From Heteronotia binoei (Eukaryota): a stretch of DNA of 64,000 bases. Positions 1-64,000 of the stretch are shown here, piece after piece. The notes beneath the pieces are model-generated. The model ran no database searches. It was not told the DNA's origin and worked only from the letters and a program-made list of their open reading frames with translations. The position numbers were made by a program, and so were the translations under genes. The DNA is taken from positions 7,812,001-7,876,000 of the forward strand of contig NC_083237.1 of assembly GCF_032191835.1 (NCBI RefSeq), read 5' to 3'. Every line of letters starts with the position of its first letter. Position 1 is the stretch's first letter.

Positions 1-32
1 CTCACCCTCCTCATTCTTCTGAACATCCTCTG
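1..32 (-). CDS. G1 last (zinc-finger) exon, 5' start only; continues beyond the window's left edge
   Basis: Acceptor ttttattccag|CAGAGGATGTTCAGAAGAATGAGGAG (phase 1, AEDVQKNEE..), paralogous to ZF-exon starts at 12878, 33157, 43566 and 59182. Confidence 0.75.
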
Positions 33-529
33 CTGGAATAAAAAGAGTGCTTCCATTAGCACCTGAGACGGCAAGTAAAATCCAAATACAAGTATGTGAT
101 TGCTGTAGGAAAGGACTGATGGCCCTTTGGCCTCATCCAGTGTGACTGATCATAACTAACACCCCCCCCCCCTCAGAATATCCAGTATTTAAGGATACAA
201 CAGCCCTGATGAACCACAGCTGAACTCCTCTCTAGATGGAGCTTCTGAGCCTCCAGATTCCAGGCCCTAGAAGACCTCCGTCCCTCCTCACCCTGTGGGC
301 TTTATAATTCTTCCAAACTAACAGCTGCTTAGAAGCAAAGGAGAAATTCTGAATGGCTGTTTCTTCCCAGTTCCCTTGACACAACTGGGAAGGACACCCA
401 CTCTCAGCCGGCTCATTTCGGAAGGAAATATGCTTTTGGAAGCCTCAAGAAACTCTCCAGCTTTCTTTGGATTCAAGACCATTGTTGGTCTCTCTGATTT
501 CTGGTTTCTTTTGCATGGGGTTGGGGGGT

Positions 530-886
530 GAACATAAGAAACACCATGTTGGATCAGGCCAATGGCCCATCCAGTCCAACACTCTGTGTCACACAGTGGC
601 CAAAAAACCACATGCCATCAGGAGGTCCATCAGTGAGGCCAGGACACTAGAAACCCTCCCACTGTTATCCCCCCCCCCCAAGCACCAAGAATACAGAGCA
701 TCACTTGCCCCAGACAGAGAGTTCCATCAATACCCTGTGGCTAATAGGCACCGATGGAAGTCTGCTCTATAAGTTTATCCAACCCCTCTTGAATCTGTCT
801 ATGAATGTAGCTATTAACACCTCCTGTGGCAGTGAATTCCATCTGTTAATCACCCTTTAGGCGAAGAAGTGCTTCCTTTTATCTGT
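530..886 (-). mobile_element. CR1-type LINE 3' fragment
   Basis: (TTCTTATG)-type tail; same family at 40410-40710 and 50626-51100. Confidence 0.75.
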
Positions 887-1358
887 GGGATTCATATGGA
901 GAAGGAAAGTTATCTAAGCAAAAATAACTGTTTTGAAAGGACAGAACCACAGTCAAGATCAAGGCCCGTAGTCTGAACCTGTACGAGGGACACGGATGCA
1001 GACAAGATCTCAGTCAGAGTGGATGTTTGGAATCCCATCCAGGGGGAAGGGTGTGTTGTAACGGTTGGCAGCAGAGAATCTAAGATCTGCCCGTTACAGA
1101 GTCTTTCTGATGGTCTCTCATCTCCACCTTTACTCAGGCCAGGACACCCTCTCTGGCTTGTGTGAGGGCCACAACACTGGCCTCCATTGCTCCTGGGCAA
1201 GCAGAAGGTCAGGTATCAAACTATGTATTGCTATTCAGTATTTTGATTCATGCCTCATCCCAATGGTGGCTATTCACACCTTAGGCATTACTTCCCTGTA
1301 CAGAGCTCCACAATGCAGAGAAGGAAAGAGTTGTGAAGTTTGAAGGGACGGTTCAGGT

Positions 1359-1551
1359 AAGGGTGCCAACCTCCCAGGGGGCCTAGGAGATGTCCCAGAA
1401 TTCGAACTGATCTTCAGGTGAAAGAGATCAATTCTCCTACAGGGCGGACTCCATGGCAGTATACTCCCTCTCAAACCTCTCCAGGCCTATGATTCTCCCC
1501 CCCGCATCCCCCAGTCTTCAGGTATATCCTGCCCCAGACTTGGCAGCTCTA
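1359..1551. mobile_element. MITE (AGGGT(T)GCCAAC-type termini); paralogous copy at 60718-60914
   Basis: Terminal inverted repeats ggtgccaac/ttggcagc; same junction context in G1 and G5. Confidence 0.6.
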
Positions 1552-1671
1552 GACAGCTGACCAGAAATGTTGCAAACAAGAAGCAGTGAGGAGGGAGGGG
1601 GTTAAAAAAATGCATTTGTAACTGAGCAGAGTCTTGGGAAGGCAAACTGACATTCCCAAGCTGGCAGTCCT

Positions 1672-2304
1672 TTTTTTTTTTTTTTTTAATGTCCAAAAAC
1701 TTTTTTATTGAATTTAGTAAACATACAAATAAAGCAATCAATGACTGTATCTGCAATCATTCTTTGTGTATAAGCATAGCATACCAGCAGAAAACAGAAT
1801 ATATATATATACACAAAATACAAACAAAACAACACATACATACATTCACACATACATACATACTTGGCAGCTGAATTAAAAAATAAGTACTCTGTCCATA
1901 TGTTAATTACATCAAATTAATAATGTCATAATATCTACCAGGAATACATGTACGCATCTGATCTACAGGACTAAAAGAAAATTTAAGAAATGGAAGCCAC
2001 TTGTACATCAGAGAATTGTTACCTTCTGAATTATTTATATTGCATAAACTATCTGCTATCTTGTCCATAGCATAGACCTCCCAGATTTTAGCATACCAGG
2101 CTTTAACTGGAGGAATATTGGGAGATTTCCAAAATTGGGCTAACACCATTTTAGCAGCAGCTAGTAAAAGGGATATCAGGGATTTATTGAGAGAAGTAAT
2201 AGAAATACCTTTCCAACAGTCAAGCAAAATGAGTTCCAATCTTAAGGGTAAACTATAGCCCGTGATATCCTTGATTTTTGCCACAATTACTGCCCAAAAC
2301 GACT
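1672..2304 (-). mobile_element. 5'-truncated L1/Tx1-like LINE with poly(A) tail and 12-bp TSD
   Basis: ORF2 C-terminal-like ORF 1907..2284; T-tract at 1671-1687; GCTGGCAGTCCT at 1660-1671 and 2305-2316. Confidence 0.8.
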
Positions 2305-2397
2305 GCTGGCAGTCCTCAGTGAGGCCGTCCGCTGGAAGGACCTACCTGCTGCTCAACCCATTTGCATGGGACAGGTTGTTTCTAAAATGGATATTGG

Positions 2398-2580
2398 CAG
2401 GGCTTTTTTTTGCAGCAGGAACACTTTTGCCTATTAGGCCACACCCCCCTGATGTAGCCAATCCTCCTGGCGCTCACGGTAGGCCCTGCACTAAGAGCCC
2501 TGTAAGCTCCAGGAGGACTGGCTACATCAGGGGTGCATGGCCTAATAGACAAAGGAGTTCCTGCTGCAAAAAAAGCCCTG
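2398..2580. mobile_element. Palindromic hAT-type MITE (CAGGGCTTTTTTTG TIR)
   Basis: TIRs; 8-bp TSD GATATTGG/GATACTGG. Confidence 0.8.
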
Positions 2581-2869
2581 GATACTGGTCTTCCGTCGGA
2601 ACCCCTCCCTCTCCCATGACACCATGAGACAAATGCTGTAGCTATGAAACTGAGTTTTAGTTTTTATTTATTTTCGTCCTTTTAGAACCCTGTTTTTCCT
2701 TCAAGGAACTAAGGGATACGTATGCAGGTCTCACCTCCTCTATTCTGCCCTCCCTTTGAGGTAGGCTATTCATTTAATTTAATTCAATTTATATCCCGCC
2801 CTCCCCACTCCCCGAAGCAGGCTCAGGGCAGTGAACAAGGGCAATAGGCATAAACTAAAACATTAAAGG

Positions 2870-3052
2870 AAAAAGACAGAAGGCAACCGAAGAAGGGGAC
2901 GGCAAAAAATGAGATGGCTGGACAGCATTACTGATGTAACTAACATGAATTTGAGCGGACTTCAGAGGATGGTGGAAGACAGGAGGGCCTGGCGTGACAT
3001 GGTCCATGGGGGTCGCAAAGAGTCGGACTCGACTCTACGACTGAATGACAAA
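2870..3052 (+). mobile_element. BovB LINE 3' end fragment
   Basis: GATGGCTGGACAGC..GGAGGGCCTGGCGTG..GTCCATGGGGGTCGCAAAGAGTCGGAC motif, shared with 23015-24187. Confidence 0.75.
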
Positions 3053-3299
3053 ATTATAATATCAAAAGTGCTGAATTAGTGATGGCAGTGCCGCAAATCT
3101 TCGTGTCTTAAACATTCATATCCTCCAGACACAGATTGGATCAAAGGACCAGGCTCCAGGGGGACCAGTTCAATCTGGTAAAGGCTAGGATGAGAGGGTG
3201 GCTTGCCCACCCTCGTCCTGCAGTCAGGTGTTTGAATGTGGCTCTCCCAGAGCCTCTCCCTGCCCGCTGACCACTACAACACACACTCTCCCCCAGATT

Positions 3300-3660
3300 G
3301 TAAGTGAAATATGAGCAGTCAGTGTGATGCAGGGGCAAAAAAGGCTACTGCAGTCTTAGGGCGTATCAACAGAGGCAGAACATCCAAATCACAAGTCCTG
3401 CTATAAGGTGCATTGGTTAGACTACTCAGAGTACTATATGCAGTTCTGGAGGCCTCATCTCAAAAAGGATGTAGACAGAACTGAACAGGTGCAGAGGAGG
3501 CTGCCCAAGATGTTCAGAGGCCTGGAGATCAAACCCTAGGAAGAACACCTGATGGACTTGGGAATGTTCAGTCTGGAGAAAGGTTGAGGGGGGGCACAAT
3601 TGCTCTCTTTATGTATCTGAAGCTGTCACTTAAGAGGAGGGGAGGAAGCTGCTCCTATTG
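3300..3660 (+). mobile_element. CR1 LINE fragment, orthologous to 15860-16200 in G2
   Basis: CR1 RT C-terminal-like sequence; aligns by eye with the G2 intron copy. Confidence 0.65.
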
Positions 3661-4211
3661 GCAGCAGAGGACATTTTGGGAAGGAAGGAAATCCTCCCTT
3701 GTAATCCTCTTGAGAAGCTCTCCCACTCTTCTTCAGATTCAGGGCTTTTCCCTGTCTCCCCCAAAGTCTCTCTAACATTTTTTTGTTCTTTGGCAGAGAA
3801 ATGGAGAGAGAAAAAGTGATCATTCTTATACTGGGGAGAAAAGAAATCCAAGCAAGAAGACACATTCTTCTGGAAGGACAGAAACTTGGTCAAGATCCAA
3901 GGCCACAATCCCAAGCAGTATAAGGGGGATGAATCCATTCCAGATCAGAATCGGGGCATATAACAGGAATCCCATCCAGGGGGAAGGGTTTGTTGTAAAG
4001 GCTGGCAACAGAGAGTTTAGGATCTGGCCCCTTTCCAGAGTCTTTCTGACAGTCCCCACCTTTGTCTCAGGCCAGAACACCCTCTCTGGCTTGGGTGATG
4101 GCCAAAACTAGCCTCGGTTGCCCTGAGGAAGTAGAGGAGCCGGCCTGAAAAGGATATATTACTGTTCAATATTTTGATTCATGTATCATCAGTTCACACT
4201 ATTGGTGGCTA

Positions 4212-4568
<357 letters not shown>

Positions 4569-4572
4569 TTAC

Positions 4573-4625
4573 CTGGGTTGGAGGTGCAGGAACCATTTCC
4601 ACACTCAAAATCATCTCTCCACTGC
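4573..4625 (-). CDS. G1 linker exon (GSGEMILSVEMVPAPPTQ)
   Basis: 53 bp, aacag acceptor and CAG|gtaagg donor; phase 1 to 0 joins exon 3 to KRAB-A; paralog at 17107-17177. Confidence 0.8.
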
Positions 4626-5676
4626 CTGTTAGTGAGACAAAGAAGGAAGGAAGGGTGTTTGCCTCGCCTTCCTATTCCATTTGCTTGTTTGTTCCTTCCT
4701 TCACTCACCCCCCCCCCCCTTCTCAGGGGTGTAAAACCTCACCTTGTGTATACTCAACGATTTTAAACACTCTTTGCAAGATTGTAGGAGTGGCAGAGGA
4801 GAAGGACCAGTTAGAAATGCTTCCAATGTATTTCATACTTCTGTGAGACTTGAAATGTGCCCTTTGAACTTTGGAATGCAAAAGCTTACAGCATCCCTGC
4901 TGGATCAGACTAAAAGTCCAGGCATGATGTTCTCCAGCCAGAAGAGACCTCCCATGAGGCCTTGAGCCTAGGCTGGTGGGAGAAAAAGAGGGGGCTGGAT
5001 ATGATGTCATGACATGTTACCATCCCATTTGGTCCAAAACAGAGATGTGACTGGAGAGCAACTGGAAACTGAATGAGTTTTCAGAGGCTCTTTTTTCATG
5101 CTAACGTCACAACTAGATTTTTCAGGAAGATGGAAATGTCAGTATGACATCACATCCCCTCCAAGCCCCTCCCAAAAACTCCTGGGGGTGCCAGTCCACA
5201 GCTTGCCAACCCTACGCCAGCATCCTATTTCCCACAATGGCTCATCAGAAGTCCCTTGACACATAGGCAGAGAAGCCAAATTTCCCCCATTATTATTGGT
5301 CCCTAGAAAGTGGTTTTCAGAGTTATGCTGCCCCAGAAGGTGGAGGCTCCATTTATTCACCAGGCTGAATAGCTCCACCCAGGTTTGCCTACCTTTTCTT
5401 TTTTGAGTTACCTGGAGTTCCTCTTAGGAAAGGAGGGTGAGATATTAACATTTTAGTTAATGTGAGGAACTGCTCTCCATGAATTTACCTAAACCTCTTT
5501 GAAAGACATCACAATTAATGAACATTGAGTTCATTCTTGTGTTGTGTGAAGGAATATTTATTTTATTGGATTTATATCCCGGCCTCCCCACTGAAGCAGT
5601 CTTTTCCTGACTTGAACTCTCCACCCATCACGTTCACAGTGTGCCGCAACTGCATCCAGCCACAATGAGACCTTAC

Positions 5677-5791
5677 CACAGGAGAGGGCATCTTGGGCAC
5701 GCTCCATGGCTTGTGCACTCTGCCCTTGCTCTAAGGAAGCTGCTTCTGCCTCAGGGAATGCATCTTCTGTCTTCACCGATGGTGCCCACGT
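5677..5791 (-). CDS. G1 exon 3 (TWAPSVKTEDAFPEAE...DALSC-G)
   Basis: 115 bp, tttcag acceptor and G|gtaagg donor; same length in all paralogs; open frame. Confidence 0.85.
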
Positions 5792-6067
5792 CTGAAACAG
5801 CAGCGAGGGAGAGGGGTAAGAGATGGCATGAACAGACCAAGCAATAGATCCTGCCCCACTCCCAGACTCTTCACCCTTCTATGAGTAGACTTGCTGAATT
5901 ATCTGGAGGGATAAGAAATTCTGTAGAAGAAGAGGCTGCTGAAAGGAGCCTGTTAAATGTCCCACATGAATGATTTAACACTTGGGAGAAATGTCTGTCA
6001 AGGAAAACATTAAGAGAAGATCTGATATTGTTGCTTGAATTGGACACTACTGGAAAATGCCCCTCAC

Positions 6068-6490
6068 CTGTTCTGCCTGCCTCTTCTCCTCTGCCTGGCT
6101 CAGGAGGAAACCTTCGGCCAGGGCCACCGCCTGGGAACTGGTCTCTGGCCCACACCCTCTGACCCAGGACTGCATCTCCGGGGGCAGGATGACCAGGAAC
6201 TGCTCCAGGATCACCAGGTCCAAGATCTGCTTCTTTGTGCACCTCTCTGGCTTCAGCCAGTGGTTGCAAAGTGCATGGAGCTGGCTGCAAACTTCCCGGG
6301 GCCCATCAGCCATGTGGTACTGGAACAGCCGGAAGCGTTGGCAATGCAGATCTGAAGTTACGGTGTCCTTAGCCAGGATCTCTGGCACAGCTCTTTCCCA
6401 GAAATCAACATCACTCCCAGCTTGGAGGAGAAGGGGGCCTTTGCTTGCTGTCCTGCCAGTTCCAGGTCCTTCTGGGTGTTGTTCTTCCAT
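6068..6490 (-). CDS. G1 SCAN-domain exon (ZKSCAN-like SCAN-KRAB-C2H2 gene)
   Basis: [80 protein letters not shown] is a SCAN domain; strong Kozak GAGATGG; CAG|gtgagg donor; acceptor at 6521-6522. Confidence 0.93.
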
Positions 6491-8262
6491 CTCCTCCCCC
6501 TTCTCTTGGGTCAAGTCTAACTGTTAAATGATGCCTTTTCTCAAGTGGTTGTGTAGGGAGGCTTTGCCTGGGGGAGGGGGACAGAAAGGCAGCAACTTGT
6601 CACAAGGAAAACAGAAGAGAATGGAGATCCACCACTGAGCATCACAAACCTTCACATGCTCAGGAGACTCATGAGAATTGCCCTGGTGGATCAGAACAAA
6701 AGTCTTTGCAGAAGTGGTTTAAAACCATTTTGCTGTATTACATACCGAGGTATTTTAGATATGCTACCATGATTCTTTGGGAAAACGAAGGGTCTCTGTT
6801 GAGGGCTTAGCCTCTCGTTAGTTTTGCTGTCTGTTCTGGGGGCTAATTCTGAAGATAGTGGAGCCCCCAAAGGACGAACTGGTGACACCTTATCCATTGT
6901 ATGTATCTTTTCAGCAGGCCTGAGGAAGGGAAGGGGCAGGAAAGTGAGCATATGAAGGAGCAGCTGAGATTGGGAGAGAAAAGCAGAGAGGCTTCTGCTG
7001 AGATTTGGCTCAAGAATCCTGATCTGGAGAAATGCTCCCGCTGGGCATCTGATGTGGGGTGATGGACCTTCTGCTGTGGGAATTCCTGTGGCTTCTCCCT
7101 TGATTGGCTCTGCCAGTATCTATGTCATTAAAACAAATTCTAAGACGACACCAGATGTTTCCAGGGCTTTCTCCTTCCAATGGGAACCAACCCAGGTAAA
7201 CAGTATCCCTTGGAACATCTTATCTTGGTAAGAAGCAGGGTGAATATACAGTATACCCAAGAAGAGGATCTTGTTCCACATGTGGGCGGCAGAAGGCTGA
7301 TCCCAGGGTGGGTGGCCACATCTGCATGCCCTGCCCCTCTCTACCTGCCAGAGGGGAGTAGCCCTCATGCTGCAATTGGTGGGCATTGGTGGTGTTTCCA
7401 CGATCTTTGCTGGCACTGCCAGCAAATTGGCACCTTCACAAAGGTGCTTTTCCACTCTGGGCGGGTCCAGGGCTGTAGCCAAGACCAACAGCAGGATTTG
7501 TTGTTTGGAAGGGGTTTTTTTGGGGGGGGTACCTAGTAAACTGCCTTGTAAATTGCACTGTAAACTGCCTTGAATTCCACAAGCTAACTCTTCCCTCCCC
7601 CCCCCCCCCCCCGACCTTTGCTCTGCATGCTGTGCTAAGGGGAGAGAAAAAACCAGCAGCAATGCTACTATTTGTTCAGAGTGGTGGTGAGCAAAGGGGA
7701 CAGATTAGGGGCCCTCCAATGGAGAGGCCATACAGTTGGAAGGTTTTTTTTTTTTTTTTTAAAGAATGGGCCTGTCCCCCCCCCCCCCGGAGTTTCAGCC
7801 GGGTGGGGCTTGGACACCACCTGGCAGCCCCGGTCCCATACTGGGAAGGCATCAGGATCTTAGGATGGGGCTGGGGTTGGTTCCAATGTGAGCAGGAGTT
7901 CCCTTTCTCCAGCCCCTTTCTTTCTCATCTCCCTCCCCCACCCCCCCATAAGACAACCTTTTCCTTTTTTGTAGATTACATTGACCAGCAGAAGAACAGC
8001 AGTTTCGTACATTTAACTTTTCTTGCACTGAAGACACTGATTCTCCCAGAACTACAGCCGCAGAAAATCGCCCTATTCCCCCCCCCCCCGTTCCCATCTC
8101 AAGTTCCGCTCCCCCGTCCCCAAACTTGGTTTTTCCCAGAATGAACCCTCCACCTCCAATGTCCAGCAATTTGCCGTCCGGGAGTTGGCAACCTGGCCCA
8201 GCCTTTCCCCCACCCCGAAGTTCCCAGATCTGAAATCGGATCCTTCACCCCCAATGCCTTAC

Positions 8263-8570
8263 TTCTACGTAGACCTTCCCGGGATCTGGCTGCAGGGCTT
8301 CCCCTATCCTCTTCCCCACTTCAGAAGTGAACCCTTCTGCCCAGCCTCTTTCCCATCTCCCTTCCCCCCCCCTCCTCTCTAGCAAATGGCTCTCTCACTT
8401 TAACCCTTTCGCGGCTGCAGACAGCTGCAAAACGCGTCCGGTCTTCTTCCCCAGGAGGAGCTCCAGCCAGGTTGCCTCCGGCCGCGACTCGTGCAATTCA
8501 GTGGGGCTGCTCTGGAGTAACTCTGCGTGGGATCGCGCTCCCCAGGAATCCCAGGTCATTCAGCCAGCTC
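8263..8570 (-). promoter_or_regulatory. G1 putative non-coding exon 1 / CpG-rich promoter
   Basis: CpG-enriched; donor AGAA|gtaagg conserved at the equivalent site in G2, G3 and G4; 5' end approximate. Confidence 0.55.
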
Positions 8571-11079
8571 TGGGAAAAGAGGTTCTCCGCGTTCCTTATT
8601 TCCATGTCCTCGTTCCTTATTCACTCACCTTGCTTGAAGGGGAGGCGGTTACTATGCTATTTTTATTTTAATAGCCGGTGGAGAGAAAAAGCAGGACTTA
8701 AAAGTGCAACCAGCAAGTGCCCGTCTGGGAGTTTTTGCAAGTTCTGTAGAAGGGAAGAGACGGAGCTCGGATTCCTCCAGAGGAGGCTGGATTTGGACCC
8801 CTCCCCCACCCTGGCACCAGGACATACTAAAACGAATGACAAGATTGCCCGTAGGAAACAATGGGAGAGGTTGGATTGCCCATTGGATATAATGGGAGAC
8901 AAGATTGCCAACTGACTTGCATGGGCTCCCCCCCCTCCGCCATTCAAACCCAGAACACCTGTCCCAGTCCCTGGCAATCTGCCCTTCCCCTGGCAACCCC
9001 ATTCCAGGACACTTATAGGTTGTGTTGACTTTCCTGGAAAATCCATTCCAGATTTTTATTGAAGCTGTTTTTTGTTCTTCATTGTATTTCAATGGAGCCC
9101 ATGCAAGTCAAATCCTCCTGTGTGTAGTGCATAATGGATAGCAGGTACTCATGGTTTTATAAGGAACTGAAGTAGGATGTTCTCCAGAACCATTTCCATT
9201 AAGATACAGGAGAAACTTCATGTTAAAAATAACTGAAAGTCTGCCATCTCCTGATTTTGATTCAGATTTGCACTAGAACATGCACAGAATGCCAGATACA
9301 TTTAAAATAAACTATAGACATAGAACATATTTGCATTAACTCTGATCACAGAACCTGTCTTAAAATATATGAAATAGCACTTTTCTATGAGCTATAGGCC
9401 TAGTGATTTGGGGAACAAGGAAAAAAATAGTTTATTGGAATCTTTGCTAAGCGCATTGCATATCACAAGGCCCTTTTCTCTAGCAAGAATATGTTATCAT
9501 CATGTTCTCTAAACATATTCTAAGAGAAAGTAAACATTCTCCCTATCTCCGTTGACATATCACAAAACCCAGGTGAGGATGTGAGCATCCTTGGGAATCC
9601 CAGATGTGACTGATGACAATGAGGTGTTTGTGTTTCAAATGTGCTTTGTTCTCTTCTGAAGGAAATCACAAGCTGTTGTTCTTCAAAAAACTGCAGGCAA
9701 ACTGATTTACATTTAAGCTGCATCTCTTTAGAGATCCAGATTCACCCATCCTCCCTTCTCTCAAGGGAGAGAAGTTGTGGATGGTGGGGGAGCTGGGAAC
9801 ATCCCCTGCATGGTGCAGAAAGTGAGAAAAGGAGAGAAGGGCAAAAACATATTTTGTATGACAGGCAGGGGACTTCTTCCCCACAGTGTTCTTTGATTCA
9901 CAAGAACTAAAATGAAGCAATGACTGGCCAGAAGGTCAGCCAGGCCAATACAGCAGTAGCCAACTTGTTAAGCAGGTGACTGTTCCCACTGGGCATGGCT
10001 TCCTCAGCCCCCTCACCCTTTACAGAAGGGTGACCAAATGGGAGCTGCAGGCATGCATGTGTGCCCGACAAGCATTACCCAAAGGCAACTTGCGAGTTTG
10101 TGCAAATTAGCTTGGAGACAGAGCGAGAGAAGGGTACCTGGGATCTCCACACCTCTGCAGAAGGGGACCATCCCTATGAGAACTCTCAGAAATAATCAGG
10201 CGTTCTTTATGGGAACCTTTGGAAAACGGTTTTTATTGTAATAACAACAAAAAAAACCAGGACAAATCAAGGGTGCACACAGCATACACATACATGAGCT
10301 AACTAGGGAAATCAGGGAGGAAAGGGGATAGCATTGTAGGGATGGGTAATATTTACTGGTCTTGAAGAGGTCCATGGAAGCAGCAAGTTGAAGAGGAAAC
10401 AGACAGCATTTTGAGAAGTGAGAGAGTGGCCCCACATGCAAAAGGGTGGTGAGAAAACACACACACAGCACACACTCTTTACTGGGGAAGCATGGTGACA
10501 TATTTATAGGGCAAAAGGTATGCTGAGACAAGTTTACTCACTGCTAGAGGACAACACACTGATCATTCAACTGGAGGCAGACATAGGGATGGCAGAATTT
10601 TGCAGGCACTACAAGCCCCAGGCAAGAAGGGTAATAGGGAAGGTGAACAGACCTCAGCATTTGCTTGAGTGGCACTTAATGAAGGATAAGTGTATGTATT
10701 TATTTATTTAACTTCTATCTGCCCTATCCAATGGTGGGATCAGGGCAGCTAACAACATAAGGGAAGTCCGACTTGGGTGCTGAAGGTATTATTTAATAAA
10801 TCCTGGGAGAGCTATTGTTCTGAGCCATGCATGTCTCCACGGTGAGGAGGTGAAAGTAGCTTCTCTCCTTCACACTTTGAAACTGCTTTCTCAGGTCACT
10901 GCCTGTACAGTTTGGCGCTTTAAATCTTTTCAGTAGTTTGTATGGCCTGTGGTTGTCTTTTAGGTGTGAAATAAGAAAAAAACTCTCTTCACAGGCTAAG
11001 CAGTTACATGGCTTCTCCTTGTTTTGGTCTTTGATGGTTTTGAAAGTCATGCTGAATGCATCTCTTTCCACATTCAGAG

Positions 11080-11700
<621 letters not shown>

Positions 11701-12878
11701 TCAAAAGGTTTCTCCCGTGTGAGTTCTTTGATGTTTCCGAAGATGGCTACTCTGACTGAATCTCTTCCCACACTTTGAGCACTCAAAAGGTTTCTCTCCT
11801 GTGTGGGTTCTTTGATGCCGTTGAAGCTTGCTACTCTGACTGAATCTCTTCCCACAGTTTGAGCACTCAAAAGGTTTCTCCCCTGTGTGGGTTCTTTCAT
11901 GCAGCTGAAGCTTGCTACTCTGACTGAATCTCTTCCCACACTCTGAGCACTCAAAAGGTTTCTTCCCTGTGTGGGTGCTTTGGTGCTGTTGAAGATTGTT
12001 ACTCCGACTGAATCTCTTCCCACACTCTGAGCACTCAAAAGGTTTCTTCCCTGTGTGGGTGCTTTGGTGCTGTTGAAGATTGTTACTTCGACTGAATCTC
12101 TTTCCACACACTGAACATTCAAAAGGTTTCTCCCCTGTGTGGGTTCTTTGATGCCAGTGAAGACTGTCACGCAGACTGAATCTCTTTCCACATTCTGAGC
12201 ACTCAAAAGGTTTCTCCCCTGTGTGGGTACTCTGATGCTTCTGAAGATTACTACTCTGACTGAATCTCCTCCCGCACTCTGAGCACGCAAAAGGTTTCTC
12301 CCCTGTGTGAGTTCTTTGATGCCGTCGAAGAGTGCCACTTCGACTGAATTTCTTCCCACACTCTGAGCATTCAAAACGTTTCTCCCCTGGGTGGGTTCTT
12401 TGATGCTGGTGACAATTTTCACTGTGACTGAATCTCTTCTCAGACTCTAAGCATGCAAAGATTGTCTCCCTTGTATGTGTTCTTTGGTGCTGCAGAAGAT
12501 GGTCACGCCTAATACATTTTTTTCCACATTCCAAGCATTCAAATAATTTCTCTGCTCTGTGGATTTTTTGATGGTTTTCAAGAGTGCCCCTCAAACTGAA
12601 TTTCTGTCCCTGGAAATGGACATTACCTTGGGTTTGATCCGAAAAGTTCATTCTATGTTTTGAGCACTTGTCCATTTCCTTCCCCATGTGAATGACTTTT
12701 TGGAAATCCCTCCCATGGCAAGGAATAGTTTTATTTCTCTTCTTGACTGTTTGCCTGCCTTTCTGCCTCTTTAGCCTGCCTTGATTCCAGAAGCTTCCTT
12801 TCAGGTCTTCCTTTTTAACATTCTCTGGTGACTGCTGATGAACTTCCTCCCTTTTCTCATACTTCTGATCATCCTCTG
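11701..12878 (-). CDS. G2 zinc-finger exon: 9 canonical + 1 degenerate C2H2 fingers
   Basis: ORF 11701..12930 with CxxC..HxxxH and TGEKPFE linkers; phase-1 acceptor ttccag|CAGAGG matches the KRAB-A exon phase; ends TGETF*. Confidence 0.93.
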
Positions 12879-14149
12879 CTGGAATAAAAAGAGTGTTTCT
12901 ATTAGCGCCTGAGAGGGCAGGTAAAATCAAAAGGCAACTGTGTCGGAAAGGACTGATGGCCCTTTGGCCTCATCCAGTGTGGCTGATCTTAACTAACACC
13001 CCCTCCCCCCTCAGACTATCCAGTATTTAAGGATACAACAGCCCTCATGAGCCGTAGCTGAACTCCTCCCTTGATGGAGCTTCTGAGCCTCCAGATCTCA
13101 GGCTGCAGAAGACCTCCCTCCCTCCTCAACCCGTGGGCTTTATAATTCTACCAAATTAAGAGCTGATCACAAGTGCAGGAGAAATCCCCAATGGCTGTTT
13201 CTTGCCAGTTCCCTTGACATGGATAACCATTCTCAGCTAGATAATTTTGGAAGGAAGTATGCTTTTGGGGATCCTCTTGAGAAACTCTCCAGCCTCTCTG
13301 GATGAAAGGCTGTTGTCTGTCTCCATCAAAGTCTGTTTTATAATTCTTGTTCCTTTGGAGTGGCGAGAGACAGAGAGGCCCATAGCCACAAAGGGGCTTC
13401 ATGGGGCCCTACCCCTGGCTTATGCACAAGGCCATCTAACTTCCATCCACCACCTTTTTTTTTGTGCTTCTGCTGTGCATACCTCATTCTGCTGCCCAGG
13501 GCCTTCTATTCTTTTACTTGCTCACGGTCTCAACAGCTGCCACAGCCACACATCACACTGCCTGAGCATTCTCTCTCACCAGCTGCCCTCTCTCCTACTC
13601 CTTCCCACCCTGAGCTGAGCCTTCTCTCAGTGCTGCCGCCTCTGTGCCTCATTGCCACCAACAAGGCAGGCTACTGGCAACAATGCCTTCTCCCTCACCC
13701 CCGTACCTCACCGCACCCACCATGCCAGACCCTGTCGCTTGAGCCTTGGCATCTGTGGCTGTCCTTGGCAGCTCTCTGTGTCCAAGTCTGGTTGCCTCCA
13801 GGATTGTCTTGTGGGCCTGGCCCAGCTGAATCAGAGTTCAGTGGCTCTGTGCATGCTTAGGAAGCCGGAGCTGGTCAAGAGGGCGGGCATCCAGCCAGCT
13901 GGCCCTGCCTCTCTTTCCCTTCCTGCTAGACCAGGTGGGGGGGCACTGCTGCTGAGCCTGCATCTGACCTTGGCAACAACAGCCGGTGACAGCAATAAGC
14001 TCCCTTCGTGAGAGTCCCTAGATGCTCTCCCCATCCACTGACCACAACACCACGTGGTCTCTCCCAGCTCCACAGGGGCCACCAGAGAAAAGTCACGAGA
14101 AGTACTCAGTGGTTCAGCAAATGTAACCAACACAACAAACTGATTTCTG

Positions 14150-16200
14150 TAGAGCAGATAGCGGAAGGCTTAGAAGTGAAAGAAACAAAAATGGGTGGAA
14201 GAGAAGTCTGGGTAAATGTCAGGGTTCAAAAGGCTGACTTTCTATTGGATGATGAGTACCAATCCAAATGGAGGTTGGGGCTGACTGGTTGCCATGGTGT
14301 TTCCAATGGAGGACAGGAGATGTGCCACAAGATTGGAGTAGGGCGAATGTTATCCCGCTCTTCAAAAAGGGGAAGGATGACCCAGGGAACTACAAGCCAG
14401 TCAGTCTGATCTCTGTCCCAGGGAAGGTACCAGAGCAGATTTTAAAGAGGTCAGTCTGTGAGCATCTGAAGGACAACTAAGTGATATGGGGAAGTCAGCT
14501 TGGATTTGTCCCTAACAGGTCCTGCCAGACTGACCTTGTTTCCTTCTTTGATAGAATGATGAGCTTACTGGGTCATGGGAACACAGTCAACATTGCCTAT
14601 CTGGATTTCAGTGAAGCTTCTGACAGGTTCCCCATATTTCGATGGTTAAACTGGAGGACTGTGGACTGGACTCTAGGATAGTCAGGTGTATAGGGAACTG
14701 GCTAGAAAACTACACCCAAAGAGCATCTGTCAATGACATCTCATCTGTTTAGAGTGAAGTATGTACTGGGGTGCCGATAGGGTTGCCAAGTCCAATTAAA
14801 GAAAAATCTGGGGACTTTGGGGGTGGAGCCAGGAGACATCGGGGGTGGAGCCAAGAACAAGGATGTGACAAGCATAATTGAACTCCAAGGGAGTTCTTGC
14901 CATCACATTTAAAGAGACAGCACACCTTTTAAAATGCCTTTCTTCCATAGGAAATAATTAAGGATAGGGGCACCATATTTTGGGGCTCATAGAATTGGAC
15001 CCTCTGGTCCAATTGTTTTGAAACTTGGGGGGTATTTTGGGGAGAGGCACTAGATGCTATACTAAAAATTTGGTGCCTCTACCTCAAAAAATAGCCCCCC
15101 CAGAGCCCCCAAAACCCACGGATCAATTTCCTATTATTCCCTATGGGAATCGTTCTCCATAGGGAATAATAGAGTGCCTAGTAGACATTTCCCTCCCCCC
15201 CACGCTTTCTAAAGGGGGGGAGGGCCTCCAAACTAGGGAATCCCCTGCCCCCTTCCCCCTCCCTCTCACACACACTTACCAGATCTTCCTCCGGACAACT
15301 CTACTTCCTGTGAAAACGAAAGCAAAGAAAGGGAGGGGCCGTTCTCAGAAGCCCTTTCTGCTTCCTGCTTCCTGCCCAGCCTTAAAGGGGCAGACATTTT
15401 GCAAACGGCTCAGGAGCTCTACAACATGAAGCCTAAAGGTATGTTCTCCCCCCCTCCACCCCCCACCCCCGCTTCCAGAGTTTTGAAGAGCGGGAGATGA
15501 GGCTGCGAACCCAGAAGTCTCCCGCCAGAGCGGGAGGTTTGGGAAGCCTAGGTGCCGAAGGGTTTGGTACTTTCCAACATTTTTATAAATGATCTGGATG
15601 AGGGGGTGAAGGGACTTCTCGTTAAATTTGCAGACTTCGCATTATGTAAATTCAGAGGAGTTGTGAATACACTGAAAGAAAGAGGCAGAATTCAGTGAGA
15701 TCTGAACACACTGGAAAGGTGGGCAGATGTGAATGTGACGCAATTCAACAAGGATAGGTACAGAGTTCTACATCTGGGCAGCAAAAACGAGAAGCATGCA
15801 TATTGGACGGGGGCACACTTCTGGGTAGTCAAGTGTATAAGCAAGATTTTGGGGTACATGTGGGACTGCAAGTGACATATGAGCAGTAAGCGTGATGCAG
15901 GCGTGAAAAAAGCTAATGTGGTCTTGGGGTGCATTGGCAGAGGCACAACATCCAAATCACAAGATACACTGCATTGGTTAGGCCACGCCCGGAGTACTAT
16001 ATGCAGTCTGGGAGGCCTCGCTTCAAACAGGATGTGGACAGAACTGAGCAGGTGCAGATGAGCAGGGGCCTAGAGTCCCAACCTTATAAGGAAATCTGAG
16101 GGCTTGGGAATGTTCCGTCTGGAGACAGGGAGGCCGAGGGGGGGACACAATTGCTCTCTTTAAGTATTCAAAAGGCTGTCACTGAGAGGAGGGAAGGAAG
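14150..16200 (+). mobile_element. Decayed CR1 LINE (RT region) interrupted by a hAT MITE
   Basis: PQDWSRANVIPLFKKGKDDPGNYKPVSLISVPGKV and QLGFVPNRSCQTDLVSFFD are CR1 RT motifs. Confidence 0.85.
14778..15550. mobile_element. hAT-type non-autonomous element (TAGGGTTGCC TIR) nested in CR1
   Basis: Perfect 8-bp TSD GGTGCCGA (14770-14777, 15551-15558); relatives near 28930-29290, 53500-54015 and 56390-56780. Confidence 0.82.
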
Positions 16201-16774
16201 CAGGACTGGAGCTGTACCCCCCCCGCCACAAGCTCCCTTTATGGAGCTCATTGTACGTGTGCTTTGTGCACGCACGCCACGATGACATCACCAGAAGTGA
16301 TGTCATCGTGCAGGGTGGCGGGGAACAAGACAGCGACGGGTGGCGCACAAGAGTGCCGCTTTCCCCCTGCACTAAGCTCTTCGGAGAAATCCAAGCAAGA
16401 AGACAAATTCTTCTGGAAGGACAGAAACTTGGTCAAGATCAAAGCCCACAATCCAAAGCAGTATAAGGGGGATGAATCCATGCCAGATCTGTCAGGGCAG
16501 ATGACAGCCATCCCACCCAGGGGGAAGGGTGTGCTGTAAAGGCTGGCAGCAGAGAGTTCAGGATCTGGCCCCTTCCAGAGTCTTTCTGACAGTCTCTTGT
16601 CCCCACCTTTGACTCAGGCCAGGACACCCTGTCTGGTTTGGGTGATGGCTACAACCCGGGCCTCAGTTGCTCCGCGGAAGCAGTGGCACAGGCTTGAAAA
16701 GGATGTACTACTATTCAATATTTGGATTCGTGCATCATCAATTCACACCTTTGGCACCTAGGAAAGATCCTTAC

Positions 16775-16901
16775 CTAGACAAAGAACCCTCTGATAGTTC
16801 TCCTGCATGACTTCCCTGTAGAGAGCTCTTTGGTCCGGATCCAGCAGTTCCCACTCTGCCTCGGTGAAATGTACAGCCACCTCCTCAAAGGAAAAGGGAC
16901 G
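16775..16901 (-). CDS. G2 KRAB-A exon ([42 protein letters not shown])
   Basis: 127 bp, tttcag acceptor and G|gtaagg donor; KRAB-A motif. Confidence 0.92.
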
Positions 16902-17106
16902 CTGAAAGAAAAAGCAGATTCCCTCATCAGAGATCATGCCGGTCAGGGACTTGACACTGGAAGGGAATATTGCAGGAGAATGCCGGACAGAGAGCTTTGT
17001 ATGGGTAAGGGAAACAGCAAACGCAGCCTTACTCACCAGGCCCCATGCAAAAGCCCCACTGAGAAAGGAGGGGAGACCCCGGTTGTCCCCTGCTGAACTC
17101 CCTTAC

Positions 17107-17177
17107 CTGGGTTGGAGATGCAGCAGACATTTCCGCACCTCTGAAAAGACGATGACTCAACTTAATCTCTCCACTGC
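17107..17177 (-). CDS. G2 linker exon (GSGEIKLSHRLFRGAEMSAASPTQ)
   Basis: 71 bp, canonical AG/GT, phase 1 to 0. Confidence 0.82.
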
Positions 17178-18190
17178 CTGTTAGTGAGACAAAGGAGGAA
17201 GGAAGGGTGTTTGCCTTCTGTTCCTATTCTATTTGCTTGTTTGTTCCCTGCTTCACACATCCCTTTCAAAGGGGTGTGAAACCTCACCCTGTGTACAAAC
17301 AATGATTTTAAACACTCCTTGCAAAATTGTGGAAGTGGCAGAAGAGAAGGACCAGGTATCCATAAGCCTTGGGTTTTAGAAATGCTGCAAATATATTTCA
17401 CGCTTCTGTGAGACTTGAAATGTGCCCTTTGAACTCTGGAATGCAAAAGATTGCGGCATCCCTGCTGGATCAGACCAAAAGTCCGTGCATGGTGTTCTCC
17501 AGCCAGAAGAGACCTCCCATGAGGCCTGGGCTGGTGGGAGAAAAAGAGGGGGCTGGATATGATGTCTTATGACATGTCACCATCCCATTTGGTCCAAAAC
17601 TGAGATGTGATTGGAGTACAACCGAAGACTGAATGAGTTTTCAGAGGATCTGTTGTCATGCTAACGCCGCAAGTAGGTTTGCAAGAGGATGGAAATCAGT
17701 ATGACATCACATCTGTTCCAAGCCCCTCCCAAAAGCTCCTGGGTGTGCCAGTCCACAGCCTGCCATCCCTATTCCAGCATCCTATTTACCACAATGGTTC
17801 ATCAGATGTCCCTTGACACATGGGCAGAGGAGCCAAATTTTCCCCATTATTAGAAAATGGTATTCAGGGCTCTGCTGCCCCAGAAAGTGGAGGCTCTATT
17901 TAGTCAGCAGGTTGAATAGCTCCACCCAGGTTTGTCTACCTTTTCTTTTTTTGAGCCACCTGGAGTTCCTCTTAGGGAAGGGAGGTGAGATATGAACATT
18001 TTCGTTAATGTGAGGAATTGCCCTCCATTAATTTATCTAAACTCCTTTGAAAGGCATCACAAGAAACGGACATTGAGTGCCATTAATTCCGTGTGGTGTG
18101 AAGAAATATTTAATTTTTTCCTGACTGGAATTCTCCACCCATCACATTCACAGTGTGCCCCAATTGCATCCAGGCACTATGAGACCTTAC

Positions 18191-18305
18191 CACAGGAGAG
18201 GGCATCCTGGGCACGCTCCATGGCTTGCGCACTCTGCCCTTGCTCTAAGGAAGCTCCTTCCGCCTCAGGGAATGAATCTTCTGTCTTCACGGATGGTCCC
18301 CACAT
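18191..18305 (-). CDS. G2 exon 3 (MWGPSVKTEDSFPEAEG...DALSC-G)
   Basis: 115 bp, canonical splice sites, open frame. Confidence 0.85.
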
Positions 18306-18578
18306 CTGAAACAGCAGTGAGGGAGATAGGTAAGACACAGCATGAGCAGACCAAGCAATGGATTCTGCCTCACTCCCAGACTCTGCAGCCTTCTGTGAAC
18401 AGACCTGTTGAGTTATCTGGAGGAATAAGACATTCTCTAGTAGAAGAGGCTGGTGAAGGAGGCTGTTATATCTCCCATTTGGATGAGTAACTCTTGGGAG
18501 AAGTGTACGTTAGGAAAAATTTAGGATAAGATCAGATATTGCTGCTTAAATTGGATATACCTGGAAAATGCCCCTCAC

Positions 18579-18992
18579 CTGTTCTGCCTGCCTCTTCTCC
18601 TCTGCCTGACTCAGGAGAAAACCTTCAGCCAGGGCCACCGCCTGGGAACTGGTCTCCGGCCCACATCCTCGGACCCAGCACTGCATCTCTGGGGGCAGGA
18701 TGGCCAGGAACTGCTCCAGGATCACCAGGTCCAGGATCTGCTTCTTGGTGTGCCTTTCTGGCTTCAGCCAGTAGCTGCAAAGTCCATGGAGCTGGCTGCA
18801 AACCTCCCGGGGCCCATCAGTCATGTGATACTGGAACAGCCGGAAGCGTCGGCAATGCACATCTGAGGTCATGGTGTCCTTAGCCAGGATCTCTGCCGCA
18901 GCTCTTTCAACACCACTCCCAGCTTGGAGGAGAAGGGGGCCTTTGCTTGCTGTCTTGCTAGTTCCAGGTCCTTCTGGATTCTGTTCTTCCAT
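18579..18992 (-). CDS. G2 SCAN exon; the spliced CDS 414+115+71+127+1178 = 1905 nt encodes a ~634-aa SCAN-KRAB-C2H2 protein
   Basis: SCAN motif in ORF 18546..19148; ATG at 18992; CAG|gtgagg donor; exon phases are compatible throughout. Confidence 0.93.
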
Positions 18993-19229
18993 CTCCTCCT
19001 TCTCTTGGGTCACCTCCAACTGTGAAATGATGCCTTCACTCACTTGCCAGTGAAAAGAGGCTTCTTGTGGGGGGGGGGGGGTAGAGAGGCACAGATAGTA
19101 ACTTGTCATAAGGAAAACAGAAGAGAAAAGAGATACACCACTGAACATCAGAAACTTTCACATGCTCAGAAGACTCACAAGAATTGCCCTGGTGCATCAG
19201 AACAAAACTGTTTGTGGACTGGGAAGATC

Positions 19230-19625
19230 CGGGCCCTACCTGAGTTACTGCCATTTCATAGGGCCTGCCGGACGGAACTATTCCACTGGGCTTTTAGTTG
19301 AGGCAGCGGGCGTCCTATTCCAGCTATTATTCCATCAGTTGGCCTCCCTTGTAGCAACACCATGTCTTACCATGCTTACTGCTTATTACTTATTACCATG
19401 CTTATTACTACCATCATTTTACTTTGGGCCAATAATTGCTTATCCTGTATGATATGCCCTTCCTGCCTGTGATGCACTTGATTTATTGTTTTATTGTTCT
19501 GACTTGTTTAATTTTAAATGTATTGTTTTAACTTTGAACTGTAGGATTTTATTGTTATTACTGTATGTTGTGATCCGCCCTCAGCCCGTTTACGGGAAAG
19601 GGCGGAATATAAGCCTACTAAATAA
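19230..19625 (+). mobile_element. L2-like LINE 3' end
   Basis: TGATCCGCCCTCAGCCC..GGGCGGAATATAA..AATAA terminus, similar to 54041-54720. Confidence 0.55.
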
Positions 19626-20748
19626 TCTTTGCTGGCATTGCCAAGCTCTCCGCACCTTCACAAAGGTGATTTTCCGCTCTGGGCAGGCCTTGGACACCAC
19701 CTGGCAGCCCCGGCCCCATATAGGGAATGCATCAGGGTCTCCGGTTGGTTCCAGTGCAGGCAGGAGTTCCCTTTCCCTGTGCACCTTTTTTTGTCAACCC
19801 CCCCCCCCCCCAAATGGCCAGTTTCTCTAGAAAAGAAAATGGCCTCGCTGTTGATTTATGAGGCAATGAATAAGGGTACATGTGGTAGTGAGTGCAAATA
19901 ATATTGATTCCTGCTTGTATAAATATAACTTGATTTTAAAGGGGATTCTGGGAGCCTTGATAGGGGTTAAACTTAGCTTATCAAAGAATTGACTGTCTTT
20001 GCACAAAGGATGGTTTGACTCAAGAGTGCAGTGGGACTAAGAACTCCTTTAATACTCATTATGCCTTATATAGAAGTAACCCCGCAGCCTTCCCTGTAGT
20101 GGACCTGAAATTTCCCAAAACCCCATTATCAGTCCCTTATTAAGAGCAAGAAGCAGAAAAGTATTAAAGCGTCAGGGGCAGAACTTTGGAGGACTGTGAA
20201 AGAGAAGAACTCCGCTTTATTCTGGAAACTGGTTTCTGTGTCACCAGGTAAGCGGCAAAACATTTTTAACAATCCCATTTCCCCTGAGACTTGGGTAACA
20301 CACTATAAGAGGCTGTACAGTGAAACCGTCACAAGCTCTCGTCGGTGAAATTGACCAGCAGCAGAACATTCGTTTTTGTTTTGTACATTTAACTTTTCTT
20401 GCACTGAAAGACACTGATTATTGCCCGCCCCTCCTCCGCAACCTCCAGTTATAAAGCGGAGCAATTCTGGTGCCTAACACGGTTGTCAGCCTCCAGGTAA
20501 GACCTGAAGTTCTCCCAGAATTACAACCGACCTGCAGCTGGTAGAAAATGGCCCCATTGGAGAGAGGGAGGACCCCACAGCCCCATCTCAAGTTCCCCTC
20601 CCCGTCCCCAAACTTAGCCTTTCCCAGCATGCGCCCTCCACCTCCAATGGCCAGCAATTTGCCTCTCGACCTGGGAGTTGGCAACCTGATCCCAGCCTTC
20701 CTCCAAAGTTCCCAGACCTAAAAGCGGATCCCTCCCCCAGCGCCTTAC

Positions 20749-21065
20749 TTCTAAGCAGACTTTCCCGGGATATCTGCCTGCAAGGCTTTCCCCCGCCGTT
20801 GCTGTTCTCTTCCCCAACGGAGAAGCAAACCCTTCTGCTCCCACCCACCTCCCAGGCTCAGCCTGTCTAGCAAACGGCTCCCCGACTTTAACCCTTTCGG
20901 TGCTGCAGAGAAATGCAAAAACGTCTCCTACCCTCTCCAGGAGGACGAGCTTCGCCCAGGTTGCCTCCAGCCGCGCCTCATGCGGCTCAAATGGGGCCAC
21001 TCGCACTCTGGCGTAATTTTGCGCGGGATCGCTCTCCCCAGGGATCGCAGGCTATTCAGCCAGCT
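20749..21065 (-). promoter_or_regulatory. G2 putative non-coding exon 1 / CpG-rich promoter
   Basis: Paralogous to 8263-8570; conserved AGAA|gtaagg donor. Confidence 0.55.
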
Positions 21066-22259
21066 CCTCATTCACCTACCTAGCAGAAGGCCATCAAGTT
21101 CAGTTGCGGGAGGGGGTTAGACATTGTTAGATGAATGAGGATGCTTTTTTTTTTTTTTTAATGGACCGGCGTGGATTTCTAACCTTTTTGAACCAGGATT
21201 ATTAGCAATAGAATAATTAGCAGACATAGTCACACTCTGACGTGTTACTGTTTTATTGGTTTCCCAGGCTAATGCAACCCAGATCAAAGATTTTCTGGAT
21301 TTGTTCATTTGACTGTTCTGCTACTGGGTTTTAACTGTACTACTTTGCATTCTAAACCCCAACAGCTATACGTAGCTCTGCTTACTGTACCTCATTCCTT
21401 GTCTGAAGAAGTGTGCGTGCGTACGAAAGCTTTCATTCTGAATAAACGTTTGTTGGCCTTAAAGGTGCTACTGGGCCTGATAGCGTGCAAATGACTTTAT
21501 AAAGGTTGTCATATGCCTTGTCCTGAAGGATGCCAGAATTTTTAGTACACAGGATGGGCAAGCGCTACAGATTTTACACTTGTCGCAACTGGAATCCATA
21601 TTCTCACCATCATTAAACAATAGCTTTAATTCATCAAAGTTTGAAGCAAAAGAAAACTATTCTGATACTACTTGATCATTGCTGATGGAGACAGTTTAAT
21701 CTTCAAGGCCCTTCTCTGCAACCGTTTAAAATTTTGCTGGGTCCAAGCAGGATAAATTTTTATTGTAGAAAATGTATACGGTACGGTAACCAGGTCCATT
21801 ATGTATTTCTTCTAGAAATACATAATGGACCTTGCAGCAAGAACACATAAATGTAAATCTGTTTTACAGATGTGTCGATTATTAACAACAATTTTAACAA
21901 TCACAGTACTTTTAATAACCTTGGTTACCATGGCTGGTGCATGGGAGTAGGCCGACAAGTAGACAGCTGCCTAGGGCGCCCCCTGGCCTAGGTGCCCCCT
22001 CTTCCCACACACAGCGTGTGTGCCCCTTGGAGCTTGCCTTTCCCAATTGAAAGCAGGCCCCATGAAGTAAGTGCAGATGTTACAGACCTGGGAAACGCGA
22101 AAGTGGACAGTGCTTGCGCAGTGTGCTCCTTGGAGCCCGGCAGGAATAAATTAACCAATTGTAAAAGCTGAAGAAGAGCCAATGATCGTTTCTAAAAATT
22201 GGTTTGTTGAATTTGTATGCTGTCACTCATACTTGCTACTCTACTTTAACAGAGCCATT

Positions 22260-22410
22260 GGGTGGGAGCTATAGCTCAGTGGTAGAGCAACTTTCTTGTA
22301 TGCACAAAGTCTTGTCACTAGCACCTCCCGCTAAAAGGATCAAGTTGAAATGGTCATGTAAAGGTCTTGTTCCTGGCACCTCCAGCTAAAAGAATCAAGT
22401 AGTATTCTAA
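22260..22410 (+). mobile_element. Decayed tRNA-headed SINE
   Basis: A-box TAGCTCAGTGG; B-box and cloverleaf broken; body resembles the minus-strand copy at 47955-48175. Confidence 0.55.
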
Positions 22411-23014
22411 CAATTTTTATTGCTTAATCTCATAATTTTTTTTAAAAAAATTAAAATGTAAAATAAAAAACTGCAGATTAAAAATGTAAAGTTTCAAGTT
22501 TCTTCATTTCTCCTACAATTCTGTTTTTTATATTTGGGGGGTTGGGGGCGCTAGTGGGCAGCTCGCCTAGGGCACCAAAAACCCTAGCACTGGCCCTGTT
22601 GGTTACTTATGAAGTGAGTTCTGAAGTGGATTACCTTTGTCTCTTAGTAAAATTCATCTGTCATAGCACTGTGCCAAACAGTTTGCTCCTGTACAGTGGC
22701 CTCTTGGTCATTTAAATTTATACATGCTTTAGCCCTGGCAGTATCCCTCAAGGATATGCTCATTTGGGCTATCCTCTTTTGTTTTGGCATTTGACCTTTG
22801 GACTTCTGTGCGATCTCATGTCACACCCCGGCAGGGACCAGGGTGGGCTCCCCCCCCCCTGCTGGCTGCCACCACTCTGGTGGAGGTCTGTCTGGGAGGG
22901 AGGGCCTAACCCTCATGCCTTCCTTATCAGCAATTTTTTTAATCTGTGACCAGAGACATGAGGACCCAGGAAGTTCAACAACAACAACAGTTTTATTCTT
23001 GGTGCTCAAACAAA

Positions 23015-24187
23015 TGTTGTTGATCAGTCGCACAGTCAAGTCCGACTCTGCGACCCCATGGACAAAGTCACGCCAGGCCCTCCTGTCTTCCACCATCCTT
23101 GAAGTCTGCTCAAATTCGTGTTTGTTATATCAGTAACACTATCCAGCCATCTCATCTTTTGCCGTCCCCTTCTTTTGCCTTCTGTCTTTCCTAGCATCAG
23201 GATCCTCTCCAGGGAGTGCTCCCTTCTCATTTGGTGGCCAAAGTATTTCAGCTTCAGCATCTGACCTCCAGTGAACAGTCTGGGTTGATTTCCCTTAGGA
23301 CTGACTGATTTGATCTTCTTGCAGTCCAAGGGACTCTCAAGAGTCTTCTCCAGCACCACATCTCAAAAGCATCTATTCTTCTGCACTCGGCCTTCCTTAT
23401 GGTCCAGCTCTCACAGCCATACATTGCTACTGGGAATACCATAACTTTGACTATATGAACTTTTGTTGGCAGGATGATGTCTCTACTTTTTATTATACTG
23501 CCCAGGTTTGCCATAGCTGTCCCCCCAAGGAGCAAACGTCTTTTAATTTCATGGCTACAGTCACCATCTGCAGTGATCTTGGATCCCACAAATGTGAAGT
23601 CTCACTGCTTCCATGTCTTCTCCTTCTATTTGCCAAGGTTTGAAGGGGCCAGATGCCATGATCTTAGTTTTTTTGATGTTGAGTTTCAAGCCTACTTTTG
23701 TGCTCTCCTCTTTCACCCTCAACAAGAGGTTCTTTAGGTCCTCCTCATTTTCTGCCATTAGAGTAGTGTCATCTGCATATCTGAGGTTGTTGATGTTGGT
23801 GTTTTTCCCCGTAATCTTGTGCTTCTTCCAGGCCAGCATTCCGCATGATGTACTCTGCATATAAATCAAATAAGCAGGGTGACAATATACATCCTTGTCG
23901 AACTTTTCCTATTCTAAATCAATCAGTTGTTCCATATCCCGTTCTGACAGTTGCTTCTTGACCCTTATACAGGTTTCTCAGGAGACATGTGAGATGGTCT
24001 GGTACTCCCATCTCTTTAAGGACTTGCCACAGTTTGTTGCGATCCACACAATCAAAGGCTTTAGCATAGTCAATGAAGCAGAAATAGACGTTTTTCTGAT
24101 ACTCCCGTGCTTTCTCCATAATTCATTGAATGTTGGCAATTTGATCTCTAGTTCCTATCTCTCCGAAATCCAGCCTGAACTTCTGGG
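23015..24187 (-). mobile_element. BovB (RTE clade) LINE 3' ~1.2 kb, frameshifted
   Basis: NINNLRYADDTTLMAE, GSKITADGDCSHEIKRRLLLG, YGCESWTIRKAE..RIDAFEMWCWRRLLRVPWTARRSNQSVL; (CAA)n tail. Confidence 0.92.
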
Positions 24188-24299
24188 TACAAATAGTGGG
24201 TACTAAAAAAATAATTTTCGTGTGAAAAGGTGAAAAACAGTACAGGTGATAGAAATCAAATATACAGCCCTAACGCGACTCTCTAGGCATTCCTTACTT

Positions 24300-24603
24300 C
24301 TGTTCAGAAAGGAAAGGTCCCCTGTGCATGCAAGCACCAGTTGTTTCCAACTCTGGGGTGACGTTGCTTTCACGGCAGACTTTTTACAGGGTGGTTTGCC
24401 ATTGCCTTCCCCAATCTTTTACACTTTCCCCCCAGCAAGCTGGGTACTCATTTTACCGACCTCGGAAGGATGGAAGGCTGAGTCAACCTTGGGCCGGCTG
24501 CCTGAACCAGCTTTTGCTGGGATCGAATTCAGGTCATGAGCAGAGAGTTCAGATCACAGTACTGCAGTACTGCTCCTTTGCCACTCTGTGCCATGGGGCT
24601 GCT
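24300..24603 (-). mobile_element. Sauria SINE
   Basis: CCCAGCAAGCTGGGTACTCATTTTACCGACCTCGGAAGGATGGAAGGCTGAGTCAACCTTG core with BovB-like tail. Confidence 0.85.
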
Positions 24604-25879
24604 TCTGTTAACACTGTATTAATTCACCCCAGTTCTAGGTGAGGGCAAAAACTCTCTTGCTGAAGCTCCCTCCAGCTCAGCATCCTAGAGAAAACCAGCC
24701 TCCCTATCAGGCCTATTTATCCTCTCCTCCCAGGTCCCATCCTCCTCTCGGTCAGTTTCCCTCCAAAACTGCTTCCATCCAAACCGAGGAAGAGAAGGGA
24801 TCCTGGGAGATGTAGACTCACTAGCCAAATGAGATAGGCTTCCCCAAGCCCTCTAGGCCTCACTAGGCAGGCCTCTCCTTGCCTTCTAGGCCTCAAATCG
24901 TGACACCTCATGGAAAACTGTAAACAGAACCCAAAGGAGGAAATATTGTCTTTTGTATGATTAACCTGTAACAACTAATTCAGGGGCACAGGAGATCAAT
25001 ATAGCCAAGAAGAAAAATGCACCGTTTATTAAAAATGAGAATATCAAAAACCATATTGACTAGATGAATTGACTAGGTGAATTTTGAAATGCATGTTTAC
25101 AGGGATCGTTCCCTAAGAACGCTCAAATAAACCAGGCTGGATAACCAGAAAGGTATTTTATTAAGAACTAAGAGTAAAAACATACATAAATAGCACACGG
25201 GGAAAACACACATACTATCTAAGAGGAAAAATAACAGGAAGGAGCAGGGATGCAATGAAAAATATTTGCTGTCTTTGCAATGTCTGCAGTAGCTTAATAA
25301 GTTGATTCTGGTTGCACGTCAAGATGCCAGGCTGGGATTCCCAGTTAAGCTTCATTGCGTGGTCGCAATGGTAAAGATCTGAATCAGATTTTTTTCAGAG
25401 TTATTTATTATATTCTTAAATATAAAGTACCCTTGAAAAATGATTTTATTTTTATCTTTCAATAAATAGTAATACAACGTAAATTTTAGTTGCATTAAAG
25501 TAATAATATTGGAACTTCTATTATATTTTCAAGCTATTAAAAGGTCATTTACATTTTAAACATGTTGTCTAATGTTTAAAGCGGGCCAATTCATCGGGCC
25601 CACTTGCTGTTGTACAAGCTGACACAATGGCCACTATTGCATTTGGGGGTGCATTTGAAGCCACAGCCTGGATGTTGAGGGGGAAAGGGATGGGGGATTT
25701 GTGCAAGGAAGGTGGAAAGCAGAGCAGCAGAGGGTCACAATGCTTGAAGGGGTGGCTGAGAGAGAGTTGCCAACCTCCCAGTGGGGCCTGCAGTTTGATC
25801 TCCCAGAATTATACGTGATCCCCCCGTGAGAAAAAAGGACTACTTGGTCTGAAGGTCTGTTATCCCATAAAGTAGTTTT

Positions 25880-27430
25880 TCATAGAGAATCATAGAATTG
25901 AATGGGACCTCTAGGGTCATCTAGTCCAGCCCCCTGCACAATGCAGGAAACTCACAAACACCTCTCCCTAAATTCACAAGATCTTCAATGCTGTCAGATG
26001 GTCATCTAGCCTCTGTTTAACAACCTCCAAGGAAGGAGAACCCACCACCTCCCGAGGAAGCCTGTTCCACTGAGGAATTGCTCTAATGGTCAGGAAATTC
26101 TCCCTAATGTTGAGCCGGAAACTCTTCTGATTTAATTTCAACCCATTGGTTCTGGTCCTACCAATTTCACACCATCCTCTATATGACAGCCCTTCAAGTA
26201 CTTGAAGTACTTGAAGATGGTGATCATATCACCTCTCAGCTGCCTCCTCTCCAGGCTAAACATCCCCAGCTCCTTCATCCTTTCCTCATAGGACTTGGTC
26301 TCCAGACCCCTCACCATCTTTGTCTTTGTCGCCCTCCTCTGGACCCGTTCCAGCTTGTCTATATCTTTCTTAACATGCGGTGCTCAAAATTGAACTCAAT
26401 ACTCCAGGTGAAGTCTTACCAGAGCAGAGTAAAGCGACACCATCACATCACATGATCTGGACACTATACTTGTTGATACAGCCCAAAATTGCATTTGCCT
26501 TTTTAGCCACCGCATCACACTGTTGACTCAAGTTCAGCGTATGATCCACTAAGACCTCTAGATCCTTTTCGCACATACTAATGCTAAGACAAGTCTCCCC
26601 CATCCTATAACTATGCATTGGATTTTTCCTACCTAAATGCAGAACTTTACATTTATCCCCGTTAAAATTCATTTTATTGATTTTAGCCCAGTTTTCCATC
26701 CTGTCAAGGTCATCCTGTATCCTGTTTCTGTCTTCTTGTGTTCGCAACCCCTCCCAATTTAGTATCATCTGCAAATTTAATAAGCATTCCCTTTATTCCT
26801 TCATCCAAATCATTGATAAAGATGTTGAACAAAACAGGTCCCAGGACAGATCCTTGAGGCACTCCACTTGTCACTCCTCTCCAAGAGGATGAGGAACCAT
26901 TCACAAGCACTCTTTGGGTGCGATCTGTCAACCAGTTACAGATCCACCTAACGATAACAGGATCCAAACCACATTTTACCAACTTGTCGACAAGGATAGT
27001 ATGTGGAACTTTATCAAAAGCCTTACTGAAATCAAGATAAACGATGTCTACAGCATTCCCCTAATCCAGCAAGGTAGTCACTTTCTCAAAAAAAGAGATC
27101 AGGTTAGTCTGACATGACTTGTTCTTGAGAAAACCATGCTGGCTCTGGATAATCACATCCATGCTTTGTAAATGTTCCAGGACCGACTGTTTGATGATTT
27201 GTTCTAAAACTTTTCCAGGTATAGACATCAAGCTGACAGATTGGTAGTTACCCGGATCATCTTTTTTCCCCTTCTTGAAGATGGGGACAACATTCACCCA
27301 TCTCCAATCTTCCGGCACCTCTCCTGTTCTCCAAGAATTCTCAAAAATAATAGCCAGAGGCTCAGAAATTACATACACAAGCTCTTTTAGAACCCTTGGA
27401 TGCAATTCATCTGGCCCTGAGGACTTAGTT
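25880..27430 (-). mobile_element. CR1 LINE 3' ~1.5 kb
   Basis: RT motifs [32 protein letters not shown] and GPDELHPRVLKEL; (ATTCTATG)-type tail. Confidence 0.93.
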
Positions 27431-27519
27431 TTCAACTTGAGGGTGTCAAGATTCAGGGAATGCAAGCATAGTCAGCTGGCAGATTCTGTGTCACATTTCT
27501 GTTTTGTCCCAGCTGAAGT

Positions 27520-28120
<601 letters not shown>

Positions 28121-29380
28121 TCATCCTGCAGTTCTTCTTCCTCCTCCTTCTCTACTGCTGTTGGGCCTTGCCTGCTGTCTTCCTTGTAGGACGGCTACAG
28201 GGAATTTAAAAATTGATGACTTCAGTGGTGCGTTCACAACCATAACTGGTAGTAATAGCTGACTGTGGTCAATTCGGAACACAACAATGAGGGAAGTCAG
28301 AGGTCTGTAGGGGGAGGGAAGAAATGCTAAAAATGCAGACATTTCCTGCACCCCCACAGTGAGAGGGAGAAAATAAGTGACCTCTGAGGCTGGGAAATGC
28401 ACATAGAACCACCACTGCCGCCTCTATACAAGGTTCAATGCTACATACAGTCAGTACGTCCTGTATTCATCATCTGTGTGCAGAAGGGACATGATAGGGT
28501 TACTAGTCTCCTGGTGGTGGCTGGAGATCTCCGTACAAACAAGGTAAAGTAATTGTGCAGCATGACATTTCTACAACACAGATTTGTGTGGCATAAAATG
28601 GAATAGTCCAGGAGGGTACTTTGATACAGGGGACAAGACTGCAGTAAGTGATTCTTTGTGTGGTGTGAACAGGGGTCATGATGCAGAAAAATAGGTGCCA
28701 GAGTTTATTACCATAAGGAGTCCATTCTGTCCTATTGGCACATAGGATACAATGAGATCTGCCTGTTGCACAACACTAAAGGGGGCGGGGGGTCAGAATG
28801 GGGGGGATTTAAAGTTTAGACCCCCCTCTCTATGGTCCAGAGAAGGGATTGCCATGTTTGTGCCTCTGGGAGAGTCTGAGAGGTGGTGGTGGGGGATACT
28901 TTTCCTGTTTTTGCAAGATGCAAAAGTGGGATGAAAGTGGGGTTGCTAAATCGGACTCAAGAAATATCTGGGGACTTTGGGGGGGGTGGAGCCAGGAGTA
29001 AGGGTGTGGCAAGCACAACTGAACTTCAAAGGGAGTTCTGGCCATCACATTTAAAGGGGTAGTGGTCCTTTTAAATGCCTTCCTTCCGTTTGGAATAATG
29101 AAGGATAGGAGCACCTTTTTGGGGGGCTCATAAAATTGGACCCCCCAATCCGATCTTTTTGAAATTTGGGGATTATTTTGAGGAGAGACACCAGATGCTA
29201 TGCTGAAAATTTGGTCCATCGACCTCCAAAAACAACTCCCCCAGAGCCCCAGATACCTGTGGATCAATTCTCCATTATACCCTATGGCAGGACCTTGTAA
29301 AGTTTCTTTTGGTCAATTTCATTAGCAGTCTGCTTAGTGATAGTAGCCCACACTCTGGATGTATTATGAAATGTATAAGC

Positions 29381-29719
29381 CAGGAGTGGCCAAACTTGCT
29401 TAACGCAAAAGCCACATGGAATAAACGTCAGATGTTTGACAGCCACAAGAGGTGAACATCAGATAAAGAGCTACAAGACGTGAACATCAGATTTTGTTAG
29501 CCACAGGACAGGACAGGAAGGAAGGAACGAAGATAGATGGGAAGATGGAGGGAGAGGTGGAAAGAGAGCAACTTCAACTTTAAATGCATTCTCCAAGCCA
29601 CCAGCTGGCTTGGCAAAGTGTTTTAAAGAGAAATGCCTTCTCCAAGTTGACCACCACGGTGGTGGGGGTTTCGAGAGCCACACAATAAGTGTGAAAGAGC
29701 CACCGTTTGGCCACCCCTG
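29381..29719. mobile_element. hAT-type MITE (CAGG(A/G)GTGGCCAAAC TIR)
   Basis: Perfect 8-bp TSD GTATAAGC. Confidence 0.82.
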
Positions 29720-30274
29720 GTATAAGCAGTGTTCCAGCAGTGACATGAAACCTAGGTATATTTCATGTTTCCGTTTTCTTCTTCCTGGCTGCAATTAAAT
29801 TTGGAAGCAGTGCTCTGTCTCTTTCACTTCACAGCAATCGCTCTCTATTTTCAAACTGGAGAACCAGGTGCGGGCTACTATCGCTAAGCGGACTGCTAAC
29901 GAAATTGACCAAAAGAAACTTTACAAGGTTCTGCAAGCATTCAGTAACTCAACTGTAGTAAGAACATGCACAGACGTTATTGGGACTGTTACCTTAAAAA
30001 AGACAGGGACGGTGCAGTCCTTTAAATGCGGTTACAAGTTTATTTTTGTTTATGTAATATTGTGAAATAGAGTTACAAATGTGATACATGATACGACACA
30101 ATACTGAAAGAATAGAAATCAATACTAAATAGCGTATAGCTTTTTGTGTGTATAAATCCATCTGCTGTTGTTTCCTTGAGTGTTTACACCCATTTGGGAT
30201 TGGGAACCCTAGATGAAAGCCCCATGGAGACTTTGAGAGGTGGGTGGTGGGTGGGGGGGGTTAACAGGCTATTG

Positions 30275-30405
30275 CAGGGGTGGCCAACGGTAGCTCTCCA
30301 GATGTTTTTTGCCTACAACTCCCATCAGCCCCAGCCACTGGCTGGCTGGGGCTGATGGGAGTTGTAGGCAAAAAACATCTGGAGAGCTACCGTTGGCCAC
30401 CCTTG
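30275..30405. mobile_element. 131-bp near-perfect palindromic hAT-type MITE
   Basis: CAGGGGTGGCCAACGG..CCGTTGGCCACCCTTG; TSD GGCTATTG/GGCTATTT. Confidence 0.82.
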
Positions 30406-30753
30406 GGCTATTTGATTGCTTTCTTTCCCCCTCCCCCTCCCTGTCTTGCTGCTCTCAAACGTCTGATGTTTATTCTGTGACCGGGAGCTTTTGTTCCCAA
30501 TCCTTGACAGTCTGTGGCATGCTACTTACTGAAATCCCTCCTCTCCCCAAACTCCACCCTCCAGCACCAAAAATATCATAGTTTCCCTTAACCTGCAACT
30601 GGCAAGCCTACCCTCCAATCCACTGATGATGGCAAGTGTGTATGTGTGTGTGGGAGGGGGATCTGTACTTAAATATGCTTGAACCTGAAAGGGGACAACC
30701 ATTTCCAAGGGGGTGAGCGATCCATATACTTTACATGCATGTAGGCGTTCCTC

Positions 30754-31080
30754 CTAGTGCGGCTTCCCTGCCGGCTCCCATAGCTCTCGGAGGCGATCGA
30801 AATGGGGAGACTTTGCTCTGGTGTGGGGGAAGCCTCCCCATTTCTCCAGGGCATTATAAAAATCTGGTTTAACTCGTTTAAATTTTGAGCGCGTCTGCTC
30901 TCCAGATCTTTTGTAGCCCCTGGCTTCCAATGAAACGGACACCCTGGAGAACAGGCTCAAGTTTTCTAGATGTGTGCTGTGCATTACTCTTGGCCCTAGT
31001 TCTGCTGCGAACACAATGTCCAGCATCGCCTCCACTTCTTTGTCGCTCCAGAAAACGCCTCAGCTCCGTCAAGCAGCCAT
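30754..31080 (-). pseudogene. Decayed Myb/SANT-like DNA-binding ORF (PIF/Harbinger ORF type, Myb_DNA-bind_4-like)
   Basis: Reads MAA*RS*GVFWSDKEVEAMLD...FSRVSVSLEARGYKRSGEQTRSKFKRVK; W-S-x-x-E and ARGYxRxxEQxRxKxK motifs; two in-frame TGA codons. Confidence 0.75.
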
Positions 31081-31489
31081 TTCAAGTTTGAAATAAACAC
31101 GTTGCTGTGTGGCCACGATGTTCCACCAGACCACAATAATGCTCCCACTGGGCATGCACAGAACGGAGCGATTTCATTGGGCTATTCAAATTTCATCTGC
31201 TTTTCAGGAAGTGTAGAGCGCAGTTCTCCTGCACAGGGCCAGATCTAGGGGAGGCAGAGGGGTTAGCTTGGGCGCTCCCGGTGGAGGGTGTTCCAAATTT
31301 TTGGAGCCACAACCTGGAAGGCTTTTTCTTGGGTTGCTACCTGTCTAGCTTCCAAAGATTACTGGATTGTACAGGTAGGTTCCTATGAGAGGAGGTGGCT
31401 GCCGGTTGCAGTACAAAGAAACAAAAAAAGAATCCTGTGGCACCTAAAAGACTACACCATTTATTGCGTATACATTCTGCCATACACAG

Positions 31490-31784
31490 TGATGTTGACT
31501 GAATCTCTTTCCACACTCTGAGCACTCAAAAGGTTTTCCCGCCATGTGTATTGTTTGATGAATTTGAAGACTGCCACTTTGACTGAATCAGTTTCCACAC
31601 TCTGAGCACTGAAAGGGCTTCTCTGATGTCATTGAAGTCCACCACAGTGACTGAATTTCCTTCCACAGTCGAGCACTCAAAAGGTTTCTCCGCTGTGTGG
31701 ATCCGTTGATGCTGTTGAAGACTGGCTTCCTTGATGCAGCTGAAAATTGCCAAGTTGACTGAATCTCTTCCACAGTCTGAACAC
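31490..31784 (-). pseudogene. Decayed finger repeats downstream of the G3 stop
   Basis: Finger-like repeats with indels after the RGETL* stop. Confidence 0.7.
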
Positions 31785-33157
31785 TCACAAGGTTTCTCCC
31801 CTGTGGATTTTTTGATGCCGTTGAAGCCTGTAGCTATCACTGAATCTCTTCTCACATTGTGAGCACTCAAAAGATTTCTCCCCTGTGTGGGTTCTTTGAT
31901 GCTGTTGAAGATTGCTTCTCTGACTGAATCTCTTTCCACATTCTGAGCACTCAAAAGGTTTCTCCCCTGAATGGGTTCTTCGATGCACCTGAAGAGTGCC
32001 AAGAAGACTAAATCTCTTTCCACACTCTGAGCACTCAAAAGGTTTCTCCCCTGTGTGGGTTCTGTGATGCTGTTGAAGCTTGCTACTTTCACGGAATCTC
32101 TTCCCATACTGTGAGCACTGAAAAGGTTTCTCCCCTGTGTGGGTTCTTAGATGCTGTTGAAGATTGCAGCTCTGACTGAATTTCTTCCCACATTCTGAGC
32201 ATTCAAAAATTTTCTCCCCTGTGTGGGTTCTTTCATGCAGTTGAAGCTTGCTACTTTCATTGAATCCTTTTCCACACTCTGAGCATTCGAAAGGTTTCTC
32301 ACCTGTATGCGTTCTTTGATGCACTTGAAGATTGCAAAGAAGACTAAATCTTTTCCCACACTCTGAGCACTCAAAAGGTTTCTCCCCCGTGTGGGTTCTT
32401 TGATGCTGTTGAAGATTGCTACTCTGGCTGAATCTCTTTCCACACTCTGAACACTTAAAAGGTTTCTCCCCTGTGTGGGTTCTTTGATGCTGTTGAAGAT
32501 TGCCACTGTAACTGAATCTTTTCCCACACTCTGAACACTCAAAAGGTTTCTCTCCTGTGTGAGTCCTCTGATGCTTTTGAAGCTTGCTACTTTCACGGAA
32601 CCTCTTCCCACAGACCGAGCACTGAAAAGATTTGTCCCCTGTGTGGGTTCTTTGATGCTTTTGAAGACTGTTATGCAGACCAAATCTCTTCCCACACTCT
32701 GAGCACTCAAAAGGTTTCTCCTCTTTGTGGGTGCTTTGATGCTGCTGAAGTTGTTCAAGCTGACAAAATCTCTTTCCACACTCTGAGCATCCAAAAGGTT
32801 TCTCCGCAGTGTGGGTTCTTTGGTGTAGAAGATGGTCATGCCTACTAAATTTCTTTTTACCTTCCAAGCATTCAAAAGGTTTCTCCACTTCATGGATTTT
32901 TTTATGGTTTTGAAGAGTGCCGTTCAAACTGAATTTCTTTTCATGGAAATGGACATTACATTGGGTTTGATCTGAAAAGTTCATTCTATAGCACTTGAAT
33001 GTTTCTTTCTCCATGTGAATGACTGTTTGGAAATCCCCCCCTTGGCTGCCTTTCTGCCTCTTTAGTCTGCCTTGATTCCAGAAGTTTCCTTTCATGTCTT
33101 TATCTGGTGATTGTTGATGAAGTTCCTCACCCTCCTCATTCTTCTGATCATCTTCTG
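31785..33157 (-). CDS. G3 zinc-finger exon: 11 canonical + 1 C>Y finger
   Basis: ORF 31785..33095 extends in frame to the acceptor ttccag|CAGAAG at 33157. Confidence 0.88.
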
Positions 33158-33883
33158 CTGGAATAAAAAGAGGGATCCTGTTAGCACCTCAAAGAGCAGG
33201 TAGAGTCCAAAGGCATGTATGTGACTGCTTTAGGAAAGGACTGATGGCCTTTTGGCCTCATCCAGTGTGGCTGATCTTAACTAACATTCCCCCCCCCCCA
33301 AGAATATCCAGTATTTAAGGATACAACAGCCCTGATGAACCACAGCTGAACTCCTCCCTAGATGGAGCTTCTGAGCCTCCAGATTCCAGGCCCCAGAAGA
33401 CCTCCCTTTCTCCTCACCCAGTGGGTGTTATAATTCTACAAACTCATTTATTTAGAAGTAAAGGAGAAATCCCCAATGGCTGTTCCTTGCCAGCTCCCTT
33501 GTAAATTTCCCCCATTGTGCATGGGGTTGGACTAGATGACCCTGGAGGTCTCTTCCAGCTCTTTGAGGATGTGATTCTATAAAATGTGCTCTGTGAACTT
33601 TGGAGCTCCAAAGATTACAGCATCCCTGCAGGATCAGACCAAAAGTCCAGGCATGCCGTTCTCCTGCCAGCTGGGCCCTCCCATGAGCCCTTGCATCTGG
33701 GCTGGAGGGAGAAAAGGAAAGGATTGGAAATGACGTTGTAGGACATGTCACCTTCCCATTCAGCCCAAAACCGAGATGTGATCAAAGCACAACTGTGTTT
33801 TCAGAGGATCCGTTGTCATGCTAACGTTATAATTGGGTTTCTCAGGAACATAATATATCAGTACTCACATCTGCCTGAAAAAA

Positions 33884-34135
33884 GAAAAGGAAAGGAAAGG
33901 TCCCCTGTGCAAGCACCAGTCGTTTCTGACTCTGGGGTGATGTTGCTTTCACAACATTTTCACGGCAGTCTTCTTACGGGGTTGTTTGCCATTGCTTTCC
34001 CCAGTCTTTTACACTTCCCACCCCCCCAGCAAGCTGGGTACTCATTTTACCGACCTCAGAAGGATAGAAGGCTGAATCAACCTTGGGCCGGCTACCTGAA
34101 TCCAGCTTCCGCCGGAATTGAACTCAGGTTGTGAG
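33884..34135 (-). mobile_element. Sauria SINE (partial)
   Basis: Same core as 24300-24603. Confidence 0.8.
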
Positions 34136-34502
34136 AAGCCCCTCCCAAAACCTCCTGGGGGTGCCAGTCCGCAGCCTGCCATCCCTGCTCCAGCATCTGA
34201 GTCCCCACATCAGGTAACTAGATCCCCCTAGAATAAAAGCCGAATCTTTCCATTAGAAAGGGATTTTCAGAGCTCTGCTGCCCCTGAAGGTGGAGGCTCC
34301 ATTTATTCACCTTATTAAATAGCTCTGCCCAGGTTTGTCTACATTTTCTTCTTTGAGCCATTTTGAGTTCCTTTTAAGGAAGGAAGGTGAGATAGGAATA
34401 TTTTAATTAATGTGAGGAATTGCTCCAGGATCTTGCCTTGAACTCTCCACCCACAGCATTCACAATGTGCTCCAATCACATCCAGGCACAATGAGATCTT
34501 AC

Positions 34503-34617
34503 CACAGGAGAGGGCATCTTGGGCATGCTCCATGGTTTGTGCACTCTGCCCTTGCTTGAAGGAAGTTCCTTCCGCCTCAGGGAATGAATCTTCTGTCTTC
34601 ATGGATGGTCCCCACAT
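34503..34617 (-). CDS. G3 exon 3 (MWGPSMKTEDSFPEAEG...DALSC-G); no linker or KRAB exon follows
   Basis: 115 bp, canonical sites; ends in phase 1, compatible with the ZF exon. Confidence 0.75.
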
Positions 34618-34801
34618 CTGAAACAGCAGTGAGGGAGAGGGGTAAGAGATGGAATGAACAGACCAAGCAATGGATCCTGCCCCACTCCCAGACACTTCAC
34701 CCTTCTATGAACAGACTTGGGAGAAATGTTTGTCAAGAAAACTTTAGTATACAATTGGATATTGTTCCTAGAATTGGACATATCTGGAGGAAACCCCTCA
34801 C

Positions 34802-35225
34802 CTGTTCTGCCTGCCTCTTCCCCTCTGCCTGACTCAGGAAGAAACCTTCGGCCAGGGCCACTGCTTGGGAACTGGTCTCTGGCCCACACCCTCTGACCCA
34901 GCGCTGCATCTCCGGGGGCAGGATGGCCAGGAACTGCTCCAGGATCACCAGGTCCAGGATCTGCTCCTTGGTGTGTCTCTCCGGCTTCAGCCAGTGGTTG
35001 CAAAGTCCATGGAGCTGGCTGAAAACCTCCCGGGGCCCATCTGCCATGTGGTACTGGAACAGCCGGAAGCATTGGCAATGTACATCTGAAGTCATTATCT
35101 CCTTAGCCTGGATCTCTGGTACAGCTCTTTCCCAGAATTCAACACCACTCCCAGCTTGGAGGAGACAGGGGCCTTTTACCTGCTGCCTTGCCAGTTCCAG
35201 GTCCTTCTGGGTTCTGATCTTCCAT
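34802..35225 (-). CDS. G3 SCAN exon with 5' lesions (possible pseudogene, or translated from internal Met 35095)
   Basis: SCAN intact from EIMTSDVHC onward; canonical ATG 35225 is 424 nt from the donor (+1 frameshift near 35175); acceptor AG>AT at 35260. Confidence 0.65.
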
Positions 35226-35673
35226 CTCCTTTTCCGTTTTCCAGTTGGGTTACCTCCAAATGTCAAACAAATGCCTTAACTCACTTGGCTGTGAAGAGAG
35301 GTTACTCCTGGGGGAGGGAAGGGGAGACAGGAGACAGGCACTTGTCACAAGAAAAACAGAGGATAATTGAGATACACCACTGAGCATCACAAACATGCTC
35401 AAGAGGCCCACAAGAACTGACCTTGTGGATCAGAACAAAAAGGGTTTCTTGTGGTTTGTAGACTGGGTGTAATGTCATTCTGCTATATTAGGTACCAAGC
35501 TATTTAGGATATGCCTCTGTGATTCTTTGGGAAAAAGAAGCATCTCTGTTTGGCTCTTTAAGGCTGTTGCAAGTTTAGCCTGTCTTTACTTTGGCCCAAT
35601 CTGTCCTAGGGGTTAATTCTTAAGGTAAAGTGAAGCCCCCAAAGGACAAGAGGAACTGGTGACCCCTTAACCC

Positions 35674-36277
35674 AGGGGTGTTGAACTCATTTGTTATGAG
35701 GGCTAGATCTGACATGAGACCTTGTTGGGCCAGGTCATGTCAGGTTGGGCCAGGCCATGTGTGTACTTATTTAAGATTAGGTAACAGAGATATAAACTTT
35801 ATAAAGCACAGAGACAAACACAATTAAATATATTTTTTAAAAAACTTAAAACATGCTTAAAACATTAGCACTCATTGGTTTTAAAGGTGCTTTCTTCCAT
35901 GGGATCCAGGGAACTGGGCAAAGGAAGCTCTGGCTCTTTCCTTCCTTCTCCAGGGGACTGGGGAGGGGGGAGCCGCAGCCAATAGAAGGAAGAGAGGCTT
36001 GGCTCAGTAGCTCTGCTGTGTGATTGAGAGAGCCTGGAAAAACGAGCTCTGCCTCCCCACCTTCCTCTACAAGGTAAGAGCCTCAACTAATGGAGAAAAT
36101 AGAGGTTTTGCTGTGTAACTCCTGTGCAATTGAGCAAGCCTTGCAAAGCAAACTGTTACGCAAAAAGCAGCAAAATATAGGAAGAAGGAAGCAGATGATA
36201 GCCAGTTGCTCGGGGGCCTGATAGGAGCCCTCCTGGGGGCCTGATTCGGCCCCCAAATTGCATGTTTGACACCCCTG
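35674..36277. mobile_element. hAT-type element (CAGGGGTGT TIR) in G3 intron 1
   Basis: Perfect TSD CCTTAACC; single-copy empty site in the G4 paralog near 45995; second family copy at 55506-56103. Confidence 0.88.
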
Positions 36278-36477
36278 CCTTAACCATTGTATGCATCTCT
36301 TCAGTCAGCCTGAAGTGTTAGGCAAGTACCCAGCGGAAGGGAAGGGGGCAGGAAATCGACGATATGAAGAACAACAGCTGAGACTGAGAAAGGAAAGCAG
36401 GGAGGCTTTGGCTGAGATTTGGCTCAAGAATCCTGATCTGATCAGGGTGTCTCCCCTGCCAGCACCCCCATGTTCGA

Positions 36478-36865
36478 AGGGCGTTTATGTTGGCCCGTTT
36501 TAATGTGCTTCCATCTGCCGTGTTATACCGGAGGTTTAAAAAAATACCATTCCTTGATAGCCTATGTCCCTGTGGGCTGAAGGAAACTGAAGGAACAGAC
36601 CATATACTTTTTATCCTGTAGATTCTACTGTGATTTACGTGCATCTTATCTGGATCCTATATTGCAATACCTGGAGGGTAAATCTGATGAAAGCAAGATA
36701 GTAAGCTTACCAGCCTCAAATAAGGCTGAAACCATCGAAGTGGTGGCAGACTTCCTTCACTGTGCTTATAAAAGGAGAAGTCTGTATAGAATGTTTAATT
36801 AATCACTTTTTTCCCTGCTTCCTTGATTTGATACTGTTGTTGTTATGCCAATAAAGGTTCTGTGA
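36478..36865 (+). mobile_element. LINE 3' end with C-terminal CCHC-like motif (RTE-X/Vingi-like, clade uncertain)
   Basis: RAFMLARFNVLPSAVL..LCPCG..ETEGTDHIL, frameshift, then SCRFY; ends TATGCCAATAAAGG. Confidence 0.5.
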
Positions 36866-37601
36866 CGGCTACTTTAAAGATGTGAATCCTGATCTGCAGA
36901 AACACTCCACTCCCTCTGGGCATCTGATGTGGGGTAATCTTAGGATGGGTCTGTGGATGATGCCAGTGCAGGCAGGAGTTCCCTTCCCCCATGCCCTTTT
37001 CTTTCTCATCAACAGGGCTTTTCTTGAGCAGGAACGCAATTCTGGCTGGCTTGGCGTCAGGGGGTGTGGCCTAATATGCAAATAAGGTCCTGCCAGGCTT
37101 TTCCTACAAAACAGCCTTGCGTGAAACAATGGTGTAAGGAGCGTAGCCTAATATGCAAATGAGTTCCTGCTGGGATTTTCTAAAAAAAAAAAAAAAAAAA
37201 AGCTCCGCTCATCAAACAGAAAAGGCCAGCTTCTGCTTTTTTTTGAGGGGGAAGTAGATTAAACTGACCAGCAGCAGAACATTAGTTTTGTACAATTAAC
37301 TTTTCTTGTTCTAAAAGACGCTGGCTGTAACCCCCCCAACCTCCAGCTATATAGCGGAGAAATATTGCAGGTTGTTACAACCAACTTCCAGCTGGTAGAG
37401 AGCAGTTCCCCTGAAGAAAGTGGCCACACTAGAGGAAGGACCCCACGGCCCCCTCCCCATCTCAGGTTGCCCTCCCCTGCCCCTTAACTTGGCCTTTCCC
37501 AGCAGAATGCACCCTCCACCCTAAATATCCAGCCATTTGCCATTCGGGAGTTGGCAACCTCCCTTCCCAGATCTAAGAAACGTATACCCCTAACGCCTTA
37601 C

Positions 37602-37885
37602 TTCTAAGTAGACCTTCCCGGGATCCAGCCGGCTGCTGCTGATCCGAAGCTTTCCCTGTCCTCTTCCGCAGTTCAGAAGCGAACCTGCCTTCCCGCCAGA
37701 CAGGAAAATAAAAGAACCTTTCCTCTTATTCGCCTCCACCCCCCCCCCCCCCATGTCTCCATGCTCGGTCTCTCTAGCAAACGGCTCCCTCAATTTAACC
37801 CTTTCGGGGCTGCAGACAAATGCAAAAACACCTCCCGTCCATTCCACGAGGAGAGCTTCAGCCAGCCACGCCTCATGCGGCTGCT
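37602..37885 (-). promoter_or_regulatory. G3 putative exon 1 / CpG-rich promoter
   Basis: Paralogous to the other exon-1 regions; conserved AGAA|gtaagg donor. Confidence 0.5.
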
Positions 37886-39829
37886 CTGGAGTAACTGTGT
37901 GAACTGGCAAAATCCAGTTTTAAAGTGCATTGAAAACTGATTGAAAGTGCTTGAGGGTGCCAAGATTCCAGGCGTGCATGCACTGCACTGCCAGATTCCG
38001 CGTAGCATTTCCGCTGCTGCCCGAATACATCCTGAAGACACGGGTGTTGTGTGCCCGTTTGTACGGGGAATCTTCCTCGATGCCATTAGGGCATTTCACT
38101 GCACTTGTCCAGTAGATAAAGAAGCAACCAAGCAATGGCACCAATCCCAAGCAGTGCAGGTTAAGCCAAGGTACAATGGATAGACAACATTCTGCAGTAC
38201 TTAATGTGTCCACACGAGGGCAGGAAAGGATTAGAAAAGGATCCCGTTCGGTGGTTCATGGAGAAATTGCAGTGGAAGGATTGAAAAGGCAGCAATTTGG
38301 TTGCAGTTTCCCTTGCAGCCTGCAACTATTTTGTAACCAATGCCTACACTGCTAGATAAAGAAGGTCTGCGCTTCTGCCTTTATTGGTGGTGGAGATGGG
38401 GACAATGTGCTGGCACCCAATTGTTGTGTGACAAAATCCTGGAAAGTTACCCGAAGTCAGGGCTTTTTTTTTAGCAGGAATGCAGTTCCGGCTGGCTGGG
38501 CATCAGGGGGTGTGACCTAATTTGCAAATGAATTCCTGCTGGTTTTTTCCCTACAAAAATAGCCCTATGTGAAACAATGGCGATGCCAAGGGGTGTGGCC
38601 TAATATGCAAATAAATTCATGCTGGCCTGGCCAAAGTTACGAGGAAGCCACATTTCCAAACTGGGAAGGTCAAGGCAGGACTTTTAAAATTAGCAAGGGG
38701 ATAGAAACATCTTGGAGAAGGGCAGCTCTCTGTATTGTGTGGGGCTTAAACACATCAGTGATTAAGAGGATGGTGAAGCATGCAGACTTAGCTGAAGATG
38801 GCAGAAGAAACCTGGAAAGGGCGTGTTCAGTTGCTGGCAGGCCTGTAGCTACGGGAGGGTCTGTGGGGGCACTGCCCCCTGACTTCCAGACAGGGCCTCC
38901 TGACTTACAGAGGGGCCTCTGGGGCGCAGTCTGTTTCCCCCCTTTTTGTCAGAAGAAAGCTTATGAGAAGCGTCAAGTCCTGCAGTGGATGGGAAAGGGT
39001 GCCCCCTGACTTTTTAAAAAGCTCCCTTTTAAAATACTGGCTACACTCCTGGTTGCTGGTGATTCTTGCTGTTGGGCGATTTGAATAAAGGGACGGGAGG
39101 GACTGTGGCCTGATGTGAAAGAGGCCAGGCTGTCTTTTAGTTCAGTGAAATCAATGGCCACAGCGGGGCAGCAGAGAAATGCATTTGGACTAAATACGAT
39201 TCCACACCACCCTTCAAGACCTTCTGAGAATTAGCGAGAGATTTATAGTTATCCCGGATGGAGCGTCTTTATTTGTGCACACAAATACTCACCAACGTGC
39301 AGGGGGATCAGGACTGGGCCAGTAACTCGAGACTGAGCCCTCCCATTTATTGTGACCAGGCTGTACTTGGTAACTAATCACCTTTGATCTTCATAAGCGC
39401 TACAAATTCCCCAATGGCCTGACAGAGACAGAGTCCTGCTGAATCTTAAGTCTAACCTTTGCAATCTCATAGACTCAACTAGAACCTCTAATTGGAGAAA
39501 CCAATTAGTGCGGCTGTGGGGTGTAGAACAGCAAAATGAGACGGACTCTTTGCATCCTATTGCAGTAATGTTACTAAAACCAAAAATGTCTGCACCCCCA
39601 GCCACCGTTTACATCTCAAAAAAGAGAATAATTATAGATAAACAAATGCTACATTTTTTTTAGGAGGGGTAAACGTTCAGGAAAGCTGCCTGGAATGCCA
39701 ACCAAGGAATTAATTTCCCGCAATCAACTCGTAACTTCTGAGTAGCAAGAAAAACAACAAAGCCAAGTGTCTACCTAATACCCGGCATGCCTGTGTTGCA
39801 GACAACAAGTCTCCTGAGAGCATTAGAAG

Positions 39830-40085
39830 GTAATCTGGGAGAACCGGCTGATTCCCCACTCCTCCACTTGCACCTGCTGAATGGACTTGGGTCAGCCATA
39901 GCTTTCACAGGAGTTGTCCTTGAAAGGGCAGCTGCTATAAAAAAAACTGTCTTAACCTCCCCTACCTCACAGGGTGGCTGTTGTGGAGGGGGAAGGTAGA
40001 GGAGATTGTGACTGCTCTGAGACTCTGAGATTCAGAGCATAGGATGGGATATAAATCCAATATCTTCTCCTCCTCCTCCTCCGAA
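39830..40085 (+). mobile_element. SINE with L2-like tail (Squam3-like), 5' truncated
   Basis: Shares body with 52677-52950; (TCC)n tail. Confidence 0.6.
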
Positions 40086-40409
40086 CAATAAGGCAAAATA
40101 ACAATAACAACATTCAGTCCATAGCAGTCAGCCATAGCAAAAAAAATCCCTTACTAGCCTATAGCCCCCATTATAGACTTCCGCCCCATGAAGTCAGGTG
40201 ATCTTTTTGGCTAGCCAAAGGTCTTCTTTTCATGAATCTTCCAGAGAATGCTTGTCTTGGCTTCCTCTGGAAGATGCTCACTTCTGCTCCTACTTTCCCC
40301 CTCCCATCACGCTATTCAATGAAGCAGAAGCTCCCTGGATCCACCCAATTACCACGTTTCATTGTTGGGCCTGGAATGAGATAAGGCTTGATGGTAGCAA
40401 GAGCTCTGA

Positions 40410-40710
40410 AAAGAACATAAGAACATAAGAGAAGCCATGTTGGATCAGGCCAATGGCCCATCCAGTCCAACACTCTGTGTCACACAGTGGCCAAAAAAAA
40501 AGATTTTATATATATATATATATACACACACACACTGTGGCTAATAGCCACTGATGGACCTCTGCTCCATCTTTTTATCTAACCCCCTCTTGAAGCTGTC
40601 TATGCTTGTAGCTGCCGCCACCTCCTGTGGCAGTGAATTTCACATGTTAATCACCCTTTGGGTGAAGAAGTACCTCCTTTTATCCGTTCTAACCCGACTG
40701 CTCAGCAATT
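40410..40710 (-). mobile_element. CR1 3' fragment
   Basis: AGAACATA repeats of the tail; family match to 530-886. Confidence 0.75.
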
Positions 40711-41974
40711 TCACAGACACAGGCCTGTAAATTCAAACCAGGCCTTACGATATTCACATTAATCCTTCCGATGGAATGAGGGTGCGTTCACACCACATAC
40801 AATAATAATGATCTGTGACTAGGTATGGGCATGAACCGAATCAACTAGCTTGCACGGGATCTGTTCTATACACTCCTGAACTGGTGGCAATCAAAATGGC
40901 CCCTCCAAGTTTTGTGTCACCAGTATGCTGGGGGGAAGGGAAGTGTTCTACCACATCACAAACTGAACCAGTTCATAAGGCGGCTAAAAATTCATGAAGG
41001 TCCATGGTTCATGAATGGGGTGTTGGGTAAACAACACATGGAGGTGATGGATTGTTATTTAAAATGAAGCTCTTTAGCAACGTCTATTAGGAAGAGGGGA
41101 ACGACGGGATGGTCCTAAGGAAATAACAAAGTTCTAAAACGACGTATTTATTCTAAATGGTAGGCTTACACATAAAACAAGGGCAGCTGCAACAGGCACA
41201 GGTACAAGGCAGGTAATGGAACAGGAAGAAACAACTCATTAGCCATTCAATCAGTTTGTCAAACACACCAAACATTGGTTTGGCTCTGAGCCAAGTTGTA
41301 CTTCCTGGTCGGGTCTCTGCTACAATCATGTTAATGCTCTAATGACTGAAATTTAGATCTTGCCATATCCCAACATGGGGAACATCAGAAACTATTAATT
41401 AAACCACACTTTCCTGGTTTGTCCCATCCCTAGCTATGGCCCTTCCTTAGCTGAATTTTGTTTCCTGTGATTGAGAAAGAAGCAAGCTAAGGTTGTCACC
41501 TGCCTTGAGAGAAACAGTTTTCTCTCCCTTCAACGGAGGCATTCTGGGTTGTTAGTTAGTTCTTCAGATGCCCATTTCCACACATTAAGCTTCTGAGAAA
41601 GAGGTAGGATTCCCCTCCCCCCTTCAGTCTGGTTAGCAATCCTTATGCAGATACCTTTCCAAATTACAGTAGAGAAAAATAATTTTCTCAGTGTGCTCCA
41701 GCAAGCCATACTCTCAATGAAGGACTCCAAGGGGAACTCTGAGGAGTCAGAGGTAGGAGGTAAAATTAGCCCAGAGCTTACTCCAGCTCCTGGAGACAGA
41801 TATTTTCCATAGTACAAGCATATATAACATTTCTTACTGGTTAAAATAAGGTTTCTACGTAGCTACCAGCTCTTTACAACACTTTACATCTTTTCAGTGT
41901 TTTGTATGGTCTGTGGTTGTCTTTTAGGTGTGAAATAACAGAAAAGTTCTTTTGACAGGCTAAGCTCTTACATG

Positions 41975-42167
41975 GCTTCTCGATGTGTGGGTTCTTTGAT
42001 GCTTTTGAATATTGCCATGCTGAGTAAATCTCTTTCCACACTCTGAGCATTCATAAGGTTTCTCCCCTGTTTGGGTTCTCTGATGTACCTGAAGATGGCC
42101 ATTGTCACTGAATCTCTTTCCACAATCTGAGCACTTGAAAGATTCCCCTCTCTAACAGTCTGAACAC
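41975..42167 (-). pseudogene. Decayed finger repeats downstream of the G4 array stop
   Basis: Finger-like repeats with indels. Confidence 0.65.
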
Positions 42168-43566
42168 TTAAAAGGTTTCCCCCATGTGGATTCTTTGATG
42201 CTGCTGAAGCTTGTAATTGACACTGAATCTCTTCCCACACTGTGAGCACTCAAAAGGTTTCTCCCCTGTGTGGGTTCTTTGATGCTGCTGAAGATGGCCA
42301 TTCTGACTGAAACTCTTTCCACACTCTGAGCACTCAAATGGTTTCTCCCCTGTGTGGGTTCTTCGATGCACGTAAAGAATGCAAATACGACTAAACCTCT
42401 TTCCACATTCTAAGCACTCAAAAGGTTTTTCTCCTTTGTGGGTTCTTTGATGGTGTTGAAGATACCTACTGTCAAGGAATTTCTTCCCACACTCCAAGCA
42501 CTGAAAAGGTTTCTCCCCTGTGTGAGTTCTTTCATGCTGTTGGAGATTGCTACTTTCATTGAATCTCTTTCCACACTCTGAGCACTCAAAAGGTTTCTCC
42601 CCTGTGTGGGTTCTTTCATGTTGTTGAAGCTTGCTATTCTCATTGAATCTCTTCCCACACTCTGAGCACTCAAACGGTTTCTCCCCTGTATGGGTTCTGT
42701 GATGCACCTGAAGATTGCAAAGAAGACTAAATCTCTTTCCACAATCTGAGCACTCAAAAGGTTTTTCCCCTGTGTGGGTTCTTTGATGCTGTTGAAGATT
42801 GCTACTCTGACTGAATCTCTTTCCGCACTCTGAGCACTCAAAAGGTTTCTCCCCTGTGTGGGTTCTTTCATGCACTTGCAGCTTGCGGCTCTCACTGAAT
42901 CTCTTTCTGCACTCTGAGCACTCAAAAGGTTTCTCCCCTGTGTGGGTTCTTTGATGCACCCGAAGATTGCCAAGAAAACCAAATCTCTTTCCACATTCTG
43001 AGCACTCAAAAGGTTTCTCCCCCGTATGGGTTCTTTGATGCTGTTGAAGACTGCTACTTCGAGTGAATCTCTTTCCACACTCCGAGCACTCAAAAGGTTT
43101 CTCCCCTTTGTGGGTGCTTTGACGCTGCTGAAGTTGTCCACACTCTGAATATCCAAAAGTTTTCTCCCCCATGTGGGATCCTTGGTGATGTTGAAGATGA
43201 TCTTGCATACTAAATTTCTTTTTACCTTCCAAGCATTCAAAAGGTTTCTCCACTCTGTGGATTTTTTTATGGTTTTGAAGAGTGCCATTCAAACTGTCTT
43301 TCCATGCAAAGGGACATTATATTGGGCTTGATCTGAAAAGTTCACGTTATAGTACTTGTATGTTTCTTTCTCCATGTGAATGACTTTTCAGAAATCCCCC
43401 CCTTGGCAAGGAATGAGTTTTTCTGCCTTCTTGACCATTTGGCTGCCTTTCTGCTTCTTTAGACTGCCTTGATTCCAGAAGTTTCCTTTCATGCCTTCCT
43501 TTTTAACGTTATCTGGAGATTGTAGATGAAGTTCCTCACCTTCCTTATTCTCCTGATCATCCTCTG
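42168..43566 (-). pseudogene. G4 zinc-finger exon: premature TGA (43388-43390) and 4-nt deletion (43296/43297) ahead of an open 11-finger array
   Basis: GAT TTC TGA versus paralog GAT TTC CAA; GGAAAGACAG versus GGAAAGAAATTCAG; ORF 42168..43292 has no upstream in-frame ATG; SCAN, exon 3 and KRAB exons absent from the unit. Confidence 0.8.
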
Positions 43567-44669
43567 CTGGAATAAAAAGAGGGATCCCATCAGCACCTGG
43601 GAGGACAGGTAGAGTCGAAAGGCATCTAGGCAACTGCTGGAGGAAAGGACTGATGGCCCTTTGGCTTCATCTAAGGTGGCTGATCTTAACTAACATCCCC
43701 CCTCCCTCAGAATATCTAGCATTTAAGGATACAGCAGTTCCTCCTGAGCCACAGCTGAACTCTTGCCCAGATGTAGCTTCTGAGCCTCCAGATTCCAGGC
43801 TGCAGAAGACCACCACCCCCCTCCTCACCCAGTGGGCTTCATTATCCTACCAAACTCAGTTGCTTAGAAGCAAAGCAGAAATCCCCAATGGCTGTTTCTT
43901 GTCAGTTCTCTGAGGATACTCACTCTCAGCCAACTCATTTTGAAAGGAAATATGCTGTTGGGGGCCTTGAGAAACTCGCCAGTTTTTCTTTGGATGCAAG
44001 ACCGTTGTTGGACTTTGCCAAAGTCTTATAATTCTGGTTTCTTTTGCACAGGGTGGAGAAGGAAAGTTATCTAAGCAAAAGTAAGAACTGTTGTGGATGG
44101 ACAGAAGCATGATCCCCACTGGATCAGACCAAAAGTCCAGCCATGCATTTCTGTTGTTAGGTGGGCCTTCCAGGAGCCCTTGAGTCTGGGCTGGCGGGAG
44201 AAAAAGAAAGGATTGGAAATGACGTCGTATGACATCACACCATCTCCTTCAGCCCAAAACTGAGATTGGATTGAAGCACAACTGCCTTTTCAGAGGATCT
44301 GTCATCATGCTAACATCATAACTGGTTTTTTCAGCAAGTTGGAATATCAGCATGACATCACACCTACCCCAAGTCCCTCCCCAAAATCTCCTGGGGGGGG
44401 GGGTGCCAGTCCACAGCCTGCCATCTGTACTCCAGCTTCCTGTTTCCCACATCAGGAAACTAGATTCCCCTAGAAGAGAAGCCCAATCTTTCCATAATCA
44501 TTGGCTCCTAGAAGGGAATTTTCAGAGCCTCAGAAGGTGGAGGCTCCATTTATTCACCAGGCTGAATAGCTCTGTCCAGGTTTGTCTACTTTTCCTTTTT
44601 TGAGCCACCTGGAGTTTCTCTTAGAGAAGGAAGGTGAGATAGGAATATTTTAATTAATGTTAGGAATTG

Positions 44670-45320
44670 CCCTGTGGCAGTGAATTCCATGTGTTAATCA
44701 ATCTTTAGGTGAAAAAGTACTTCCTTTTCTGTTCTAACCTGACTGCTCAGCAATTTCATTAAGTGCCCACAAGTTTTTGTATTATGAGAAAGGGAGAAAA
44801 GTGCTTCTTTCTCTACCTTCTCTACCCCATGCATAATCTTGTAAACCACTTACCAAGTCAGTCTTTTCTCCAAGCTAAAGAACCCCAGGCGCTTTAACCT
44901 TTCTTGATAGGGAAAGTGTTCCAACCTTTTAATCATTCTAGTTGGCTTTTTCTGTACTTTTTCCAATGCTATAATATTCTTTTCGAGACGCGGTAACCAG
45001 AATTGTACACCAAATAAGGCCATACCATTGATTTATACAGGGGCATTATGATACTGGCTGATTTGTTTTCAGTTCCCTTCCTAATAATCCCCCGCATAGC
45101 ATGGGTCTTTTTTATTCCAGCAGAAAACTGTCTTGACATTTTCAGTGAGTTATCTACCATGACTCCAAAATCTCTCTCTTGGTCAGTCTCTGCCAGTTCA
45201 GACCCCATCAATGTGTCTTTATAATTAGGCTTTTTGGCCTCAAGGTGCATTACTTTGCACCTGATCACACCGAACCTCATTTGCCACATTGATGCCCACT
45301 TGCCCATTCTTGATAGATCC
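44670..45320 (-). mobile_element. CR1 internal fragment occupying the site of the missing G4 SCAN and exon 3
   Basis: ORF 44969..45307 WQMRFGVIRCKVMHL..ETDQERDFGVMVDNSLKMSRQ is CR1 RT C-terminus. Confidence 0.8.
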
Positions 45321-46629
45321 CTTTGGAGTGCAAAGTGGAGTTACATACCAAGGTATTTTTGATACGCCCAAGGGTCATTTAGTAGAAAAAGACATGTTGG
45401 AGCTCATTAGCACAATTCATTTGCATAACTAATTTGCATATGCCACACACCCCCTGACATCACCATAAGGTGTACTAAATTATATCAGCTCAGCATCTAC
45501 CTTAAAATGTTCCTTGAAGAGTAACTGCCATAATAAAACCTTACTTCCATCACACTTTTAACTTTCTCCTATGTGGCCACAGTGGCATGATGAAGATTTC
45601 CATCTGTCTGCTGTTTACGTTTTTTGTTATCTTCTCATTTTTTGGGGGGAAAACATGAGAACGTTTGTCAAATCTTAAGAGTTCAGCAAAATTTTCACAG
45701 GGGGTTTGAACAATGGAGCCCAGAAGCAAGTATTTTTCTTTGGTGGGGGTTGTTGGGTGGGGAGAAAGAAATCGCACAATAAAATTTAGAGGTTCCACAG
45801 CTCCACTCCTGTGAGCTCCTGCCCAAAATGAGGCTTGGATAAGCCTCTGTGGTTCTTTGGGAAAATGAAGTGTCTCTGTTTGGTTCTTTAAGGCTGTTGC
45901 AAGCTTAGCCTACCTTTTCTTTGGCCCAGTCTGTCCTAGGAGTTAATTCTTAAGGTAAAGTGGAGCTCCCAAAGGATAAAAGGAACTGGTGACCCCTTAA
46001 CCATTGTATGTATCTCTTCAATAGGTCTGAAGTGTTAGGCAAGAACTCTGTCCAAGTACCCAGCTTAGGGGGCAGGGGCAGGGAAGTAACCATGTGAAGA
46101 ACAAGCAGCTGAGATTTTGAGAGAAAAGCAGAGAAGCTTTGGCTGAGATTTGGTTCAAGGATTCTGATCTGAAGAAACGCTCCCTCTGGGCATCTGAGAT
46201 GGGGCAATGGACCTGCTACTGTGGGAATTCCTCATCAAACAAACAAGGCCAGCTGTTGCTTTTTTTTTTTTGTAGATTAAATTGACCAGCAGCAGAACAT
46301 TAGTTTTGTACAATTAACTTTCTTGTCCTGAAAGCCACTGACCGTGACCCCCCCCCCCCGCCTCCAACTATATAGTGGAGCAATACTGGTGCCTAAGCTA
46401 CCGACATCCAGCTGGCAGAGATCAGATCCCCTGGAGGAAATGGCCGCATTGGAGGGAGGACCCCACGGCCCCCTCCCCATCTCAAGTTCCCCTGCCCCGT
46501 CCCCCTACTTGGCCTTTTCCAGAATGCACCCTCTACCCTAAATATATAACCACCTGCAATCCGGGAGTTGGCAATCTGATCCCAGCCTTCCCTTCCCAGA
46601 TGCAAAAACGTATCTCCCTAACGCCTTAC

Positions 46630-46885
46630 TTCTAAGTAGACTTTCCCGGGATCCGGCTGCTGCTGATCCGAAGCTTTCCCTGTCCTCTTCCCCCAGTTCA
46701 GAAGCAAACCTGCCTTCCCGCCAGATAGGAAAATAAAAGAACCTTTCCTCTTTTCCAGGCTCGGCCTCTCTAGCAAGCGGCTCTGTCGCTTTAACCCTTT
46801 CGGTGCTGCAGACAGATGCAAAAACGCGTCAGTGTCCCCTCCGCAAGGAGCTCCAGCCACGCCTCAGCCAGCTCAGGAAAAGGAG
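46630..46885 (-). promoter_or_regulatory. G4 putative exon 1, proximal copy
   Basis: Paralogous to the other exon-1 regions; AGAA|gtaagg donor. Confidence 0.5.
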
Positions 46886-46904
46886 GTTGAAGCTGGTTCT
46901 CCGT

Positions 46905-47074
46905 GGCTGTGATCACACACACAAAGTGGATTGAAAGTGCATTATTTGGTGTGTGTGGTCGAAGTGTTCCTCATTTGCATACTGAATAATGCAGTTTCAG
47001 TTCACTTTCCCACTGGATTTGGCTTATTCACGTGCATTGTGCAAGTGCATTATTTAGTGGGTATGATCGCAGCC
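46905..47074. mobile_element. MITE with GGCTG(C/T)GATCA TIR between the duplicated G4 exon-1 copies
   Basis: Imperfect terminal inverted repeats of about 20 bp. Confidence 0.55.
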
Positions 47075-47163
47075 TTAATTCCTTATTATTCATCCACCTA
47101 GTAGAGGGACCGTCAAGAGGGGCCTGGTTGCCAACTTTCGGTTGCCCCGTGGAGAGGAAACAA

Positions 47164-47426
47164 GCCTTACTTCTAAGTAGACTTTCCCGGGATCCGGCTG
47201 CTGCTGATCCGAAGCTTTCCCTGTCCTCTTCCCCCAGTTCAGAAGCAAACCTGCCTTTCCGCCAGACAGGAAAATAAAAGAACCTTTCCTCTTTTCCAGG
47301 CTCGGCCTCTCTAGCAAGCGGCTCTGTCGCTTTAACCCTTTCGGTGCTGCAGACAGATGCAAAAACGCGTCAGTGTCCCCTCCGCAAGGAGCTCCAGCCA
47401 CGCCTCAGCCAGCTCAGGAAAAGGAG
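47164..47426 (-). repeat. 263-bp near-identical duplicate of 46623-46885 (second G4 exon-1 copy with its donor)
   Basis: Direct comparison by eye shows 2 mismatches. Confidence 0.9.
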
Positions 47427-47489
47427 TAAGGCTCAAGCGCAGCCAGAAAGTGCTGATCTGGGAATTGAAGTAACCCCTACATTCACAGG

Positions 47490-47930
47490 ATCAGCATTGC
47501 TGTCTGGTTATCTAACCTCTGTTTAAAAACCTCCAAGGAGAGCCCACCACCAACCGAGGAAACCTGTTCCATTGAGGAACCACTCTAACTGTCAGGAAGT
47601 TCTTCCTAATATTTAGCTGGAAACTCTTCTGATTTAATTTCAACCCGTTGGTTCTGGTCCTACCTTCTGGGACAATAGAAAACAATTCTGCACCATCCTG
47701 TATATGACAACCCTTCAATTACTTGAAGATGGTGATCATATCATCTCTCAACTGCTTCCTCTCCAGGCTAAACATACCCAGCGCCTTCAACCTTTCTTCA
47801 TAGGACTTGGTCTCCAGACCCCACACCATCTTTGTCAACTTCCTCTGGACCTGTTCCAACTTGTCTATATCTTTCTTAAAATGTGGTGCCCCCAAATGAA
47901 CACGATGCACCAGGTGAAGTCTTACCAGAG
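47490..47930 (-). mobile_element. CR1 3' fragment
   Basis: [36 protein letters not shown]-like translation. Confidence 0.8.
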
Positions 47931-47954
47931 CAGCAATACCAATACTTCAAATGA

Positions 47955-48175
47955 TGTGAGCATATGAACATATGAAGCTGCCTTCTACTGAATCAGACCC
48001 TGGGTCCATCAAAGCCAGTATTGTCTGCTCAGACTGATAGCGGCTCTCCAGGGTCTCAAGCTGAGGTATTTCACGCCTATTTGCCTGGACCCTTTTTTAG
48101 TTGGAGATGCCAGGGCTTGATCCTGGGACCTTCTGATTACCGAGCAGATACTCTACCACTGAACCACTGTCCCTC
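47955..48175 (-). mobile_element. tRNA-headed SINE with (ATATGTTC)n tail
   Basis: Reverse strand reads GTGGTTCAGTGGTAGAG..GGTCCCAGGATCAAGCCCTGG (A/B boxes). Confidence 0.65.
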
Positions 48176-49661
48176 TGGATACTATCCTTCTGTTAGTACA
48201 GCCCAAAAATCACATTTGCCTTTTTAGCCACCACATTGCACTGTTGACTCATGCTCAGCGTATAGTCCACTAAGACCCCTAGATCCTTTTCACACAAACT
48301 ACTATCAAGACAAGTCTCCCCATGTGGCATGAGCGACAGAACCTCTGGCATAAATACACCAGGGAGCCGTATGGATGTTGATTTGAGTCCTCACCCACAG
48401 CAATGTTTCTCAAAGCCCAGAGAAAGAACATGGCCATTCCAACTCCATCGCCCCGATCCCTTTACTCTGCAGCTCACTTGGTAGAGGCAACCATAACACA
48501 ATGTCAAATTCTCCCTTCGGCATTGGGGTTTGGGTGGGAGGAACAACATCTGTTTGCCAGGTGAGAGAGGTACAGACCCCCAGGCAACACAACAGGGAGA
48601 AACACCAGGGCATAGTCACAGGAGGTGTGGGTTCAGGTTCCGCTAAGGGGGATGAAAGCAAGAACGCGAAGCTTGCCTTTTGGTGCCTAGGACACCCAGA
48701 AAGGGGTCCCGGCGAATGGAATCCCACATGAGGAGTCGTTAGTGCTGATTGGCTGGCCGGGATGTTAAGCATTTTGACCGGTGTCCCCCCACCCCCAGCT
48801 GCCATGTCTAGCAGGACACCAGTGAGACATTTAGTAGCCATCCATACGTGTTCAAGGAGTGGACTTAGGCTAGTTCCCAAAACAGGCTGGACTCTGGAAA
48901 ATGGTCTTTTTGTTAGGGTGAGCTGGAATGCAGGTCAAGAGGAAAGTATGATTGTTCTCTGGATGTTGCATTTACTCTTCTTCTTCACAGGGTAAGACAA
49001 ATCAAGGGTTTCTGTTTACCTGGGTTGGTTCCCCTTGGAAGGAGAAAGCCCTGGAGACATCTGGTGTCTTGTTATTATTTGCTTTAATGACAGATATACT
49101 GAGCCTATCTACTTTTCTCTCTCAGTCCCAGCTGTTTGTTCTTCACATGCTCATTTTCCTGCCCCTTCCCCTCAGCTGGGTACTTGGACAGAGCTCTTGC
49201 CTAACGCTTCAGGCCTACTGAAGGGATACTTACAATGGTTAAGGGGTCACCAATTCTTCTTGTCCTTTGGGGGCTCCACTTTATCTTAATTAACCCCTAG
49301 GACAGACTGGGCCAAAGTAAAGACAGCTAAACTTGCAACAGCATTAAAGAGCCAGAGACACTTCATTTCCCCAAAGAACCATAGAGGCATTTCTAAAAAA
49401 TCTTGGTACCTAATATAGCAAAATGACATTAAACTTAGTCGACAAACCTCAAGAAGTCCTTTTGTTCTGATCCACCAGGGCAATTCTTGTGGGTCTCCTG
49501 AGCATATGAAAGTTTCTGATGTTCAGTGGTGTATCTCCATTCTCTTCTGTTTTCCTTGTGACAAGTTCCTGTTTGTGTCTCTATCCTGCCCCTTTCTTCA
49601 CACCCAAATGAATCAAGGTGTCGTTTTGCAGTTAGAGGTGACTCAAGAGAAGGGGAAAGAG

Positions 49662-50086
49662 ATGGAAGAACAAGACACAGATGAACCCGGAACTGGCAAG
49701 ACACCAAGCAAAGGCCCCCTTCTCCTGCAAGCTGGAAGTGGTGTTGAATTCTGGGAAAGAGCTGTGCCAGAGATCCTGGCTAAGGACACCATAACCTCAG
49801 ATGTACATTGCCAAAGGTCCCAGCTGTTCCAGTACCACAAGGCTGATGGACCCCGGGAGGTTTGCAGCCAGCTCCGGCTTCAGCCAGCAACCACTGGCTG
49901 AAGCCGGAGAGGCACACCAAGAAGCAGATCCTGGACCTGGTGATCCTGGAGCAATTCCTGGCCATCCTGCCCCCGGAGATGCAGCGCTGGGTCAGAGAGT
50001 GTGGGCCAGAGACCAGTTCCCAGGCGGTGGCCCTGGCTGAAGGTTTCCTCTTGAGTCAGGCAGAGGAGAAGAGGCAGGCAGAACAG
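49662..50086 (+). pseudogene. Inverted SCAN exon with +2 frameshift
   Basis: [22 protein letters not shown], then a frame change, then [24 protein letters not shown]..; acceptor at 49630-49631; CAG|gtgact donor. Confidence 0.88.
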
Positions 50087-50270
50087 GTGACTGAAGTTCC
50101 TCCAGATCTGTCCATTCTAGCAACAGTATCCTATCTTATCCTAAAGTTTTCCTGACAAACATTTATCCCAAATCTGCTCATAGAAGGGTGCAGAGCTTGG
50201 GAGTGGGGCAGGATCCATTGCTTGGTCCATTCATTCCATCTCTTACTCCTCTCTTTTGCTGCTGTTTCAG

Positions 50271-50385
50271 ATGTGGGGACCATCTGTGAAGACAGCAGTT
50301 GCATTCCCTGAGGGGGAAGGAACTTTCTTAGAGCAAGGGCAGGGTGCAGAAGCCATGGAGCGTGCCCAAGATGCCCTATCCTATA
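50271..50385 (+). pseudogene. Inverted exon-3 copy (MWGPSVKTAVAFPEGEG...DALSY)
   Basis: 115 bp, tttcag acceptor and gtaaga donor. Confidence 0.8.
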
Positions 50386-50434
50386 GTAAGATCTCCCTGT
50401 TCCTGGATACAATTGAAGCACCCTGTGAATATGA

Positions 50435-50570
50435 CCCTGGAGCCGTTCCTGGCCATCCTGCCCCGGAGATGCAGCGCTGGGTCAGAGGGTGCGGGCCAGA
50501 AAACTGTTCCCTGATAGTAGCTGAAGGTTTCCTCTTGAGTCAGGCAGAGGAGACGAGGCAGGCAGGACAG
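50435..50570 (+). pseudogene. Second partial copy of the SCAN 3' half
   Basis: [36 protein letters not shown]; donor lost. Confidence 0.75.
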
Positions 50571-50625
50571 ATTTCCTCCAGTTGTGTCCAATTCAAGGCA
50601 AGAAAAAAAAAACATTTCTTCAAAA

Positions 50626-51100
50626 CGTAAGAACATAAGAGAAGCCATGTTGGATCAGGCCAATGGCCCATCCAGTCCAACACTGTGTGTCACACAGTGG
50701 CCAAAAAACCCCAAGTGCCATAAGGAAGTCCACCAGTGGGGCCAGGATGCTAGAAGCCCTCCCACTGTGCCCCCCCTCAAGCATCCAGAATACAGTGCAT
50801 CACTGCCCCACACAGAGAGTTCCAATGATAAGCTGTGGCTAATAGCCACTGATGGACCTCTGCTCCATATGCTTATCCAATCCTCTCTAGAAGCTGTCTG
50901 TGCTCGTAGCCGCCACCATGTCTTGTGGCAGTGAATTCCATGTGTTAATCGCCCTTTGGGTGAAGAAGTACTTCGTTTTATCCGTTCTAAGCCGACTGCT
51001 CAACGATTTCATTGAATGTCCACGAGTTCTCGTATTGTGAGAAAGGGAGAAAAGTACTTCTCTCTGTCTTCTGTATCCCATGCATAATCTTGTAAACCTC
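50626..51100 (-). mobile_element. CR1 3' fragment
   Basis: RTRGHSMKSLSSRLRTDKTKYFFTQRAINTWNSLP; AACATAAG tail. Confidence 0.82.
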
Positions 51101-51102
51101 GA

Positions 51103-51232
51103 TCAGTGTCGATGACTGGGGAAGGCAATGGCAAACCACCCCGTAAAAAGTCTGCCGTGAAAACGTGAAAGCAACGTCACCCCAGAGTTGGAAACGACTG
51201 GCGCTCGCACAGGGGACTCCCTTTACCGTTTT
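51103..51232 (+). mobile_element. Sauria SINE 3' fragment
   Basis: GGGGAAGGCAATGGCAAACCACCCC..CACAGGGGAC. Confidence 0.7.
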
Positions 51233-51854
51233 TTTGTCTAAGAAACGAAAGGCTGGGTTGTTTCCTAATTCTCTGCTTCCCTCCAGTGGACATATCGAAT
51301 ACTGTCACATTTTAAAGCTAACCTATATTGAACTGGATGGGAATAGAGGGTTTTAATCCATACGCAAACGTCATTTGCTCTTTCCATTTCCTCCTTTCCT
51401 GGCCCCTAACGGGAGATTGCACCTATGCTTGTGTACAGGGAGCAACCAACTTCTTTGCTTTTGCAAGGGACACTCTGGAAGCAAACGGTATCCTGGAGAA
51501 CAATAACCTGGCATCTTATGGTAGCAAAGTTTCTGCAAGGGGTATCTTCAAAAGCAGATATGGGTTGGGGGAGGGGCGATAGGAGCATTGATTTCTGCAG
51601 GGCAATGACCAAAAAATCTGGACTATGCCTGATAAATGGTAAATGTGTTCACGTCATGGGCCAGATCCACCCGGGCAGATAGAAAGCCAGGCTCTACAGC
51701 AGCCGGTCTTGTATCGTATCAAACTGCAGGCAAAATTTTGTAATGCTTTTTGCTCTTTCTTGATATGCAGGCTGCTCTTCTGCATGGTGCCCCCTGCAGC
51801 CACCTTGTGACTTTTTTCTAGAATGCAGCTGGATTTGTTCTTTGCCCTTAAAAA

Positions 51855-52146
51855 AAAAAAGGTAAAGGTAGTCCCCTGTGCAAGCACCAGTCGTTTCAAC
51901 TCTGGGGTGACATTGCTTTCACAATGTTTTCATGGCAGACTTTTTACGGGATGGTTTGCCATTGCCTTCCCAGTCATCTACACTTTCCCCCCAGCAAGCT
52001 GGGTACTCATTTTACCAACCTCGGAAGGATGGAAGGTTGAGTCAACCTTGGGCCGGCTACGTGAACCCGGGATCGAACTCAGATGGTGAGCAGAGAGCTT
52101 GGACGGCAGTACTGCTGCTTTACCACTCTGCGCCACAGGGCTCTTT
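51855..52146 (-). mobile_element. Sauria SINE
   Basis: Same core as 24300-24603. Confidence 0.85.
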
Positions 52147-52179
52147 CTCTTTGCCCTTTACCTCCTTTTAAGATCGAGG

Positions 52180-52385
52180 TGAGTGTGTTAGTCTGTCTGT
52201 AGCAATAGAAAAGAGCAAGAGTCTAGTAGCACACAAAAGTTGTGGCAGGGGAGGAACTGTTGTCAGTAACTGTATCTGAAGAAATAGAACGCAGTTTGTG
52301 TCCAGTGACACGGCACCTTTAAGACCAACAAATTTAATTCTAAGCATAAAGCTTTTGTGTGCACACACTTCTTCAGATATAGCAA
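52180..52385. mobile_element. Penelope-like terminal fragment (similar piece at ~21385-21480)
   Basis: GTGTTAGTCTG..AAGAGCAAGAGTC..GCACCTTTAAGACCAACAAATTT..AAGCTTT resembles reptile Penelope ends (recalled, not searched). Confidence 0.4.
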
Positions 52386-52676
52386 AACAGACTTCCACAA
52401 CCATTACATATAGTTGGAGTGTGGGGAGTGCTAGTTGCCAGGGTGGGCTAGTTAAGAGTCAAGTAACTGGGTGATAATAGCTATGACTGGATTAAGGCAG
52501 CTGGTACAACCTGTAAATTAGTAGCAAGTTAGCATACAAATACAAGATTATAGTTTATTATAGTAGTTCCAAGTGAGATAAGCCTTACAGGCAAAGCAGA
52601 ATTTCTATACCGTTGCTGCTAAGTCTGTCCTTGAGGACATCAATTACTAAATTTGTGATAGAACAAAGTTTAATGT

Positions 52677-52950
52677 AGTTTGGTGTAGTGGTTAAGTGTG
52701 TGGACTTTTATCTGGGAGAACCGGGTTTTGATTCTGCACTCCTCCACTTACAGCTGCTGGAATGGCCTTGGGTCAGCCATAGCTCTGGCAGAGGTTGTCC
52801 TTGAAAGGGCAGCTGCTGTGAGAGCCCTCTCAGCTCCACCCACCTCACAGGGTGACTGTTGTGGGGGGGAGAAGATACAGGGGATTGTAAGCCACTCTGA
52901 GTCTTTGATTCAGAGAGAAGGGCGGGGTATAAATCTGCAGTCTTCTTCTC
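52677..52950 (+). mobile_element. tRNA-derived SINE with L2-like tail (Squam3-like)
   Basis: TGGTGTAGTGGTTAAG A-box; CACCTCACAGGG core; GGGCGGGGTATAAAT tail. Confidence 0.7.
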
Positions 52951-54040
52951 TAAGTCCAGTTCTTCAGATACATTGAAACAGTCTTCCTCCCACATTGCAT
53001 ATAGGCAGGGGAGGGGTTAGTTGTCAGGAAGGACTAAGTAGAATCAAGAAACATTGCAATAAATATAGCTGATTGGGTAAATGCACTGGGTAGGATCCAT
53101 GGGTAGCATGGACGTTACCAGTAATGAGAGTGTGATAAGGCATGCCTGCAAAAAAACAGCTCGTACTGGTGTCCCCATTTGTGAGTAATTGATGATATTG
53201 GGAAACTGTGATACATTGATTGCTGCTAGAGTCTACAATTGAGAAAGGTGTGTCCCAAACCAGTATTGTGGACTACAGTTGTGCTACATTGCCACGTGGA
53301 TGGCTGTCTTCCCTGGATTCACATCAAGGATCAACGGATACTGAGGACTTGATTTACATACAAGAATTTTCTATGACATTGACTTTTGTTACACTTGGCT
53401 GTAAATTGGTGATGTATCTTTAAGAATATAGAGTGTTGTGCTACTCGGTTTTTCTTGGTGTTGCTAATCTATACTGAGTATCCATGGTTTGTTATATAAA
53501 TCCCCAGTTGGGAGCAGGGGGTCCCCTGGTTTGGAGGCCCTCCCCCCACTTCAGTGTCATCAGAGAGCGAGGCGGTGGGGGAGAGAAGGAAAGGAAAAAG
53601 TCTGCTGGGCACTCCATTATTCCCTATGGAGGCCAATTCCCATAGGGTATAATGGAAAATTGATTTGCAGATATCTGGGGCTAGGGGGGGGGAGCTATTT
53701 TTTGAGGTAGAGGCACCAAATTTTCAGCATAGCATCCGATGCCTCTCCTCAAAAAACCCTCCAAGTTTCAAAACGATTGGACCGGGGGGTCCAATTCTAT
53801 GAGCCCCAAAAGAAGGTGCACCTATCCATTATTTCCAGTGGATGGAAGGCATTTAAAAGGTGTGCGGTTCCTTTATATGTGATGGCCAGAACTCCCTTTA
53901 GAGTTCAGTCGTGCTTGTCACACCCTTGCTTCTGGTTCTGCCCCCAAAGTCTCCTGGGCCGGCTCCATCCCCCAAAGTCCTCAGGTATTTCTTGAATTAG
54001 ATCTGGCAAGCCTAGAAAATGCCCTAATAATACCCTGGAA

Positions 54041-54720
54041 GTGCAGCCTGTGCTGCGGGATCTGCATTGGCTGCCGGTTGTCTACCGTGTTCGCTATAAG
54101 GTGCTGGTTATCACCTTTAAAGCCCTATATGGCCGAGGACCTGCCTACCTACGGGACCGCCTCTCCCCATATATTCCCCAGAGAGCACTAAGATCCAGCT
54201 CCCAAAACCTTCTACAAATCCCTGGGCCAAAAGAGGCCAGACTTAAGATAACCCGGGAGCAAGCCTTTTCACTAATGGCCCCTCGTTGGTGGAACCAACT
54301 CCCAGAGATGGTGCGAGCCCTGCGGGATCTGAATCAGTTCCGCAGGGCTTGCAAAACCCATCTTTTTCAGCTCTCATTTGGAACAGGACCTGACCAAACT
54401 GACTAACTATCGTAATTTTAGCCACTTTATGTTGAAATTGGAACTGATGTATGACAATATGTAAACTATGACCGACAGAAATATAGCACCTATTTCTACC
54501 TACTTTATATTTTTATATCTTTTAATCTCCTATTCTCTTATTTTTATATTTTTAAACTTTATTAATTCATGTAATTGTATTATTTAAACCATTGCTGTCT
54601 ATTTTAACCGAATCATGCTTGTCATGTCTGTGAGCCGCCCTGAGCCCGCCTTCTGGTGGGGGAGGGCGGGATATAAAAATAAAATTTGCTTTGCTTTGCT
54701 TTGCTTGCTTTCCTATGCAA
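54041..54720 (+). mobile_element. L2-clade LINE 3' part
   Basis: PVLRDLHWLPVVYRVRYKVLVITFKALYG..RAFS-like..WWNQLP; 3' terminus with (TTTGC)n. Confidence 0.88.
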
Positions 54721-56849
54721 AAAGAGCACTTCTGCTAATGCATGTTTGAAATCATGGCACCATTGCCTTGAAACAATACTTTGCAGCAGGGGTTTTTTTT
54801 TGAGCAGGAACGCAGTTCCGGCCAGCTCAGTGTCAGGGTGTGTGGCCTAATACGCAAATGAATTCCTGCTGGGCTTTTTCTACAGAAAAGTCCCATGTGA
54901 AACAATGGTGACATCAGGGGTGTGTGGTCTAATATGCAAATGAGTTCCTGCTGGGCCTTTTCTACCAAAAAAGCCCTGCTTTACAGGATAACAGATCTTG
55001 TTTCCTGCTTGCAGGAAAGTTCAAGGGAGTTAACTTGTCACTTCCACCTTGCCTGGAGAAGCCTGCCCCCAGCTTAGAGGCCACACAATGCAGAATGTCT
55101 CGTGCCCTGCTTCCCTCTACACACTCCCTCTCAGAGTTCCTTGGATCATTACAGCACAGGTCTATGAGAGACTAATTCCAAACATGGCATTTCTACTAGA
55201 CAACAATCCAGAACGTTTCACCCTCCACAAAACCAGTCAAGGTTTATACATTTTCAGGGCCTTTTTTTGGTAGGGAAAAACCCAAGAGGAACTAATTTGC
55301 ATATTAGGCCACACCCCTGGTATCACCATTCACTACAATTTCTCCAGCAAGGGATCCTTTTTTAATCCTTTGCTGCCCTCATGTGGACATACTGAGTACT
55401 GCAGAACCTTCTTGTCAACCCATTTTACCTTAGCCTGCCCTGCTTTGGAATGGAGCCCTTGCTCAGTAGCTTCTTGGACCAAGTACACAGGAAAATGGCC
55501 TAATCCAGGGGTGTCAGACTCATTTGTTATGAGGGCCGGATCTGAAATAAATGAAGCCTTGTTGGGCCGAGCCATGTTGGACTGGGCCATGTGTACCTAT
55601 TTAAAATTAGGCAGCAGAGATATAAACTTTATAAAGGACACAGACAAACACAATTATTTTTTTTTAAAAAAACCCTTAAAACATGTTTAAAACATTAGCA
55701 CTTGTTGCTTTCTTTGTATTTCTCCCATGGGATCCAGGGAAGTGGGCAAAGGAAGCTCTGGCTCTTTCCTTCCTTCCCCAGGAGACCAGGAGGGGAGGAG
55801 CCTCAGCCAATAGAAGGAAGAGAGGCTTGGCTCAGTAGCTCTGCGTGTGATTGAGAGAGCTTGGCAAAGCAACCTCTGTTTCCCCCCCTTCCTCCCCAAG
55901 GGAGGAGCCTCAGCCACTGGAGAAAAAAGAGACTTTGCTCTGTAGCTCTTGTGCAATTGAGCAAGCCTAGCAAAGCAAGCTGTGATGCAGAAGGAAGCAA
56001 GAGAGAGGGAGAAGGAAACAGATGACAGCCAGTTGCTCAAGGGCCTGATAGAAGCCCTCCAAGGGCCTGATTTGGCCCCTGGGCTGCATGTTTGACACCC
56101 CTGCCCTAATGGCATCAAGGAAGGTCTCCCAAGCAAATGGGCACACACAGCACCCATGTCCTCAGGATACATTCTGGCAGCAGCAGAAATGTGACCCAGA
56201 ATGTATGCTCATTTTGCCAGCCAACAGTGCATGCTTGCATGTCTGGAATCTCAACACCCTCGAGTTGCAAAGATACTTTGCAGCCAGGATAACAGATCTC
56301 TGGACCAAGTAGCCATTTTCTGTCACCTGGGGAACAGGTCTAACTCTGGGAGATCAGACTGCAGGCCCCACTGGGAGGCTGACAGCCACCTAGGGTTGCA
56401 AAGTCCAACTCAAGAAATATCTGGGGACTTTAGGAGCGGAGCCAGGAGCAAGCTTGTGACAAGCATGATTGAACTCCAAAGGGAGTTTTGGCCATCACAT
56501 TTAAAAGGACCACACACCTTTTAAATGCCTTCCCTCCACTGGAAATAATGGATAGGGGCACCTTCTTTAGTGGCTCACAGAATTGGACCCCCTGGTCCAA
56601 TCTTTTTGAAAATTGGAAGATCTTTTGAGGAGAGGCATCGGATGCTATACTGCAAATTTGGTGCTTTTACCTCAAAAAACAGCTTCCCCTGAACCTGACT
56701 AATTCTCCGTTATATCCTATGGGAATTGGTCTCCATAGGGAATAATGGAGTGCTCAGCAGCCATTTTCCTACCCCCCCTTCTTATGACCTTGAAGCGGGG
56801 CGGGGGAGTACCTCGAGATTGCCAACCCAGATGGCCCGGTGATTTATTG

Positions 56850-57400
56850 ATTTTTAAATTTTCTTTCAGTCATTGGACCTCCTCTCTCATCACCTCAGTC
56901 TGACCTAGATCTTTCAACACCCCTCCCAAAATCAGTGGTTCTGGAGTGGGCAAGCACGTCTCATCTTCCACACTAAAGACAGAGGCAAAAAATGCATTCA
57001 GCTTCTCAGCCATTTCCCTGTCATCCTTCAGTAATCCTTTTACTCCTTGGCAGGGCCCCACTGCCTGGCAGGTTTCCTGCTTCTAATGTATTTGAAGAAA
57101 TTTTTATTGTTGGTCTTGGTTTTTTGCAATATGCTCATGAACCCCTTTTGCCTGCCTAATCACAGACTTGCATTTTACTTATCACAGCCTGTGCTCCTTT
57201 TTATTAGCCTCACTCAGACTAGCTTTCCAACACTTAAAGGAATCTTTCTTACCCTTTACAGATTTCATTATTTTATTTATTAATCATGCATGCCTTTTTC
57301 TATACCTATGTGTGGCTTTCCTAACCTGCAGTAAATATTTTTATCTGAGCCTCTAGGACTGTAATTTTAAATAGTCTCCAAGCTTACCCAAATGTTTTTG
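56850..57400 (-). mobile_element. CR1 internal fragment
   Basis: LKDDREMAEKLNAFFASVF motif. Confidence 0.7.
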
Positions 57401-57519
57401 ACATTTTTAAAAAAAAAAAAACACTTGACATCTTTCCACTGCTTTGTATAGTCTGTGATTGTCTTTTATGTGTGAAATAAGAGAAAACTTATTTTCACAG
57501 ACTAAATACTTCAATGGCT

Positions 57520-57794
57520 TCTACTTGTGTGGGTTCGTTGATGCTTTCGAAGACTGCCATGCTGTATGAATCTCTTCACTTTCCAGTCTGAGCACTCAAA
57601 AGGTTTCTCCTCTGTGTGGATTCTTTGATGCTGCTGAAGACTGGCTTCCTTGATGCGGCTAAAAATTGCCAAGTTGATTGACAGTGCAATCCTAAGAGCA
57701 CTTTCCTGGGAGTAAGCCCTATTGAATAGAACTTAGTAGAATTCAGAGTAGACCGGCTTAGGATTGCTCTCTAAATTTCTTCCAGTCTGAACAC
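57520..57794 (-). pseudogene. Decayed finger repeats downstream of the G5 stop
   Basis: Finger-like repeats interrupted by a hairpin MITE. Confidence 0.65.
57682..57771. mobile_element. 90-bp hairpin MITE inside a dead G5 finger
   Basis: GCAATCCTAAG..CTTAGGATTGC TIR; flanks TGA/TAA; absent at the paralogous G3 site near 31755. Confidence 0.7.
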
Positions 57795-59182
57795 TTACAA
57801 AGTTTCTCCCATGTGGGTTCTTTGATGATGTTGAAGATGGATACTCTGACTAAATCTCTTCCCACACTCTGAGCACTCAAAAGGTTTCTCCCCTGTATGG
57901 GTTCTTTGATGTTTTTGAAGATTGCCATTGGAACTGAACCTCTTCCCACACTGTGAGCACTCAAAAGGTTTCTCCCCTGTGTGGATTCTTCGATGCACCT
58001 GAAGATTGCCAAGAAGACTAAATCTTCTTCCACACTCTGAGCACTCAAAAGGTTTCTCCCCTGTGTGGGTTCTGTGATGATGCTTAAGCTTGCTACTGTC
58101 ACTGAATCTCTTCCCACACTCTGAGCACTGGAAAGGTTTCTCCGCTGTGTGAGTTCTTTGATGCTGTTGAAGATTGCAACTCTGACTGAATCTCTTCCCA
58201 CATTCTGAGCATTCAAAAGTTTTCTCCCCTGTGTGGGTTCTTTCGTGCAGTTGAAGCTTGCTACTGTCATTGAATCTCTTTCCACACACCAAGCACTCGA
58301 AAGGTTTCTCCCCTGTGTGGGTTCTTTGATGCACTTGAAGATTGCAAAGAAGACTAAATCTCTTCCCACACTCTGAGCACTCAAAAGGTTTCTCCCCTGT
58401 ATGGGTTCTTTGATGCACTTGAAGACTGCTACTCTGACTGAATCTCTTTCCACACACCAAACACTCAAAAGGTTTCTCTCCCGTGTGGGTTCTTTGATGC
58501 TCTCGAAGATTGCTACTGTAATTGAATTTTTTCCCACACTCCGAGCACTCAAAAGGTTTCTCTCCCGTGTGGGTTCTTTGATGCTGCTGAAGATTGCCAC
58601 TGTTACTGAATTTTTTCCCACACGCCAAGCACTCAAAAGGTTTCTCCCCTGTGTGGGTTCTTTGATGCTTTTGAAGATTGCTATTCCAACTGAATCTCTT
58701 CCCACACTCTGAGCACTCAAAAGGTTTCTCCCCTTTGTGGGTGCTTTGATGCTGCTGAAGTTGTCCAAGCTGATTAAATCTCTTTCCACACTCTGAGTCT
58801 CCAAAAGGTTTCCCCCCTGTGTGGGTTCTTTGGTGATGTAGAAGATGGCCATGCCTACTAAATTTCTTTTTACCTTCTAAGTATTCAAAAGGTTTTTCCA
58901 CTTTGTGAGGTTTTGGATGGTTTTCAAGAGTGTCATTCAAACTGAATTTCTTTCCATGGAAATGGACATTATATTGGGTTTGATCTGAAAAGTTCATTCC
59001 ATAGCACTCGTATGTTTCTTTCTCCATGTGAATGACTTTTTGGAAATCCCCCCCTTGGCTGCCTTTCTGACTCTTTGGTTTGCCTTGATGACAGAAGTTT
59101 CCTTTCACGTCTTCCTTTTGAACTTTATCTGGTGATTGCTGATGAAGTTCCTCACTCTCCTCACACTTCTGATCATCTTCTG
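57795..59182 (-). CDS. G5 zinc-finger exon: 11 canonical C2H2 fingers plus degenerate N-terminal fingers
   Basis: ORF 57795..59108 extends in frame to the acceptor ttccag|CAGAAG at 59182; ends MGETL*. Confidence 0.88.
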
Positions 59183-59190
59183 CTGGAATA

Positions 59191-59725
59191 ATAATAATAA
59201 TATTTTATTTGTATCCCACCCTCCCCGCCGAAGCAGGTTCAGCGTGGCTCAAATGGCATAACATAATATGCTACATTTCAACAGTTAAAACAAGATGTAA
59301 ACAAAACAATTTAGAAATCATAAATACATATTATTATCTTACATTAAAGCCAACTAATTAAAACCAACAGATTAGTTTGGTGCTAAAATCTCGGTGTTGT
59401 CCATCTTACAGTTATTCCGTGGTTACGGCTTTCTTCTACAGTAAATGACATAATAGGCAAAAGCCAGCTGGAAGAGGGTAGTCTTGCAGGCCCTGTGGAA
59501 CTGGGTAAGGCTCCGCAAGGCCTGCACCTCCTCTGGCAGCTGGTTCCACCAGTGGGTAGCTGTAAACGAGAAGGCCCTTTCCCTGGTGACTTTCAATTTG
59601 GCCTCCCTCGGCCTGGGGACTGCCAAAAGATTTTGAGAGCCAGATCGCAGTACCCTCTGAGGAATGTATGGGAAGAAAGGGTCCCTAAGGTAGGCAGGTC
59701 CTCGGCCATATAGGGCTTTAAAGGT
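59191..59725 (-). mobile_element. 5'-truncated L2 LINE inserted 8 nt upstream of the G5 ZF-exon start
   Basis: ORF 59423..59752 closely matches the 54041 family; (ATT)n tail; TSD GAATA at 59186-59190 and 59726-59730. Confidence 0.88.
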
Positions 59726-61539
59726 GAATAGAAAGAGGAATCCCGTCAGCAACTGGGAGGGCAGGTAGAATCCAAAGGCATCAATGTGACTGCTGTAGGA
59801 AAGGAGTGATGGCCCTTTGGCCTCATCCAGTACGGCTGACCTTAACTATCACTCCCCCTCCTCAGAATATCCAGTATTTAAGGATACAACAGCCCCTCAT
59901 GAGCCACAGCTGAACTCTTGCCCAGATGTCGCTCCTGAGCCTCCAGATTCCAGGCCCTAGAAGACCCTCCCATCCCCCCTCACCCAGTGGGCTTTATAAT
60001 TCTACCAAACTAACAGCTGCTTAGAAGTGAAGGAGAAATCACCAATGGCTGTTTTTTGCCAGTTCCCTTGACATAACCTTGAAGATAACCACTCTCAGCC
60101 AGCTTATTTTGGAAGGAAACATGCTTTTGGGATCCTCTTGAGAAACTCTCCAGCTTTTCTTTGGAGGCAAGGCCACTGTCGGTCTCCACCAAAGTCTCTC
60201 TTATTTTTCTGGTTTTTTTTGGGGGGGGGGAGAAGGGGAGAGGGGAATTCTTATATGGAGAAGGTAAGATATCCAAGCAAAAGTATAAACGTGTAAAAGG
60301 ATTAATGGTCAAGATCAAATCCCACAATCTGAACTAGTATAAGGGTGATGGATCCTAACCAGATCACAGTCAGAGTGGATGTTTGGAATCCCATCCAGGG
60401 GGGAAGGGTGTGTTGTAAAGGTTGGGCAACAGAGATTTTAAGATCTGGCCACTTAAAGAGACTTTCTGGCCATCTCTCATCCCCGCCCTCTCTGGCTTGG
60501 GAGACGGCCACAACCCTGGCCTGGGCAAGTAGAAGGACAGGTGTGAAAACAGTGTATTGATGTTCAGTATTTTGATTCATGCCTTATCCCAACGTTGGCA
60601 ATGCACACCTTTGGCATGGCTTCCCTGTACAGAGGTCTTTTCCCCAGAGGGGACTTAGAGCAAGGAGCTGCAAAGCAGAGAAGAGCGAGCTGTGAGGCTT
60701 GAAGAGGAGGTTCAGGTAAGGGTGCCAACCTCCCAGGGGGCCTTGGAGATCTCCCAGAATTCAAGCTGATCTTCAGCTGAGAGAGATCAGTTCCCCTGCA
60801 GAAAATGGCTGCTTTGCCCGGTGGACTCCATGGCAGGATACTCTAACCCTTTGCATGCTTATGACCCACCCCCCAAATCTTCAGGTATTTCCTGCCCAGA
60901 AGCTGGCAGCTCTAGGTGACTTGCCAAAAATGTGGCAGGCAAAAAGTAGTGGGGGAGGGTTTACAGAAAATGCATTTGGGGTTGAGGTGGGTCCTTGGGG
61001 CTCAGAGGACTTCCCAAGGTGGACGTCCTCCATGAGGTCGTCTGCTAGAAGGAACTGCCTACTGGTGAATCGACTGCGTGGGACAGGATGATCCTAAAAT
61101 GAATACTGGTCTTCCATCAGAACCACACCCTGTCCCACGGCACCACAGTGCTGTGGCTTTGAAAGTGAGTTTTATTTATTTTTTAGTCCTTTTAAATCCC
61201 ATCCTTCCTCCAAGGAACTGAGGGGGATGTGTGCAGGTCTCAGCTACTCCATGTTGCCCTTCCAGCAACCCTTTGAGGTAGGCCAGGCTAAGAGGGTGGC
61301 TTGCCTACTCTCATCCCACAAGCTTCATAGCACAGTCAGGTGTTCAAATGTGGCTCTCCCAGCTCCTCTCCCCTGCCACTGACCACGATACTACATGGCC
61401 TTCCCCAGCTCCACAGGTGCCACCAGAGAAGAATCACCTGAAGCGCTCAGTGGTTCAGCAAATGTAACCAACACAACTGATTTCTGTCAAGCTGATAAGG
61501 AAAGGCTCAGAAGAGAAAGGATCAAAACTGGGCAGAAGA

Positions 61540-62130
61540 GAAGCCTGTGCGCATGTCGGGGTTCAAAAAGCTGGCTTTCTATTGGATCATGAGAACCAAT
61601 CAAAATGGAGCTTGGAGCTGACTGGTTGCCCTGGAGTTTCCAATGGAGGATGAGAGATGTGCCTGCCACAAGACTGGAGGAGGCAAATGTTATCCTACTC
61701 TTCAAAAAGAGGAAGGATGACCCAGGGAACTACAGGCCAGTCAGCCTGACCTCTGTCCCAGGGAGGATACTGAAGCAGATTTTGAAGAGATCAGTCTGTG
61801 AGCAGACAACTTGGTGATAGTCGACATTGCCTACCTGGATTTCAGTAAAGCTTCTGACAGGTTTCCCATGATATTTTGATGGTTAAACTAAAGAACTGTG
61901 GACTGAACTCAGTTGGATTGGGAACTGGCTAGCGAGCCACACTGTAAGAGTAGCTGTCAATGGCATTTCATCTTTTTGGAGTGAAGTATACACTGGGGTG
62001 CCACAATGTCGAACATTTTAATAAATGATCTGGGGGTGGGGGGACCTCGTTAAATTTGTGGATGTCTCATTGAAGAAATTGGGAGGAGTTGTGAACACAC
62101 TGGAAGATAGAGGTAGATAAAGGCAAAATT
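61540..62130 (+). mobile_element. Decayed CR1, orthologous to 14150-14777 in G2
   Basis: RLEEANVILLFKKRKDDPGNYRPVSLTSVPGRIL; the flank 61400-61540 also matches 14060-14200. Confidence 0.8.
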
Positions 62131-63170
62131 CAGTGAGATCTGTACTGGAAAGGTCCAAGTTCTGACCTCCTCCCCCAAAGAAGGTGACCCCAGGAAAGTG
62201 CTAACTGGTAGCCATGTCCCCAGAAAGCACTTTCCTTGGGAGGTGATCTTGGACCTAAATCCCCACTAAACGAGGAGGGCAGGCAGAGAAAACTGAACTG
62301 GAGATCTTGTAGAACTTTGGTGTCTCCAGCATGCCGGGGTGTGTGTGTGTGAAGTATTCTACCACCTACTGAACCACACAAGCTGAACCAGTTTGTAAGG
62401 CAGCTAAAAATTTGAAATAGTCTACGGTTCTCCAGTGGGGAATAACATAAACCACAAATCGAACTGCCCCCCCCCCCGCCAGGTGGATCAGTCCAAAAGT
62501 CCAGGCATGCCATTCTCCTTCCAGCTGGGCCCTCCCCGGAGATCGAGTCTGGGCTGGAAGGAGAAAAAAGAAGGGATTGGAAATGACGTCTCACTATCCC
62601 AAAACCGAGATGTGATTGAAGCACGACTGCGTTTTTAGAGAATGTGTTGTCATGCTAATATTACAATTTGTTTTTTCAGCAAGATGGAATGTCAGCATGC
62701 CCCAAGGTCCTCTCAAAACCTCCTGGGGGTAGCAGTCCACAGCCTGCCATTCCTGTTCCAGCATCCTGTTTCCCACATTGGGTAACCAAATCCCCCTAGA
62801 AAAGAAGCCAAATCTTTCCATTATTATTGACCCCTAGAAAGGAATTTTCAGCTCTGCTGCCCTGGAAGGTGGAGGCACCATTTATTAACTAGGCTGAATA
62901 GCTCTGCCCAGGTTTGTCTACCATGTCTTTTTTTGAGCCATCTTGAGTTCCTCTTAGGGAAGGAAGATGAAATAGGAATATTTTAATTAATGTGAGGAAT
63001 TGCCCTCCATGAATTTATCTAAACCCCTTTGAAAGGCATCACAATTAGTGGACGGAGTGCCAAAAATTAATTCCTGTGTTGTGTGAAGGAATAGTTTTTC
63101 TTGCCTTGAACTCTCTAACCACAGCGTTTATAGTGTGCCTCAATCGCATCCCGGCACAATGAGACCTTAC

Positions 63171-63285
63171 CACAGGAGAGGGCACCTTGGGCATGATCCA
63201 TGGTTTGAGCACTCTGCCCTTGCTCTAAGAAAGTTCCTTCCACTTGAGGGAATGCATCTTCTGTCTTCATGGATGGCTCCCACAT
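63171..63285 (-). CDS. G5 exon 3 (MWEPSMKTEDAFPQVEG...GALSC-G)
   Basis: 115 bp, canonical sites, open frame. Confidence 0.82.
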
Positions 63286-63559
63286 CTAAAACAGCAGTGA
63301 GGGAGAGGGGTAAGAGATGGAATAAACAGACCAATCAATGGATCCTGCCCCACTCCCAGACTATTCAGTTACCTATGAGCAGACCTGGCAAATTATCTGG
63401 AGGGATAAGAAATTCTATAGTAGAAGAGGCTGCTGAAGGGGGCTATTCTATCTCCCATTTGAATGATTAACACTTGGGGAAAAGTTCTGTCAGGAAAAAG
63501 TTTAGGAAAAGATCAGATCTTGTTGCTTGAATTGAACATGCCTGGAAAATGCCCCTCAC

Positions 63560-63982
63560 CTGTTTTGCCTGCCTCTTCCCCTCTGCCTGACTCAGAAAGA
63601 AACCTTCAGCCAGGGCCACTGCCTGGGAACTGGTCTCTGGCCCACACCCTTGGACCCAGCACTGCATCTCCGGGGGCAGGATGGCCAGGAACTGCTCCAG
63701 GATCACCAGATCCAGGATCTGCTCTTTGGTATGCCTCTCTGGCTTCAGCCAGTGGTTGCAAAGTCCATGGAGCTGGCTGCAAACTTCCCGGGGCCCATCA
63801 GCCATGTGGTACTGGAACAGCCGGAACCTTTGGCAATGTATATCTGAGGTCACAATGTCCTTAGCCAGGATCTCTGGAACGGCTCTTTCTTGGAATTCAA
63901 CACCATTCCCAGCTTGCAGGAGAAGGGGGCCTTTGCTTGCTGCCTTGCCAGTTCCAGGTCCTTCTGGGTCCTGTTCTTCCAT
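63560..63982 (-). CDS. G5 SCAN exon; spliced CDS 423+115+1388 = 1926 nt encodes a ~641-aa KRAB-less SCAN-C2H2 protein
   Basis: ORF 63467..63982 with SCAN motif; acceptor tttcacag at 63990-63991; CAG|gtgagg donor. Confidence 0.9.
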
Positions 63983-64000
63983 CTCCCTTCTGTGAAACGA

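Follow-up and report, generated by a model that had tools for sequence, protein, structure and literature searches.

Clusters of mammalian KRAB zinc finger (ZNF) genes evolve by tandem duplication, positive selection on DNA-contact residues within a conserved framework, the gain and loss of fingers, the loss of effector exons, and the formation of pseudogenes. SCAN-bearing relatives are abundant in squamates: 89 SCAN-ZNF and 240 SCAN-KRAB-ZNF gene models have been counted in the lizard Anolis carolinensis (Liu et al. 2014, PMC3971581), a paper that also cites Emerson and Thomas 2011 on lizard SCAN-ZNF and SCAN-KRAB-ZNF expansions. In mammals, KRAB-bearing members enter SCAN-mediated complexes with KRAB-less members, and the KRAB domain that accompanies SCAN is often a variant without KAP1 binding (PMC6745500). 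The locus described here, a 64,000-nt window of the gecko Heteronotia binoei (CM063339.1:7,812,001-7,876,000) whose sequence agrees with the NCBI H. binoei assembly, is best read, with a probability of about 80%, as a tandem array of SCAN-KRAB-C2H2 zinc finger (ZF) genes of squamate type that is specific to its lineage and subject to birth-and-death evolution.

The window holds five units, G1 to G5, all on the minus strand, together with an isolated finger-array fragment (27510-28117, minus strand) of five intact fingers that is devoid of linker, acceptor, and flanks and that constitutes a sixth finger-bearing piece. Domains were sought with the Pfam profiles for SCAN (PF02023, cutoff of 27 bits) and KRAB (PF01352, cutoff of 20.4 bits). 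SCAN was found in four minus-strand exons, in G1, G2, G3, and G5, with scores of 121 to 125 bits and coverage of profile positions 2 to 88 or 89 of 90; KRAB was found within the window in G1 and G2 only, and C2H2 arrays lie within it in G2, G3, G4, and G5. An earlier note had proposed a single exon plan for five paralogous units. Exon 3 is indeed 115 nt long in every copy and ends in phase 1, and the ZF exon starts in phase 1 in every unit behind an acceptor, ttattccag/CAGARGATG, retained in all five, but the SCAN exon and exon 3 of G4 are present only as an inverted copy.

The full plan can be read in G2, in which a KRAB-A domain lies upstream of a nine-finger C2H2 array in one spliced open reading frame. 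Five GT-AG coding exons translate exactly to the 634-aa NCBI protein P0001: a SCAN exon of 414 nt (18579-18992, phase 0 to 0), exon 3 of 115 nt (18191-18305, 0 to 1), a linker exon of 71 nt (17107-17177, 1 to 0), a KRAB-A exon of 127 nt (16775-16901, 0 to 1; Pfam KRAB, 73.9 bits), and a ZF exon of 1,178 nt (11701-12878, 1 to 0), in which nine intact fingers are followed by a stop; decayed fingers occupy 11217-11699, downstream of that stop. In G1, an intact SCAN exon of 423 nt from its ATG (6068-6490; Pfam SCAN, E=4e-36) has an open translation, its edges and GT donor being placed by homology with G2, and is followed by exon 3 (5677-5791, 115 nt, phase 0 to 1, by homology), a linker exon of 53 nt (4573-4625, 1 to 0, by homology and AG/GT sites), and a KRAB-A exon of 127 nt (4226-4352, 0 to 1; Pfam KRAB, E=5e-21, 74.6 bits, with AG/GT sites). 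The proposed SCAN-KRAB-ZF architecture thus stands in full for G2 and up to the first 32 nt of the ZF exon for G1 (1-32, recognized by alignment of the acceptor region and a pattern match at position 32), since the G1 finger array falls beyond the window start, where the 678-aa NCBI product continues. NCBI divides G1 into two products. The gene call at L001 22503-24025 (equivalent to window positions 6490-4968) was reconstructed as a SCAN-only product of 180 aa ending in ALSCA and a stop, its alternative terminal coding piece (CC plus TAG, 4968-4972) following an acceptor, ctcccaccag, that is conserved in all five units; the separate 678-aa KRAB-ZF product starts at an ATG at 4596, inside the linker exon. 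The last intron of G1 also carries a decayed KRAB-A relic, comprising the "ALYREVM" part (1285-1308, minus strand), with approximately 350 nt of flank resembling that of the live KRAB exon.

As the earlier note had calculated, the linker and KRAB-A exons total 180 nt in G1 (53+127) and 198 nt in G2 (71+127). Because both sums are multiples of three and the introns on either side are in phase 1, exon 3 can splice to the ZF exon in frame when the pair is removed. NCBI's model of G3, P0204, uses this very join (junction 34503/33157), and an unlinked paralogue, P0023, likewise connects these two exons across a 7.8-kb intron in which tblastn found no KRAB. The phase-symmetric cassette is a trait of the family and not peculiar to this locus.

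Physical loss of the pair from G3, G4, and G5 was borne out: neither blastn nor relaxed tblastn detected a linker or KRAB exon in these units, the best match being at chance level (E=0.08, at the G5 relic described below). Collinear maps of the intron show that G5 lacks the stretch corresponding to G2 17466-15720, G4 that corresponding to G1 4893-949, and G3 that corresponding to G1 4853-378. The three junctions differ, G3 retaining approximately 50 nt that is missing from G4 and G5 and G5 retaining approximately 2 kb that is missing from G3, so that a single deletion is insufficient and at least two events, or secondary remodeling, are needed. The KRAB-less state is a product of genomic deletion and not of exon skipping.

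The three KRAB-less units are in different states of repair. G5 is the only one with an intact reading, of 641 codons, and consists of an intact 423-nt SCAN exon (63560-63982), exon 3 (63171-63285, 115 nt, by homology), and a ZF exon (57795-59182) open for 461 codons from its phase-1 start and encoding 11 fingers. Its deletion junction (62154-62484) is filled by approximately 330 nt with no significant likeness to the linker-KRAB stretch of G1 and G2, and a decayed KRAB-A relic (60614-60640, minus strand; the "ALYREVM" part with downstream flank) is the counterpart of that in G1. A 531-nt interspersed repeat that has an A/T-rich tail and duplicated TATTC target sites (59195-59725, minus strand) has inserted 3 nt upstream of the start of the ZF exon, parting the branch-point region from the acceptor, and a protein search found the G5 ZF exon in no database protein of 240 to 765 aa. 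G3 was also described in the earlier note as SCAN plus ZF, and both domains are present, the ZF exon (31785-33157) being open for 456 codons with 11 fingers and joined in P0204 straight to exon 3 (34503-34617, 115 nt). However, its 424-nt SCAN exon (34802-35225) has by comparison one extra A, a +1 frameshift ahead of SCAN that ends translation from the usual ATG after 28 codons, and the SCAN frame is open only from an internal ATG at 35095. The 395-aa model P0204 uses an internal donor at 34949, by which SCAN is halved and its C-terminal half lost; its last coding exon (28451-28473, minus strand) lies just upstream of the isolated finger fragment. The single-base frameshift could be an assembly error.

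G4 had been taken for a ZF-only unit. The NCBI product is indeed ZF only (346 aa from an ATG at 43208, with no SCAN), but the ZF exon (42168-43566, acceptor kept) is interrupted by a TGA after 58 codons and has lost 4 nt, both lesions lying ahead of the array, and the 5' exons of the unit survive in inverted orientation on the plus strand (49662-50385; SCAN exon, 49662-50086; exon 3, 50271-50385). The inverted SCAN has a +2 frameshift and matches profile positions 31 to 89 only, a further SCAN 3' half lies beside it (50432-50597), and NCBI calls no gene at 49662-50385. Among the three KRAB-less units, a full SCAN-ZF protein could come from G5 only.

Across the SCAN exons of every unit, including G5, dN/dS is approximately 0.3, with 85 to 90% identity. 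In comparisons of G5 with G3, G4, and G2, the finger framework gives values of 0.20 to 0.31, and helix positions -1, 2, 3, and 6, which contact DNA, give 1.6 to 2.1, synonymous counts at these positions being small (approximately 3). Such values, with a constrained framework and diversifying contacts, are what is ordinarily seen among evolving ZNF paralogues. The purifying selection evident in the SCAN and finger framework of G3, G4, and G5 shows that these units functioned as genes through much of their past, and "decay" may be too strong a word for G5 and for the G4 array.

The earlier note suggested that KRAB-less paralogues could dimerize with, or compete against, KRAB-bearing neighbors as a repressor/antirepressor set. 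On such a reading, SCAN-ZF (G5 and perhaps G3), SCAN-only (the 180-aa G1 product), and ZF-only (G4) proteins would form a working set that modulates SCAN-KRAB-ZF neighbors through SCAN heterodimerization or by taking up DNA sites while bringing no repressor domain to them. G5 reads intact; NCBI annotates the SCAN-only and ZF-only products at G1 and G4; the constraint and identity of the SCAN exons make cross-dimerization among units, G5 included, plausible; and in human cells SCAN-KRAB proteins have been found complexed with ZNF24, a SCAN protein that lacks KRAB (PMC6745500). Against this, the annotated G3 product has half a SCAN and that of G4 has none, and the G5 ZF exon is represented in no annotated product of 240 to 765 aa and has a disturbed acceptor context. 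The DNA-contact residues of the arrays, moreover, are only 39 to 50% identical between units, which makes competition for the same sites unlikely.

TRIM28 (KAP1)-mediated repression by the KRAB domains of G1 and G2, on which such a set would draw, is not assured either. With the KAP1-contact set defined as the residues named for ZNF93 (D8, V9, I11, F13, E17, L21, Y29, V32, M33, E35, and N36), an alignment without gaps to 7z36_D shows V9, F13, E17, L21, Y29, V32, M33, E35, and N36 retained, with changes of D8 to E and I11 to V. The essential MLE motif reads MQE in G2 and MRE in G1, the L being replaced by Q or R, and there is no KRAB-B box. The lizard KRAB-A consensus is itself without the central Leu of MLE, and KAP1 binding is not to be presumed for it (PMC3971581); such binding is often absent from human SCAN-KRAB proteins (PMC6745500). 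Judged from its sequence, TRIM28 recruitment by the KRAB-A domain of G1 or G2 cannot be assumed. A present-day repressor/antirepressor set therefore seems to us unlikely, and we give slightly less credence still to its stronger form, in which full-length G1 and G2, SCAN-ZF G5, SCAN-only G1, and ZF-only G4 would be a self-contained set whose KRAB-less and SCAN-only members titrate or redirect KRAB-bearing neighbors via SCAN heterodimers, repeated in-frame loss of KRAB then having been selected.

The frame arithmetic would also accommodate a facultative cassette, the linker and KRAB-A exons of G1 and G2 being skipped jointly in some transcripts and the genomic losses merely fixing an existing isoform. 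The sums of 180 and 198 nt between phase-1 introns permit this, and alternative transcript ends already figure in the annotation of G1. The frame would be kept whether the pair is deleted or skipped, as the earlier note held; what is seen here is deletion, and protein searches returned P0001 as the sole G2 product, with no KRAB-skipped isoform. Skipping of two exons together is less common than that of one, and skipping of a single exon (71, 53, or 127 nt, none a multiple of three) shifts the frame. We consider a facultative cassette quite doubtful.

The direction of change appears to have been toward loss. Both SCAN and KRAB occur in 14 of the 18 H. binoei relatives returned by our searches, with a common order of exon 3, linker, KRAB, and "AEDDQ", which argues that SCAN-KRAB-ZF is the ancestral state; the unrooted tree of the shared intron segment splits G1 and G2 from G3, G4, and G5 with full support (100/100), the SCAN-exon tree does not resolve, and gene conversion may blur the history of the cluster. 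The converse, that the cluster was KRAB-less at first and the ancestor of G1 and G2 acquired linker and KRAB by recombination or conversion from another member, would suit the lack of a root and the closeness of the three "deletions" at their 5' ends, which fall within approximately 50 nt of one another, as at an insertion boundary, but it is highly improbable given that SCAN-KRAB-ZF genes of identical exon order make up most of the relatives in the genome, that G3 shares approximately 50 nt more with G1 and G2 than G4 and G5 do, and that G5 keeps approximately 2 kb of G1/G2-collinear intron beyond the gap, including the KRAB-A relic common to G1, by which the ancestral intron already contained KRAB-derived sequence.

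We suggest, accepting loss over gain, that the coding part of the ancestral unit comprised five exons: a SCAN exon with the ATG, ending in phase 0; the 115-nt exon 3 (0 to 1); a short linker (1 to 0); the 127-nt KRAB-A exon (0 to 1); and a large ZF exon with a phase-1 start. This plan is retained by G1 and G2. On the branch leading to G3, G4, and G5, deletions within the intron between exon 3 and the ZF exon took out linker and KRAB-A, the in-frame join being a passive outcome of the family exon plan. Thereafter, G5 stayed intact in reading but gained a repeat at its last acceptor, G3 acquired its frameshift before SCAN, and G4 lost its 5' exons to rearrangement and had its ZF exon broken upstream of the array. 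In-frame KRAB loss is an ordinary route of evolution in this family; of the three KRAB-less copies, G3 and G4 are damaged.

Lizard SCAN-ZNF and SCAN-KRAB-ZNF expansions have already been published, and the gecko locus is an ordinary birth-and-death ZNF cluster; its value lies in being a well-resolved example of known cluster dynamics in a squamate, where exon phases render effector loss frame-safe, deletions remove the effector, and most of the resulting products decay. Should the KRAB-less copies prove active partners, it would be a compact natural setting in which to study the rewiring of a young transcription factor family by loss of an effector domain. Annotation would also benefit: G1 is divided in two, G3 is modeled with half a SCAN, and the G5 ZF exon was found in no product of 240 to 765 aa.

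In common with the Anolis expansions, the cluster belongs to a large, lineage-specific family of polydactyl ZNF genes that are clustered, carry an N-terminal SCAN with or without KRAB, and have no mammalian orthologues, and its KRAB-A domains share the missing central Leu of MLE (PMC3971581); that work provides genome-wide model counts, whereas the present analysis provides the exon phases and deletion junctions of one cluster, in a gecko, where units at intermediate stages stand next to decayed ones. The domain orders are those of mammalian ZKSCAN and of ZSCAN or ZNF24-type genes, but there is no orthology, lizard SCAN-ZNFs having expanded independently (PMC3971581), and here the KRAB-bearing and KRAB-less forms are recent neighbors (dS of approximately 0.2 to 0.35). 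The SCAN-only G1 product, composed of the SCAN exon, exon 3, and one codon from the alternative terminal exon, recalls SCAND1-type SCAN-only proteins and the SCAN-only isoforms of SCAN-ZNF genes, although the gecko product is known from gene prediction alone. Finally, the pattern of selection on contacts and framework is that of mammalian KRAB-ZNF birth and death, with which the cluster also shares tandem duplication, gain and loss of fingers, effector-exon loss, and pseudogenes, and from which it differs in its SCAN exon, 115-nt exon, and linker exon, all specific to the squamate subfamily.

The stretch was placed by gene look-ups at CM063339.1:7,812,001-7,876,000 of assembly GCA_032191835.1; it contains no runs of N, and every finger array, SCAN box and KRAB box in it lies on the minus strand. 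When the finger exon of G2, one of five paralogous zinc-finger units (G1 to G5), was used as the query, it returned P0001, a 634-aa product named "zinc finger protein 436-like [Heteronotia binoei]", which is the translation, with zero differences, of five GT-AG window exons: a SCAN coding exon (18992-18579; 414 nt from the ATG, phase 0 at its end), exon 3 (18305-18191; 115 nt, ending in phase 1), a linker exon (17177-17107; 71 nt), a KRAB-A exon (16901-16775; 127 nt, ending in phase 1) and the ZF exon carrying the C2H2 finger array (12878-11701; phase 1 at its start), all on the minus strand. Exon boundaries in the other units were obtained by mapping those of G2 onto them. In G1 this gave, also on the minus strand, a 423-nt SCAN exon (6490-6068), exon 3 (5791-5677), a 53-nt linker exon (4625-4573) and a 127-nt KRAB-A exon (4352-4226), all with AG/GT sites and open frames. 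Exon 3 measures 115 nt in every copy, and all five ZF exons retain the acceptor ttattccag/CAGARGATG (exon boundary at the slash). The measured linker and KRAB-A exons sum to the totals proposed in the earlier note, 180 nt in G1 (53 + 127) and 198 nt in G2 (71 + 127).

The domain assignments of that note, and its observation as a whole, are largely correct. Pfam identified SCAN in G1, G2, G3 and G5, C2H2 arrays in G2 to G5, and KRAB in no unit other than G1 and G2. The domains ascribed to the SCAN+KRAB+ZF units G1 and G2 were recovered, but the array was seen only for G2, since the ZF exon of G1 begins at position 32 and its fingers fall beyond the window. Likewise, Pfam agrees with G3 and G5 as SCAN+ZF and G4 as ZF only, but the SCAN exon of G3 is frameshifted and an inverted SCAN copy lies near G4. 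Past their stop codons, G2, G3 and G4 carry decayed fingers interrupted by stops and frameshifts (11217-11699, 31546-31608 and 41987-42049, minus strand), indicating that these arrays were formerly longer.

The reported absence of the linker and KRAB-A exons from G3, G4 and G5 was borne out, as neither blastn nor relaxed tblastn found a match to them in these units. Intron maps revealed two stretches common to all units, one following exon 3 and the other covering about 500 nt ahead of the ZF exon. G5 is missing only the stretch equivalent to G2 17466-15720, within which both exons lie, and keeps the remaining intron; about 330 nt of unrelated filler (62154-62484) occupies the site, and its likeness to the missing G1/G2 stretch was not significant (z about 1.7). 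Equivalents of G1 4893-949 are missing from G4 and those of G1 4853-378 from G3. About 50 nt present in G3 are missing from G4 and G5, about 2 kb present in G5 are missing from G3, and neither the G3 nor the G5 junction state is obtainable from the other by deletion alone. A tree of the shared intron segment, which is unrooted, separated G3, G4 and G5 from G1 and G2 with 100/100 support, and the SCAN-exon tree was a star; positions 63666-63702 were omitted from tree and dN/dS calculations. The simplest account would be that the common ancestor of G3 to G5 lost KRAB early and that the junction, free of constraint, was then remodelled further; a possible alternative is that two or three deletions occurred independently.

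Loss of KRAB is favoured over gain because 14 of the 18 H. binoei relatives returned by searches have both SCAN and KRAB, with the exons ordered alike, and because G5 retains a KRAB-derived relic shared with G1. This decayed KRAB-A copy, with its flank, lies at about 1285-1308 in G1 and about 60614-60640 in G5. The decayed second exon plus flank extends over 894-1618 and 60253-60978 (minus strand) and is absent from G2, a distribution suggesting that the KRAB exon was long ago duplicated in tandem within the ancestral intron; no Pfam match was obtained for the relic at 1277-1486.

Unlinked paralogues display the identical order "...ALSC / G.GE...Q /.PFSFEEV... / AEDDQ..." (exon boundaries at the slashes), and the phase symmetry of the exon pair is a family trait. 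In one of them, P0023 (CM063329.1), exon 3 is joined directly to the ZF exon ("ALAC/AGDDQ"), and tblastn found no KRAB in the 7.8-kb intron. Other squamate SCAN-only ZNFs returned by the searches were set aside as comparators, being members of more distant subfamilies that do not share the exon 3/ZF junction. The mechanism of KRAB loss is genomic deletion acting on this family-wide phase-symmetric exon pair, in an ordinary birth-and-death ZNF cluster.

The three KRAB-less units differ in their coding state. G5 is the only one in which all exons read through (423 + 115 + 1388 nt, 641 codons). In front of its ZF exon, 3 nt from the exon start, lies an interspersed repeat of 531 nt that has an A/T-rich tail and a TATTC target duplication; this repeat shifts the former branch-point region (CTGAC) to about 550 nt from the acceptor; a tRNA-derived head was sought in the insertion and not found. 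No database protein of 240-765 aa contained the G5 ZF exon, the best H. binoei matches being 53-67% identical.

As assembled, the SCAN exon of G3 carries one extra base, an A in the run at about 35150, so that the frame from the usual ATG ends at a stop after 28 codons and only an internal ATG at 35095 gives an open SCAN frame. The NCBI model of this unit, P0204 (395 aa), starts at that ATG, leaves the SCAN exon through an internal donor at 34949 with loss of the C-terminal half of SCAN, includes exon 3, joins it directly to the ZF exon (34503 to 33157), exits the latter at 32255 and has a last exon of 23 nt (28473-28451). The GT used as this donor (34949, minus strand; CTG/GTGATCC) is invariant across all SCAN copies, and splicing there would halve the SCAN domain with the frame kept. 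Directly downstream of the last coding exon, five intact C2H2 fingers form a stand-alone array (27510-28117, minus strand) with no linker, acceptor or flanking homology.

G4 is represented at NCBI by a single-exon, ZF-only product of 346 aa (43208-42168), and its ZF exon, as assembled, reads for 58 codons before a TGA at about 43390 and has lost 4 nt at about 43300, ahead of the array. It has no upstream SCAN exon and exon 3 in the same orientation; an inverted copy, with a 2-nt insertion within SCAN, occupies 49662-50385 on the plus strand. The inverted block (49102-50597, plus strand) comprises upstream region, SCAN exon, intron and exon 3, then a second SCAN 3' half. A simple in-place inversion is ruled out, because 166 nt of upstream sequence occur both directly (45837-46002) and inverted. 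Upstream of G4 are two direct 263-nt copies (46623-46885 and 47164-47426, plus strand), 99.2% identical and 541 nt apart, by far the closest of the window's repeat pairs. Copies of one interspersed repeat (530-886, 40414-40713, 44671-44847 and 50624-51098) are found in the last intron of G1, at the truncated 5' edge of the G4 intron and beside the inverted SCAN copy, and this repeat may be connected with the G4 rearrangement.

NCBI models G1 as two genes, a 180-aa SCAN-only product whose alternative terminal exon is entered through the acceptor at 4972 and reads CC TAG, and a 678-aa KRAB-ZF product that begins at an ATG at 4596, inside the linker exon. The split spans 4968-6490 and 1-4596 (minus strand), although the frame stays open from exon 3 into the linker exon, and either reflects transcripts that truly end at alternative places or is a mistake in annotation. 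The terminal-exon acceptor (TTTTCTCC..CCAG) is kept in all five units (4940-4990, 17530-17560, 33690-33720, 44180-44200 and 62560-62580, minus strand), so it might be possible for each to yield SCAN-only transcripts; it sits about 70-120 nt upstream of the start of the three deletions.

Pairwise dN/dS for the SCAN exon was 0.27-0.46 across all pairs (dS 0.18-0.26), and that for the finger framework of the ZF exons was 0.20-0.31; at the four DNA-contact positions it was 1.6-2.1, from few synonymous changes. Contact-residue strings were 39-50% identical between units, and three consecutive fingers are identical between G3 and G5. This pattern of selection, together with the contact-residue divergence, shows that the copies functioned as DNA-binding proteins through much of their history and that their likely targets have diverged.

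An alignment of the G2 KRAB-A with the ZNF93 KRAB from the KAP1 complex needs no gaps and shows most of the named contact residues to be retained; Asp8 is replaced by Glu in both G1 and G2, in place of the Leu of MLE G2 has Gln and G1 has Arg, and no KRAB-B box is present. Loss of the MLE Leu has been noted in the lizard KRAB consensus, and KAP1 binding is not to be assumed (Liu et al., PMC3971581). A full SCAN-ZF partner could be available from G5 alone, a unit with no supporting gene model. The proposal that KRAB-less paralogs heterodimerise with, or compete against, KRAB-bearing neighbours as anti-repressors would be a minority possibility for this cluster; it is reasonable by analogy, since in human cells KRAB-bearing and KRAB-less SCAN proteins form SCAN-mediated complexes (PMC6745500).
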